Of a stretch of 64,000 nucleotides of DNA, positions 1 to 64,000 are shown in pieces. The position numbers and the translations under genes were made by a program. The notes beneath the pieces are model-generated. The model made no database searches. It saw only the letters and a list, made by a program, of their open reading frames with translations, and was not told where the DNA came from. The stretch comes from Felis catus (lineage: Eukaryota). How positions within the stretch are numbered: the first letter of the stretch is position 1; each line of letters starts with the position of its first letter. The DNA lies in the NCBI RefSeq assembly GCF_018350175.1, contig NC_058368.1:85872001-85936000 (forward strand), read 5' to 3'.

Positions 1-320
1 TATTAAACAAAACAAAGCAGAAACCATTATTAAATACGGAAAGCAAACTGATAGTTGTTATAGGGGATGTGGTGGGGATGAAACAGGTAAAGGCAATTAA
101 AAGTTTTCATTCTCTAGGTACAAAAGAAATAAAGCATGGTTATGTAATATACTCCATATGGAATGTACTCAATTGTACTGTATAAATTTTGGATGGCAAT
201 ATATAATAGACTCATTTTGCCTATGATTTAATAAAATATGTAAGCATAGAAACACTGTGTTTTATACCAGAAACTAATAAAGTACATCATATCAATTATT
301 CTTCCATTAAAAAATAAAAA
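1..320 (+). mobile_element. Old LINE-1 3' UTR fragment ending in an A-rich tail
   Basis: Resembles L1M-type 3' UTR (gaaactaataaagtacat...atcaattattcttccattaaaaaataaaaa); recognised by eye only. Confidence 0.55.
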
Positions 321-431
321 TTTTCCTGGGTGAATAAAGGTTTAAGATATTCACATTTTGTACTCTCCTAAGCATAGGTATGAGATACAGAAATATATAC
401 TTTACTCTCATTCTCTTTGAGTGACTTCATA

Positions 432-1186
432 TGTTGTAGACTCTAAGTCTAAACACTTCTCTCTTGGCCACAAGAGAGTGGTACACAGGATGAAAAGCGA
501 GGGATGGCTAATGTCGGGAAAAGATGGGACCCCCAAATAAGGGTCCTCGCTCCATTTTCATTAGGATCAGAAGGCTTACAAACATGGTGATGGACGTGCA
601 CAAAGAGACAATGAAACTGTGAACATTAACTTAGGGACATGCGGGAAAGGGAGTCTTGAAGATATTCTGGGCTAAGGGTTTGCATTAATACAAAACTAAA
701 TCTTGGTGCCGGTCAGGAAGAAGGTTATTTACAGAGGACAGGAGGACCACCCCTGTTTATCCTAGCTAGCCTAGGGGATGAGACAGGTAGGACACATGAT
801 CTCAGGGTTAATAAGTGCACCTTTTCTTTTCTTAAGCATCTCCACTCGAGAAAGCTTCATCTGCAGTGCAGTGCAGCTGTGTATAGCACAATTTCCCTGT
901 TTACTTAAGTTGGTCCTTCCCTCCTGTGGAAGCAGCTTTCTGCTATCATACTACATTGGGGGGAGTTTTTGCCCTGAATGCTTAACCTTGCTTACCTTAT
1001 ATACCTTTGTATTGTGGGTTTTTGTCCCTCACTCTATTCTGGGTGTTTTTGCATCTGCCTCTCTATCCTCGCATCCTAATCTTGTTTACCCAAACTCAGG
1101 TGTGAGCACCCTATGGCTTTGTATTTCTTTTTGCCTTGTTAACCCATTGGTATAAGCCCAAAGAGTTTCTAAGCTTATTCCCCACA
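432..1186 (-). repeat. 3' LTR of provirus
   Basis: Starts tgttgtagactctaagt and ends aagcttattccccaca; homologous along its length to 6762-7532; purine-rich tract precedes it on the minus strand. Confidence 0.88.
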
Positions 1187-1499
1187 GTTCCTGTTTTTGT
1201 TTCTTTGTTTGTTTTTCTTGGTTCTTCTAGTTTTGTATTTGAGAACCATCATAATAAGCTCCTGGTTCTTCCTTTGCTTTTGGGTGGCCTGAAGAGTAAT
1301 TCTGCAAAGACATAAAAGGAGGCATAGTAAAAACATTCTACTTCTTAGAGTTATTCAGAATTTGAGATGGGTGCTAGCCATAAGTGAGAAATGATTTAGG
1401 TCACATCACATTTCCCAGGAATCAGCCCATTCATTTTTAAGCTGATCCTCTGCATATTGTAGCTGTTGGCTCAATGTCATATCTAAATTTCTATATTGT

Positions 1500-3120
1500 C
1501 GAGAGGTGGGAAGAAAAGACACTGTGAAGGTGTGTCTGGACAGCATCCCAAGACTGGGAATGATTATAAGGAATTCCAGTCATGCAAATATGCTGGTAGT
1601 TAGGGTCACAGGGCAGTTTAGAGTGGAGAAACAAAGCCTCCTGTTCCTTTCTAATAAATTACACTGTAGCCTCAAGAGCCTTGAGGGAGGCCAAGACTTG
1701 TTTATCAGTGGAGATCTGGCTTAATAAATTCTGTGGTAGTGTTGACCATAAATTTATTAAGGACATTGGCTGTCTGGATAGTATGATGTAAGCTGACTCA
1801 AGATGCAGAGGCAGAGGCGATAATGCCTACTGCTGCTGCTAGGATGCCCATGATTAACAGGCCATTTTTTTTTCCATACAGCAGAGTGCCAGTGTTGAAT
1901 AAGCTTGGAACAAGCACCTAGTCTTGATGGATGCATATAGATATCAGAGCTATTAATAGGAACCCAGGCTGAGATGCGCTAAGTACTAATAAGGAGGAGA
2001 TATTTAATTGGATGATATTATTATTACTTACACAAGACACAAACCAGCCTTGGGAAGTAGAGATATTATAATTATTTCCAAGTTGCCAGATCTGTAAGGT
2101 GGAGGTAGCAAAAAGAATGTAGAGAGAAGGGACACAAATAGCGGTCCATTGTACAGGGAGGCCCAAGTTAGGTTAACATGCCATTTTACATAAATTTCAC
2201 CGTGGCTAATAGTACAAGTGAAGAGGGGAAGACCTAGCGTCCAAAGATTAACAAGACAAGATTCTTTAATTTTACTTTATAAGCAGAAATTATAGGGTCA
2301 GACAAACCTCCATCTTTTCAAAAAATACTCTCCTTACTAAACTGGTAAAAGGATATGGTCTTATTAGAATATATTGTTTCAAGATGTCCTCTAGGACCCA
2401 TGTCAATAATAGTCCAATTTCCCCAGTAAAGATTATGATCAGTCTCTCCATAGCAGTTTGTCTGAGGAATAATGTTCCAGGGGTGGTCTGAATATTTGAG
2501 ACTAGAGCAATCTACAACATTAGGAGTGTGAGATATGTTTTTTGTTGAGGTATACCAAAACTTGCAGCTGAGAAAAAAGTAATATTGTCTGGGCTTGTAG
2601 AGGTTTAGGGCTGTACATGTAAAAGCTAGTTGGTTTTTAGTTTAAGGAAAGCAGATAAGTTGTTGAGTTTAGAAACACACATAGGAGGTGCTGAAGTAAG
2701 CCACCATTGAGGTCTTAGCATATAAAGCCAATGCTTTTGTTCAGCTTGGAAGGGAGGGTTAAGATTGGCTCCTCCCATGAACTCAGTGTCATTTTTGCTA
2801 ATAGGAATATCCTGGTCTAGGAGTGTTAGGCTATCAAATATAGGTGGGTTAAGGAAATGAGCCCAATATGAATATGGAGCTTGGCATGGACAAAAGAGGG
2901 CAAGGAGTATCATCAGAGTTACCCATATTGAATTTCTGTCAATGATGGAGATCATGGCTATCAGGTGCAAGTCAGGGGTGTATGCAGTACCATTGTGTTG
3001 TAAGAGGATGCTGGCCTGTTTAGACAGGTGTTTAAGGCTGCCCCGTATTATATCAGGAGCAAGGACTTGCTTTTGTGGAGTGGTTTCAGGATGAGGAGTC
3101 CATGAAGAGGCTTCTTCCAT
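1500..3120 (-). pseudogene. env: ERV env remnant (SU N-terminus and TM fusion-peptide region)
   Basis: ORF 2626-3120 has a signal-like hydrophobic stretch then YSYWAHFLNPPIFDSLT, like the betaretroviral SU start; ~1760-1865 reads GLLIMGILAAAVGIIASASAS*VSLHHTIQTANVLN, a fusion-peptide-like segment; stops and frameshifts present. Confidence 0.8.
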
Positions 3121-3199
3121 CTTGAAGAAGAGGGCCAGTGACTACTCACTCAGTCATTCTCTGGAAGTCTTGGTTCATTGGAACATATCCTAGGGGTCT

Positions 3200-3585
3200 C
3201 CACCCTGCCACAGTATGGCTTCACCAACTGACAGGGGATCCACAGTGGTTCGGAATCTGAAAGAACACAACCATACCCTCAACTCCAGGTGAGAAGTTTA
3301 GTGGGCCCAGACCATGTGCACCCCCCTTCAGGGGTCTTGTACAACACCATAGGGTGAGAGGGCTTATCTTATTTTGAAGAATATCACTCAGCTACAGTTA
3401 GTCCTTGAGGATTAAGATTTTTAAAGTTAAGAGTAATCATAGTATAATTAAGAAGGAGCTGAGGTTTTAATGCAAACAACCAGGGGTATCTCCCCCTTTT
3501 TGTTTTATGTAACATGTTTTTGAGCATAATATATGCTCATTTTAAAATTGTTTCGCTTTGTGGATTATAAGGAATAGGTAATTCT
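3200..3585 (-). pseudogene. pol: ERV integrase C-terminal remnant
   Basis: Minus strand reads PIPYNPQSETILK*AYIMLKNML (GIPYNPQGQ motif) and WSGPTKLLTWS*GYGCV...PLWIP (W-x-GP...WGRGYACV motif). Confidence 0.75.
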
Positions 3586-4517
3586 AACCAAGGTTTAAGT
3601 AAAGCAACTTAAAAGGATGTGTTGTCTTGTTGTTTTACCCTTTTAATTAAAATTATATTCATTTTCTTATTTACTTATTTATTTATCGCCATTAACAAAA
3701 ATGTATTTTTTCTCTGGTTGTCATAGGATGCATTAATTTTATTTAAGCTCAACAGTAACTTACTTATTGATCATTGGCAATTGAAGGAGGGGACTAAAGG
3801 GCCAAAGTCAAGGTCTATCCCCCTGTTTTCTCAACAATGCCCACATAAATATGTTTCATCCATGTGGACATCCATTTGTGGCATACAATGGACTAAGTTT
3901 AGTAAAATGGCTCCCATGTATCTTAGTAAAAACTCTTCATATATCATCCATCCCTCACATGCCATAGGCACCCATTCCTCTGCTAAACAGGAACAACACA
4001 AATGTGGAATACTGAGGCTGGCAACCTCATTTTGATGAGTATTGTCATTATTTTACCAGCCTTTGGAAAAAAAGGAGGAGGAATTATAATTGTAGCCCTG
4101 TGTACTTTTAAAATCCATTTGTTTTAACCTTAGTCCTTCCTGTCCATACATAAAATTTATTTTTAAAGATTTTTCTTTACAAACATTCTACAACTTTTCT
4201 TTGCATTTAGATTTTGTCCCAAGACATTTTTCTCCAAGTAACCAGTCTCATTTAGGACAAAATTACTTTATTTTACCTTCAACAAAAATATAGTTCCATT
4301 TCTTATATTTTCTTTCATATCTCCTACTTTTCTAGATACAGAGTTGCTTTTCTTATTTTTATCAGTTTTAACTACATTTAGCAGAATTTTAACTGTTAGA
4401 AACCTTAGTCTCTACTGAAAACTAAGAAGTGATCAATTGTGAATTGTCTGTTACATCAGAAAAAAAATAGGTGGTAAACTTATGAATCCTTTAAACATAA
4501 AGCATGAATTTAAACAT

Positions 4518-4552
<35 letters not shown>

Positions 4553-5043
4553 TTTTAAGAAGTCAGAAACATAAATCCATATTTAGTAGGCAAAGCTTTA
4601 TCATTCCATTTGATTTGAAAGAGATCTACATGTCCAATGAACTCAATTCAATTTATCATTTATTTAAAATGTTAAAGGTTTAGGTCACCAAAGACACTGA
4701 AAGCTATCTTAACAATTACCTATGAAAACTATGAGGCAAACAAAGTTAACCATTATTTTAAGTTATCCTTTTGTTAATAAATTGGAAGAGAGATAACATG
4801 AGCTTATTTGAACTTAAGTAAACCTTAGTAGAATAAAGTTTTATAATTTGAAAGACATGCCTATATTAATAATATTTCATCTATGTCCCCTTAAAAGTTT
4901 ACCACTGTTAATATTTTCCCATGGAACCAGTGAAGAAATCTAAAATTTAAGGGGGTATTTTTTTTTTTTTTTTTTTTGCTTTTTGATAGCCTGGGGAGAA
5001 GGAGTTGATGACCTCTGAGGTATTGAAGAGATGAGCAGATACC

Positions 5044-5075
<32 letters not shown>

Positions 5076-5399
5076 GTTTTGTTTTCAACTAGTGGAATTA
5101 GGCAGTATATGTCAGGCCAGAGAAGACTGGGAAGTTCCCAGAAACAAAAGGAGTTTTGGCAGCTGCTTAGAAATATTCCTTAAAATCTCCATTCCAAGGT
5201 ACACTAGGCAGAGACAATTGGCTCTATTCATCATAGTCTTTAATTCAGGAAATGAATGAGAGAGAGGCCCTTAGATGTAATTAGAGTAACCAGAGAGCAT
5301 AGGGAGAAATGGTGAGAGAGAGGGAAAGAGTTAGAGTCTCCTATATTAGGGATAGCCTGTGTAAAATACACTGCACTATTTCAGCGCATTGCTTTACTG

Positions 5400-6290
5400 A
5401 CATAATTGGAGGTGGGCTTGCTACCTTGGTTGGGAATACTGCCTCGTGTCAGACAATTGTTCAAAAGACACCAGAATAGCAGCAGCAAAGTTCTGCATAG
5501 CACAAGCCACACAAGCATCATGAAATTCCTGAGCAAAGACAGCATATTGGGCTGAAATCAGGATGATTTTCATGAGACAGCCCCAGCAACAGACACACTT
5601 GGAATAAGTGCCACAAATAGTTTCCAAAATACCTATCGTAAAAGGGATATGAAGGTGGTAGAGTTGAACTGCTTTCTGTAATTCCTTTACTGTTTGGAAG
5701 GGCAAGCTTTCATGGACATATTGTCCATTTTGCCTCACAACAGGAAACAGCCAGGATTCACAGGCCTTATGGACTTCTTTAAGGCACTTTTGCATTGGGG
5801 TAAGGACCTTATCAGAGTCGGTTGATGAAGTTTTTTGAGGCTCGATGTCGTCCCACCTTTTGGGGGGAGTAGGAGTATCTGTTGGCTGTAAAAGTGCCAG
5901 AAGCACAGCCTGATAATAGGTGGACCAAGGTTTTCCATTCATCTTAGATAACTCTATATCTTCATATACGTTGTCTGAGCTCAAGGGGAGAAGGCAGTGC
6001 AGATGACGGACCAAGTGAGGTTTACTTCAGGGGGGCATTAGCCCCTTAAGAATGCCTGGCCTTTAATATTTTCCCTACTCATTCCCACACATCAAAATCG
6101 TAAGTTCCTGGTTTGCGGAACCAAGGGCAATTTTGTTGGACAGCCAGCAACAATTTAAGGAGAGCCTTATAGTTTGAGTGAGTCATCCTTGCTGTCTCTC
6201 CTAGTGACTGAAGAATTCAAATATAGAGCTTTTGTTCAGGGGCTAGAGAGTCAAGAGCTAGGGAGTTTCCTATGGGAGATCTTTCAGAGA
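5400..6290 (-). pseudogene. gag: ERV gag remnant (matrix to capsid N-terminal domain)
   Basis: ORF 5421-6014 contains FPVVRQNGQYVHESLPFQTVKELQKAVQLY...PFT, matching the betaretroviral capsid start; upstream matrix-like sequence is broken by stops. Confidence 0.75.
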
Positions 6291-6388
6291 GTTCTGCAAC
6301 AGAGAATCCTAATATAGTTTCACTTTATCTCTTACCTCAGCAGGTAGAGACTATACCAGACGTGTTTTTTTTTTCTTGGAGCTTCTTT

Positions 6389-6416
6389 TTTTTTAAATTT
6401 TTAATATTTCTTTATT

Positions 6417-6468
<52 letters not shown>

Positions 6469-6638
6469 AGAGAGAGAGCAGTGGAGGGGCATAGAGAGAG
6501 GGACACACAGAATCCCAAGCAGGCTCCAGGCTCTGAGATGTCAGCACAGAGCCTAATGTGGGACTTGAACCACAAACTGTGAGATCATGAACTGAGCTGA
6601 AGTCTGATGCTTAACTGACTGAGCCACCCAGGTTCCCC
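6389..6638 (-). mobile_element. CAN-SINE inserted in the provirus leader
   Basis: tRNA-derived head, (GA)n tract and T-rich tail on the + strand; flanking direct repeat ttttcttggagcttctt on both sides. Confidence 0.9.
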
Positions 6639-6742
6639 TTTTTCTTGGAGCTTCTTACCTGTTTCATGGCATCCTACACTCCTTGTGTCTCACCTCCTGA
6701 CCATGTTGGCTCCTTGCCCACATTGGCCAGTAGTTCCTTCTA

Positions 6743-6759
6743 TCATGTTGGGATCACCA
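6743..6759 (-). other. Degenerate primer-binding site, probably tRNA-Lys type
   Basis: TGGTGATCCCAACATG follows the 5' LTR on the minus strand and resembles TGGCGCCCAACGTGG after CpG decay and a small indel. Confidence 0.45.
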
Positions 6760-6761
6760 TC

Positions 6762-7532
6762 TGTCATAGGTTCTAAGTGTAACATTCTCTCTTAGCCAGC
6801 AAGAGAGCGGGGTGAAGGATGAAAACCGAGAGATAGATAATGTCCTGGAAAAGACAAGAGCCCCAAATAAGGGTCCTTGCTCCATTTTCATTAGGACCAA
6901 GAGGCTTACAAACATGTTGATGGATGTGCACAGAGACAAGGAAACTGTGAACATTAACTTGGAGACGTGAGGGAAAGGGACTGGAAGGTATTCAGGGTTA
7001 GGGGTTTGGGTTAATACAAAACAAAATCCTGGTTTCAGGAAGTCAGGTGGTTGGTTGTTTACAGCAGACATGAGGCACCACCTCTGTTTATCTTAGTTAG
7101 CTTAGGGGATGAGACAGGTAGGACATGTGATCTCAGGCACCTTTTCTCTTGTTAATCACCTATGCTCTGGGTAGCTTCATCCACAGTGCAGCGCAGTGGT
7201 CTATAGCCCAATTTACCTGTTTACCTAACTTGGTGCTTCCCTGCTGTGGAAGCAGCTTTCTGCTACAGTACTAAAGGGGAGTGTTTTTGCTCTGAACACC
7301 TAATCTTACTTACCTCATATATCTTTGTATTGTGGGCCTTTGCCCCCCTCTCTATTCTGGGTGTTTTTGCACCCCCTCTCTATTATGGATGCCTTTGCAC
7401 ACCACTCTCTCTCTTGGGGACCTAATCCTGTTTATCCAAACTCGGGTGTGAGAATCCTATGGGTTTGTACTTCTTTATGCCTTTTTAACCCATTGGTGTA
7501 AGCCCAGGGAATTTCTAAGCTTATTCCCCACA
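6762..7532 (-). repeat. 5' LTR of provirus
   Basis: Homologous to 432-1186; adjacent to the PBS-like motif; carries an extra ~30-bp internal tandem copy near 7343-7410. Confidence 0.88.
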
Positions 7533-7964
7533 TTCCTACAATGGTCATATCTATAATATTTAATGTAAGAGAAATAATGATTGAAACTGTTTCAAAACTT
7601 TGAAATGAGATGGTAATATTTGTTACAGAGTTGTGCTTTGGAGACACTTGATGGAGGGCAGCTCAGAAGTACTAAATACCCAAGAGATCACACTCTTCTC
7701 TGGAGAATATCACCCTCGGTGGTGCTGGAGGGTCATGACTCAGACCTCTCTGAATCATGGTACAGGTTCTCAAACTCTGTCAAGTATCTCTACTGGGTCA
7801 AAGTTGTATTTATTTATTATCCAGCTGCATAGCACTTGGATCACACACACAAAATACATAGTTTCCAAATTCCACCTGTCATGTGCTGAACCACCTTCAC
7901 AGAGCAATGAAATGTCAGAATTTTTAGTTTCACTCTCTAACTTACTTGTGTTTCCTTCTTAAAG

Positions 7965-7985
7965 GTAAACTCCAGGAAGAATATG
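7965..7985 (+). CDS. 21-nt phase-1 heptad micro-exon A0, (G)KLQEEY
   Basis: ctctaac branch-like site, pyrimidine tract and aag acceptor; GTAAACTCCAGGAAGAATATG; consensus gtaagt donor. Confidence 0.75.
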
Positions 7986-9129
7986 GTAAGTCATTAATTA
8001 CTTCCTTGTGTTTTTTGGATTTATCTCGATATCAAAAGATAAGATTTGTTAAAAAGAATATTTAGGAGAAAAACATTTGGTAAAGATAGAAGGAAATAAA
8101 TACTGATTACGAATTTGGGGTTGTGCATTTCCTTATCTTTGTCTTCATTAAGTTAAGTTTCCATGAGCTCTGTTGGATCATTGGGTGTATAATACCAAGG
8201 AGTTTGCAAGTATTGCTTTGATTCTACAGAGAGGAGAAGCTGGTTAATACCTGGGCAAAATAGAAAAGGAAGGTCTGCAGTAACCCACCAGAAATCCTGA
8301 ACAGGCACATGGTGCTACATTTCAATGCAGAGCACAGCCTGGTCCACCATCCAAATCTCTACTAATGTTACCCATTCTCATTTTTTGTTGGCTAGTTTCC
8401 AGCATACATTGAACTTGCCAATCCATGTCATTGAAACTGAGAAAAGCAAGCTTGTGTCAAATGCAAGTGTAGAATCTTTTTTTCTCTTCTGCATTTTCAA
8501 AACATCCTCATGTTTTGAGGATTCTTTCTAGCCTCCTCTGACCCCCTCACATTTTAAATCTTTCCTCATGTGCTACAGACGAGTTTCCAAGGTATGAATG
8601 GGTGTTTGTATTATCATCAGTGTATGCACTCTCTGAAGTGTCGGGGAAAATTCATGTCTTTCAATGCAAGGAATTCTTCTTGGCATGAATGATGAAGACT
8701 GATTCACTGTAACAGGTTATTCCTGACTCTGGATATATTCCTCTCTCAAAGGCTCGCTCATCCTGTCCCAGTCTCTTGAAGTACAGATCCCATGTGTAAT
8801 CCGGATGAACTTTCTTAGGGAATATCCTATCATGAGCTCCACACAATCAACAGATGGAGGGACATAGACCAACTTAGTTCTTGTAGAAAGGAAACTGTAG
8901 ACAATGGAATTATGAGCATATTTCATGATACTCCAGAGTCCCTTAGAAAAAGTCTGTTTGAGATGATGGACACAAGTCCTGCTTCTTTTTCCTCTTCTCC
9001 AGCTCTTATTTTTACATATTGCTTAATATTGTACCAAGTCAGAGGTTGAAAGATTTTAGTAAAGTCTATTTCTTTAGAAATTCTTCTATATATACTTTGT
9101 TGAATATTATATATTTTGTTTTTACACAG

Positions 9130-9150
9130 AACTCTTAACTGAACAGAAAG
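9130..9150 (+). CDS. 21-nt phase-1 heptad micro-exon B0, (E)LLTEQK
   Basis: ttttgtttttacacag acceptor; AACTCTTAACTGAACAGAAAG; gtgagt donor. Confidence 0.7.
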
Positions 9151-9789
9151 GTGAGTAGTATTTGCATATATTTTAGAGGCAAACATCATAGAAAAATATA
9201 CTCGATCAACTAAAATTTAGCAAACGATTTCTATATCATAAACTATCAATTCCTTCAATTGGTCTCCCTGTATAACATTAGTTAGTTATCAGTTGAAACT
9301 AATTTGTTTCTGGTAATGTTATAAATCATAGGTTGTGTAACCAATTTTCATTTAAATGCAGTCACACTGTGGCATTTTTGTTGAAATATTTTATCTGTTT
9401 ATTACATATTTGTTTTTAAGGGCCGAAGAAAGTATTCAGATATTCCTTTATGATTTTTTTCTACTATGACTTCCAAAATGCATAACCATACCTGAATTTT
9501 GATCGTCAACTTGGTTTCTGCTAATTCCTAACTTCTTTATAATTAAATATTTATTGATGCTAATTTGTACTTTATGTGATAAGACAACAACTAAATATAT
9601 AACAATCAAATTTTCGCTCTTTAAAAAAGATTTACATTTTTCCGTGTTATATGTAAAATTGTTAAATATGATCTTCATGTGTTTTGATATTCTGTATCCA
9701 GGTTGTTTTGTTTGTTTTGATTTTTTTTTTTTTTGTAACACTTGGCCTTTTTATTTAAGAGAAACTCGACTTTGTTACTTAAAAAAATA

Positions 9790-9993
9790 ATTTTTTAATG
9801 TTCATTTTATTTATTTTGAGAGAAAGATTGAAAGAGCAGGGGAGAGGCAGAGAAAGGGGGATAGGAAGGATCTCAAGCAGGCTCTGTGCTGTCAGTGCAG
9901 AGCTATGGGGACTCTAACTCAGGGACCATGAGATCATGTCCTGAGCTGAAGTCAAGAGTCAGATGCTCAAGTGACTGAGCTGCCAAGGTGCCC
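9790..9993 (-). mobile_element. Older CAN-SINE
   Basis: Diverged SINE head (gactgagctgccaaggtgccc) with T-rich tail; same insertion seen at ~17504-17708. Confidence 0.8.
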
Positions 9994-11186
9994 TAGGGGC
10001 ATGTTTCTTAGTGATTTTATCTCTGTGCCTTTGCACTTGTTTTTCTCTATTCCTGAAATGCTTTATTTCTGTGTTCATGTCACAATTAACTCTGCTTTCC
10101 CTGTGGGAACTTGGTGAACGATCACGACCACAGAGAGGGATCTGAGTACTCTATGGAATCCCACAGCCATGCAGTCTCTCATTATTGCTTAGCATGGTGC
10201 TTTGTGCATGTGACAGGTCAGAGTTCTGTGTCCTCCTTTACTGAAGGAGCCTGATCCGTGCAGAGCTAAGGGCAGCCAGTCCACAAATATTTGTTGAGTG
10301 GAAGAAATGATTTTTATTCATATTTTTTGTCGTTTTCTGTTTGTTTTCCTCCTTGGTTTTCTAGATTATGTAGGAAAAGAGAACAATATTTCCATTGCTA
10401 TCCTGTTCGATGGCTTAAAGATCACATAACACCTAAATTACAGAATCACATAGGTGAAAATTAATCTCTTACATTGGCTTCATCTCATAGTGGTCTGAAA
10501 CTCATGTCTTTGGACATACAACTCTGGGTCAGGTAAGGCAAGGTGAAGAATCTTTTCTTCACATTTCTGGCAGCTGTGCCAGAAATGGGCTTGCCCAGGA
10601 GACTTCCAGTTAGGATCTATGTGACCTCAGGACAACCATGTGGAGTGTGGATTTCATACCCCATGTGTGGATATAAATGGGGTGGGAGTTGGGAGGTAGC
10701 AACTTGATGAATACAGCAAAATCCTCCTTAAATGAAAGAGTCAGTATTTGAGCATTTAAGCACACAGATGACCCTCATGTGAGACCAATTTTTCTCCTTC
10801 GCTCCACCAACCCACACTCCTATACTCAGTTATCTTTCTTGGAGGATCCACAAGCTTCATGGGAAGTGAGAGGCAGTAGCAGACCTGAGGCAGAAGTGGC
10901 AAGGGACATTGCATGGCCTGGACAGTTAAATATTCAAAATATGCATCAGAAAAATAATTTGGCATAGTTTATTTGCAAGGATAATGGTGACATTTAATGA
11001 GATTTGTACCTTGCATGAACTTAATGATTTCCAAGTTATTCTACCAACCAGTTTTAAAGGCACATAGAACTATGTGTAGTATAGTCATATTTGGTCAAAT
11101 GTTTAATAAATATCTATTGTGAAGTTGCACTTATTTCAATGAATGAGGTACTTTCCAGGAAACATACTATACTATTGCTTACTTAA

Positions 11187-11425
11187 GACACTTCCTGGGG
11201 CACCTGGGTGGCTCAAATCCCTTGGGCGTCTAACATCAGCTCAGGTCCTGATCACAGGCTTTGTGAGTGGGAGCCCTGATTCAAGCTCTGTACTGACAGG
11301 TTGGACCCTGTAGCCTGCTTCAGATTCTGTCTCCCTCTCACTCTGCTCCTTTGCTCTCTCTCTCTCTCTCTCTCTCTCTGTCTGTCTCTTTCTCTCAAAA
11401 AGAAATAAACATTAATTATAAAAAA
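11187..11425 (+). mobile_element. CAN-SINE
   Basis: ggggcacctgggtggctca head, (CT)n tract, A-rich tail; imperfect flanking repeat aagacacttc/aagaaacttc. Confidence 0.85.
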
Positions 11426-11795
11426 TAAAGAAACTTCTCAAAACAGGGCTAAGGAAGACATTTGCTAACTCTTTGAAATAATAAAAAAAAGAGAGAGAGA
11501 AAGAGTGTTATGATGTGTTTGAGGGTAAAATCCATAGGAATTGCATTTCATCTTAAGTATGCTGCCATGTAGAGTTTATTCTGGAGGACAAATCAGCAAT
11601 AATTTAATAATTCCAGATTAATTTAAGATACAGTTGGTAGGTTTCCACGACTGTATGACTAAACAGCCTGTGGTTTGGAACATTTTAAGATGTGTATCAG
11701 GAAACCACCTACTTATTGTCAAAACTCCAAAACAGATGTCTTGAGTTTATTTGGTTCGCATTAAGGATTCATTACTTGAGCTGAGTATGCTAAAG

Positions 11796-11816
11796 ACTCC
11801 ACCTTCTTAATGCAAG
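11796..11816 (+). other. Candidate 21-nt micro-exon D0, (D)STFLMQ
   Basis: Exactly 21 nt between AG and a strong caag|gtaagt donor, but the pyrimidine tract is poor; array copies have a gtcggt donor. Confidence 0.3.
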
Positions 11817-12336
11817 GTAAGTAAAACATACCGTCATTCTGAGGAAATCCTCCGTTCTCACTTATTTTTTTTTCTTTTTTGTTTTTTACTTTTTTTAATT
11901 CTTCATTTTCTGCTTATCAGCTTCCCAATACTAGAAATGATCTCGTGCTAAAATGCGGTCCGTAAGGCCACTTTAACACTACCCTCTTATCTTGGAAAGG
12001 ATGGATGCAATTTTTAGGTCCTTAGCACCTATTTTCTCAAATTTCAGACCTCATCTAAAAGAGACGTTTTTTAATATCCTCTCTTGTATCTATATAAATG
12101 CATTTACAAGTCAAATAATATATTTTTAAATTTTGTGTTATTTTAGTATTGTTATCAATTATTATTATTATTCAGTAAATACATATCTCTTTCTATGTCA
12201 GAGAAATATACTGGATCGTCAAGTTTCTGGGTGTCTGTTTTCAAATGTGGACCAAGTTCTGGGACAGATTTTCCATGAATAGGGATAGGAAGACACTTTC
12301 TAACATACTTTTTTGTTTGTTTCTTTCTTTATGTAT

Positions 12337-12357
12337 GGAAAATAGAAGAAGAGAACG
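12337..12357 (+). pseudogene. Heptad micro-exon F0, (G)KIEEEN, acceptor mutated to AT
   Basis: Homologous to 19523-19543; strong gtaagt donor but preceded by tat instead of tag. Confidence 0.6.
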
Positions 12358-13529
12358 GTAAGTTGATATTTAGTTTTCAACATTCCACACTTGAAGTTTT
12401 TTTTTCATTTTAATAAAACAACAAAATTCAGACATTCCATTTATGGCCCAGACATGTTTCAAAGCAACTAAAATGTATTTCTGCTACTTTTTAAAAAGTG
12501 AACATAAGTATTCGTAAGACAGGGAATTATGTAGGCCTAAATGGAGAAGAACAAGATGCATCACCTGGTGGTGCTGAGGGCCGGGACTCAGGTCTTATAT
12601 CTGCCTCATTCAGTGAGGACAGTCAGCTTTTGTGCATATAATAATTAACCATTTATTGTATACTCAGTGCTTGAGAAACACTGAGGAGAAAAGATTCTCT
12701 TTCATTATTGAAGTTGCTGTCTTACAACAGATCCAAATTCCACATTCAAATAATAAAGGAAAAACAAATATTCTAAGAGTGTTATGGAAGAGGATTCATG
12801 ATGCTCTGAACACATACAATGGTGAGATTGGACTTATTCATGGGGTTGTGGATTTGCTGAAAAGCAACAATGAGGATGAGGCTAGTTATATTGAAAGGGA
12901 CAGGTAGGTAGGTCAAAGAGAAAACTGGTATGTGTAAAGCACAAAGCACAATATGCGTATACTTTTCAGAGTAGAGATCATGCACCTCTTTGGTTAGGTT
13001 AATTCCTAGTTATCTAATGGTTTCTGGTGTAATTATAAATAAGACTGATCCCTTGCTTTCTTTTTCTGCTGGTTCATTGTTGGTGTATGAGGAATCTAAA
13101 TAGAATTCTGCACATTGATTGTGTATCCTGTGACTGTACTAGATTTCTGTATCATTTCTAGAAATTCTTTTGTGAAATCTTTTGGATTTTCTATAACATG
13201 TCATTTGCAAGTAGTAGAAGTTTGACTTCTCTATCCATGTGGATGCTTTTTATTTCTTTGTATTGTCTGTTTGCTGAGGCTCAGATTTCCAGTATGATGT
13301 CAAGTAACAGGGGTGAGAGTGGATATCTATGTTTGTTTGTCTGTCTGTCTGTTTTTTTTTCTTTTTCTGACAAATCTTTCAGCGGTTCCCCATTGAGGAT
13401 GATATTAAGTGTTGGTCTTTCACATATGGTTATTATTTTGTTGATGTATATTCTATCCCTATTTTGTGGAGGACTTTTAATTATTATTATTTATTAGTAG
13501 TAGTAGTACTTTTTAAATCAAGAATTGAC

Positions 13530-13741
13530 ACCTGGGTTGCCTGAGTGGCTCAGTCACCTAACACTCTGAATTTTGGTTTCAGGATGTTTTATGATCCCAG
13601 GGTCCTAAGATCAAGACGCACATCAGACTCAGTGCTGAGGATGGAGTTAAGATCATCTCTCTTGCCCTCTCTCTATATATGCCCCTTGCTTATGCTTGTG
13701 CTCTCTATCAATTAAGTAAATGTAAAAAAAAAAAAAAAAAG
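13530..13741 (+). mobile_element. Old CAN-SINE within L1
   Basis: gggttgcctgagtggctcagtc head, CT-rich region and poly-A tail; flanked by aagaattga on both sides. Confidence 0.75.
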
Positions 13742-14341
13742 AATTGATGCTGTACTTTGTTAAATGCTTTATCTGCAGTTATTAACAGAATCATATAGTT
13801 TTTCTTCATTCTTTTTTGAGGTGATGTAACACATTGACTGATTTGGGAATATTGCACCACCCTTGCAGCACAGGAATAAATCCCACTTGGGCTTGGATAA
13901 TGACTGTATGAATGTACTGTTTGATTCAGTTTGCTGGTGTTCCCTTGAGAATTTTTGCATTCATGTTCATTAGGGATATTGGCCTGTAGTTCTCTCTTTT
14001 TATTGGATTCTTTGTCTGATTTTGGTATCAGGGTAATGCTGACCTCATAGAATGAATTTGAAAGTCTTCCTTCAATTTCCGATTTTTGGAATAGTCTGAG
14101 AAGAATAGGTATTAACTCTTCTTTAAATGATTTATAGATTTTCCCTGTCAAGCAGTCAGGTCCTGGACTTTTGTTTGTGGGTAGAGTTTTGATTAGGAAT
14201 TTAATGTCATTGCTGGTTATTGGTCTGCTCAAGTTTTCTCTTTCTTTCTGTTTCTGTTTCGGTACGTTATATGTTTCTAGAAGTTTTTCCATTTCTTCCT
14301 TTATGTCCAATTTGTTGTCATATATTTTTTATACTATGTTC

Positions 14342-14562
14342 TTTTTTTTAAATTTTTTTTTCAACGTTTATTTATTTTTAGGACAGAGAGAGACAGAGCA
14401 TGAACGGGGGAGGGGCAGAGAGAGAGGGGACACAGAATCGAAACAGGCTCCAGGCTCCGAGCTATCAGCCCAGAGCCTGACGCGGGGCTCGAACTCACGG
14501 ACCGCGAGATCGTGGCATGGCTGAAGTCGGACGCTTAACCGACTGCGCCACCCAGGCGCCCC
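14342..14562 (-). mobile_element. Young cat-type CAN-SINE
   Basis: CpG-rich near-consensus body; 14-bp target-site duplication tatactatgttctt at 14330-14343 and 14563-14576. Confidence 0.93.
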
Positions 14563-15060
14563 TATACTATGTTCTTATCATTGTTTATATTTCTGTGGTG
14601 TTGTTTGATGTTTCTCATCTCTCCTTTGTCATTTCATTTACTTGTGTCCTTTCTCTTACCTTTCTGATAAGTCTGGCAGCTGTTTATTAATTTTATTCTT
14701 ATTTTTTTACATCCTGCTCCTGGTTTCATTGATCATTTCTATTTTGTTTGTTTGCTTGTTTCAGTATCTTTTATTTCTGTTTGAATCTTCATTGTAACTT
14801 TCCTTCGGTAGGTTTTAGGCTTTGTTTTTTATTCTTTCTCTGGCTTTCATGTAAGGTTAGGTTTTTTATTTGAGGTGTTTCCTGCTTCTTGAGGTAGGTA
14901 TTGTTCTCTAATTCCTTTGGGACCACTTTTGCTGTATCCTAAAGCTGTGGACCATTGTGTTTTCATTTTCATTTCTTTGCATGTATTTTTCTTTCTCTTC
15001 ATTTCCCATTCATTCTTTAAAACCACGTTCTTTAACCTCCTTATATTTGTGGTCTTTCTA

Positions 15061-15061
<1 letters not shown>

Positions 15062-15100
<39 letters not shown>
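15062..15100. repeat. (TG)n microsatellite
   Basis: Uninterrupted TG run. Confidence 0.95.
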
Positions 15101-15102
<2 letters not shown>

Positions 15103-15546
15103 ACTTCAAGTTTCATAGCATTGGGGTGATAAAAGATGCACAGAGTGATCTGACTCATTTCATCTCAGTGAGGCCTGAGATGTTATCTATTCTGGAGAAT
15201 GTCCCTAGTTCACTTGAAAAAAATGGACTATCTCAAAATAAAGGCTTTTTTCTTTCCCCCAAGCAAAGAACACCATTAAAAAATGAAAACCTAGTGACAG
15301 GGAATAGAAAATTGCAATCATAAATGTGTTAAGGGACTAACATCTAAAAAATATAATCAAATCATTCAATTCAATATCAAAACCTCAAACAGCCCAACTT
15401 AAAAATGTAGAAAATCTAGGATTAGATTTTTCAAAAAAATAAATAAATAAACATACATATGGCCCACAGTCCCATGAAAATATTTTAACCTGTAGAAGTT
15501 TTAGTTTGACTTTGTAACTTATTTGTGTTCTTTTTTCTTCTTCAAG

Positions 15547-15567
15547 GTAAACTCCAGGAAAAATATG
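15547..15567 (+). CDS. Heptad micro-exon A1, (G)KLQEKY
   Basis: Pyrimidine tract and caag acceptor; GTAAACTCCAGGAAAAATATG; gtaagt donor. Confidence 0.72.
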
Positions 15568-16643
15568 GTAAGTCATTTATTACCTCCTTATATTTATCAG
15601 ATTTATCACAGTACCTAGAGCTCAGGGGTTTCTTCTTTTTTAAGCATAGATTTCCAAGGAAAACAGTCAGTAAAAATAGAAGGAAATAAATACCAATTAG
15701 GAATCTGGGATTGTGTATTCCCTTCATTTGTCTTCATTAGCTTGTTCAAGTGTCCATGACCTCTGTTGGGTCATTGTGCTTATAAACCCTTGAGGTTTGC
15801 CAAGGTATCTTTGATTCTACAGAGAGGACACGCTGGTTAATACCTGGGCAAAGTAGAAAAGCAAGGTCTGCAGCAAACCCACCAGGAATCCTGAACAAGC
15901 ACATGGCACTACATTTCAAAGCAGAGCACAGCCTGGTCCACCATCCAAATGTCTACTAAAGTTAGCTATTCTCACTTTGTGTTGGTTAGATTGCAGTGTC
16001 CCTTTTACTTGCTAATCTGCTTTCACTGGAATTGAGAAAAGGGAGCTTGTGTCAAATGCACCTGTGGAACCTTTTTTCTCTTCTGCATTTTCAAAACATC
16101 CTCATGTATTGAGGATTCTTTCTAGCCTCCTGACCCCCTCACATTTTAAAATCTTTTCTCATGTGCTGCAGATGAGTTTCCAAGGTATGAATTGGTGTTT
16201 GTATTACCGTCAGTGTATGCCCCCTTTAAAGTGTCAGGGAAAAAGTTCGTCTCTCTATGCAAAGAATTCTTCTTGGCATGAGCGATGAAGACTGAGTCAC
16301 TGTTTCAGGTTATTCCTGACTCTGGATATATTCCGCACCCAAAGGCTCATGGATCCTGTCCCAGTCTCTTGAGGCACAGATCCCATGTGTAATCTCGATG
16401 AACTTTTTTGGGGGAATAGCCTATCATGAGCTCCACACAATCAACAGGTGGAGGGGCATGGACTGATTTATTTCTTATACACAAGACCTGCTTCTTTTCC
16501 CCTCTTCGCTAGCTCTTATTTTCACCTATTGCTAAATATCATACCAAGTCAGGCAAGAAAGACTTGAGTAAAATCTGTTTCTTTAGAAATTCTTCCATAC
16601 ATGCTTTATTGAATGCATTATTATTTATCTTGGTTTTACACAG

Positions 16644-16664
16644 AACTCTTATTTAAACAGAAAG
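16644..16664 (+). pseudogene. Heptad micro-exon B1, (E)LLFKQK, donor mutated GT>GA (same at 28819-28839, 40999-41019, 53179-53199)
   Basis: Homologous to 9130-9150; acceptor intact but followed by gagagt instead of gtgagt. Confidence 0.6.
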
Positions 16665-17274
16665 GAGAGTAGTTTTTGTTTCCATTTAGAGGCAAACATC
16701 ATAGAAAAATATACTCGATCAACTAAAATTTAGCAAACGATTTCCATATCATAAACATTTTGTTCAACTGGCCTACTTCTATAAGATTAGCTACCAGTTG
16801 AAACTATGTTGTGTTTGGTAACACTATAAATTATAGGCTGTGAAACCAATTGTCATTTAAACAAAGTCACACTGTGGCATCTTTGTTGGAAGATTTCACC
16901 TGTGTTTAAATATTTGTTTTTAAGGTCCCAGGAAAGTATTGAGATATTCCTTTATGATGTTTTCTACTATGACTTCTATAATGCATGTCCATATCTCAAT
17001 TTTGAACTTCTCCTGGGTTTCTGCTAATTCTTGACTTCTTTGTTATTAAATAGTTATTAATGATAACTTGTACATTCTATGGTAAGATGACAACCAAAAT
17101 ATCACAGTCTAGTTTTGGTTCGTTGAAAGTCTTTACATTTTTCTGCATTATATGTCAAACTGTTAAATATGATTTGCATAAGCTTTGATATTCTGTATCC
17201 ATATTTTATGTTTTTGTTTTGATTTTTGATTTTTTTTTTTTACCTTTTGACCTTGTTACTTAAGAGAGCGTTAG

Positions 17275-17503
17275 TTTTTTTTTTCTTTTTAATATTTTTT
17301 AACGTTTATTTATTTTTGAGACAGAGAGAGACAGAGCATGAACGGGGGAGGGTCAGAGAGAGGGGGAGACACAGAATCTGAAACAGGCTCCAGGCTCTGA
17401 GCGGTCAGCACAGAGCCCGATGCGGGGCTCGAACTCATGGACCGCGAGATCATGACCTGAGCTGAAGTCGGACGCTTAACCGACTGAGCCACCCAGGCGC
17501 CCC
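17275..17503 (-). mobile_element. Young cat-type CAN-SINE inserted at the tail of an older SINE
   Basis: Near-consensus CpG-rich body ending ccaggcgcccc; absent from copy 0. Confidence 0.92.
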
Positions 17504-17708
17504 AATTTTTTAATATTCATTTAATTTCATTTGAGAGAAATCATAAGAGAGAAGGGGAGGGGCAGAGAAAGAGGGATAGAACGGATCTCAAGCAGGCTCT
17601 GTGCTGTGAGTGCAGAGCTATGGGAACTCTAACTCACAGACCGTGAGATCATGTCCTGAGCTGAAGTCCAGAGTCAGATGCTCAAGTGACTGAGCTGCCA
17701 AGGTGCCC
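17504..17708 (-). mobile_element. Older CAN-SINE (present in every unit)
   Basis: Paralogue of 9790-9993. Confidence 0.8.
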
Positions 17709-18453
17709 TAGGCGCATGCTTCTTAGTGATTTTATCTCTGTGTCTTTGTACTTGTTTTTCTCTATTCCTGAAATACTTTATTTCTGTGCTCATGTCACAA
17801 TTAACTCTGCTTTCCCTGTGGGAACTTGGTGAACGATCACGACCACAGAGAGGGATCTGAGTACTTTATGGAATCCCACAGCCATGAGATCTCTCGTTAC
17901 TGCTTTACATGGTGCTTTGTGCAGGTGACAGGTCAGAGTTCTGTGTCCTCCTTTACTGAGAGAGCCTGATCCCTGCAGAGCTAAGGGCGGCCAGTCCACA
18001 AATATCTGTTGAGTGGAAGAAATGATTTTTATTCATATTTTTTGTCATTTTCTGTTTGTTTTCCTCCTTGTTTATCTATATTATATAAGAAAAGAGAACA
18101 AGAGTTCTATTGCTATCCTGTTCGATGGCTTAAAGATCACATAATACCTAACTTGTACAGAATCACTTAGGTGAAAATTAATCTCTTACATTGACTTCTT
18201 CTCATATTTTTCTGAACCTCATGTCTTTGGACATACACCTCTGGACCAGGTGAGGCAAAGTGAAGAATCCTGTCCTGGAGCTGCCAGTAATGGGCTTGCC
18301 CAGGAGACTTCCAGTTAGGCTCTACGTGACATCAAGACAACCATGTGGAGGGTGGATTTCTTATCCCATGCAAGGATACAAATGGGGGTGGGAGTTGGGA
18401 GGAGGTACTGTCCAGGAAACATACTATATTATTGCTTACTTAAGACACTTCTC

Positions 18454-18670
18454 GGGGCGCCTGGGTGGCTCAAGTCCCTTGGGCATCTGACATCGACTCA
18501 GGTCCTGATCACAGGGTTTGTGAGTGGGAACCCTGATTCAGGCTCTGTGCTGACAGGTTGGAGACTGTAGCCTGCTTCAGATTCTGTGTCCCTCTCCCTC
18601 TGCCCTTTCCTCGCTTGCACTCTCTCCTCTGCCTCTCTCTCTCCAAAATAAATAAACCTTTTTCTTTTTA
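18454..18670 (+). mobile_element. CAN-SINE (present in every unit)
   Basis: ggggcgcctgggtggctca head, CT tract, aaataaataaa tail; paralogue of 11187-11425. Confidence 0.85.
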
Positions 18671-19522
18671 AATAATGTAACTTCTCAAAACAGGCCTAGG
18701 GAAATCATTTGCTGACTCCTTGAAATACCAAAAAAAAGTTACTGTTTTGTGTTTGAGGGTAAAATCCATGAGGCATTCCATTTCACCCTATGTCTGCTGC
18801 CATGTAGAGTTTATTCTGGAGGACAAATCAGCATGAGTTCAGATTAATTTAAGATACAGTTGGGAGGTTTCCACAACTGATGACTAAACAGCCTATGGTT
18901 AGGACATTTTAAGGTGTGTATCAGGAAACCACCTACCTATTGCTCAAACTCCAAAACATATGTATTGAATTTTTTTGGTTGTTCACATTAAGGATTCATT
19001 ACTTGAGCTGAGTATGGTAAAGATACCACCTTCTCAATGCAAGGTCGGTAAAACATACTGTCATTCTGAGAAAATCCTCTGTTCTCAGTATTTTTTTTTT
19101 CCTTTTCCTTTTCTACTTATCAGTTTCCAGATATTATAAATGATCTTGTGCGAAAATAAGGTACTCAAGGACAGTTTCAGACTACCTTCTTATCTTGGAA
19201 ATAATGGGTAAAATTTGTGGGTATTTGCACCTATTTTCCCTAATTTTTGGACCTCACCCAAAAGAGACCTTTTGTAATATTCTGTTTTATGTCTATATAA
19301 ACACATATAAAAGCCAGATAGCTTTTTAGATTGTGTTATTTATTATTATTATTAATATTCAGTACATAAATTGCTCTTTCTATGTCAGAGAAATATACTG
19401 GATCGTCAGCTTTCTGGGTCTCAGTTTTCAAATGAGAACCAAGTTCCAGGACAGATTTTCCATTGACAGTGATAGGAGGACACTTTCTAACAGACTTTTG
19501 TTTTGTTTGTTTCTTTATATAG

Positions 19523-19543
19523 CAAAACTAGAAGAAGAGAACG
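19523..19543 (+). CDS. Heptad micro-exon F1, (A)KLEEEN
   Basis: ttctaac branch-like site, long T-rich tract and tag acceptor; CAAAACTAGAAGAAGAGAACG; weaker gtacgc donor. Confidence 0.6.
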
Positions 19544-20064
19544 GTACGCCCTATTTAGTTTTCAACATTCCACCCTTGATGTTCTTTCATTTTAATAAAA
19601 CAACAAAATACAGACATTGCATTTATGACCCAAACGCGTTTAGAAGCAGGTAATGTATCCTTCTGCTATTTTTAAAAACGTAACCTAAGTATTCCTAAGA
19701 CAAGGAATGATGTAGGCCTAAATGGAGAAGAATGCGATGCATCATGTGGTGAGTTCAGGGCTGGGACTCAGGTGTTAAATCTGCCCCATTCAGTGAGGGC
19801 GGTCATCCTTTCTGCATGTAGTAATTAGCTACCTATTTCATACTCAGTTCTTTAGAAACACTGAGGAAAGAAGACTCTCTTTTGCTATGGAACTTTCTAC
19901 CTTACGACAGATGCAAATTCCACATTCAAATAATAAAAGTAAAACAAATATGGAATATGTTATAGAAAAGGATTCTTGATGCTATGAAGACATAAAATAG
20001 AGTGGACTTATTCATGGGATTGTGGATTTGCTGAAAAGCAGCAATGAAGATGAGGCAAGTGGTA

Positions 20065-23000
20065 TTTCTTTAATATGAAATTTATTATCAAATTGGTTCC
20101 CATACAACACCCAGTGTTCATCCCAACAAGTACCCTCCTCAATGCCCATCACCCAATTTCACCGCCCTCCAACCCCCCATCAACCCTCAGTTTATCCTCA
20201 GTTTTTAACAGCCTCTTATGGCTTGCCTTCCTCCCTTTCTAACTTTTTTCCCCTTCCCCTCACCCCCCCCCAATAGTCTTCTGTTACGTATCTCAGGAAC
20301 CACATAAGAGTGAAAACATATGGCATCTGTCTTTCTCTGTATGACTTATTTCACTTAGCCTAACAGTATCCAGTTCCATCCACATTGCTAAAAAAGGCCA
20401 TATTTCATTCCTTCTCATTGCCACGTAGTATTCCATTGTATATAGAAACCACAACTTCTTTATCCATTCATCAGTTGATGGACGTTTAGTCTCTTTCCAT
20501 AATTTGGCTATTGTTGAAAGTGATGCTATAAACATGGGGGTAGAAGTGTCCCTATGCATCAGCACCCCTGTGTCCCTTGGATAAATTTCTAGGAATGCTA
20601 TTGCTGGGTATAGGGTAGATCTATTTTTAATGTTTTGAGGAACCTCCACACTGTTTTCCAGAGAGGTTGTATCAGTTTGCATTTCCACCAACAGGGCAAG
20701 AGGGTCCCCGTTTCTCCACATCCTCTCCAGCATCTATAGTCTCCTGATTTGTTCATTTAGGCCACTCTGGCAGGCATGAGGTGATATCTCACTGTAGTTT
20801 TGATTTGTATTTAAATGATGATTACTGACTTTGAGCATCTTTTCATGTGTCTGATGGCCACCTAGATGTCTTCTTTAGAAAAGTGTCTAATCATGTCTTC
20901 TGTCTATTTCCTCACTGGATTATTTGCTTCTCAGGTGTGGAATTTGGTGAGTTTTTTTTTTTTTTTTTAATATAGATTTTAGATACTAGCCCTTTATCCT
21001 ATAAGTCATTTGCAAATATCTTTTTCCCACTCCATAGGTTGCCCTTTGTGGTTTTGATTTGTATTTCCCTGATGAGGAGTGACATTGAGCATCTTTTCAT
21101 GTGCCTGTTGGCCATCTGGATGTCTCTTTTAGAGAAGTGTCTATTAATGTCTTCTTCCCATTTCTTCACTGGATTATTTGTTTTTCGGGTGTGGAGTATG
21201 GTGAGTTCTTTATAGATATTGGAGACTAGCCCTTTGTCCGATGTGTCATTTGGAAATATCTTTTCCCGTTCCGTTGGTTGCCTTTTAGTTTTGCTGATTG
21301 TCTCCTTTGCAGTGCAGAAGGTATTCGTCTTCCTGAGGTCCCAATAGTCATTTTTTTTGCTTTTAATTCCCTTGCCTTTGGAGATGTGTCAAGTAAGAAA
21401 TTGTTGAGGCTGAGGTCGGAGAAGCTTTTTCCTGCTTTCTCCTCTAGGGGTTTGATGGTTCCCTGCTGAACATTCAGGTCCTTCATCCATTTTCAATTTA
21501 TTATTGTGAATAGTGTAAGAAAGTGTTCAGTTTCATCCTTCTGTATGTTGCTGTCCAGTTTTCCCAACACCATTTGTTAAAGAGACTGCCTTTCTTTAAT
21601 TGGAGATTCCTTCCTGCTTTGTCAAAGATTAGTTGGCCATACTTTTGTGGGTCCAATTCTGGAGTCTCTAATATATTCCATTGGTGTATGTGTCTGTTAT
21701 TGTGCCAATACCATGCTGTCTTGATGATTACAGCTTTGCATTGGAGGCTAAAGTCTGGGATTGTGATGCCTCCCACTTTGGTCTGCTTCTTAAATATTAC
21801 TTAGGTTATTCCAGGTCTCTTGTGGTTCCCTACAAATTTTAGGATTCCTTGTTCTAGCTTAGAGAACAATGTTGGCGTAATTTTCATTGGGATTTCATTG
21901 AATGTGTGGATTGATTTGGGTAGTATCGACATTTTAACAATATTTATTCTTCCAATCCATGAACACGGAATGTTTTTCCATTTCTTTGTATATTCTTCAA
22001 TTTCCTTCAAGAGCTTTCTACACTTTTCAGCATACAGACCTTTCACATTTTTTGGTGAGGTTTATTCCTAGGTATTTTACGATTCTTGTAATTTTGAATG
22101 GGATAAGTTTCATTCTTTGTCTTTCCGTTACTTCATTTTTAATGTATAATAATGCAACTTATTTCTGTACATTGATTTTTTTTATCCTGCGACTTTGCTG
22201 AATTAATGTATCAGTTCTAGCAGGCTTTTGGTGGAGTCTATTAGGTTTTCCATGTCATCTGCAAAAAGTGAAAGCGTGACTTCATCTTTGCCTTTTTTTA
22301 TGACTTTGATTCCTTTTGTTGTCTGATTGCTGATGCTGGAACTTCCAACACCATATTAAACAAGAGCGGTGAGAGTAGATATCCCTGACGTGTTCCTGAT
22401 CTCAGGGAGGAAGCTCTCAGTTTTCCCCCATTGAGGATGTTATTAGCTCTGGGTTTTTGGTAATTGCCTTTTATGATGTTTAAGTATGTTCCTTCTATCC
22501 GACTTTCTCGAGGGTTTTTATTAAGAAAGGATGCTGAATTTTGTCAAATGCTTTTTCTGCATCGATTGACAGGATCATATGGTTCTTTTCTTTTCATTTA
22601 TTAATGTGATGTATCACATTGATTGATTTGAGAATGTTGAGCCAGCCCTGCAGTCCAGGAATGAATCCCACTTGATCGTGGTGGATAATATTTTTTATAT
22701 GCTGTTGAATTTGGTTTGCTAGTATCTTGTTGAGAATTTTTGCATGCATATTCAATAGGAATTTTGGCCTCTAGTTCTCTTTTATTGCTGGGTCTCAGTC
22801 TGTCTTGGGGATCAAAGTAATGCTGGCTTCATAGAATGAGTCTGGAAGTTTTCCTTCTCTTTCTATATTTTTGAAAATCTTGAGAAGGATAGGTATTATC
22901 TCTACGTTAAATGACTTGTAGAATTCCCCAGGGAAGACTTCTGGCCCTGGACTCTTATTTGTTGGGAGATTTTAGATAACTGATTCAATTTATTCGCTGG

Positions 23001-24598
23001 TTATGGGTCTTTTCAAGTTTTCTAGTTCGTCCTGTTTGAGTTTGGGAAGTGTGTGGGTGCGTAGGAATGTGTCCGTTTCTTCCAGCTTGTCCAGTTTGTT
23101 GGCATATAGTTTTTTTGTAGTATTCCCTGATAATTGCTTGTATTTCTGAGGGATTGGTTATAATAGTTCAATTTTAATTAATGATTTTATCTATTTGGGT
23201 CTTCTCCCTTTTCTTTTTGAGATGTGTGGCTAGAGGTTTATCAATTGTTCATTTTTCAGAAAATATACTCTTGGTTTCATTGATCTACTACAGTTTTTTT
23301 TTTTTTTTTTAGATTCTATATAGTTTATTTCTGCTGTGATTTTTATTTCTCTTCTTCTTCTGGGTTTGGGTGTCTTTGCTGTTCTGCTTCTATTTCCTTT
23401 AGGTCTGCTGTTAGATTTTGTATGTGGGATTTTTCTTGTTTCTTGGGAAAGGCCTGGATTGCAATGTGTTTTCCTATCAGGACTGCCTCTGCTGTATCCC
23501 AAAAACTGTTGGATTGTTGTATTTTCATTTTAATTTGTTTCCATACATTTTTAATTTCTTCTCTAATTGCCTGGTTGACACATTCATTCTTTAGTAGGGT
23601 GTTCTTTAACCACCATGATTTTAGAGGTTTTCCAGGCTTTTTCCTGTAGTTGATTTCAAGTTTCATAGCATTGTCCTCTGAAAGTGTGCATGATATGTTC
23701 TCAATTCTTTATACTTATTAAGGGCTGATTTGTGTCCCGGTATGTGATCTATCTTGGAAAATGTTCCATGTGCACTGGAGAAGAAAGTATATTTTGTCAC
23801 TTTGGGATGCAGAGTTCTAAATATATCTGCCAAGTCCATCTGACCCAATGTATCATTCAGGGCTCTTGTTTCTTTGTTGATCCTGGTAGAGATGATCTAT
23901 TCATTGTTGTATGTGGGGTATTAAAGACCCTGCAGTTACCACATTCTTATCATTAAAGTTGCTTATGTTTGTGATTAATTGTTTTATATATTTGGGGGTT
24001 TCTGTATTCGGCGCATAGACATTTATGATTGTTAGCTCTTCCTGATGGATAGACTCTGTAATAATTATATAATGACCTTCTTCATTTCTTGTTACAGCCT
24101 TTAATTTAAAGTCTAGTTTGTCTGATATAATTATGGCTACTCCAGCTTTCTTTTGACTTCCAGGGGCATGATAAATAGTTCTCCATCACCCACTTTCAAT
24201 CTGAAAGCGTTCCCAGGTCTGAAATGAGTCTCTTATGGACAACAAATAGATGAGTCTTGTTTTTTATCCATTCTGACACCCTATGACTTTTGACTGGAGC
24301 ATTCATTCCATTTACATTAAGTGTTATTATTCAGTGTTAAAGATATGGGTTTGGAGTCATTGTGATGTCTGTAGGTTTCATGCTTGCAGTGATGTCTCTG
24401 GTACCGTGTGGTGCTTACAACATTTCACTCACAGAGTCCCCCTTAGAATCTCTTGTAGGGCTGGTTTAGTGTGATGAATTCTTTCAGTTTTTGTTTGTTT
24501 GGGAAAACCTTTATCTCTCCTATTCTGAATGACAGCCTTGTTGAATAAAGGATTCTGGGCTGCATTTTTTTTTTCCCTACTGATCACATTGTAGAATT
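20065..24598 (-). mobile_element. 5'-truncated carnivore LINE-1 (ORF1 C-terminus, disrupted ORF2, 3' UTR), unit 1
   Basis: ORF2 peptides GGITIPDF...KTAWYW, KKWKNIPCSWIGRINIVKMSILPK and FFSSAHGTFSKIDH; ORF1 end TKPALQEILRGTL; many frameshifts. Confidence 0.93.
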
Positions 24599-26875
24599 CA
24601 TGTTGGTGGCATAAATATTTACAACTGTGAGATCTACTTGTTGGATAGACCACGTCACTTTGATATAGTATCCTTTGTCATTTCTTGTTACTGTCTTTGG
24701 TTTAATGTCTACTCTGCCTGAGATAAGTATTGCTACTCTGGCTTTCTTTCCACAGGCATTGGCGTGATAAGTATTTATCCCTCTGTCCCTTCCCATTCAA
24801 TCTGCAGGCATTGTGAGGTCTTAAATGAGTCTCTTATAGACAGCATGTAGAAAGGTCTTGTTTTTTTTTTTCCTCTATTGTTTTTGTTTTTATTCTTTAC
24901 TGATACTATATGTCTTTTGATTGGAGCACATCCTACACTTACATTCAGAATAAATCTATATACAGGTATATACATGTATTTAGTGTCATTTTAATACTTG
25001 TTTTGTTGTCTCACCTGGATGTGTTCTCTTATCCTTTTTGTTTGTCACTTTTTTTCTTCCTTCCCACTTAAACAGTCCCCTTTAATATTGTGCACAGGGC
25101 TGGTGTAGTGGACATAAAGGTTCAGCTCCTTTAGTTTTTGTTTCTCTTGGAAAGTCTTTATCTGCTTCTGTTCTATATGATAACCTTGTTGTATAGAGTA
25201 TACTAGGTGATGAGTTTCCCCGTCAGGACATTGAATACACCATGGCTTACCAAGTTTCTGTCGAGAGATCTGCAGCCAACCTTGTGGTTCTTCCCTTGTA
25301 ATGTAGGCAATTCTTTTCTTTCTTGCTAATTGGATGTTTGTTCTTTGTCAGAATATTTTACACATTTAACTACAATATTTTGGGTTTAGGTCTGCTTTGG
25401 TGGATTTCTGTGGGAGTTTTCTGTGCCTCCTGGATTCGGATGGCTGTTTCACTCCCCAGATTTGGGAAGTGTTAGCCTATTATTTATGTAGACTACCCTT
25501 ATGTTCCCTTTTATGTCTCTTCTTCTGCAACTCTGGTGATACAAATTTAAGTTTCATAGATACACTGAGTTTCCTAAGTCTATTTTCAGGCTTCCCTGAA
25601 GACTTCTTTTATTTTTTCAAGCAGAGCAGGAATCTTATGATGGCTGCTTTAAATTCTCCATCTGGTATAGTACTTTTCTTGGTTTTACATAAACCTCTGG
25701 CTTTTATCTTATATTCTTTCATTTCAGAGGGTTCCTCAGTCCTGGCATTGTCTATACATCTTTCTGTCTTCTTATTGGTGTTCGGAAAGCCTGTTTCATT
25801 TCCTGCTCCTTAGAGTAGTTGCGTTATGAAGACGAGGTCAAATGGTGTCCAGGTCCTGATGCTTTAAAGAGTGTCTCTCGAGTGACCTACATACACTAGG
25901 CTCCTGTGTTTTGGCTGCACTGCCTTTCAGGCCAGGCATCTTCAAAGGTTGTCCTTGCCTGCTGGTGCAGTGCTTGAACCTTGGTGAGAGTGTGGCAAAT
26001 TTTATGTAGGTGTGCTCTGGTGTACAATTCAATGAGACTCATGTGGTTTCCACTAGGACTGAAGCCTTGCAGAACAAAGAGTTTGGGAGACGTGGTTGAC
26101 AGCATTTCTGCTCATCACCTGAGGAAGAAGACTGCCTGGCTGGGACTGAGACACACTTGACAGAGAAGGGGAATAGTCATTGAACACAGGGCTGTGGACT
26201 TGCTGTAAGCAGGAGAGGCAGCCAGTCTCAGCACTGTGTACTTCCTAAACATCCTTCTCTGTCTTTTCTGAAAGTATGGGGGAGTGTAGTGTCACCAACC
26301 AACTTCTTTGTCTCCAGTTGAGGGGTTATTGCATCTTTTGAGAAGCACTCTCAGAGGAGCATTGAAAGTCCCCCTTTGTGCCTCCAGTGTTGGTGTGTTT
26401 CAGATCCTCATCTTCATGCTGTCTGTGTCTAAGTTGTTTGCCTGACTTTCAGCCAGGAGCATTGCAGTGCCTGCTGGCCTCCATCCCAGCCAGGCACGCT
26501 GATCTTTAAACCTCCAGACTTTAAGCCCTGTTCATCAAAAGGCCTCAAGGAAATCAACCCCTCTGCTTGTCCCAGCCAATGGCTTTTAAGAAGTGTCCAT
26601 CTCATTCATTCCACTGTGTACTCCTAGAACTTTTTGTGTTTCTCTGCAACCAAGATCGTCTCCCCTCCATAGCACCTAGGAAACATGTGGCCCCAAACCA
26701 CATCTCTGCATTTCCTACTATCCTTGATGTGTCCTCTTTCCTCCCTCAAGGATGAGCTTGTTTTATCAGTACTCAAGATTAATTCTTGGGTACTGAGAAT
26801 GATTTGACAGTTTTCTAGTGTGTTTGAGGAAGGAGAAAAACCTAGGGTCCTCCTACTATGCAACCACCTCAGCTC
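24599..26875 (-). mobile_element. 5' part of an older LINE-1 (5' UTR, deleted ORF1, ORF2 start), unit 1
   Basis: Second copy of the endonuclease N-terminus (KKARVAILISGRVDIK...VNIYATN), a second ORF1 end, and a 5' UTR-like terminus gggtcctcctact. Confidence 0.8.
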
Positions 26876-26989
26876 TGAAGCAGTTGACCTTGACAAGGAG
26901 GGAAAAGTTCGTTATCAGCTTCTTGGATTTATAGCATAATATTCCATAGTATAATATTCTTGTGTTGTATAAATAGGGTAATAGTATAA

Positions 26990-27660
26990 TCTGTCATAGT
27001 AGAACATAAAGCTATGGCAAGGAAATGGTACTTTTACTGGGACTAAAGTAGACAGAGGGATCAATACAAGAGAAATGAAACTGCAAAAAGAGTTCCACAT
27101 TTGTACGGTGAATAAATCAATGACAAAGGAAGCAAGAAAATGTAATGGGAAAAATGCCCCTTCATTAAATGATGTTGAGAACACTGGTCACAGATATTTA
27201 CAAAATATTGATATTTGACCACTTTCCCACCATATGCTATAGTAAACTCATAATGGGTGAAAACATAAATCTAAGATATGAAGTATAAAACCTTTAAATA
27301 AAACCTAAGAAGTAAGTTCTTTGGCAACCTCCTGAGCAATATTTACTTGAAACTGGTTCCTCAGACAAGGATAGAAAAAACAGTAACAAATTATTCGGAC
27401 TATCTCAAAATAAAGGCTTTTTTCTTTCCCCCAAGCAAAGAACACCATTAAAAAATGAAAACCTAGTGACAGGGAATAGAAAATTGCAATCATAAATGTG
27501 TTAAGGGACTAACATCCAAAAAATATAGTCAAATCATTCAATTCAATATCAAAACCTCAAACAGCCCAACTTAAAAATGTAGAAAATCTAGGATTAGATT
27601 TTTCAAGAAAATAAATAAATAAACATACATATGGCCCACAGTCCCATGAAAATATTTTAA
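26990..27660 (+). mobile_element. Old LINE-1 ORF2 3' fragment spanning the unit boundary (recurs each unit; only its distal part at 15225-15490)
   Basis: Degenerate L1 ORF2 sequence (cttcattaaatgatgttgagaacactgg; aacagcccaacttaaaaatg). Confidence 0.7.
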
Positions 27661-27718
27661 CCTGTAGAAATTTTAGTTTGACTCTGTAACTTATTTGTGT
27701 TTTTTTTTCTTCTTAAAG

Positions 27719-27739
27719 GTAAACTCCAGGAAAAATATG
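27719..27739 (+). CDS. Heptad micro-exon A2, (G)KLQEKY
   Basis: tcttaaag|GTAAACTCCAGGAAAAATATG|gtaagt. Confidence 0.72.
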
Positions 27740-29447
27740 GTAAGTCATTTATTACCTCCTTATATTTATCAGATTTAGCACAGTACCTAGAGCTCAGGGG
27801 TTTCTTCTTTTTTAAGCATAAATTTCCAAGGAAAACAGTCAGTAAAAATAGAAGGAAATAAATACCAATTAGGAATCTGGCATTGTGTATTCCCTTCCCC
27901 TTTGTCTTCATTAGCTTGTTCAAGTGTCCATGACCTCTGTTGGGTCATTGTGCTTATAAACCCTTGAGGTTTGCCAAGGTATCTTTGATTCTACAGAGAG
28001 GACACGCTGGTTAATACCTGGGCAAAGTAGAAAAGCAAGGTCTGCAGCAAACCCACCAGGAATCCTGAACAAGCACATGGCACTACATTTCAAAGCAGAG
28101 CACAGCCTGGTCCATAATCCAATTGTCTACTAAAGTTAGCTATTCTCACTTTGTGTTGGTTAGATTGCAGTGTCCCTCTTACTTGCTAATCTGCTTTCAC
28201 TGGAATTGAGAAAAGGGAGCTTGTGTCAAATGCACCTGTGGAACCTTTTTTCTCTTCTGCATTTTCAAAACATCCTCATGTATTGAGGATTCTTTCTAGC
28301 CTCCTGACCCCCTCACATTTTAAAATCTTTTCTCATGTGCTGCAGATGAGTTTCCAAGGTATGAATTGGTGTTTGTATTACCGTCAGTGTATGCCCCCTT
28401 TAAAGTGTCAGGGAAAAAAGTTCGTCTCTCTATGCAAAGAATTCTTCTTGGCATGAGCGATGAAGACTGAGTCACTGTTTCAGGTTATTCCTGACTCTGG
28501 ATATATTCCGCACCCAAAGGCTCATGGATCCTGTCCCAGTCTCTTGAGGCACAGATCCCATGTGTAATCTCGATGAACTTTTTTGGGGGAATAGCCTATC
28601 ATGAGCTCCACACAATCAACAGGTGGAGGGGCATGGACTGATTTATTTCTTATACACAAGACCTGCTTCTTTTCCCCTCTTCTCTAGCTCTTATTTTCAC
28701 CTATTGCTAAATATCATACCAAGTCAGGCAAGAAAGACTTGAGTAAAATCTGTTTCTTTAGAAATTCTTCCATACATGCTTTATTGAATGCATTATTATT
28801 TATCTTGGTTTTACACAGAACTCTTATTTAAACAGAAAGGAGAGTAGTTTTTGTTTCCATTTAGAGGCAAACATCATAGAAAAATATACTCGATCAACTA
28901 AAATTTAGCAAACGATTTCCACATCATAAACATTTTGTTCAACTGGCCTACTTCTATAAGATTAGCTACCAGTTGAAACTATGTTGTGTTTGGTAACACT
29001 ATAAATTATAGGCTGTGAAACCAATTGTCATTTAAACAAAGTCACACTGTGGCATCTTTGTTGGAAGATTTCACCTGTGTTTAAATATTTGTTTTTAAGG
29101 TCCCAGGAAAGTATTGAGATATTCCTTTATGATGTTTTCTACTATGACTTCTATAATGCATGTCCATATCTCAATTTTGAACTTCTCCTGGGTTTCTGCT
29201 AATTCTTGACTTCTTTGTTATTAAATAGTTATTAATGATAACTTGTACATTCTATGGTAAGATGACAACCAAAATATCACAGTCTAGTTTTGGTTCGTTG
29301 AAAGTCTTTACATTTTTCTGCATTATATGTCAAACTGTTAAATATGATTTGCATAAGCTTTGATATTCTGTATCCATATTTTATGTTTTTGTTTTGATTT
29401 TTGATTTTTTTTTTACCTTTTGACCTTGTTACTTAAGAGAGCGTTAG

Positions 29448-29676
29448 TTTTTTTTTTCTTTTTAAGATTTTTTAACGTTTATTTATTTTTGAGACAGAGA
29501 GAGACAGAGCATGAACGGGGGAGGGTCAGAGAGAGAGGGAGACACAGAATCTGAAACAGGCTCCAGGCTCTGAGCGGTCAGCACAGAGCCCGATGCGGGG
29601 CTCGAACTCATGGACCGCGAGATCATGACCTGAGCTGAAGTCGGACGCTTAACCGACTGAGCCACCCAGGCGCCCC
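29448..29676 (-). mobile_element. Young CAN-SINE, unit 2
   Basis: Copy of 17275-17503. Confidence 0.9.
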
Positions 29677-31703
29677 AATTTTTTAATATTCATTTAATTT
29701 CATTTGAGAGAAATCATAAGAGAGAAGGGGAGGGGCAGAGAAAGAGGGATAGAACGGATCTCAAGCAGGCTCTGTGCTGTGAGTGCAGAGCTATGGGAAC
29801 TCTAACTCACAGACCGTGAGATCATGTCCTGAGCTGAAGTCCAGAGTCAGATGCTCAAGTGACTGAGCTGCCAAGGTGCCCTAGGCGCATGCTTCTTAGT
29901 GATTTTATCTCTGTGTCTTTGTACTTGTTTTTCTCTATTCCTGAAATACTTTATTTCTGTGCTCATGTCACAATTAACTCTGCTTTCCCTGTGGGAACTT
30001 GGTGAACGATCACGACCACAGAGAGGGATCTGAGTACTTTATGGAATCCCACAGCCATGAGATCTCTCGTTACTGCTTTACATGGTGCTTTGTGCAGGTG
30101 ACAGGTCAGAGTTCTGTGTCCTCCTTTACTGAGAGAGCCTGATCCCTGCAGAGCTAAGGGCGGCCAGTCCACAAATATCTGTTGAGTGGAAGAAATGATT
30201 TTTATTCATATTTTTTTGTCATTTTCTGTTTGTTTTCCTCCTTGTTTATCTATATTATATAAGAAAAGAGAACAAGAGTTCTATTGCTATCCTGTTCGAT
30301 GGCTTAAAGATCACATAATACCTAACTTGTACAGAATCACTTAGGTGAAAATTAATCTCTTACATTGACTTCTTCTCATATTTTTCTGAACCTCATGTCT
30401 TTGGACATACACCTCTGGACCAGGTGAAGCAAAGTGAAGAATCCTGTCCTGGAGCTGCCAGTAATGGGCTTGCCCAGGAGACTTCCAGTTAGGCTCTACG
30501 TGACATCAAGACAACCATGTGGAGGGTGGATTTCTTATCCCATGCAAGGATACAAATGGGGGTGGGAGTTGGGAGGAGGTACTGTCCAGGAAACATACTA
30601 TATTATTGCTTACTTAAGACACTTCTCGGGGCGCCTGGGTGGCTCAAGTCCCTTGGGCATCTGACATCGACTCAGGTCCTGATCACAGGGTTTGTGAGTG
30701 GGAGCCCTGATTCAGGCTCTGTGCTGACAGGTTGGAGACTGTAGCCTGCTTCAGATTCTGTGTCCCTCTCCCTCTGCCCTTTCCTCGCTTGCACTCTCTC
30801 CTCTGCCTCTCTCTCTCCAAAATAAATAAACCTTTTTCTTTTTAAATAATGTAACTTCTCAAAACAGGCCTAGGGAAATCATTTGCTGACTCCTTGAAAT
30901 ACCAAAAAAAAAAAAAAAGTTACTGTTTTGTGTTTGAGGGTAAAATCCATGAGGCATTCCATTTCACCCTATGTCTGCTGCCATGTAGAGTTTATTCTGG
31001 AGGACAAATCAGCATAAGTTCAGATTAATTTAAGATACAGTTGGGAGGTTTCCACAACTGATGACTAAACAGCCTATGGTTAGGACATTTTAAGGTGTGT
31101 ATCAGGAAACCACCTACCTGTTGCTCAAACTCCAAAACATATGTATTGAATTTTTTTGGTTGTTCACATTAAGGATTCATTACTTGAGCTGAGTATGGTA
31201 AAGATACCACCTTCTCAATGCAAGGTCGGTAAAACATACTGTCATTCTGAGAAAATCCTCTGTTCTCAGTATTTTTTTTTTCCTTTTCCTTTTCTACTTA
31301 TCAGTTTCCAGATATTATAAATGATCTTGTGCGAAAATAAGGTACTCAAGGACAGTTTCAGACTACCTTCTTATCTTGGAAATAATGGGTAAAATTTGTG
31401 GGTATTTGCACCTATTTTCCCTAATTTTTGGACCTCACCCAAAAGAGACCTTTTGTAATATTCTGTTTTATGTCTATATAAACACATATAAAAGCCAGAT
31501 AGCTTTTTAGATTGTGTTATTTATTATTATTATTAATATTCAGTACATAAATTGCTCTTTCTATGTCAGAGAAATATACTGGATCGTCAGCTTTCTGGGT
31601 CTCAGTTTTCAAATGAGAACCAAGTTCCAGGACAGATTTTCCATTGACAGTGATAGGAGGACACTTTCTAACAGACTTTTGTTTTGTTTGTTTCTTTATA
31701 TAG

Positions 31704-31724
31704 CAAAACTAGAAGAAGAGAACG
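31704..31724 (+). CDS. Heptad micro-exon F2, (A)KLEEEN
   Basis: tatatag|CAAAACTAGAAGAAGAGAACG|gtacgt. Confidence 0.65.
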
Positions 31725-32244
31725 GTACGTCCTATTTAGTTTTCAACATTCCACCCTTGATGTTCTTTCATTTTAATAAAACAACAAAATACAGACATTG
31801 CATTTATGACCCAAACGCGTTTAGAAGCAGGTAATGTATCCTTCTGCTATTTTTTAAAACGTAACCTAAGTATTCCTAAGACAAGGAATGATGTAGGCCT
31901 AAATGGAGAAGAATGCGATGCATCATGTGGTGAGTTCAGGGCTGGGACTCAGGTGTTAAATCTGCCCCATTCAGTGAGGGCGGTCATCCTTTCTGCATAT
32001 AGTAATTAGCTACCTATTTCATACTCAGTTCTTAAGAAACACTGAGGGAAAAAGACTCTCTTTGCTATGCAACTTGCTACCTTACGACAGATGCAAATTC
32101 CACATTCAAATAATAAAAGTAAAACAAATATGGAATATGTTATAGAAAAGGATTCTTGATGCTATGAAGACATAAAATAGAGTGGACTTATTCATGGGAT
32201 TGTGGATTTGCTGAAAAGCAGCAATGAAGATGAGGCAAGTGGTA

Positions 32245-35200
32245 TTTCTTTAATATGAAATTTATTATCAAATTGGTTCCCATACAACACCCAGTGTTCA
32301 TCCCAACAAGTACCCTCCTCAATGCCCATCACCCAATTTCACCGCCCTCCAACCCCCCATCAACCCTCAGTTTATCCTCAGTTTTTAACAGCCTCTTATG
32401 GCTTGCCTTCCTCCCTTTCTAACTTTTTTCCCCTTCCCCTCACCCCCCCCCCAATAGTCTTCTGTTACGTATCTCAGGAACCACATAAGAGTGAAAACAT
32501 ATGGCATCTGTCTTTCTCTGTATGACTTATTTCACTTAGCCTAACAGTATCCAGTTCCATCCACATTGCTAAAAAAGGCCATATTTCATTCCTTCTCATT
32601 GCCACGTAGTATTCCATTGTATATAGAAACCACAACTTCTTTATCCATTCATCAGTTGATGGACGTTTAGTCTCTTTCCATAATTTGGCTATTGTTGAAA
32701 GTGATGCTATAAACATGGGGGTAGAAGTGTCCCTATGCATCAGCACCCCTGTGTCCCTTGGATAAATTTCTAGGAATGCTATTGCTGGGTATAGAGTAGA
32801 TCTATTTTTAATGTTTTGAGGAACCTCCACACTGTTTTCCAGAGAGGTTGTACCAGTTTGCATTTCCACCAACAGGGCAAGAGGGTCCCCGTTTCTCCAC
32901 ATCCTCTCCAGCATCTATAGTCTCCTGATTTGTTCATTTAGGCCACTCTGGCAGGCATGAGGTGATATCTCACTGTAGTTTTGATTTGTATTTAAATGAT
33001 GATTACTGACTTTGAGCATCTTTTCATGTGTCTGATGGCCACCTAGATGTCTTCTTTAGAAAAGTGTCTAATCATGTCTTCTGTCTATTTCCTCACTGGA
33101 TTATTTGCTTCTCAGGTGTGGAATTTGGTGAGTTTTTTTTTTTTTTTTTAATATAGATTTTAGATACTAGCCCTTTATCCTATAAGTCATTTGCAAATAT
33201 CTTTTTCCCACTCCATAGGTTGCCCTTTGTGGTTTTGATTTGTATTTCCCTGATGAGGAGTGACATTGAGCATCTTTTCATGTGCCTGTTGGCCATCTGG
33301 ATGTCTCTTTTAGAGAAGTGTCTATTAATGTCTTCTTCCCATTTCTTCACTGGATTATTTGTTTTTCGGGTGTGGAGTATGGTGAGTTCTTTATAGATAT
33401 TGGAGACTAGCCCTTTGTCCGATGTGTCATTTGGAAATATCTTTTCCCGTTCCGTTGGTTGCCTTTTAGTTTTGCTGATTGTCTCCTTTGCAGTGCAGAA
33501 GGTATTCGTCTTCCTGAGGTCCCAATAGTCATTTTTTTTGCTTTTAATTCCCTTGCCTTTGGAGATGTGTCAAGTAAGAAATTGTTGAGGCTGAGGTCGG
33601 AGAAGCTTTTTCCTGCTTTCTCCTCTAGGGGTTTGATGGTTCCCTGCTGAACATTCAGGTCCTTCATCCATTTTCAATTTATTATTGTGAATAGTGTAAG
33701 AAAGTGTTCAGTTTCATCCTTCTGTATGTTGCTGTCCAGTTTTCCCAACACCATTTGTTAAAGAGACTGCCTTTCTTTAATTGGAGATTCCTTCCTGCTT
33801 TGTCAAAGATTAGTTGGCCATACTTTTGTGGGTCCAATTCTGGAGTCTCTAATATATTCCATTGGTGTATGTGTCTGTTATTGTGCCAATACCATGCTGT
33901 CTTGATGATTACAGCTTTGCATTGGAGGCTAAAGTCTGGGATTGTGATGCCTCCCACTTTGGTCTGCTTCTTAAATATTACTTAGGTTATTCCAGGTCTC
34001 TTGTGGTTCCCTACAAATTTTAGGATTCCTTGTTCTAGCTTAGAGAACAATGTTGGCGTAATTTTCATTGGGATTTCATTGAATGTGTGGATTGATTTGG
34101 GTAGTATCGACATTTTAACAATATTTATTCTTCCAATCCATGAACACGGAATGTTTTTCCATTTCTTTGTATATTCTTCAATTTCCTTCAAGAGCTTTCT
34201 ACACTTTTCAGCATACAGACCTTTCACATTTTTTGGTGAGGTTTATTCCTAGGTATTTTACGATTCTTGTAATTTTGAATGGGATAAGTTTCATTCTTTG
34301 TCTTTCCGTTACTTCATTTTTAATGTATAATAATGCAACTTATTTCTGTACATTGATTTTTTTTATCCTGCGACTTTGCTGAATTAATGTATCAGTTCTA
34401 GCAGGCTTTTGGTGGAGTCTATTAGGTTTTCCATGTCATCTGCAAAAAGTGAAAGCGTGACTTCATCTTTGCCTTTTTTTATGACTTTGATTCCTTTTGT
34501 TGTCTGATTGCTGATGCTGGAACTTCCAACACCATATTAAACAAGAGCGGTGAGAGTAGATATCCCTGACGTGTTCCTGATCTCAGGGAGGAAGCTCTCA
34601 GTTTTCCCCCATTGAGGATGTTATTAGCTCTGGGTTTTTGGTAATTGCCTTTTATGATGTTTAAGTATGTTCCTTCTATCCGACTTTCTCGAGGGTTTTT
34701 ATTAAGAAAGGATGCTGAATTTTGTCAAATGCTTTTTCTGCATCGATTGACAGGATCATATGGTTCTTTTCTTTTCATTTATTAATGTGATGTATCACAT
34801 TGATTGATTTGAGAATGTTGAGCCAGCCCTGCAGTCCAGGAATGAATCCCACTTGATCGTGGTGGATAATATTTTTTATATGCTGTTGAATTTGGTTTGC
34901 TAGTATCTTGTTGAGAATTTTTGCATGCATATTCAATAGGAATTTTGGCCTCTAGTTCTCTTTTATTGCTGGGTCTCAGTCTGTCTTGGGGATCAAAGTA
35001 ATGCTGGCTTCATAGAATGAGTCTGGAAGTTTTCCTTCTCTTTCTATATTTTTGAAAATCTTGAGAAGGATAGGTATTATCTCTACGTTAAATGACTTGT
35101 AGAATTCCCCAGGGAAGACTTCTGGCCCTGGACTCTTATTTGTTGGGAGATTTTAGATAACTGATTCAATTTATTCGCTGGTTATGGGTCTTTTCAAGTT

Positions 35201-38200
35201 TTCTAGTTCGTCCTGTTTGAGTTTGGGAAGTGTGTGGGTGCGTAGGAATGTGTCCGTTTCTTCCAGCTTGTCCAGTTTGTTGGCATATAGTTTTTTTGTA
35301 GTATTCCCTGATAATTGCTTGTATTTCTGAGGGATTGGTTATAATAGTTCAATTTTAATTAATGATTTTATCTATTTGGGTCTTCTCCCTTTTCTTTTTG
35401 AGATGTGTGGCTAGAGGTTTATCAATTGTTCATTTTTCAGAAAATATACTCTTGGTTTCATTGATCTACTACAGTTTTTTTTTTTTTTTTTAGATTCTAT
35501 ATAGTTTATTTCTGCTGTGATTTTTATTTCTCTTCTTCTTCTGGGTTTGGGTGTCTTTGCTGTTCTGCTTCTATTTCCTTTAGGTCTGCTGTTAGATTTT
35601 GTATGTGGGATTTTTCTTGTTTCTTGGGAAAGGCCTGGATTGCAATGTGTTTTCCTATCAGGACTGCCTCTGCTGTATCCCAAAAACTGTTGGATTGTTG
35701 TATTTTCATTTTAATTTGTTTCCATACATTTTTAATTTCTTCTCTAATTGCCTGGTTGACACATTCATTCTTTAGTAGGGTGTTCTTTAACCACCATGAT
35801 TTTAGAGGTTTTCCAGGCTTTTTCCTGTAGTTGATTTCAAGTTTCATAGCATTGTCCTCTGAAAGTGTGCATGATATGTTCTCAATTCTTTATACTTATT
35901 AAGGGCTGATTTGTGTCCCGGTATGTGATCTATCTTGGAAAATGTTCCATGTGCACTGGAGAAGAAAGTATATTTTGTCACTTTGGGATGCAGAGTTCTA
36001 AATATATCTGCCAAGTCCATCTGACCCAATGTATCATTCAGGGCTCTTGTTTCTTTGTTGATCCTGGTAGAGATGATCTATTCATTGTTGTATGTGGGGT
36101 ATTAAAGACCCTGCAGTTACCACATTCTTATCATTAAAGTTGCTTATGTTTGTGATTAATTGTTTTATATATTTGGGGGTTTCTGTATTCGGCGCATAGA
36201 CATTTATGATTGTTAGCTCTTCCTGATGGATAGACTCTGTAATAATTATATAATGACCTTCTTCATTTCTTGTTACAGCCTTTAATTTAAAGTCTAGTTT
36301 GTCTGATATAATTATGGCTACTCCAGCTTTCTTTTGACTTCCAGGGGCATGATAAATAGTTCTCCATCACCCACTTTCAATCTGAAAGCGTTCCCAGGTC
36401 TGAAATGAGTCTCTTATGGACAACAAATAGATGAGTCTTGTTTTTTATCCATTCTGACACCCTATGACTTTTGACTGGAGCATTCATTCCATTTACATTA
36501 AGTGTTATTATTCAGTGTTAAAGATATGGGTTTGGAGTCATTGTGATGTCTGTAGGTTTCATGCTTGCAGTGATGTCTCTGGTACCGTGTGGTGCTTACA
36601 ACATTTCACTCACAGAGTCCCCCTTAGAATCTCTTGTAGGGCTGGTTTAGTGTGATGAATTCTTTCAGTTTTTGTTTGTTTGGGAAAACCTTTATCTCTC
36701 CTATTCTGAATGACAGCCTTGTTGAATAAAGGATTCTGGGCTGCATTTTTTTTTTCCCTACTGATCACATTGTAGAATTCATGTTGGTGGCATAAATATT
36801 TACAACTGTGAGATCTACTTGTTGGATAGACCACGTCACTTTGATATAGTATCCTTTGTCATTTCTTGTTACTGTCTTTGGTTTAATGTCTACTCTGCCT
36901 GAGATAAGTATTGCTACTCTGGCTTTCTTTCCACAGGCATTGGCGTGATAAGTATTTATCCCTCTGTCCCTTCCCATTCAATCTGCAGGCATTGTGAGGT
37001 CTTAAATGAGTCTCTTATAGACAGCATGTAGAAAGGTCTTGTTTTTTTTTTCCTCTATTGTTTTTGTTTTTATTCTTTACTGATACTATATGTCTTTTGA
37101 TTGGAGCACATCCTACACTTACATTCAGAATAAATCTATATACAGGTATATACATGTATTTAGTGTCATTTTAATACTTGTTTTGTTGTCTCACCTGGAT
37201 GTGTTCTCTTATCCTTTTTGTTTGTCACTTTTTTTCTTCCTTCCCACTTAAACAGTCCCCTTTAATATTGTGCACAGGGCTGGTGTAGTGGACATAAAGG
37301 TTCAGCTCCTTTAGTTTTTGTTTCTCTTGGAAAGTCTTTATCTGCTTCTGTTCTATATGATAACCTTGTTGTATAGAGTATACTAGGTGATGAGTTTCCC
37401 CGTCAGGACATTGAATACACCATGGCTTACCAAGTTTCTGTCGAGAGATCTGCAGCCAACCTTGTGGTTCTTCCCTTGTAATGTAGGCAATTCTTTTCTT
37501 TCTTGCTAATTGGATGTTTGTTCTTTGTCAGAATATTTTACACATTTAACTACAATATTTTGGGTTTAGGTCTGCTTTGGTGGATTTCTGTGGGAGTTTT
37601 CTGTGCCTCCTGGATTCGGATGGCTGTTTCACTCCCCAGATTTGGGAAGTGTTAGCCTATTATTTATGTAGACTACCCTTATGTTCCCTTTTATGTCTCT
37701 TCTTCTGCAACTCTGGTGATACAAATTTAAGTTTCATAGATACACTGAGTTTCCTAAGTCTATTTTCAGGCTTCCCTGAAGACTTCTTTTATTTTTTCAA
37801 GCAGAGCAGGAATCTTATGATGGCTGCTTTAAATTCTCCATCTGGTATAGTACTTTTCTTGGTTTTACATAAACCTCTGGCTTTTATCTTATATTCTTTC
37901 ATTTCAGAGGGTTCCTCAGTCCTGGCATTGTCTATACATCTTTCTGTCTTCTTATTGGTGTTCGGAAAGCCTGTTTCATTTCCTGCTCCTTAGAGTAGTT
38001 GCGTTATGAAGACGAGGTCAAATGGTGTCCAGGTCCTGATGCTTTAAAGAGTGTCTCTCGAGTGACCTACATACACTAGGCTCCTGTGTTTTGGCTGCAC
38101 TGCCTTTCAGGCCAGGCATCTTCAAAGGTTGTCCTTGCCTGCTGGTGCAGTGCTTGAACCTTGGTGAGAGTGTGGCAAATTTTATGTAGGTGTGCTCTGG

Positions 38201-39055
38201 TGTACAATTCAATGAGACTCATGTGGTTTCCACTAGGACTGAAGCCTTGCAGAACAAAGAGTTTGGGAGACGTGGTTGACAGCATTTCTGCTCATCACCT
38301 GAGGAAGAAGACTGCCTGGCTGGGACTGAGACACACTTGACAGAGAAGGGGAATAGTCATTGAACACAGGGCTGTGGACTTGCTGTAAGCAGGAGAGGCA
38401 GCCAGTCTCAGCACTGTGTACTTCCTAAACATCCTTCTCTGTCTTTTCTGAAAGTATGGGGGAGTGTAGTGTCACCAACCAACTTCTTTGTCTCCAGTTG
38501 AGGGGTTATTGCATCTTTTGAGAAGCACTCTCAGAGGAGCATTGAAAGTCCCCCTTTGTGCCTCCAGTGTTGGTGTGTTTCAGATCCTCATCTTCATGCT
38601 GTCTGTGTCTAAGTTGTTTGCCTGACTTTCAGCCAGGAGCATTGCAGTGCCTGCTGGCCTCCATCCCAGCCAGGCACGCTGATCTTTAAACCTCCAGACT
38701 TTAAGCCCTGTTCATCAAAAGGCCTCAAGGAAATCAACCCCTCTGCTTGTCCCAGCCAATGGCTTTTAAGAAGTGTCCATCTCATTCATTCCACTGTGTA
38801 CTCCTAGAACTTTTTGTGTTTCTCTGCAACCAAGATCGTCTCCCCTCCATAGCACCTAGGAAACATGTGGCCCCAAACCACATCTCTGCATTTCCTACTA
38901 TCCTTGATGTGTCCTCTTTCCTCCCTCAAGGATGAGCTTGTTTTATCAGTACTCAAGATTAATTCTTGGGTACTGAGAATGATTTGACAGTTTTCTAGTG
39001 TGTTTGAGGAAGGAGAAAAACCTAGGGTCCTCCTACTATGCAACCACCTCAGCTC
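32245..39055 (-). mobile_element. Composite LINE-1 (younger 3' part to ~36779, older 5' part beyond), unit 2
   Basis: Copy of 20065-26875. Confidence 0.9.
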
Positions 39056-39898
39056 TGAAGCAGTTGACCTTGACAAGGAGGGAAAAGTTCGTTATCAGCT
39101 TCTTGGATTTATAGCATAATATTCCATAGTATAATATTCTTGTGTTGTATAAATAGGGTAATAGTATAATCTGTCATAGTAGAACATAAAGCTATGGCAA
39201 GGAAATGGTACTTTTACTGGGACTAAAGTAGACAGAGGGATCAATACAAGAGAAATGAAACTGCAAAAAGAGTTCCACATTTGTACGGTGAATAAATCAA
39301 TGACAAAGGAAGCAAGAAAATGTAATGGGAAAAATGCCCCTTCATTAAATGATGTTGAGAACACTGGTCACAGATATTTACAAAATATTGATATTTGACC
39401 ACTTTCCCACCATATGCTATAGTAAACTCATAATGGGTGAAAACATAAATCTAAGATATGAAGTATAAAACCTTTAAATAAAACCTAAGAAGTAAGTTCT
39501 TTGGCAACCTCCTGAGCAATATTTACTTGAAACTGGTTCCTCAGACAAGGATAGAAAAAACAGTAACAAATTATTCGGACTATCTCAAAATAAAGGCTTT
39601 TTTCTTTCCCCCAAGCAAAGAACACCATTAAAAAATGAAAACCTAGTGACAGGGAATAGAAAATTGCAATCATAAATGTGTTAAGGGACTAACATCCAAA
39701 AAATATAGTCAAATCATTCAATTCAATATCAAAACCTCAAACAGCCCAACTTAAAAATGTAGAAAATCTAGGATTAGATTTTTCAAGAAAATAAATAAAT
39801 AAACATACATATGGCCCACAGTCCCATGAAAATATTTTAACCTGTAGAAATTTTAGTTTGACTCTGTAACTTATTTGTGTTTTTTTTTCTTCTTAAAG

Positions 39899-39919
39899 GT
39901 AAACTCCAGGAAAAATATG
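39899..39919 (+). CDS. Heptad micro-exon A3, (G)KLQEKY
   Basis: Same sequence and splice sites as A2. Confidence 0.72.
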
Positions 39920-41627
39920 GTAAGTCATTTATTACCTCCTTATATTTATCAGATTTAGCACAGTACCTAGAGCTCAGGGGTTTCTTCTTTTTTAAGCATA
40001 AATTTCCAAGGAAAACAGTCAGTAAAAATAGAAGGAAATAAATACCAATTAGGAATCTGGCATTGTGTATTCCCTTCCCCTTTGTCTTCATTAGCTTGTT
40101 CAAGTGTCCATGACCTCTGTTGGGTCATTGTGCTTATAAACCCTTGAGGTTTGCCAAGGTATCTTTGATTCTACAGAGAGGACACGCTGGTTAATACCTG
40201 GGCAAAGTAGAAAAGCAAGGTCTGCAGCAAACCCACCAGGAATCCTGAACAAGCACATGGCACTACATTTCAAAGCAGAGCACAGCCTGGTCCATAATCC
40301 AATTGTCTACTAAAGTTAGCTATTCTCACTTTGTGTTGGTTAGATTGCAGTGTCCCTCTTACTTGCTAATCTGCTTTCACTGGAATTGAGAAAAGGGAGC
40401 TTGTGTCAAATGCACCTGTGGAACCTTTTTTCTCTTCTGCATTTTCAAAACATCCTCATGTATTGAGGATTCTTTCTAGCCTCCTGACCCCCTCACATTT
40501 TAAAATCTTTTCTCATGTGCTGCAGATGAGTTTCCAAGGTATGAATTGGTGTTTGTATTACCGTCAGTGTATGCCCCCTTTAAAGTGTCAGGGAAAAAAG
40601 TTCGTCTCTCTATGCAAAGAATTCTTCTTGGCATGAGCGATGAAGACTGAGTCACTGTTTCAGGTTATTCCTGACTCTGGATATATTCCGCACCCAAAGG
40701 CTCATGGATCCTGTCCCAGTCTCTTGAGGCACAGATCCCATGTGTAATCTCGATGAACTTTTTTGGGGGAATAGCCTATCATGAGCTCCACACAATCAAC
40801 AGGTGGAGGGGCATGGACTGATTTATTTCTTATACACAAGACCTGCTTCTTTTCCCCTCTTCTCTAGCTCTTATTTTCACCTATTGCTAAATATCATACC
40901 AAGTCAGGCAAGAAAGACTTGAGTAAAATCTGTTTCTTTAGAAATTCTTCCATACATGCTTTATTGAATGCATTATTATTTATCTTGGTTTTACACAGAA
41001 CTCTTATTTAAACAGAAAGGAGAGTAGTTTTTGTTTCCATTTAGAGGCAAACATCATAGAAAAATATACTCGATCAACTAAAATTTAGCAAACGATTTCC
41101 ACATCATAAACATTTTGTTCAACTGGCCTACTTCTATAAGATTAGCTACCAGTTGAAACTATGTTGTGTTTGGTAACACTATAAATTATAGGCTGTGAAA
41201 CCAATTGTCATTTAAACAAAGTCACACTGTGGCATCTTTGTTGGAAGATTTCACCTGTGTTTAAATATTTGTTTTTAAGGTCCCAGGAAAGTATTGAGAT
41301 ATTCCTTTATGATGTTTTCTACTATGACTTCTATAATGCATGTCCATATCTCAATTTTGAACTTCTCCTGGGTTTCTGCTAATTCTTGACTTCTTTGTTA
41401 TTAAATAGTTATTAATGATAACTTGTACATTCTATGGTAAGATGACAACCAAAATATCACAGTCTAGTTTTGGTTCGTTGAAAGTCTTTACATTTTTCTG
41501 CATTATATGTCAAACTGTTAAATATGATTTGCATAAGCTTTGATATTCTGTATCCATATTTTATGTTTTTGTTTTGATTTTTGATTTTTTTTTTACCTTT
41601 TGACCTTGTTACTTAAGAGAGCGTTAG

Positions 41628-41856
41628 TTTTTTTTTTCTTTTTAAGATTTTTTAACGTTTATTTATTTTTGAGACAGAGAGAGACAGAGCATGAACGGGG
41701 GAGGGTCAGAGAGAGAGGGAGACACAGAATCTGAAACAGGCTCCAGGCTCTGAGCGGTCAGCACAGAGCCCGATGCGGGGCTCGAACTCATGGACCGCGA
41801 GATCATGACCTGAGCTGAAGTCGGACGCTTAACCGACTGAGCCACCCAGGCGCCCC
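41628..41856 (-). mobile_element. Young CAN-SINE, unit 3
   Basis: Copy of 17275-17503. Confidence 0.9.
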
Positions 41857-43882
41857 AATTTTTTAATATTCATTTAATTTCATTTGAGAGAAATCATAAG
41901 AGAGAAGGGGAGGGGCAGAGAAAGAGGGATAGAACGGATCTCAAGCAGGCTCTGTGCTGTGAGTGCAGAGCTATGGGAACTCTAACTCACAGACCGTGAG
42001 ATCATGTCCTGAGCTGAAGTCCAGAGTCAGATGCTCAAGTGACTGAGCTGCCAAGGTGCCCTAGGCGCATGCTTCTTAGTGATTTTATCTCTGTGTCTTT
42101 GTACTTGTTTTTCTCTATTCCTGAAATACTTTATTTCTGTGCTCATGTCACAATTAACTCTGCTTTCCCTGTGGGAACTTGGTGAACGATCACGACCACA
42201 GAGAGGGATCTGAGTACTTTATGGAATCCCACAGCCATGAGATCTCTCGTTACTGCTTTACATGGTGCTTTGTGCAGGTGACAGGTCAGAGTTCTGTGTC
42301 CTCCTTTACTGAGAGAGCCTGATCCCTGCAGAGCTAAGGGCGGCCAGTCCACAAATATCTGTTGAGTGGAAGAAATGATTTTTATTCATATTTTTTTGTC
42401 ATTTTCTGTTTGTTTTCCTCCTTGTTTATCTATATTATATAAGAAAAGAGAACAAGAGTTCTATTGCTATCCTGTTCGATGGCTTAAAGATCACATAATA
42501 CCTAACTTGTACAGAATCACTTAGGTGAAAATTAATCTCTTACATTGACTTCTTCTCATATTTTTCTGAACCTCATGTCTTTGGACATACACCTCTGGAC
42601 CAGGTGAAGCAAAGTGAAGAATCCTGTCCTGGAGCTGCCAGTAATGGGCTTGCCCAGGAGACTTCCAGTTAGGCTCTACGTGACATCAAGACAACCATGT
42701 GGAGGGTGGATTTCTTATCCCATGCAAGGATACAAATGGGGGTGGGAGTTGGGAGGAGGTACTGTCCAGGAAACATACTATATTATTGCTTACTTAAGAC
42801 ACTTCTCGGGGCGCCTGGGTGGCTCAAGTCCCTTGGGCATCTGACATCGACTCAGGTCCTGATCACAGGGTTTGTGAGTGGGAGCCCTGATTCAGGCTCT
42901 GTGCTGACAGGTTGGAGACTGTAGCCTGCTTCAGATTCTGTGTCCCTCTCCCTCTGCCCTTTCCTCGCTTGCACTCTCTCCTCTGCCTCTCTCTCTCCAA
43001 AATAAATAAACCTTTTTCTTTTTAAATAATGTAACTTCTCAAAACAGGCCTAGGGAAATCATTTGCTGACTCCTTGAAATACCAAAAAAAAAAAAAAGTT
43101 ACTGTTTTGTGTTTGAGGGTAAAATCCATGAGGCATTCCATTTCACCCTATGTCTGCTGCCATGTAGAGTTTATTCTGGAGGACAAATCAGCATAAGTTC
43201 AGATTAATTTAAGATACAGTTGGGAGGTTTCCACAACTGATGACTAAACAGCCTATGGTTAGGACATTTTAAGGTGTGTATCAGGAAACCACCTACCTGT
43301 TGCTCAAACTCCAAAACATATGTATTGAATTTTTTTGGTTGTTCACATTAAGGATTCATTACTTGAGCTGAGTATGGTAAAGATACCACCTTCTCAATGC
43401 AAGGTCGGTAAAACATACTGTCATTCTGAGAAAATCCTCTGTTCTCAGTATTTTTTTTTTCCTTTTCCTTTTCTACTTATCAGTTTCCAGATATTATAAA
43501 TGATCTTGTGCGAAAATAAGGTACTCAAGGACAGTTTCAGACTACCTTCTTATCTTGGAAATAATGGGTAAAATTTGTGGGTATTTGCACCTATTTTCCC
43601 TAATTTTTGGACCTCACCCAAAAGAGACCTTTTGTAATATTCTGTTTTATGTCTATATAAACACATATAAAAGCCAGATAGCTTTTTAGATTGTGTTATT
43701 TATTATTATTATTAATATTCAGTACATAAATTGCTCTTTCTATGTCAGAGAAATATACTGGATCGTCAGCTTTCTGGGTCTCAGTTTTCAAATGAGAACC
43801 AAGTTCCAGGACAGATTTTCCATTGACAGTGATAGGAGGACACTTTCTAACAGACTTTTGTTTTGTTTGTTTCTTTATATAG

Positions 43883-43903
43883 CAAAACTAGAAGAAGAGA
43901 ACG
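43883..43903 (+). CDS. Heptad micro-exon F3, (A)KLEEEN
   Basis: Same sequence and splice sites as F2. Confidence 0.65.
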
Positions 43904-44423
43904 GTACGTCCTATTTAGTTTTCAACATTCCACCCTTGATGTTCTTTCATTTTAATAAAACAACAAAATACAGACATTGCATTTATGACCCAAACGCGTT
44001 TAGAAGCAGGTAATGTATCCTTCTGCTATTTTTTAAAACGTAACCTAAGTATTCCTAAGACAAGGAATGATGTAGGCCTAAATGGAGAAGAATGCGATGC
44101 ATCATGTGGTGAGTTCAGGGCTGGGACTCAGGTGTTAAATCTGCCCCATTCAGTGAGGGCGGTCATCCTTTCTGCATATAGTAATTAGCTACCTATTTCA
44201 TACTCAGTTCTTAAGAAACACTGAGGGAAAAAGACTCTCTTTGCTATGCAACTTGCTACCTTACGACAGATGCAAATTCCACATTCAAATAATAAAAGTA
44301 AAACAAATATGGAATATGTTATAGAAAAGGATTCTTGATGCTATGAAGACATAAAATAGAGTGGACTTATTCATGGGATTGTGGATTTGCTGAAAAGCAG
44401 CAATGAAGATGAGGCAAGTGGTA

Positions 44424-47400
44424 TTTCTTTAATATGAAATTTATTATCAAATTGGTTCCCATACAACACCCAGTGTTCATCCCAACAAGTACCCTCCTCA
44501 ATGCCCATCACCCAATTTCACCGCCCTCCAACCCCCCATCAACCCTCAGTTTATCCTCAGTTTTTAACAGCCTCTTATGGCTTGCCTTCCTCCCTTTCTA
44601 ACTTTTTTCCCCTTCCCCTCACCCCCCCCCCAATAGTCTTCTGTTACGTATCTCAGGAACCACATAAGAGTGAAAACATATGGCATCTGTCTTTCTCTGT
44701 ATGACTTATTTCACTTAGCCTAACAGTATCCAGTTCCATCCACATTGCTAAAAAAGGCCATATTTCATTCCTTCTCATTGCCACGTAGTATTCCATTGTA
44801 TATAGAAACCACAACTTCTTTATCCATTCATCAGTTGATGGACGTTTAGTCTCTTTCCATAATTTGGCTATTGTTGAAAGTGATGCTATAAACATGGGGG
44901 TAGAAGTGTCCCTATGCATCAGCACCCCTGTGTCCCTTGGATAAATTTCTAGGAATGCTATTGCTGGGTATAGAGTAGATCTATTTTTAATGTTTTGAGG
45001 AACCTCCACACTGTTTTCCAGAGAGGTTGTACCAGTTTGCATTTCCACCAACAGGGCAAGAGGGTCCCCGTTTCTCCACATCCTCTCCAGCATCTATAGT
45101 CTCCTGATTTGTTCATTTAGGCCACTCTGGCAGGCATGAGGTGATATCTCACTGTAGTTTTGATTTGTATTTAAATGATGATTACTGACTTTGAGCATCT
45201 TTTCATGTGTCTGATGGCCACCTAGATGTCTTCTTTAGAAAAGTGTCTAATCATGTCTTCTGTCTATTTCCTCACTGGATTATTTGCTTCTCAGGTGTGG
45301 AATTTGGTGAGTTTTTTTTTTTTTTTTTAATATAGATTTTAGATACTAGCCCTTTATCCTATAAGTCATTTGCAAATATCTTTTTCCCACTCCATAGGTT
45401 GCCCTTTGTGGTTTTGATTTGTATTTCCCTGATGAGGAGTGACATTGAGCATCTTTTCATGTGCCTGTTGGCCATCTGGATGTCTCTTTTAGAGAAGTGT
45501 CTATTAATGTCTTCTTCCCATTTCTTCACTGGATTATTTGTTTTTCGGGTGTGGAGTATGGTGAGTTCTTTATAGATATTGGAGACTAGCCCTTTGTCCG
45601 ATGTGTCATTTGGAAATATCTTTTCCCGTTCCGTTGGTTGCCTTTTAGTTTTGCTGATTGTCTCCTTTGCAGTGCAGAAGGTATTCGTCTTCCTGAGGTC
45701 CCAATAGTCATTTTTTTTGCTTTTAATTCCCTTGCCTTTGGAGATGTGTCAAGTAAGAAATTGTTGAGGCTGAGGTCGGAGAAGCTTTTTCCTGCTTTCT
45801 CCTCTAGGGGTTTGATGGTTCCCTGCTGAACATTCAGGTCCTTCATCCATTTTCAATTTATTATTGTGAATAGTGTAAGAAAGTGTTCAGTTTCATCCTT
45901 CTGTATGTTGCTGTCCAGTTTTCCCAACACCATTTGTTAAAGAGACTGCCTTTCTTTAATTGGAGATTCCTTCCTGCTTTGTCAAAGATTAGTTGGCCAT
46001 ACTTTTGTGGGTCCAATTCTGGAGTCTCTAATATATTCCATTGGTGTATGTGTCTGTTATTGTGCCAATACCATGCTGTCTTGATGATTACAGCTTTGCA
46101 TTGGAGGCTAAAGTCTGGGATTGTGATGCCTCCCACTTTGGTCTGCTTCTTAAATATTACTTAGGTTATTCCAGGTCTCTTGTGGTTCCCTACAAATTTT
46201 AGGATTCCTTGTTCTAGCTTAGAGAACAATGTTGGCGTAATTTTCATTGGGATTTCATTGAATGTGTGGATTGATTTGGGTAGTATCGACATTTTAACAA
46301 TATTTATTCTTCCAATCCATGAACACGGAATGTTTTTCCATTTCTTTGTATATTCTTCAATTTCCTTCAAGAGCTTTCTACACTTTTCAGCATACAGACC
46401 TTTCACATTTTTTGGTGAGGTTTATTCCTAGGTATTTTACGATTCTTGTAATTTTGAATGGGATAAGTTTCATTCTTTGTCTTTCCGTTACTTCATTTTT
46501 AATGTATAATAATGCAACTTATTTCTGTACATTGATTTTTTTTATCCTGCGACTTTGCTGAATTAATGTATCAGTTCTAGCAGGCTTTTGGTGGAGTCTA
46601 TTAGGTTTTCCATGTCATCTGCAAAAAGTGAAAGCGTGACTTCATCTTTGCCTTTTTTTATGACTTTGATTCCTTTTGTTGTCTGATTGCTGATGCTGGA
46701 ACTTCCAACACCATATTAAACAAGAGCGGTGAGAGTAGATATCCCTGACGTGTTCCTGATCTCAGGGAGGAAGCTCTCAGTTTTCCCCCATTGAGGATGT
46801 TATTAGCTCTGGGTTTTTGGTAATTGCCTTTTATGATGTTTAAGTATGTTCCTTCTATCCGACTTTCTCGAGGGTTTTTATTAAGAAAGGATGCTGAATT
46901 TTGTCAAATGCTTTTTCTGCATCGATTGACAGGATCATATGGTTCTTTTCTTTTCATTTATTAATGTGATGTATCACATTGATTGATTTGAGAATGTTGA
47001 GCCAGCCCTGCAGTCCAGGAATGAATCCCACTTGATCGTGGTGGATAATATTTTTTATATGCTGTTGAATTTGGTTTGCTAGTATCTTGTTGAGAATTTT
47101 TGCATGCATATTCAATAGGAATTTTGGCCTCTAGTTCTCTTTTATTGCTGGGTCTCAGTCTGTCTTGGGGATCAAAGTAATGCTGGCTTCATAGAATGAG
47201 TCTGGAAGTTTTCCTTCTCTTTCTATATTTTTGAAAATCTTGAGAAGGATAGGTATTATCTCTACGTTAAATGACTTGTAGAATTCCCCAGGGAAGACTT
47301 CTGGCCCTGGACTCTTATTTGTTGGGAGATTTTAGATAACTGATTCAATTTATTCGCTGGTTATGGGTCTTTTCAAGTTTTCTAGTTCGTCCTGTTTGAG

Positions 47401-50400
47401 TTTGGGAAGTGTGTGGGTGCGTAGGAATGTGTCCGTTTCTTCCAGCTTGTCCAGTTTGTTGGCATATAGTTTTTTTGTAGTATTCCCTGATAATTGCTTG
47501 TATTTCTGAGGGATTGGTTATAATAGTTCAATTTTAATTAATGATTTTATCTATTTGGGTCTTCTCCCTTTTCTTTTTGAGATGTGTGGCTAGAGGTTTA
47601 TCAATTGTTCATTTTTCAGAAAATATACTCTTGGTTTCATTGATCTACTACAGTTTTTTTTTTTTTTTTTTAGATTCTATATAGTTTATTTCTGCTGTGA
47701 TTTTTATTTCTCTTCTTCTTCTGGGTTTGGGTGTCTTTGCTGTTCTGCTTCTATTTCCTTTAGGTCTGCTGTTAGATTTTGTATGTGGGATTTTTCTTGT
47801 TTCTTGGGAAAGGCCTGGATTGCAATGTGTTTTCCTATCAGGACTGCCTCTGCTGTATCCCAAAAACTGTTGGATTGTTGTATTTTCATTTTAATTTGTT
47901 TCCATACATTTTTAATTTCTTCTCTAATTGCCTGGTTGACACATTCATTCTTTAGTAGGGTGTTCTTTAACCACCATGATTTTAGAGGTTTTCCAGGCTT
48001 TTTCCTGTAGTTGATTTCAAGTTTCATAGCATTGTCCTCTGAAAGTGTGCATGATATGTTCTCAATTCTTTATACTTATTAAGGGCTGATTTGTGTCCCG
48101 GTATGTGATCTATCTTGGAAAATGTTCCATGTGCACTGGAGAAGAAAGTATATTTTGTCACTTTGGGATGCAGAGTTCTAAATATATCTGCCAAGTCCAT
48201 CTGACCCAATGTATCATTCAGGGCTCTTGTTTCTTTGTTGATCCTGGTAGAGATGATCTATTCATTGTTGTATGTGGGGTATTAAAGACCCTGCAGTTAC
48301 CACATTCTTATCATTAAAGTTGCTTATGTTTGTGATTAATTGTTTTATATATTTGGGGGTTTCTGTATTCGGCGCATAGACATTTATGATTGTTAGCTCT
48401 TCCTGATGGATAGACTCTGTAATAATTATATAATGACCTTCTTCATTTCTTGTTACAGCCTTTAATTTAAAGTCTAGTTTGTCTGATATAATTATGGCTA
48501 CTCCAGCTTTCTTTTGACTTCCAGGGGCATGATAAATAGTTCTCCATCACCCACTTTCAATCTGAAAGCGTTCCCAGGTCTGAAATGAGTCTCTTATGGA
48601 CAACAAATAGATGAGTCTTGTTTTTTATCCATTCTGACACCCTATGACTTTTGACTGGAGCATTCATTCCATTTACATTAAGTGTTATTATTCAGTGTTA
48701 AAGATATGGGTTTGGAGTCATTGTGATGTCTGTAGGTTTCATGCTTGCAGTGATGTCTCTGGTACCGTGTGGTGCTTACAACATTTCACTCACAGAGTCC
48801 CCCTTAGAATCTCTTGTAGGGCTGGTTTAGTGTGATGAATTCTTTCAGTTTTTGTTTGTTTGGGAAAACCTTTATCTCTCCTATTCTGAATGACAGCCTT
48901 GTTGAATAAAGGATTCTGGGCTGCATTTTTTTTTTCCCTACTGATCACATTGTAGAATTCATGTTGGTGGCATAAATATTTACAACTGTGAGATCTACTT
49001 GTTGGATAGACCACGTCACTTTGATATAGTATCCTTTGTCATTTCTTGTTACTGTCTTTGGTTTAATGTCTACTCTGCCTGAGATAAGTATTGCTACTCT
49101 GGCTTTCTTTCCACAGGCATTGGCGTGATAAGTATTTATCCCTCTGTCCCTTCCCATTCAATCTGCAGGCATTGTGAGGTCTTAAATGAGTCTCTTATAG
49201 ACAGCATGTAGAAAGGTCTTGTTTTTTTTTTCCTCTATTGTTTTTGTTTTTATTCTTTACTGATACTATATGTCTTTTGATTGGAGCACATCCTACACTT
49301 ACATTCAGAATAAATCTATATACAGGTATATACATGTATTTAGTGTCATTTTAATACTTGTTTTGTTGTCTCACCTGGATGTGTTCTCTTATCCTTTTTG
49401 TTTGTCACTTTTTTTCTTCCTTCCCACTTAAACAGTCCCCTTTAATATTGTGCACAGGGCTGGTGTAGTGGACATAAAGGTTCAGCTCCTTTAGTTTTTG
49501 TTTCTCTTGGAAAGTCTTTATCTGCTTCTGTTCTATATGATAACCTTGTTGTATAGAGTATACTAGGTGATGAGTTTCCCCGTCAGGACATTGAATACAC
49601 CATGGCTTACCAAGTTTCTGTCGAGAGATCTGCAGCCAACCTTGTGGTTCTTCCCTTGTAATGTAGGCAATTCTTTTCTTTCTTGCTAATTGGATGTTTG
49701 TTCTTTGTCAGAATATTTTACACATTTAACTACAATATTTTGGGTTTAGGTCTGCTTTGGTGGATTTCTGTGGGAGTTTTCTGTGCCTCCTGGATTCGGA
49801 TGGCTGTTTCACTCCCCAGATTTGGGAAGTGTTAGCCTATTATTTATGTAGACTACCCTTATGTTCCCTTTTATGTCTCTTCTTCTGCAACTCTGGTGAT
49901 ACAAATTTAAGTTTCATAGATACACTGAGTTTCCTAAGTCTATTTTCAGGCTTCCCTGAAGACTTCTTTTATTTTTTCAAGCAGAGCAGGAATCTTATGA
50001 TGGCTGCTTTAAATTCTCCATCTGGTATAGTACTTTTCTTGGTTTTACATAAACCTCTGGCTTTTATCTTATATTCTTTCATTTCAGAGGGTTCCTCAGT
50101 CCTGGCATTGTCTATACATCTTTCTGTCTTCTTATTGGTGTTCGGAAAGCCTGTTTCATTTCCTGCTCCTTAGAGTAGTTGCGTTATGAAGACGAGGTCA
50201 AATGGTGTCCAGGTCCTGATGCTTTAAAGAGTGTCTCTCGAGTGACCTACATACACTAGGCTCCTGTGTTTTGGCTGCACTGCCTTTCAGGCCAGGCATC
50301 TTCAAAGGTTGTCCTTGCCTGCTGGTGCAGTGCTTGAACCTTGGTGAGAGTGTGGCAAATTTTATGTAGGTGTGCTCTGGTGTACAATTCAATGAGACTC

Positions 50401-51235
50401 ATGTGGTTTCCACTAGGACTGAAGCCTTGCAGAACAAAGAGTTTGGGAGACGTGGTTGACAGCATTTCTGCTCATCACCTGAGGAAGAAGACTGCCTGGC
50501 TGGGACTGAGACACACTTGACAGAGAAGGGGAATAGTCATTGAACACAGGGCTGTGGACTTGCTGTAAGCAGGAGAGGCAGCCAGTCTCAGCACTGTGTA
50601 CTTCCTAAACATCCTTCTCTGTCTTTTCTGAAAGTATGGGGGAGTGTAGTGTCACCAACCAACTTCTTTGTCTCCAGTTGAGGGGTTATTGCATCTTTTG
50701 AGAAGCACTCTCAGAGGAGCATTGAAAGTCCCCCTTTGTGCCTCCAGTGTTGGTGTGTTTCAGATCCTCATCTTCATGCTGTCTGTGTCTAAGTTGTTTG
50801 CCTGACTTTCAGCCAGGAGCATTGCAGTGCCTGCTGGCCTCCATCCCAGCCAGGCACGCTGATCTTTAAACCTCCAGACTTTAAGCCCTGTTCATCAAAA
50901 GGCCTCAAGGAAATCAACCCCTCTGCTTGTCCCAGCCAATGGCTTTTAAGAAGTGTCCATCTCATTCATTCCACTGTGTACTCCTAGAACTTTTTGTGTT
51001 TCTCTGCAACCAAGATCGTCTCCCCTCCATAGCACCTAGGAAACATGTGGCCCCAAACCACATCTCTGCATTTCCTACTATCCTTGATGTGTCCTCTTTC
51101 CTCCCTCAAGGATGAGCTTGTTTTATCAGTACTCAAGATTAATTCTTGGGTACTGAGAATGATTTGACAGTTTTCTAGTGTGTTTGAGGAAGGAGAAAAA
51201 CCTAGGGTCCTCCTACTATGCAACCACCTCAGCTC
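44424..51235 (-). mobile_element. Composite LINE-1, unit 3
   Basis: Copy of 20065-26875. Confidence 0.9.
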
Positions 51236-52078
51236 TGAAGCAGTTGACCTTGACAAGGAGGGAAAAGTTCGTTATCAGCTTCTTGGATTTATAGCATAAT
51301 ATTCCATAGTATAATATTCTTGTGTTGTATAAATAGGGTAATAGTATAATCTGTCATAGTAGAACATAAAGCTATGGCAAGGAAATGGTACTTTTACTGG
51401 GACTAAAGTAGACAGAGGGATCAATACAAGAGAAATGAAACTGCAAAAAGAGTTCCACATTTGTACGGTGAATAAATCAATGACAAAGGAAGCAAGAAAA
51501 TGTAATGGGAAAAATGCCCCTTCATTAAATGATGTTGAGAACACTGGTCACAGATATTTACAAAATATTGATATTTGACCACTTTCCCACCATATGCTAT
51601 AGTAAACTCATAATGGGTGAAAACATAAATCTAAGATATGAAGTATAAAACCTTTAAATAAAACCTAAGAAGTAAGTTCTTTGGCAACCTCCTGAGCAAT
51701 ATTTACTTGAAACTGGTTCCTCAGACAAGGATAGAAAAAACAGTAACAAATTATTCGGACTATCTCAAAATAAAGGCTTTTTTCTTTCCCCCAAGCAAAG
51801 AACACCATTAAAAAATGAAAACCTAGTGACAGGGAATAGAAAATTGCAATCATAAATGTGTTAAGGGACTAACATCCAAAAAATATAGTCAAATCATTCA
51901 ATTCAATATCAAAACCTCAAACAGCCCAACTTAAAAATGTAGAAAATCTAGGATTAGATTTTTCAAGAAAATAAATAAATAAACATACATATGGCCCACA
52001 GTCCCATGAAAATATTTTAACCTGTAGAAATTTTAGTTTGACTCTGTAACTTATTTGTGTTTTTTTTTCTTCTTAAAG

Positions 52079-52099
52079 GTAAACTCCAGGAAAAATATG
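52079..52099 (+). CDS. Heptad micro-exon A4, (G)KLQEKY
   Basis: Same sequence and splice sites as A2. Confidence 0.72.
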
Positions 52100-53807
52100 G
52101 TAAGTCATTTATTACCTCCTTATATTTATCAGATTTAGCACAGTACCTAGAGCTCAGGGGTTTCTTCTTTTTTAAGCATAAATTTCCAAGGAAAACAGTC
52201 AGTAAAAATAGAAGGAAATAAATACCAATTAGGAATCTGGCATTGTGTATTCCCTTCCCCTTTGTCTTCATTAGCTTGTTCAAGTGTCCATGACCTCTGT
52301 TGGGTCATTGTGCTTATAAACCCTTGAGGTTTGCCAAGGTATCTTTGATTCTACAGAGAGGACACGCTGGTTAATACCTGGGCAAAGTAGAAAAGCAAGG
52401 TCTGCAGCAAACCCACCAGGAATCCTGAACAAGCACATGGCACTACATTTCAAAGCAGAGCACAGCCTGGTCCATAATCCAATTGTCTACTAAAGTTAGC
52501 TATTCTCACTTTGTGTTGGTTAGATTGCAGTGTCCCTCTTACTTGCTAATCTGCTTTCACTGGAATTGAGAAAAGGGAGCTTGTGTCAAATGCACCTGTG
52601 GAACCTTTTTTCTCTTCTGCATTTTCAAAACATCCTCATGTATTGAGGATTCTTTCTAGCCTCCTGACCCCCTCACATTTTAAAATCTTTTCTCATGTGC
52701 TGCAGATGAGTTTCCAAGGTATGAATTGGTGTTTGTATTACCGTCAGTGTATGCCCCCTTTAAAGTGTCAGGGAAAAAAGTTCGTCTCTCTATGCAAAGA
52801 ATTCTTCTTGGCATGAGCGATGAAGACTGAGTCACTGTTTCAGGTTATTCCTGACTCTGGATATATTCCGCACCCAAAGGCTCATGGATCCTGTCCCAGT
52901 CTCTTGAGGCACAGATCCCATGTGTAATCTCGATGAACTTTTTTGGGGGAATAGCCTATCATGAGCTCCACACAATCAACAGGTGGAGGGGCATGGACTG
53001 ATTTATTTCTTATACACAAGACCTGCTTCTTTTCCCCTCTTCTCTAGCTCTTATTTTCACCTATTGCTAAATATCATACCAAGTCAGGCAAGAAAGACTT
53101 GAGTAAAATCTGTTTCTTTAGAAATTCTTCCATACATGCTTTATTGAATGCATTATTATTTATCTTGGTTTTACACAGAACTCTTATTTAAACAGAAAGG
53201 AGAGTAGTTTTTGTTTCCATTTAGAGGCAAACATCATAGAAAAATATACTCGATCAACTAAAATTTAGCAAACGATTTCCACATCATAAACATTTTGTTC
53301 AACTGGCCTACTTCTATAAGATTAGCTACCAGTTGAAACTATGTTGTGTTTGGTAACACTATAAATTATAGGCTGTGAAACCAATTGTCATTTAAACAAA
53401 GTCACACTGTGGCATCTTTGTTGGAAGATTTCACCTGTGTTTAAATATTTGTTTTTAAGGTCCCAGGAAAGTATTGAGATATTCCTTTATGATGTTTTCT
53501 ACTATGACTTCTATAATGCATGTCCATATCTCAATTTTGAACTTCTCCTGGGTTTCTGCTAATTCTTGACTTCTTTGTTATTAAATAGTTATTAATGATA
53601 ACTTGTACATTCTATGGTAAGATGACAACCAAAATATCACAGTCTAGTTTTGGTTCGTTGAAAGTCTTTACATTTTTCTGCATTATATGTCAAACTGTTA
53701 AATATGATTTGCATAAGCTTTGATATTCTGTATCCATATTTTATGTTTTTGTTTTGATTTTTGATTTTTTTTTTACCTTTTGACCTTGTTACTTAAGAGA
53801 GCGTTAG

Positions 53808-54037
53808 TTTTTTTTTTTCTTTTTAAGATTTTTTAACGTTTATTTATTTTTGAGACAGAGAGAGACAGAGCATGAACGGGGGAGGGTCAGAGAGAGAGGG
53901 AGACACAGAATCTGAAACAGGCTCCAGGCTCTGAGCGGTCAGCACAGAGCCCGATGCGGGGCTCGAACTCATGGACCGCGAGATCATGACCTGAGCTGAA
54001 GTCGGACGCTTAACCGACTGAGCCACCCAGGCGCCCC
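53808..54037 (-). mobile_element. Young CAN-SINE, unit 4
   Basis: Copy of 17275-17503. Confidence 0.9.
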
Positions 54038-56064
54038 AATTTTTTAATATTCATTTAATTTCATTTGAGAGAAATCATAAGAGAGAAGGGGAGGGGCAGA
54101 GAAAGAGGGATAGAACGGATCTCAAGCAGGCTCTGTGCTGTGAGTGCAGAGCTATGGGAACTCTAACTCACAGACCGTGAGATCATGTCCTGAGCTGAAG
54201 TCCAGAGTCAGATGCTCAAGTGACTGAGCTGCCAAGGTGCCCTAGGCGCATGCTTCTTAGTGATTTTATCTCTGTGTCTTTGTACTTGTTTTTCTCTATT
54301 CCTGAAATACTTTATTTCTGTGCTCATGTCACAATTAACTCTGCTTTCCCTGTGGGAACTTGGTGAACGATCACGACCACAGAGAGGGATCTGAGTACTT
54401 TATGGAATCCCACAGCCATGAGATCTCTCGTTACTGCTTTACATGGTGCTTTGTGCAGGTGACAGGTCAGAGTTCTGTGTCCTCCTTTACTGAGAGAGCC
54501 TGATCCCTGCAGAGCTAAGGGCGGCCAGTCCACAAATATCTGTTGAGTGGAAGAAATGATTTTTATTCATATTTTTTTGTCATTTTCTGTTTGTTTTCCT
54601 CCTTGTTTATCTATATTATATAAGAAAAGAGAACAAGAGTTCTATTGCTATCCTGTTCGATGGCTTAAAGATCACATAATACCTAACTTGTACAGAATCA
54701 CTTAGGTGAAAATTAATCTCTTACATTGACTTCTTCTCATATTTTTCTGAACCTCATGTCTTTGGACATACACCTCTGGACCAGGTGAAGCAAAGTGAAG
54801 AATCCTGTCCTGGAGCTGCCAGTAATGGGCTTGCCCAGGAGACTTCCAGTTAGGCTCTACGTGACATCAAGACAACCATGTGGAGGGTGGATTTCTTATC
54901 CCATGCAAGGATACAAATGGGGGTGGGAGTTGGGAGGAGGTACTGTCCAGGAAACATACTATATTATTGCTTACTTAAGACACTTCTCGGGGCGCCTGGG
55001 TGGCTCAAGTCCCTTGGGCATCTGACATCGACTCAGGTCCTGATCACAGGGTTTGTGAGTGGGAGCCCTGATTCAGGCTCTGTGCTGACAGGTTGGAGAC
55101 TGTAGCCTGCTTCAGATTCTGTGTCCCTCTCCCTCTGCCCTTTCCTCGCTTGCACTCTCTCCTCTGCCTCTCTCTCTCCAAAATAAATAAACCTTTTTCT
55201 TTTTAAATAATGTAACTTCTCAAAACAGGCCTAGGGAAATCATTTGCTGACTCCTTGAAATACCAAAAAAAAAAAAAAAGTTACTGTTTTGTGTTTGAGG
55301 GTAAAATCCATGAGGCATTCCATTTCACCCTATGTCTGCTGCCATGTAGAGTTTATTCTGGAGGACAAATCAGCATAAGTTCAGATTAATTTAAGATACA
55401 GTTGGGAGGTTTCCACAACTGATGACTAAACAGCCTATGGTTAGGACATTTTAAGGTGTGTATCAGGAAACCACCTACCTGTTGCTCAAACTCCAAAACA
55501 TATGTATTGAATTTTTTTGGTTGTTCACATTAAGGATTCATTACTTGAGCTGAGTATGGTAAAGATACCACCTTCTCAATGCAAGGTCGGTAAAACATAC
55601 TGTCATTCTGAGAAAATCCTCTGTTCTCAGTATTTTTTTTTTCCTTTTCCTTTTCTACTTATCAGTTTCCAGATATTATAAATGATCTTGTGCGAAAATA
55701 AGGTACTCAAGGACAGTTTCAGACTACCTTCTTATCTTGGAAATAATGGGTAAAATTTGTGGGTATTTGCACCTATTTTCCCTAATTTTTGGACCTCACC
55801 CAAAAGAGACCTTTTGTAATATTCTGTTTTATGTCTATATAAACACATATAAAAGCCAGATAGCTTTTTAGATTGTGTTATTTATTATTATTATTAATAT
55901 TCAGTACATAAATTGCTCTTTCTATGTCAGAGAAATATACTGGATCGTCAGCTTTCTGGGTCTCAGTTTTCAAATGAGAACCAAGTTCCAGGACAGATTT
56001 TCCATTGACAGTGATAGGAGGACACTTTCTAACAGACTTTTGTTTTGTTTGTTTCTTTATATAG

Positions 56065-56085
56065 CAAAACTAGAAGAAGAGAACG
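56065..56085 (+). CDS. Heptad micro-exon F4, (A)KLEEEN
   Basis: Same sequence and splice sites as F2. Confidence 0.65.
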
Positions 56086-56605
56086 GTACGTCCTATTTAG
56101 TTTTCAACATTCCACCCTTGATGTTCTTTCATTTTAATAAAACAACAAAATACAGACATTGCATTTATGACCCAAACGCGTTTAGAAGCAGGTAATGTAT
56201 CCTTCTGCTATTTTTTAAAACGTAACCTAAGTATTCCTAAGACAAGGAATGATGTAGGCCTAAATGGAGAAGAATGCGATGCATCATGTGGTGAGTTCAG
56301 GGCTGGGACTCAGGTGTTAAATCTGCCCCATTCAGTGAGGGCGGTCATCCTTTCTGCATATAGTAATTAGCTACCTATTTCATACTCAGTTCTTAAGAAA
56401 CACTGAGGGAAAAAGACTCTCTTTGCTATGCAACTTGCTACCTTACGACAGATGCAAATTCCACATTCAAATAATAAAAGTAAAACAAATATGGAATATG
56501 TTATAGAAAAGGATTCTTGATGCTATGAAGACATAAAATAGAGTGGACTTATTCATGGGATTGTGGATTTGCTGAAAAGCAGCAATGAAGATGAGGCAAG
56601 TGGTA

Positions 56606-59600
56606 TTTCTTTAATATGAAATTTATTATCAAATTGGTTCCCATACAACACCCAGTGTTCATCCCAACAAGTACCCTCCTCAATGCCCATCACCCAATTT
56701 CACCGCCCTCCAACCCCCCATCAACCCTCAGTTTATCCTCAGTTTTTAACAGCCTCTTATGGCTTGCCTTCCTCCCTTTCTAACTTTTTTCCCCTTCCCC
56801 TCACCCCCCCCCCCAATAGTCTTCTGTTACGTATCTCAGGAACCACATAAGAGTGAAAACATATGGCATCTGTCTTTCTCTGTATGACTTATTTCACTTA
56901 GCCTAACAGTATCCAGTTCCATCCACATTGCTAAAAAAGGCCATATTTCATTCCTTCTCATTGCCACGTAGTATTCCATTGTATATAGAAACCACAACTT
57001 CTTTATCCATTCATCAGTTGATGGACGTTTAGTCTCTTTCCATAATTTGGCTATTGTTGAAAGTGATGCTATAAACATGGGGGTAGAAGTGTCCCTATGC
57101 ATCAGCACCCCTGTGTCCCTTGGATAAATTTCTAGGAATGCTATTGCTGGGTATAGAGTAGATCTATTTTTAATGTTTTGAGGAACCTCCACACTGTTTT
57201 CCAGAGAGGTTGTACCAGTTTGCATTTCCACCAACAGGGCAAGAGGGTCCCCGTTTCTCCACATCCTCTCCAGCATCTATAGTCTCCTGATTTGTTCATT
57301 TAGGCCACTCTGGCAGGCATGAGGTGATATCTCACTGTAGTTTTGATTTGTATTTAAATGATGATTACTGACTTTGAGCATCTTTTCATGTGTCTGATGG
57401 CCACCTAGATGTCTTCTTTAGAAAAGTGTCTAATCATGTCTTCTGTCTATTTCCTCACTGGATTATTTGCTTCTCAGGTGTGGAATTTGGTGAGTTTTTT
57501 TTTTTTTTTTTAATATAGATTTTAGATACTAGCCCTTTATCCTATAAGTCATTTGCAAATATCTTTTTCCCACTCCATAGGTTGCCCTTTGTGGTTTTGA
57601 TTTGTATTTCCCTGATGAGGAGTGACATTGAGCATCTTTTCATGTGCCTGTTGGCCATCTGGATGTCTCTTTTAGAGAAGTGTCTATTAATGTCTTCTTC
57701 CCATTTCTTCACTGGATTATTTGTTTTTCGGGTGTGGAGTATGGTGAGTTCTTTATAGATATTGGAGACTAGCCCTTTGTCCGATGTGTCATTTGGAAAT
57801 ATCTTTTCCCGTTCCGTTGGTTGCCTTTTAGTTTTGCTGATTGTCTCCTTTGCAGTGCAGAAGGTATTCGTCTTCCTGAGGTCCCAATAGTCATTTTTTT
57901 TGCTTTTAATTCCCTTGCCTTTGGAGATGTGTCAAGTAAGAAATTGTTGAGGCTGAGGTCGGAGAAGCTTTTTCCTGCTTTCTCCTCTAGGGGTTTGATG
58001 GTTCCCTGCTGAACATTCAGGTCCTTCATCCATTTTCAATTTATTATTGTGAATAGTGTAAGAAAGTGTTCAGTTTCATCCTTCTGTATGTTGCTGTCCA
58101 GTTTTCCCAACACCATTTGTTAAAGAGACTGCCTTTCTTTAATTGGAGATTCCTTCCTGCTTTGTCAAAGATTAGTTGGCCATACTTTTGTGGGTCCAAT
58201 TCTGGAGTCTCTAATATATTCCATTGGTGTATGTGTCTGTTATTGTGCCAATACCATGCTGTCTTGATGATTACAGCTTTGCATTGGAGGCTAAAGTCTG
58301 GGATTGTGATGCCTCCCACTTTGGTCTGCTTCTTAAATATTACTTAGGTTATTCCAGGTCTCTTGTGGTTCCCTACAAATTTTAGGATTCCTTGTTCTAG
58401 CTTAGAGAACAATGTTGGCGTAATTTTCATTGGGATTTCATTGAATGTGTGGATTGATTTGGGTAGTATCGACATTTTAACAATATTTATTCTTCCAATC
58501 CATGAACACGGAATGTTTTTCCATTTCTTTGTATATTCTTCAATTTCCTTCAAGAGCTTTCTACACTTTTCAGCATACAGACCTTTCACATTTTTTGGTG
58601 AGGTTTATTCCTAGGTATTTTACGATTCTTGTAATTTTGAATGGGATAAGTTTCATTCTTTGTCTTTCCGTTACTTCATTTTTAATGTATAATAATGCAA
58701 CTTATTTCTGTACATTGATTTTTTTTATCCTGCGACTTTGCTGAATTAATGTATCAGTTCTAGCAGGCTTTTGGTGGAGTCTATTAGGTTTTCCATGTCA
58801 TCTGCAAAAAGTGAAAGCGTGACTTCATCTTTGCCTTTTTTTATGACTTTGATTCCTTTTGTTGTCTGATTGCTGATGCTGGAACTTCCAACACCATATT
58901 AAACAAGAGCGGTGAGAGTAGATATCCCTGACGTGTTCCTGATCTCAGGGAGGAAGCTCTCAGTTTTCCCCCATTGAGGATGTTATTAGCTCTGGGTTTT
59001 TGGTAATTGCCTTTTATGATGTTTAAGTATGTTCCTTCTATCCGACTTTCTCGAGGGTTTTTATTAAGAAAGGATGCTGAATTTTGTCAAATGCTTTTTC
59101 TGCATCGATTGACAGGATCATATGGTTCTTTTCTTTTCATTTATTAATGTGATGTATCACATTGATTGATTTGAGAATGTTGAGCCAGCCCTGCAGTCCA
59201 GGAATGAATCCCACTTGATCGTGGTGGATAATATTTTTTATATGCTGTTGAATTTGGTTTGCTAGTATCTTGTTGAGAATTTTTGCATGCATATTCAATA
59301 GGAATTTTGGCCTCTAGTTCTCTTTTATTGCTGGGTCTCAGTCTGTCTTGGGGATCAAAGTAATGCTGGCTTCATAGAATGAGTCTGGAAGTTTTCCTTC
59401 TCTTTCTATATTTTTGAAAATCTTGAGAAGGATAGGTATTATCTCTACGTTAAATGACTTGTAGAATTCCCCAGGGAAGACTTCTGGCCCTGGACTCTTA
59501 TTTGTTGGGAGATTTTAGATAACTGATTCAATTTATTCGCTGGTTATGGGTCTTTTCAAGTTTTCTAGTTCGTCCTGTTTGAGTTTGGGAAGTGTGTGGG

Positions 59601-62600
59601 TGCGTAGGAATGTGTCCGTTTCTTCCAGCTTGTCCAGTTTGTTGGCATATAGTTTTTTTGTAGTATTCCCTGATAATTGCTTGTATTTCTGAGGGATTGG
59701 TTATAATAGTTCAATTTTAATTAATGATTTTATCTATTTGGGTCTTCTCCCTTTTCTTTTTGAGATGTGTGGCTAGAGGTTTATCAATTGTTCATTTTTC
59801 AGAAAATATACTCTTGGTTTCATTGATCTACTACAGTTTTTTTTTTTTTTTTTAGATTCTATATAGTTTATTTCTGCTGTGATTTTTATTTCTCTTCTTC
59901 TTCTGGGTTTGGGTGTCTTTGCTGTTCTGCTTCTATTTCCTTTAGGTCTGCTGTTAGATTTTGTATGTGGGATTTTTCTTGTTTCTTGGGAAAGGCCTGG
60001 ATTGCAATGTGTTTTCCTATCAGGACTGCCTCTGCTGTATCCCAAAAACTGTTGGATTGTTGTATTTTCATTTTAATTTGTTTCCATACATTTTTAATTT
60101 CTTCTCTAATTGCCTGGTTGACACATTCATTCTTTAGTAGGGTGTTCTTTAACCACCATGATTTTAGAGGTTTTCCAGGCTTTTTCCTGTAGTTGATTTC
60201 AAGTTTCATAGCATTGTCCTCTGAAAGTGTGCATGATATGTTCTCAATTCTTTATACTTATTAAGGGCTGATTTGTGTCCCGGTATGTGATCTATCTTGG
60301 AAAATGTTCCATGTGCACTGGAGAAGAAAGTATATTTTGTCACTTTGGGATGCAGAGTTCTAAATATATCTGCCAAGTCCATCTGACCCAATGTATCATT
60401 CAGGGCTCTTGTTTCTTTGTTGATCCTGGTAGAGATGATCTATTCATTGTTGTATGTGGGGTATTAAAGACCCTGCAGTTACCACATTCTTATCATTAAA
60501 GTTGCTTATGTTTGTGATTAATTGTTTTATATATTTGGGGGTTTCTGTATTCGGCGCATAGACATTTATGATTGTTAGCTCTTCCTGATGGATAGACTCT
60601 GTAATAATTATATAATGACCTTCTTCATTTCTTGTTACAGCCTTTAATTTAAAGTCTAGTTTGTCTGATATAATTATGGCTACTCCAGCTTTCTTTTGAC
60701 TTCCAGGGGCATGATAAATAGTTCTCCATCACCCACTTTCAATCTGAAAGCGTTCCCAGGTCTGAAATGAGTCTCTTATGGACAACAAATAGATGAGTCT
60801 TGTTTTTTATCCATTCTGACACCCTATGACTTTTGACTGGAGCATTCATTCCATTTACATTAAGTGTTATTATTCAGTGTTAAAGATATGGGTTTGGAGT
60901 CATTGTGATGTCTGTAGGTTTCATGCTTGCAGTGATGTCTCTGGTACCGTGTGGTGCTTACAACATTTCACTCACAGAGTCCCCCTTAGAATCTCTTGTA
61001 GGGCTGGTTTAGTGTGATGAATTCTTTCAGTTTTTGTTTGTTTGGGAAAACCTTTATCTCTCCTATTCTGAATGACAGCCTTGTTGAATAAAGGATTCTG
61101 GGCTGCATTTTTTTTTTCCCTACTGATCACATTGTAGAATTCATGTTGGTGGCATAAATATTTACAACTGTGAGATCTACTTGTTGGATAGACCACGTCA
61201 CTTTGATATAGTATCCTTTGTCATTTCTTGTTACTGTCTTTGGTTTAATGTCTACTCTGCCTGAGATAAGTATTGCTACTCTGGCTTTCTTTCCACAGGC
61301 ATTGGCGTGATAAGTATTTATCCCTCTGTCCCTTCCCATTCAATCTGCAGGCATTGTGAGGTCTTAAATGAGTCTCTTATAGACAGCATGTAGAAAGGTC
61401 TTGTTTTTTTTTTCCTCTATTGTTTTTGTTTTTATTCTTTACTGATACTATATGTCTTTTGATTGGAGCACATCCTACACTTACATTCAGAATAAATCTA
61501 TATACAGGTATATACATGTATTTAGTGTCATTTTAATACTTGTTTTGTTGTCTCACCTGGATGTGTTCTCTTATCCTTTTTGTTTGTCACTTTTTTTCTT
61601 CCTTCCCACTTAAACAGTCCCCTTTAATATTGTGCACAGGGCTGGTGTAGTGGACATAAAGGTTCAGCTCCTTTAGTTTTTGTTTCTCTTGGAAAGTCTT
61701 TATCTGCTTCTGTTCTATATGATAACCTTGTTGTATAGAGTATACTAGGTGATGAGTTTCCCCGTCAGGACATTGAATACACCATGGCTTACCAAGTTTC
61801 TGTCGAGAGATCTGCAGCCAACCTTGTGGTTCTTCCCTTGTAATGTAGGCAATTCTTTTCTTTCTTGCTAATTGGATGTTTGTTCTTTGTCAGAATATTT
61901 TACACATTTAACTACAATATTTTGGGTTTAGGTCTGCTTTGGTGGATTTCTGTGGGAGTTTTCTGTGCCTCCTGGATTCGGATGGCTGTTTCACTCCCCA
62001 GATTTGGGAAGTGTTAGCCTATTATTTATGTAGACTACCCTTATGTTCCCTTTTATGTCTCTTCTTCTGCAACTCTGGTGATACAAATTTAAGTTTCATA
62101 GATACACTGAGTTTCCTAAGTCTATTTTCAGGCTTCCCTGAAGACTTCTTTTATTTTTTCAAGCAGAGCAGGAATCTTATGATGGCTGCTTTAAATTCTC
62201 CATCTGGTATAGTACTTTTCTTGGTTTTACATAAACCTCTGGCTTTTATCTTATATTCTTTCATTTCAGAGGGTTCCTCAGTCCTGGCATTGTCTATACA
62301 TCTTTCTGTCTTCTTATTGGTGTTCGGAAAGCCTGTTTCATTTCCTGCTCCTTAGAGTAGTTGCGTTATGAAGACGAGGTCAAATGGTGTCCAGGTCCTG
62401 ATGCTTTAAAGAGTGTCTCTCGAGTGACCTACATACACTAGGCTCCTGTGTTTTGGCTGCACTGCCTTTCAGGCCAGGCATCTTCAAAGGTTGTCCTTGC
62501 CTGCTGGTGCAGTGCTTGAACCTTGGTGAGAGTGTGGCAAATTTTATGTAGGTGTGCTCTGGTGTACAATTCAATGAGACTCATGTGGTTTCCACTAGGA

Positions 62601-63417
62601 CTGAAGCCTTGCAGAACAAAGAGTTTGGGAGACGTGGTTGACAGCATTTCTGCTCATCACCTGAGGAAGAAGACTGCCTGGCTGGGACTGAGACACACTT
62701 GACAGAGAAGGGGAATAGTCATTGAACACAGGGCTGTGGACTTGCTGTAAGCAGGAGAGGCAGCCAGTCTCAGCACTGTGTACTTCCTAAACATCCTTCT
62801 CTGTCTTTTCTGAAAGTATGGGGGAGTGTAGTGTCACCAACCAACTTCTTTGTCTCCAGTTGAGGGGTTATTGCATCTTTTGAGAAGCACTCTCAGAGGA
62901 GCATTGAAAGTCCCCCTTTGTGCCTCCAGTGTTGGTGTGTTTCAGATCCTCATCTTCATGCTGTCTGTGTCTAAGTTGTTTGCCTGACTTTCAGCCAGGA
63001 GCATTGCAGTGCCTGCTGGCCTCCATCCCAGCCAGGCACGCTGATCTTTAAACCTCCAGACTTTAAGCCCTGTTCATCAAAAGGCCTCAAGGAAATCAAC
63101 CCCTCTGCTTGTCCCAGCCAATGGCTTTTAAGAAGTGTCCATCTCATTCATTCCACTGTGTACTCCTAGAACTTTTTGTGTTTCTCTGCAACCAAGATCG
63201 TCTCCCCTCCATAGCACCTAGGAAACATGTGGCCCCAAACCACATCTCTGCATTTCCTACTATCCTTGATGTGTCCTCTTTCCTCCCTCAAGGATGAGCT
63301 TGTTTTATCAGTACTCAAGATTAATTCTTGGGTACTGAGAATGATTTGACAGTTTTCTAGTGTGTTTGAGGAAGGAGAAAAACCTAGGGTCCTCCTACTA
63401 TGCAACCACCTCAGCTC
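56606..63417 (-). mobile_element. Composite LINE-1, unit 4
   Basis: Copy of 20065-26875. Confidence 0.9.
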
Positions 63418-64000
63418 TGAAGCAGTTGACCTTGACAAGGAGGGAAAAGTTCGTTATCAGCTTCTTGGATTTATAGCATAATATTCCATAGTATAATATT
63501 CTTGTGTTGTATAAATAGGGTAATAGTATAATCTGTCATAGTAGAACATAAAGCTATGGCAAGGAAATGGTACTTTTACTGGGACTAAAGTAGACAGAGG
63601 GATCAATACAAGAGAAATGAAACTGCAAAAAGAGTTCCACATTTGTACGGTGAATAAATCAATGACAAAGGAAGCAAGAAAATGTAATGGGAAAAATGCC
63701 CCTTCATTAAATGATGTTGAGAACACTGGTCACAGATATTTACAAAATATTGATATTTGACCACTTTCCCACCATATGCTATAGTAAACTCATAATGGGT
63801 GAAAACATAAATCTAAGATATGAAGTATAAAACCTTTAAATAAAACCTAAGAAGTAAGTTCTTTGGCAACCTCCTGAGCAATATTTACTTGAAACTGGTT
63901 CCTCAGACAAGGATAGAAAAAACAGTAACAAATTATTCGGACTATCTCAAAATAAAGGCTTTTTTCTTTCCCCCAAGCAAAGAACACCATTAAAAAATGA

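Follow-up and report, generated by a model that had tools for sequence, protein, structure and literature searches.

Does a kilobase-scale tandem array in the cat genome lengthen a protein? The DNA considered here, a stretch of 64,000 nucleotides from Felis catus (contig NC_058368.1; hereafter the window), contains head-to-tail units of 12.18 kb and ten segments of 21 nt, which a first-pass annotation had taken for heptad-encoding micro-exons of a butyrophilin-type gene. The locus raises the questions whether these segments are exons, to which gene they belong, and whether the number of units may set the length of a coiled-coil stalk. We consider it probable, for the account as a whole, that this is an intact butyrophilin gene with a heptad stalk and a recent recombinant array.

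All ten segments are present at the positions listed below. In 10/10, AG and a pyrimidine-rich tract stand upstream, GT(A/G) follows directly and the last base is G; each is open in the register that splits its first codon 1+2, i.e. in phase 1. In order, their peptides read (G)KLQEEY and (E)LLTEQK, followed by four rounds of (G)KLQEKY and (A)KLEEEN. The original exon list was nevertheless incomplete, as it had overlooked a 12-nt exon (C0) between the exons at 9130 and 15547 and, in every unit, a third, dead exon, which is a copy of the 9130 exon with its donor changed from GT to GA. The exons and dead copies in the window are:

7965..7985, + strand: heptad exon A0, GKLQEEY, 21 nt, phase 1, AG/GTAAGT
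9130..9150, + strand: heptad exon B0, ELLTEQK, 21 nt, phase 1, AG/GTGAGT
12346..12357, + strand: micro-exon C0, EEEN, 12 nt, phase 1, in the context aaaatag, AAGAAGAGAACG, gtaagt
15547..15567, + strand: exon A1, GKLQEKY, AG/GT, phase 1
16644..16664, + strand: dead exon B copy of unit 1, frame open, donor GA not GT
19523..19543, + strand: exon C1, AKLEEEN, AG/GT, phase 1
27719..27739, + strand: exon A2, GKLQEKY, AG/GT, phase 1
31704..31724, + strand: exon C2, AKLEEEN, AG/GT, phase 1
39899..39919, + strand: exon A3, GKLQEKY, AG/GT, phase 1
43883..43903, + strand: exon C3, AKLEEEN, AG/GT, phase 1
52079..52099, + strand: exon A4, GKLQEKY, AG/GT, phase 1
56065..56085, + strand: exon C4, AKLEEEN, AG/GT, phase 1
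28819-28839, 40999-41019 and 53179-53199, + strand: the same dead exon B copy in the later units

Exon C0 corresponds to the 3' portion of an ancestral exon of 21 nt, left over when the acceptor shifted by 9 nt in the downstream direction. Within exon C1 an internal CTAG is a possible in-phase alternative acceptor that would give the 12-nt EEEN form, and a seal orthologue has a 7-aa form, ETIEKEN, at the place of C0.

A chance scan was run over 198,203 nt of non-redundant sequence, i.e. the window plus flanks with array units 2-7 left out. The filter consisted of AG-21 nt-GTR, a final G, an open frame, at least 13 of 20 pyrimidines upstream, at least three charged or polar residues and Leu at heptad position 3. 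Four matches were obtained on the + strand, precisely the four exon types at 7965, 9130, 15547 and 19523, and none on the - strand over the same 198,203 nt; in 60 first-order Markov simulations the two strands together yielded 0.1 matches on average and never more than 1. Since eight of the ten segments are copies of two sequences, they amount to only four independent observations, a point in favour of a chance origin.

The first-pass annotation had placed the window in the interior of a butyrophilin-family gene and had left the Ig, transmembrane (TM) and B30.2 exons to the flanks. Indeed, all of these were found there, on the + strand and in frame, by tblastn with felid proteins (88-98% identity). 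The leader, IgV, IgC and TM exons lie 47-82 kb upstream; the TM exon matches the TM segment of felid models P0005/P0006 at 95-98% identity (tblastn) and ends in the basic stop-transfer motif RARKSK, read directly from the sequence. Downstream of the array, two 27-nt exons are followed by an intact PRY/SPRY exon, 33 kb past the window end, with an open frame of 187 aa and a TAA stop at 97377-97379. The domain exons, in window-relative coordinates, are:

-55284..-54937, + strand: IgV exon, V-set PF07686 at E 1.6e-13, 93-98% identical to felid BTN-like proteins
-49523..-49242, + strand: butyrophilin-type IgC exon, PF22705 at E 8.3e-26 (90.3 bits; cut-off 27)
96816-97376, + strand: PRY/SPRY (B30.2) exon, SPRY at E 9.5e-27 and PRY at E 6.1e-7

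Joined together, 24 exons, all flanked by AG/GT, give 1,827 nt and one 608-aa ORF with a single, natural stop at its end; the leader, Ig, TM and B30.2 exons are all in phase 1. The exon order is leader, IgV, IgC, TM, juxtamembrane micro-exons and PRY/SPRY, so that IgV, IgC, TM, phase-1 heptad exons and B30.2 all stand in one colinear ORF on one strand. The same order of IgV, butyrophilin-type IgC, TM, short heptad exons and B30.2 is known from mammalian butyrophilins. The best solved matches are human BTN2A1, BTN3A1-3, BTNL8 and BTNL3, and comparison of the felid orthologue P0005 with full-length proteins gave E 1.6e-100 for BTN2A1, 2.9e-98 for BTN3A3, 3.2e-81 for BTNL8 and 4e-76 for BTNL3. 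Judged from its sequence, the window is the middle of an intact immune gene of ~172 kb on the + strand, and its membership of the butyrophilin family is established at that level.

Felid gene models carry exactly the heptads of the window between TM and B30.2, with n of 0 to 1.5, in the pattern RARKSK-GKLQEE[YHC]-xLLxEQK-EEEN-(GKLQEKY-AKLEEE[NK])n-ERIKLLGEE-GLKFLRLYA-ENVTLD. Exon A0 directly follows the RARKSK of the TM exon in felid orthologues, B0 appears in orthologues as D/G-LL-T/I-EQK (ELLREQK in a paralogue), and EEEN follows the B0 heptad in 13/13 felid models reaching it; two Neofelis isoforms are without the A0-C0 block. The orthologous models, all of them computational XP_ entries (for example XP_047712925 of Prionailurus, XP_045339230 of Leopardus and XP_060492527 of Panthera onca), are 96.8-99.2% identical over the 247 aa of ectodomain and TM and 90-93% over the B30.2 exon, and share the A0, B0, EEEN, A, C and 27-nt exon peptides. 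Their database names disagree (BTN1A1-like, BTN2A1-like, BTN3A2-like, BTNL2, BTNL9, BTNL10, ERMAP-like). Before B30.2, other felids have 0-2 modules (Panthera 0, Leopardus X1 1, Prionailurus X1 1.5), compared with 7 in the cat genome, and a juxtamembrane region of 37-58 aa versus 135 aa here on full inclusion; a single 14-aa C-A pair is the whole difference between two isoforms of Prionailurus. Heptad exons are also kept by paralogues in the same cluster, and at the paralogous locus L002 exon A0 is identical, with flanking sequence 79% identical.

The reading of the 21-nt segments as chance AG...GT windows in repeated intronic DNA is refuted and has practically no probability left: four matches stand against 0.1 expected and 0 on the opposite strand, 13 felid protein models have the same peptides after TM and before B30.2, the flanking exons exist and all exons join into one ORF, and exons are better conserved than their flanks between the array and its old paralogue X0 (exon A 20/21 vs 54-73%, exon C 12/12 vs 76-82%).

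The 12.18-kb tandem array is likewise real in the assembly, positions 15225-51818 and 27397-64000 being 99.85% identical over 36,610 nt, but its size had been underestimated. It extends past the window to 93193 and comprises six full units of ~12.18 kb plus a partial unit of 4,898 nt, and hence seven exon pairs, not four. Its formula is X(YX)6, with X of ~4.9 kb and Y of ~7.3 kb, and the X-Y boundary lies inside repeat-like sequence. The parts discernible in the window are:

15225..64000, + strand: tandem array, window part, from self-comparison of the sequence
7913..12886, + strand: older module X0 (A0, B0, C0), ancient paralogue of the unit's first 4.9 kb
20115..27396, + strand: Y part of unit 1, intronic, T-rich on the + strand, decayed LINE-like
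31855..32085, + strand: mosaic cross-over zone of the inner units (unit 2), from the variant pattern
44034-44264 and 56216-56446, + strand: its equivalents

Module X0 shares 79-90% identity with 15491-20060 and with each of the later units. The Y part of unit 1 has an AT skew of -0.27 to -0.34, and a protein-family scan of its unit 2 equivalent gave nothing above cut-off, with a sub-threshold RVT_1 trace on the - strand. The introns of the array exons measure 4 and 8 kb. The unit is a kb-scale head-to-tail repeat that contains entire exons, and these add up to a multiple of 3; as first calculated, it carries 42 in-frame coding nt per 12.18 kb (21 + 21 nt, both phase 1-1). Because the array exons keep AG/GT, pyrimidine tract and phase 1-1, they are competent, as far as their sequence goes, for any number of them to be spliced in with the frame kept.

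With unit 2 as the reference, identity is 99.60% for unit 1, 99.98-100% for units 3-6, which show 0 mismatches, and 99.67% for the partial unit 7; among units 2-6 (12.18 kb each) there are 0 substitutions and single-base indels at six sites. Within X, 40 private sites fall in the first copy (columns 121-4684), 12 in the last (11 of them substitutions, all in columns 4493-4789) and four in the inner units (columns 4641-4678). The inner units carry last-copy (U7) variants upstream of column 4462 and first-copy (U1) variants downstream of 4693. This variant pattern shows that the inner units arose by recombination between the first and the last copy, as is characteristic of unequal crossing-over, and the lack of substitutions among them suggests that the amplification, by which a two-exon module became seven, is very recent.

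Alternatively, the copy number could be an assembly artefact, in which the assembler multiplied identical 12-kb units while the animal has no more than a few of them, or just the outer pair of X copies. We regard this as improbable. Identical inner units are the setting in which assemblers mis-count copies, and the single-base indels at six sites, the sole differences among units 2-6, resemble read errors. By contrast, the inner units are a specific recombinant with four private sites, which implies at least one true third unit, and the 264 kb examined are free of Ns. Moreover, assemblers collapse such arrays more often than they expand them.

The history of the locus may be outlined as follows. 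Long ago, an ancestral three-exon module A0-B0-C0 was copied, yielding module X, in which exons A and C stayed alive and exon B died. Unequal crossing-over between two copies of X around the 7.3-kb LINE-rich spacer then led to X(YX)6 with its five inner units free of substitutions among them. Full inclusion of the array exons would yield the 608-aa protein with a 135-aa stalk.

The a/d heptad pattern of Leu and Tyr/Asn, claimed at the outset, holds for the whole array: Leu occupies position 3 in 14/14 heptads, position 7 is Tyr in seven and Asn in seven, and Pro as a helix breaker is absent. Hydrophobic periodicity of 3.5 residues reaches z 2.7-2.9 in natural felid tails. The juxtamembrane heptads are interpreted as an amphipathic alpha-helical stalk in which one core position is Leu and the other alternates between Tyr and Asn. 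Gly recurs every 14 residues and Asn takes half of the core positions, for which the predicted coiled coil is weak. If all copies were spliced in, the stalk would be lengthened two- to four-fold.

Whether they are spliced in bears on the best-surviving alternative, in which the array is a young copy-number variant with a neutral or slightly deleterious effect, its exons being mostly skipped or the transcripts ending early, and the protein is not longer in proportion to copy number. The array would then be an ordinary intronic segmental amplification within a known gene family. We consider this unlikely, though less so than an assembly artefact. Micro-exons are easily skipped, and felid models P0005 and P0042 already differ by module skipping; the excerpt of PMC6790196 reports macaque BTN3A transcripts with a missing heptad. 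Felid isoforms P0049, P0050, P0055 and P0057 end within the heptad region by read-through, and the sole exact-match Felis catus entry, a model of 159 aa, continues past the IgV donor into the intron and stops after IgV. Among annotated proteins (204-651 aa) in a collection of 5.8 billion, none has an array longer than that of the Leopardus and Prionailurus models, and none with more than three modules was found. Against skipping, 14/14 array exons keep the splice signals of copies used in other felids, and the Leopardus X3 model joins three A-type and two C-type exons consecutively. The exons are also purine-rich (GAA runs), and purine-rich exon sequence favours inclusion. A 31-nt A-C junction probe had no match in metagenome contigs, and it revealed no genomic retrocopy. 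Of the words sampled from the B30.2 exon and its 3' flank, 0.91 and 0.73 were present in two gut metatranscriptome runs labelled as RNA, which is only suggestive of transcription. We infer that the array exons are spliced in, in which case the length of the product would track copy number and the skipping of exons; copy number as the "length ruler" of the stalk, as first proposed, is structurally possible.

Several parts of this picture are already known, namely mammalian BTN heptad exons, chicken BG tails and intragenic arrays of the LPA KIV-2 type. Butyrophilin heptads are encoded by "several very short exons" (PMC6790196, excerpt), and the literature credits mammalian BTNs with "only a few heptad repeats" (PMC5938342, excerpt), whereas the cat gene has up to 17 heptad-type micro-exons plus two 27-nt exons, which would give the long predicted stalk, and a 12-kb segmental array is the source of its extra exons. 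According to the excerpted text of PMC10665462, the juxtamembrane helices of human BTN3A/BTN2A1 set chain pairing and relay the intracellular signal to the ectodomain; those of BTN3A are modelled as coiled-coil dimers governing pairing and signalling. Chicken BG proteins owe their long cytoplasmic tails, read as a dimeric coiled coil, to many 21-nt split-codon exons, 27 to 37 in number depending on gene and haplotype (excerpts of PMC5938342 and PMC4046983), and a title cited in PMC4046983 ascribes BG size polymorphism to length variation of the heptad region. BG has one Ig domain and no B30.2, at least 27 21-nt exons where the cat gene has at most 19 small ones, and hydrophobic codons 4 and 7 (PMC5938342, excerpt) rather than 3 and 7. 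Given its IgC and B30.2 and its different core positions, the cat gene is not a BG member; by analogy, its extended stalk would work like a BG tail.

In LPA, each KIV-2 unit carries two exons and sets apo(a) protein size. Like the cat array, it is a kb-scale tandem unit inside a gene; published abstracts give 5.5 kb for it, and a highly variable copy number that tracks LPA gene length. The LPA unit adds a folded kringle domain, with polymorphism and expression proven, whereas the cat unit would add two heptads.

A bolder idea, which we think is rather a long shot, is that the array is a segregating, very young copy-number variant that sets the length of a rod-like stalk in a gut-expressed butyrophilin-like protein. 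If true, stalk lengths would lie between 37 and 135 aa (for a helix, about 5 to 20 nm), placing B30.2 at differing distances from the membrane and altering pairing with neighbouring paralogues. It would offer a natural allelic series from which to learn how butyrophilin signalling to gamma-delta T cells is tuned by the length of the stalk, and would be a mammalian parallel of chicken BG tail-length polymorphism.

A mammalian family member with a stalk that a 12-kb genomic unit can extend by 14 residues at a time would amount to a natural experiment on the effect of that length and, beside LPA-type arrays, to a second example of a kb-scale intragenic repeat able to scale a protein.

Exon birth and death are both found in this one gene: a 19-nt deletion removed one heptad exon, another shrank from 21 to 12 nt, a third was inactivated by a donor mutation, and two were multiplied.

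The ten 21-nt segments that the first-pass annotation had read as heptad micro-exons are all present (A0, B0, A1-A4 and C1-C4 in the list below), each with an upstream AG and pyrimidine-rich tract and with G as its last base. They are followed by the donors GTAAGT, GTGAGT or GTACG[CT], are open in the register in which the first codon is split 1+2, and encode (G)KLQEEY, (E)LLTEQK and then four times (G)KLQEKY / (A)KLEEEN. Because eight of the ten are copies, four independent types were taken for a chance test on 198,203 nt of non-redundant sequence (the window plus the fetched flanks, minus array units 2-7). To pass the filter, a segment needed splice signals, an open reading frame, charge and Leu as the third heptad residue; exactly the four exon types passed on the + strand and nothing on the - strand, and in 60 Markov simulations, both strands combined, the filter gave on average 0.1 matches and at most one. 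When all 264 kb were scanned less strictly, 23 rows were listed on the + strand, 16 of which are A0, B0, A and C exons, and two on the - strand. The micro-exon observation is therefore confirmed. In addition, each C exon (19523-19543 and every later one) contains, 9 nt in, a CTAG that is an in-phase alternative acceptor and corresponds to the acceptor of the 12-nt exon at 12346; judging from this motif, each C exon could contribute either 7 or 4 residues.

The micro-exons had further suggested a butyrophilin-type gene with Ig, transmembrane (TM) and B30.2 exons outside the window. We examined 100 kb on each side of it (C1:85,872,001-85,936,000, on a 239-Mb contig of the 2.43-Gb genome). An ORF in the upstream flank has typical butyrophilin IgV sequence; used as a query, it matched felid proteins that bear the name butyrophilin-like (93-98% identity), and tblastn with three of these proteins placed every part of the gene on the + strand. 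The family guess was right: with tblastn and Pfam the IgV, IgC and TM exons and a downstream B30.2 exon were all found on the + strand, the leader, Ig and TM exons 47-82 kb upstream and B30.2 33 kb downstream of the window.

Exons of the gene model (window-relative coordinates; A, B and C are the micro-exon types of the juxtamembrane stalk, 0 marks the older module and 1-7 the array copies)
-74485..-74371, + strand, leader
-55284..-54937, + strand, IgV
-49523..-49242, + strand, IgC
-39441..-39328, + strand, TM, with C-terminal RARKSK
7965, + strand, A0, 21 nt
9130, + strand, B0, 21 nt
12346-12357, + strand, C0, 12 nt, EEEN
15547, 27719, 39899, 52079, 64261, 76440 and 88618, + strand, A1-A7, 21 nt each
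19523, 31704, 43883, 56065, 68246, 80424 and 92602, + strand, C1-C7, 21 nt each
94903-94929, + strand, 27-nt exon a, ERIKLLGKE
95071-95097, + strand, 27-nt exon b, GLKYLRLYA
96814-97379, + strand, B30.2, open up to its own stop

All internal exons are in phase 1 and flanked by AG and GT. When the 24 exons are joined by position, the product is 1,827 nt long and forms a single ORF of 608 aa, whose only stop is terminal. Pfam recognises a V-set domain (1.6e-13), the butyrophilin IgC family PF22705 (8.3e-26), SPRY (9.5e-27) and PRY (6.1e-7), and among solved proteins the Prionailurus orthologue comes closest to human BTN2A1 (1.6e-100), BTN3A3, BTN3A1, BTNL8 and BTNL3. Every structural test agrees with butyrophilin membership; this confirms the proposed family, to which a complete gene model can now be added. 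Decay of B30.2 in this lineage was considered, but the exon carries five lineage-private changes, equal to Leopardus, and no sign of decay. An SPRY-like ORF at 126 kb was rejected as the B30.2 of this gene, since it is disrupted by stops, a frameshift and an inserted microsatellite and an intact exon lies at 96.8 kb.

Heptad peptides of this kind, which the first-pass annotation had proposed to seek in carnivore proteins, were found in the 13 felid models that reach the juxtamembrane region. These read RARKSK, GKLQEE[Y/H/C], xLLxEQK and EEEN, followed by zero to three times GKLQEKY / xK[L/I]EEE[N/K], and differ in length as follows.

Juxtamembrane regions (only modules before B30.2 counted; the felid sources are computational XP_ models)
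Panthera, 0 modules, 37 aa
Leopardus X1, 1 module, 51 aa
Prionailurus X1, 1.5 modules, 58 aa
Prionailurus X2, X1 less one C-A pair (exactly 14 aa), 44 aa
Cat genome with full inclusion, 7 modules, 135 aa (conceptual)

From IgV to the end of TM (247 aa), identity of the conceptual product is 99.2% with Prionailurus and 96.8-97.6% with the other felid models. A UniRef entry of 159 aa labelled Felis catus is identical to the leader, IgV and a read-through of the IgV donor. Among proteins of 204-651 aa in a large collection, none was annotated with an array longer than those of the Leopardus and Prionailurus clusters (P0007 and P0005), and with the B30.2 exon as query no full-length protein from the same species was retrieved, the best match having 93% identity.

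The periodic region extends from 15225 to 93193 (77,969 nt) and comprises six units of ~12,180 nt and a partial unit of 4,898 nt, which can be written X(YX)6, where X is the first 4.9 kb of the unit (with A, C and a B copy that is dead) and Y stands for the other 7.3 kb. X is 79-90% identical to the A0-B0-C0 module (7913-12886), of which, judged by this similarity, it is an old copy. Conservation between them is higher in the exons (A 20/21, C 12/12, B remnant 18/21) than in their flanks (54-82%). The B copy in X has lost its donor (GT to GA), and in the older module the acceptor of the C exon is shifted by 9 nt, leaving 12 nt. Y is T-rich on the + strand and borders X inside repeat-like sequence. 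None of 53 ORFs from one array unit had a Pfam match above the cut-off (there were only a reverse-transcriptase trace, RVT_1, on the - strand and an OAF_C match, both sub-threshold), so no other gene is hidden in the unit. ARAGORN called a 'tRNA-SeC (tca)' in each unit on the - strand (17413-17498, 29586-29671, 41766-41851 and 53947-54032), while Rfam had no match at gathering score anywhere in the window; these calls are most likely the tRNA-derived head of an intronic SINE and no gene.

The seven units were aligned and variable sites sorted by the unit to which they are private. In X the first unit alone differs at 40 sites (columns 121-4684) and the last alone at 12, with all 11 last-unit substitutions confined to columns 4493-4789; four sites are private to the inner units (columns 4641-4678), and two homopolymer sites vary among units, inner ones included. 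Y holds two substitutions, both private to unit 1, and five single-base indel sites. The inner units carry last-copy variants upstream of about column 4462, first-copy variants downstream of about 4693 and a mosaic in between. There must accordingly be at least one true recombinant unit, whereas the count of identical inner units is that of the assembly. This pattern is the one predicted for unequal crossing-over of a downstream with an upstream X copy, which also accounts for the non-integer copy number. Units 2-6 show no substitution among them, which at ordinary mammalian mutation rates would put the age of the array at tens of thousands of years at most, unless homogenisation is still going on. 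The recombinant origin and the youth of the array are in this sense shown, at the level of the assembled sequence. Since five 12-kb units lack any substitution, copy number may vary between individuals, and the gene would become more interesting if it did so and if cDNA showed multi-module products.

As had been claimed, each unit carries 42 in-frame coding nt, namely two exons of 21 nt that are both in phase 1-1. The frame is therefore preserved whichever array exons are included, which makes the amplification tolerable inside a gene. In the conceptual array peptide (98 aa), all 14 heptads have Leu at position 3, and position 7 is Tyr in seven and Asn in seven; position 2 is always Lys and position 5 always Glu (14/14 each), and Pro is absent. 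If Leu is placed at d and Tyr/Asn at a, the g Lys of an A heptad would stand opposite the e Glu of the next C heptad, which by the usual rules would fit a parallel dimer. A hydrophobic periodicity of 3.5 residues is found in natural felid tails (z 2.7 and 2.9; 48 and 33 of 2,000 shuffles reach the value) but falls short of significance in Panthera, whose tail is short (z 1.2); the z of 6.5 for the conceptual 135-aa stalk is inflated by repetition. Weak points of the predicted coiled coil are a Gly every 14 residues and Asn at half of the core positions, and the stalk could alternatively be read as a single stable charged helix. The 12-nt EEEN exon and the internal CTAG acceptors would insert steps of four residues. 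As a hypothesis, the proposal that array copy number may act as a 'length ruler' for the coiled coil is structurally sound.

Butyrophilins are known for short heptad exons that lie between TM and B30.2 (PMC6790196, PMC4046983); heptad skipping is reported for macaque BTN3A (PMC6790196), BTN3A juxtamembrane helices have been modelled as coiled coils controlling chain pairing (PMC10665462), and mammalian members are described with few heptads only, while chicken BG genes have 27-37 such exons in variable number (PMC5938342). BG membership fails for the cat gene because IgC and B30.2 are present, although its conceptual stalk would be BG-like in length if all modules were included. In genomic mechanism, a tandem unit on the kb scale that carries two exons in frame, the array corresponds to the KIV-2 array of LPA. 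Literature searches returned no account of the felid cluster, nor of any mammalian heptad array that has been amplified.

A 31-nt probe for the junction of exons A and C had no match in metagenome contigs, nor in the cat genome with up to two mismatches, so there is no processed retrocopy. For the B30.2 exon and its 3' flank (L022:2811-4300), the share of 149 sampled words was 0.91 and 0.73 in the two RNA-labelled runs that contain it, both gut metatranscriptomes, and 0.54-0.89 in several small runs guessed to be RNA. Gut-epithelial expression is known for some butyrophilin-like genes, and the shares in the two gut runs would fit it, although these runs may hold DNA.

The gene belongs to a cluster (C1:85.64-86.27 Mb) that comprises three or more butyrophilin-like genes, and at least two full paralogues flank it at 85,639,789-85,712,074 (- strand) and 86,122,576-86,196,266 (+ strand). 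In one paralogue (L002) an exon is identical to A0 within DNA of 79% identity; another (L003) has the heptads GKLRKEY and ELLREQK. The downstream paralogue has the order A0, B0, another candidate 21-nt exon, GKLHEEL, two 27-nt exons and B30.2, which a Lynx model matches. The GKLHEEL exon, present in this paralogue, the Lynx model and the seal orthologue, is dead in the gene studied here, where a 19-nt deletion took its acceptor and most of the exon; the remnant (…ACTTG|GTAAGT) lies at about 94780-94800, with the 27-nt exon at 94903 following ~100 nt downstream. Small membrane-proximal duplications of heptad exons also occur in a bat protein (P0039, GSLKEEN-GSLKEKH-GSLNEKH) and a seal protein (P0001, GSIKKKH-GSLKKKH); heptad number is generally labile in the subfamily.

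Several degenerate or partial elements accompany the cluster. A second, degenerate B30.2 exon lies on the + strand at 126024-126438 (L025:2024-2438), 29 kb downstream of the intact one; it has 63-79% identity to felid B30.2 and is interrupted by a stop, a change of frame and an inserted TTC-type microsatellite. A short exon (…VMVSDLINTD…), which forms an alternative 3' end in Leopardus isoform X3, occurs in two copies at about 102080-102170 and 130512-130580, and together these elements look like a partial duplication of the tail of the gene. A B30.2 fragment with stops (85,771,111-85,771,533) and an IgV with stops (86,268,270-86,268,647) were also seen, and more Ig and B30.2 exons lie 2-3 Mb off, at 87.68-87.83 Mb and 89.15-89.37 Mb. 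Finally, an olfactory-receptor pseudogene on the - strand (L027:4265-5179, window-relative 148265-149179) adjoins the butyrophilin-like cluster, spread over three frames (7tm_1 E 3.3e-22; 7tm_4 1.5e-15, 3e-7 and 8e-3).

What the first reader, a model, noticed from the sequence alone, without database searches (positions are those of the whole stretch)
15225..64000. Very homogeneous ~12.18-kb tandem array (macrosatellite-like), probable copy-number variant
Seen: four full units plus the start of a fifth. Differences I could spot among units 2-4 are homopolymer lengths (for example the A run near 30905/43085/55265 and the C run near 32445/44625/56805). Inference: very recent expansion or active homogenisation by unequal crossover. 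More than half of each unit is dead L1, so the micro-exons are the only evident coding cargo.
Basis: partly seen in the sequence, partly recalled or inferred. Interest (0 to 1): 0.7.

Follow-up and report, generated by a model that had tools for sequence, protein, structure and literature searches.

The report
Cat 12-kb array of gene-tail fragments
A 12-kilobase stretch holding the decayed tail end of a gene plus dead jumping-element DNA is repeated head to tail at least four times in this cat-family genome assembly; it looks like an ordinary large tandem repeat kept uniform by recombination, and its true copy number and any function are unproven.

Summary
The array is in the sequence: four units of 12,172-12,182 bp plus 62 bp of a fifth. 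Units 2-4 have no substitutions and only four one-base homopolymer differences. Unit 1 differs from the others at 33 sites, all in its first 5.45 kb. A much older copy of the non-L1 block (15% diverged) lies at 7917-12892. The duplication joint is about 60 bp upstream of the first micro-exon, not at 15225. So this is an old partial gene duplication whose inner units were recently homogenised or amplified. Each unit is 62% dead L1 and 38% a block of 21-nt phase-1 micro-exons plus a stop/poly(A) exon. It has no promoter or large exon, has broken splice sites and shows no sign of selection. The exons resemble butyrophilin-type heptad exons, but no search named the gene. The unit-2-type sequence is present in 12 DNA runs not marked as source (8 studies). 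Copy number above two and splicing could not be tested with reads. The scan has no look-alike on other DNA. Verdict: a probable new cat macrosatellite of a known kind.

The parts
428..7537 (-). Old endogenous retrovirus, broken; two LTRs (428-1192, 6758-7537) and a gag remnant; lies upstream of the first micro-exon and is not part of the repeat unit
   Evidence: LTR pair differs at 136 of 746 sites; Gag_p24 PF00607 E 1.9e-15 at 5424-6026 minus strand
7917..12903 (+). Older (parent) copy of the micro-exon block
   Evidence: 78-90% BLAST identity to the unit block; p-distance 0.151, K2P 0.17 over 4300 sites
7965..7985 (+). Micro-exon e1, 21 nt, phase 1, AG and GT intact (parent copy)
9130..9150 (+). 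Micro-exon e3, 21 nt, phase 1; intact here, donor GT changed to GA in units 1 and 2 and in the identical units 3-4
12337..12357 (+). Micro-exon e7, 21 nt; acceptor AG lost in the parent copy, present in the units
12731..12903 (+). Candidate last exon e9: stop after 7 codons in phase 1 with an overlapping AATAAA; a second frame is open for 57 codons and ends at a strong donor in this copy only
12958..15224 (-).
   Evidence: 66-74% identity to the unit's L1; junction sequence
15225..27396 (+). Unit 1 (edge unit): first 5.45 kb diverged by 33 substitutions, last 6.7 kb without substitutions against units 2-4
15484..20066 (+). Unit 1 exon block (e1 15547-15567, e3 16644-16664, e7 19523-19543, candidate e8 19716-19748, e9 from 19911) with three SINEs
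20067..24599 (-). Younger L1, 5'-truncated, broken (longest stop-free stretch 146 codons); inserted in the 3' part of e9
   Evidence: L1 ORF2p matches E 2e-31 and 8e-27
24600..26900 (-). Older L1 5' part (second endonuclease domain, ORF1 remnant, 5' region)
   Evidence: ORF2p residues 62-120, E 5e-13; 64% identity to the younger L1 over 600 columns; ORF1 and 5' UTR labels are inferred
27035..27655 (+). Plus-strand L1 ORF2 fragment, continuous across 27396/27397 and cut at about 27655, where the exon block begins: the tandem duplication joint (also 15484, 39836, 52016)
   Evidence: 59% identity over 635 columns to the inverted younger L1, E 5e-32; a PDB search of one frame piece found nothing
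27397..39576 (+). Unit 2 (exon block 27656-32246, e1 27719-27739)
39577..51756 (+). Unit 3 (exon block 39836-44425)
51757..63938 (+). Unit 4 (exon block 52016-56607)
63939..64000 (+). First 62 bp of a fifth unit; the array runs out of the window
   Evidence: identical to the first 62 bp of units 1 and 2

Best explanation
A real macrosatellite-type array made from a partial gene duplication. Step 1 (inferred): long ago the 3' end of a plus-strand micro-exon gene, probably a butyrophilin-like tail gene, was duplicated in tandem with its downstream L1s; the joint fuses a plus-strand L1 fragment to a point about 60 bp upstream of exon e1, so the copy has no promoter and no large exons. Step 2 (shown by presence in the units and absence in the parent block): the copy gained a SINE and a younger L1. 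Step 3 (inferred from the substitution map): the 12.18-kb copy multiplied and its inner units are kept identical by unequal crossover or conversion, with the last exchange point inside the 7.6-kb L1 tail of unit 1, while the left edge of unit 1 could not be overwritten and drifted. The cargo is most likely non-coding debris; the array's main effect is to be a copy-number-unstable stretch.
For: Shown: unit structure and identity. All 33 unit-1 substitutions lie left of 20672; chance of none in the last 6724 bp under even spread is 3e-12; 15 fall in one 800-bp window, reached by 5 of 5000 random placements. Of 25 unit-1/unit-2 differences that align to the parent block, 11 match it in unit 1, 11 in unit 2, 3 in neither, so two lineages diverged independently: at least two real copies. 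Unit-1 sequence holds only 0.833 of the unit-2 block's 31-mers, yet all 14 DNA or unlabelled rows hold 0.96-0.98; 12 of them, from 8 studies, are not marked as possible source. Decay: e3 donor lost in the units, e7 acceptor lost in the parent; candidate-exon identity 181 of 206 versus 3472 of 4099 elsewhere; among the six RNA rows that hold it, five are metatranscriptomes and the one ordinary transcriptome holds 0.22. Butyrophilin lead: 21-nt phase-1 exons; such short exons encode the tails of BTN and chicken BG proteins (PMC6790196, PMC4046983; passages); the window lies at least 85.6 Mb into the chromosome with NUP58, ATP7B, SCEL and ZNF608 and 0.7 Mb from an olfactory-receptor cluster (unchecked notes), and the HIST3/TRIM17 cluster is at A1:87.99 Mb in Felis_catus_9.0 (PMC13396413 supplement); that BTNL10 lies beside that cluster is my own knowledge.
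Against: No read depth or spanning read was obtained, so the number of unit-2-type copies (three plus in the assembly) is unverified; differences confined to long homopolymers are also what long-read consensus error gives. No search named the gene; no Ig, transmembrane or B30.2 exon was seen in the window. Only e1, e3 and e7 look convincing; e2, e4, e5, e6 and e8 have poor acceptor or donor scores. The splice scores come from a crude matrix I wrote from general knowledge, with thresholds set. A 67%-identical unnamed homologue keeps the second frame of e9 open (P0002), which neutral drift would do only 4-14% of the time in simulation, a small point against pure debris.
Confidence: 0.62

Rival explanations
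1. Only two (or three) unit copies exist; the assembler or scaffolder wrote the unit-2-type copy several times.
For: Units 2-4 have 0 substitutions; their four differences are one-base changes in 4 of the 10 homopolymer runs of 9 or more bases, typical of consensus error (own knowledge). Human macrosatellite monomers in one assembly were 99.3-99.7% identical, mostly through SNPs (PMC3018141, passages), less uniform than here.
Against: Assemblers more often collapse identical repeats than multiply them (own knowledge). Unit 1's last 6.7 kb is also identical to units 2-4, a biological homogenisation signature.
Confidence: 0.2
2. The array is a working intragenic exon-block repeat: a butyrophilin-like gene upstream splices e1, e7 (and e8) from successive units, or picks one of several last exons, so copy number sets the length or end of a coiled-coil tail, as in chicken BG genes.
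For: e1 keeps strong AG/GT sites in all five blocks; e1, e7 and e8 lengths (21, 21, 33) keep the frame. Strong 21-nt exon candidates: 2 in the parent block, reached by 0 of 300 shuffles; 1 in unit 2, reached by 2 of 300; 0 on the minus strand. The provirus and the large L1s are antisense to the exons, as expected inside a transcribed gene. BG tails have 13-36 such exons (PMC4046983, passages).
Against: A stop plus AATAAA exon closes the parent block before the array starts. Splice lesions occur in both block types; no conservation excess at exons. No organism-A ordinary transcriptome is among the listed holders (weak for 21-nt exons, which cannot give 31-mer matches once spliced).
Confidence: 0.12
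3. The last exon e9 is coding in its second frame and belongs to an unannotated fast-evolving gene that is not butyrophilin-like; the units are dead copies of it.
For: 57 open codons from acceptor to a strong donor in the parent copy; unnamed homologue P0002 is open over the same span at 67% identity and ends at the same place.
Against: P0001, P0002 and P0006 are unnamed calls on 1.0-1.4 kb contigs; only open frames enter such a library, so the test is biased. No full-length protein holds this segment among 1.84 billion representatives (three other hits are unrelated repeat proteins) or. Amino-acid divergence of 32% matches neutral drift.
Confidence: 0.06

Closest known systems
Human macrosatellites such as PRR20 (6.6 kb), ZAV (5.3 kb), TAF11-like (3.4 kb), RS447, D4Z4, DXZ4 (PMC3018141, passages)
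   Same: Head-to-tail units of several kb at one locus, over 99% identical, carrying gene pieces and L1/SINE remnants.
   Different: Unit is about twice as long (12.18 kb), AT-rich (38% GC, CpG observed/expected 0.21, no CpG island) against 50-64% GC for the four arrays in that paper; it carries only a gene's 3' end; variation between individuals is not shown.
Feline DXZ4 macrosatellite (PMC8662614 search listing; PMC11216403 passage)
   Same: Large tandem array in a cat genome that older assemblies resolve poorly.
   Different: X-linked and tied to hybrid sterility; this one is autosomal by its neighbours with no known function.
Butyrophilin/BTNL heptad exons and chicken BG cytoplasmic exons (PMC6790196, PMC4046983, passages)
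   Same: Short 21-nt exons in one phase with charged, leucine-containing heptad-like translations.
   Different: No Ig, transmembrane or B30.2 exon seen here; BG genes expand as whole genes or single exons, not as a 12-kb L1-rich block; no sequence match was obtained.
Intragenic exon-block copy-number repeats such as LPA kringle IV-2 (recalled, not from a call)
   Same: Near-identical multi-kb units each holding exons.
   Different: Those keep intact exons under an open frame; here each unit carries a stop/poly(A) exon and broken splice sites.

Membership tests
Macrosatellite (large VNTR) | Head-to-tail units of several kb at one locus | tested here: met
   4.0 units of 12.18 kb in the window
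Macrosatellite (large VNTR) | High identity between units | tested here: met
   0 substitutions among units 2-4; 33 against unit 1
Macrosatellite (large VNTR) | Copies exist in the animal, not only in the assembly | tested here: inconclusive
   Two lineages of the unit are shown; copies beyond two rest on the assembly and a hint from run X5
Macrosatellite (large VNTR) | Copy number varies between individuals | not tested
   No depth data obtained; the cat CNV map lists several CNV regions at A1 82-90.5 Mb in assembly 6.2, but the window could not be placed on them
Butyrophilin / BTNL genes | Short heptad exons after the transmembrane exon | tested here: inconclusive
   Three 21-nt phase-1 exons fit by size and phase; no transmembrane exon in the window; no homology hit
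Butyrophilin / BTNL genes | IgV/IgC ectodomain exons | not testable with these tools
   Would lie upstream of the window; no genome is held
Butyrophilin / BTNL genes | B30.2 (PRY-SPRY) last exon (absent in some members) | tested here: not met
   No such family among 26 ORFs scanned with Pfam (26 of the 69 ORFs of 80 aa or more listed); the blocks end in a short stop/poly(A) exon followed by L1
LINE-1 | ORF2p endonuclease and reverse-transcriptase homology | tested here: met
   RVT_1 below cut-off
LINE-1 (active) | Intact ORF1 and ORF2 | tested here: not met
   66-90 stops per frame, longest open stretch 146 codons

The most novel reading that the evidence does not exclude
A felid butyrophilin-like immune receptor gene whose cytoplasmic tail exons sit in a 12-kb macrosatellite, so that array length changes the number of heptad exons or alternative last exons between cats: a mammalian counterpart of the variable chicken BG tails, built by L1-assisted unequal crossover.
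Probability: 0.1. Interest if true: 0.7.

Novelty: new member of a known kind. Interest (0 to 1): 0.32.

Why it matters
If real, it is an undescribed (in the searches made here) large autosomal tandem array in cats, a likely hidden copy-number variant and a mapping trap near an olfactory-receptor cluster. It shows the history of such an array in one window: parent block, duplication joint, frozen edge unit and homogenised core. It would matter much more if the micro-exons were spliced into an immune receptor, which the evidence does not favour.

Tried and rejected
Whole genome: none held, so the rest of the array and the upstream exons could not be read. Read depth and splice joints were not obtained. 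Naming the gene failed: Pfam on 26 of 69 ORFs gave only gag and weak RT hits; word-index searches with the e9 second frame (longer proteins: 0 of 7 candidates), the e1 read-through frame (0 of 1) and the e9 alignment (2 of 348, both unnamed short calls); full HMMER scan (5 hits, two unnamed short homologues, three unrelated repeat proteins); ESM Atlas blank; metagenome and viral contigs empty. Rfam: no match in unit 2. PDB searches for ORF1 remnants and the plus-strand L1 piece gave nothing significant. Rejected: 15225 as the duplication joint (the L1 piece is continuous across 27396/27397); conversion of unit 1 by the parent block (11 versus 11 polarity); a CpG-island type array. Literature searches and passage searches in cat and tiger genome papers found no description of this array; the 2023 Nature Genetics paper on felid structural variation was seen only as a reference and its text and supplements may list it.
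Full report
Observation. The array is in the sequence. Self-comparison shows near-perfect diagonals at multiples of about 12.18 kb. Cut at 15225, 27397, 39577, 51757 and 63939, the units are 12172, 12180, 12180 and 12182 bp, and the last 62 bp start a fifth. Units 2, 3 and 4 share every base except four one-base homopolymer differences, which fall in 4 of the 10 runs of nine or more identical bases in unit 2. The L1 share is 62%.

Unit 1 differs from units 2-4 at 33 substitutions and 16-18 gap columns. All 33 substitutions lie between 15345 and 20672, and none in the last 6724 bp (chance 3e-12 under even spread); they cluster further in two patches of about 2% (15 in 780 bp, 8 in 348 bp). Of the 25 differences that align to an older copy, 11 agree with it in unit 1, 11 in unit 2 and 3 in neither, so both versions evolved independently. 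That older copy of the non-L1 block lies at 7917-12892 and is 15% diverged (K2P 0.17, 4300 sites). With 0.86e-8 mutations per generation (PMC10786289, passage) these distances give roughly under 14,000 generations for units 2-4, 0.35-1.3 million for the left part of unit 1 and about 10 million for the parent block. These are rough figures.

Anatomy of a unit. A 4.59-kb block with micro-exons and three SINEs is followed by 7.59 kb of L1: a younger, 5'-truncated minus-strand L1 (ORF2p matches; longest open stretch 146 codons), the 5' part of an older minus-strand L1 with a second endonuclease domain, and a plus-strand L1 fragment. That fragment runs without a break across 27396/27397 and stops at about 27655, where homology to the parent block begins, about 60 bp upstream of exon e1. 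I read this as the duplication joint, and 15224/15225 as a later deletion that fused two L1 remnants (inference). One SINE and the younger L1 are in the units but not in the parent block. The unit is 38% GC, CpG-depleted, has no CpG island and no Rfam match.

The cargo. Three 21-nt exons in phase 1 are convincing (e1, e3, e7). With a crude splice matrix written from general knowledge and thresholds set after a first look, strong 21-nt candidates number 2 in the parent block (0 of 300 shuffles reach this) and 1 in unit 2 (2 of 300), none on the minus strand. Five further candidates score poorly. A last exon has a stop after seven codons with an overlapping AATAAA. e1 is intact everywhere, e3 has lost its donor in the units, e7 its acceptor in the parent. 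Candidate exons are 88% identical between parent and unit (181 of 206) against 85% elsewhere (3472 of 4099), so there is no clear constraint (the e7 span in that count was one base off, corrected). No promoter-side, Ig, transmembrane or B30.2 exon was found. Short heptad exons are typical of butyrophilin and chicken BG tails (PMC6790196 and PMC4046983, passages). Earlier notes place the window at least 85.6 Mb into the chromosome with NUP58, ATP7B, SOHLH2, SCEL and ZNF608, 0.7 Mb from an olfactory-receptor cluster (unchecked). The HIST3/TRIM17 cluster maps to A1:87.99 Mb in Felis_catus_9.0 (PMC13396413, passages and supplement rows). That BTNL10 and BTNL9 lie in this stretch is my own knowledge. 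The family guess is therefore a lead at about even odds; every search failed to name the gene. One result points the other way: an unnamed 67%-identical homologue keeps a second frame of the last exon open, which neutral drift does in 4-14% of simulations, but only open frames enter that library.

Is the array real? At least two copies are: the two independent lineages above each carry the joint. The unit-2-type sequence is not private to this assembly: unit 1 alone would explain 0.833 of its 31-mers, while the 14 DNA or unlabelled rows hold 0.96-0.98; leaving out the two marked as possible source, 12 rows from 8 studies remain (one of these studies also holds a possible source). No depth or spanning-read test was obtained, so the count of identical copies and any variation between animals stay open. 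The homopolymer-only differences cannot tell slippage from consensus error.

How it most likely works. Old partial duplication of a gene's 3' end; decay; then unequal crossover or conversion between misaligned units, using 12 kb of perfect homology, with the last exchange inside unit 1's L1 tail. This overwrites inner units and leaves the outer edge frozen. Unit structure, edge divergence and lesions are shown; order of events and crossover mechanism are inferred. Confidence 0.62. Rivals: assembly over-expansion of a two-copy locus (0.2), a working exon-block repeat in a butyrophilin-like gene (0.12), an unrelated fast-evolving gene (0.06).

Comparison with what is known. It works like human macrosatellites (PMC3018141, passages) and meets their unit and identity criteria, but is longer, AT-rich and carries only a gene tail; variability, a defining feature, is untested. 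Ten literature searches and passage searches in PMC11216403, PMC8006817, PMC6288940, PMC7581003 and PMC13047762 found no description of it. The cat CNV tables (PMC6288940 supplements S2 and S3, read whole) show several CNV regions at A1 82-90.5 Mb, which I could not match to the window. PMC12841164, PMC6017450 and PMC11969061 (passages) gave only general butyrophilin background. The 2023 Nature Genetics felid paper was seen only as a reference and may list the array. The scan holds no look-alike on other DNA.

Verdict. Observation confirmed, interpretation partly supported. A probable new member of a known kind with a readable history and probably dead cargo. Interest 0.32.

Noticed in passing
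window 428-7537: Old broken endogenous retrovirus on the minus strand with LTRs 18% apart, gag remnant at 5424-6026 and env-like remnants near 1900-3140 (the env label is my impression, Pfam gave no such hit); it sits just upstream of the first micro-exon.
   Followed up: partly
window 20793-21293: Inside the younger L1 a 250-bp stretch is present twice in tandem at 78% identity, suggesting a chimeric or twice-primed insertion.
   Followed up: no
window 10696-11145: About 450 bp present in the parent block and absent from all units, flanked by a short shared GAGGT motif; an 85-bp parent-only stretch also lies near 8885-8970.
   Followed up: no
window 12731-12903: Second frame open for 57 codons between an acceptor and a strong donor in the parent copy; unnamed homologues P0001 (98%) and P0002 (67%) keep it open.
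   Followed up: partly
window 8579-8591 and copies: Exon-like 13-nt segment with a good acceptor and a moderate donor that would shift the frame if spliced; kept in both block types.
   Followed up: partly
PMC13396413 supplement: The H3-4 copy listed beside TRIM17 is marked as a truncated pseudogene in cat, leopard, tiger and lynx rows; other rows for these species were not looked at.
   Followed up: no
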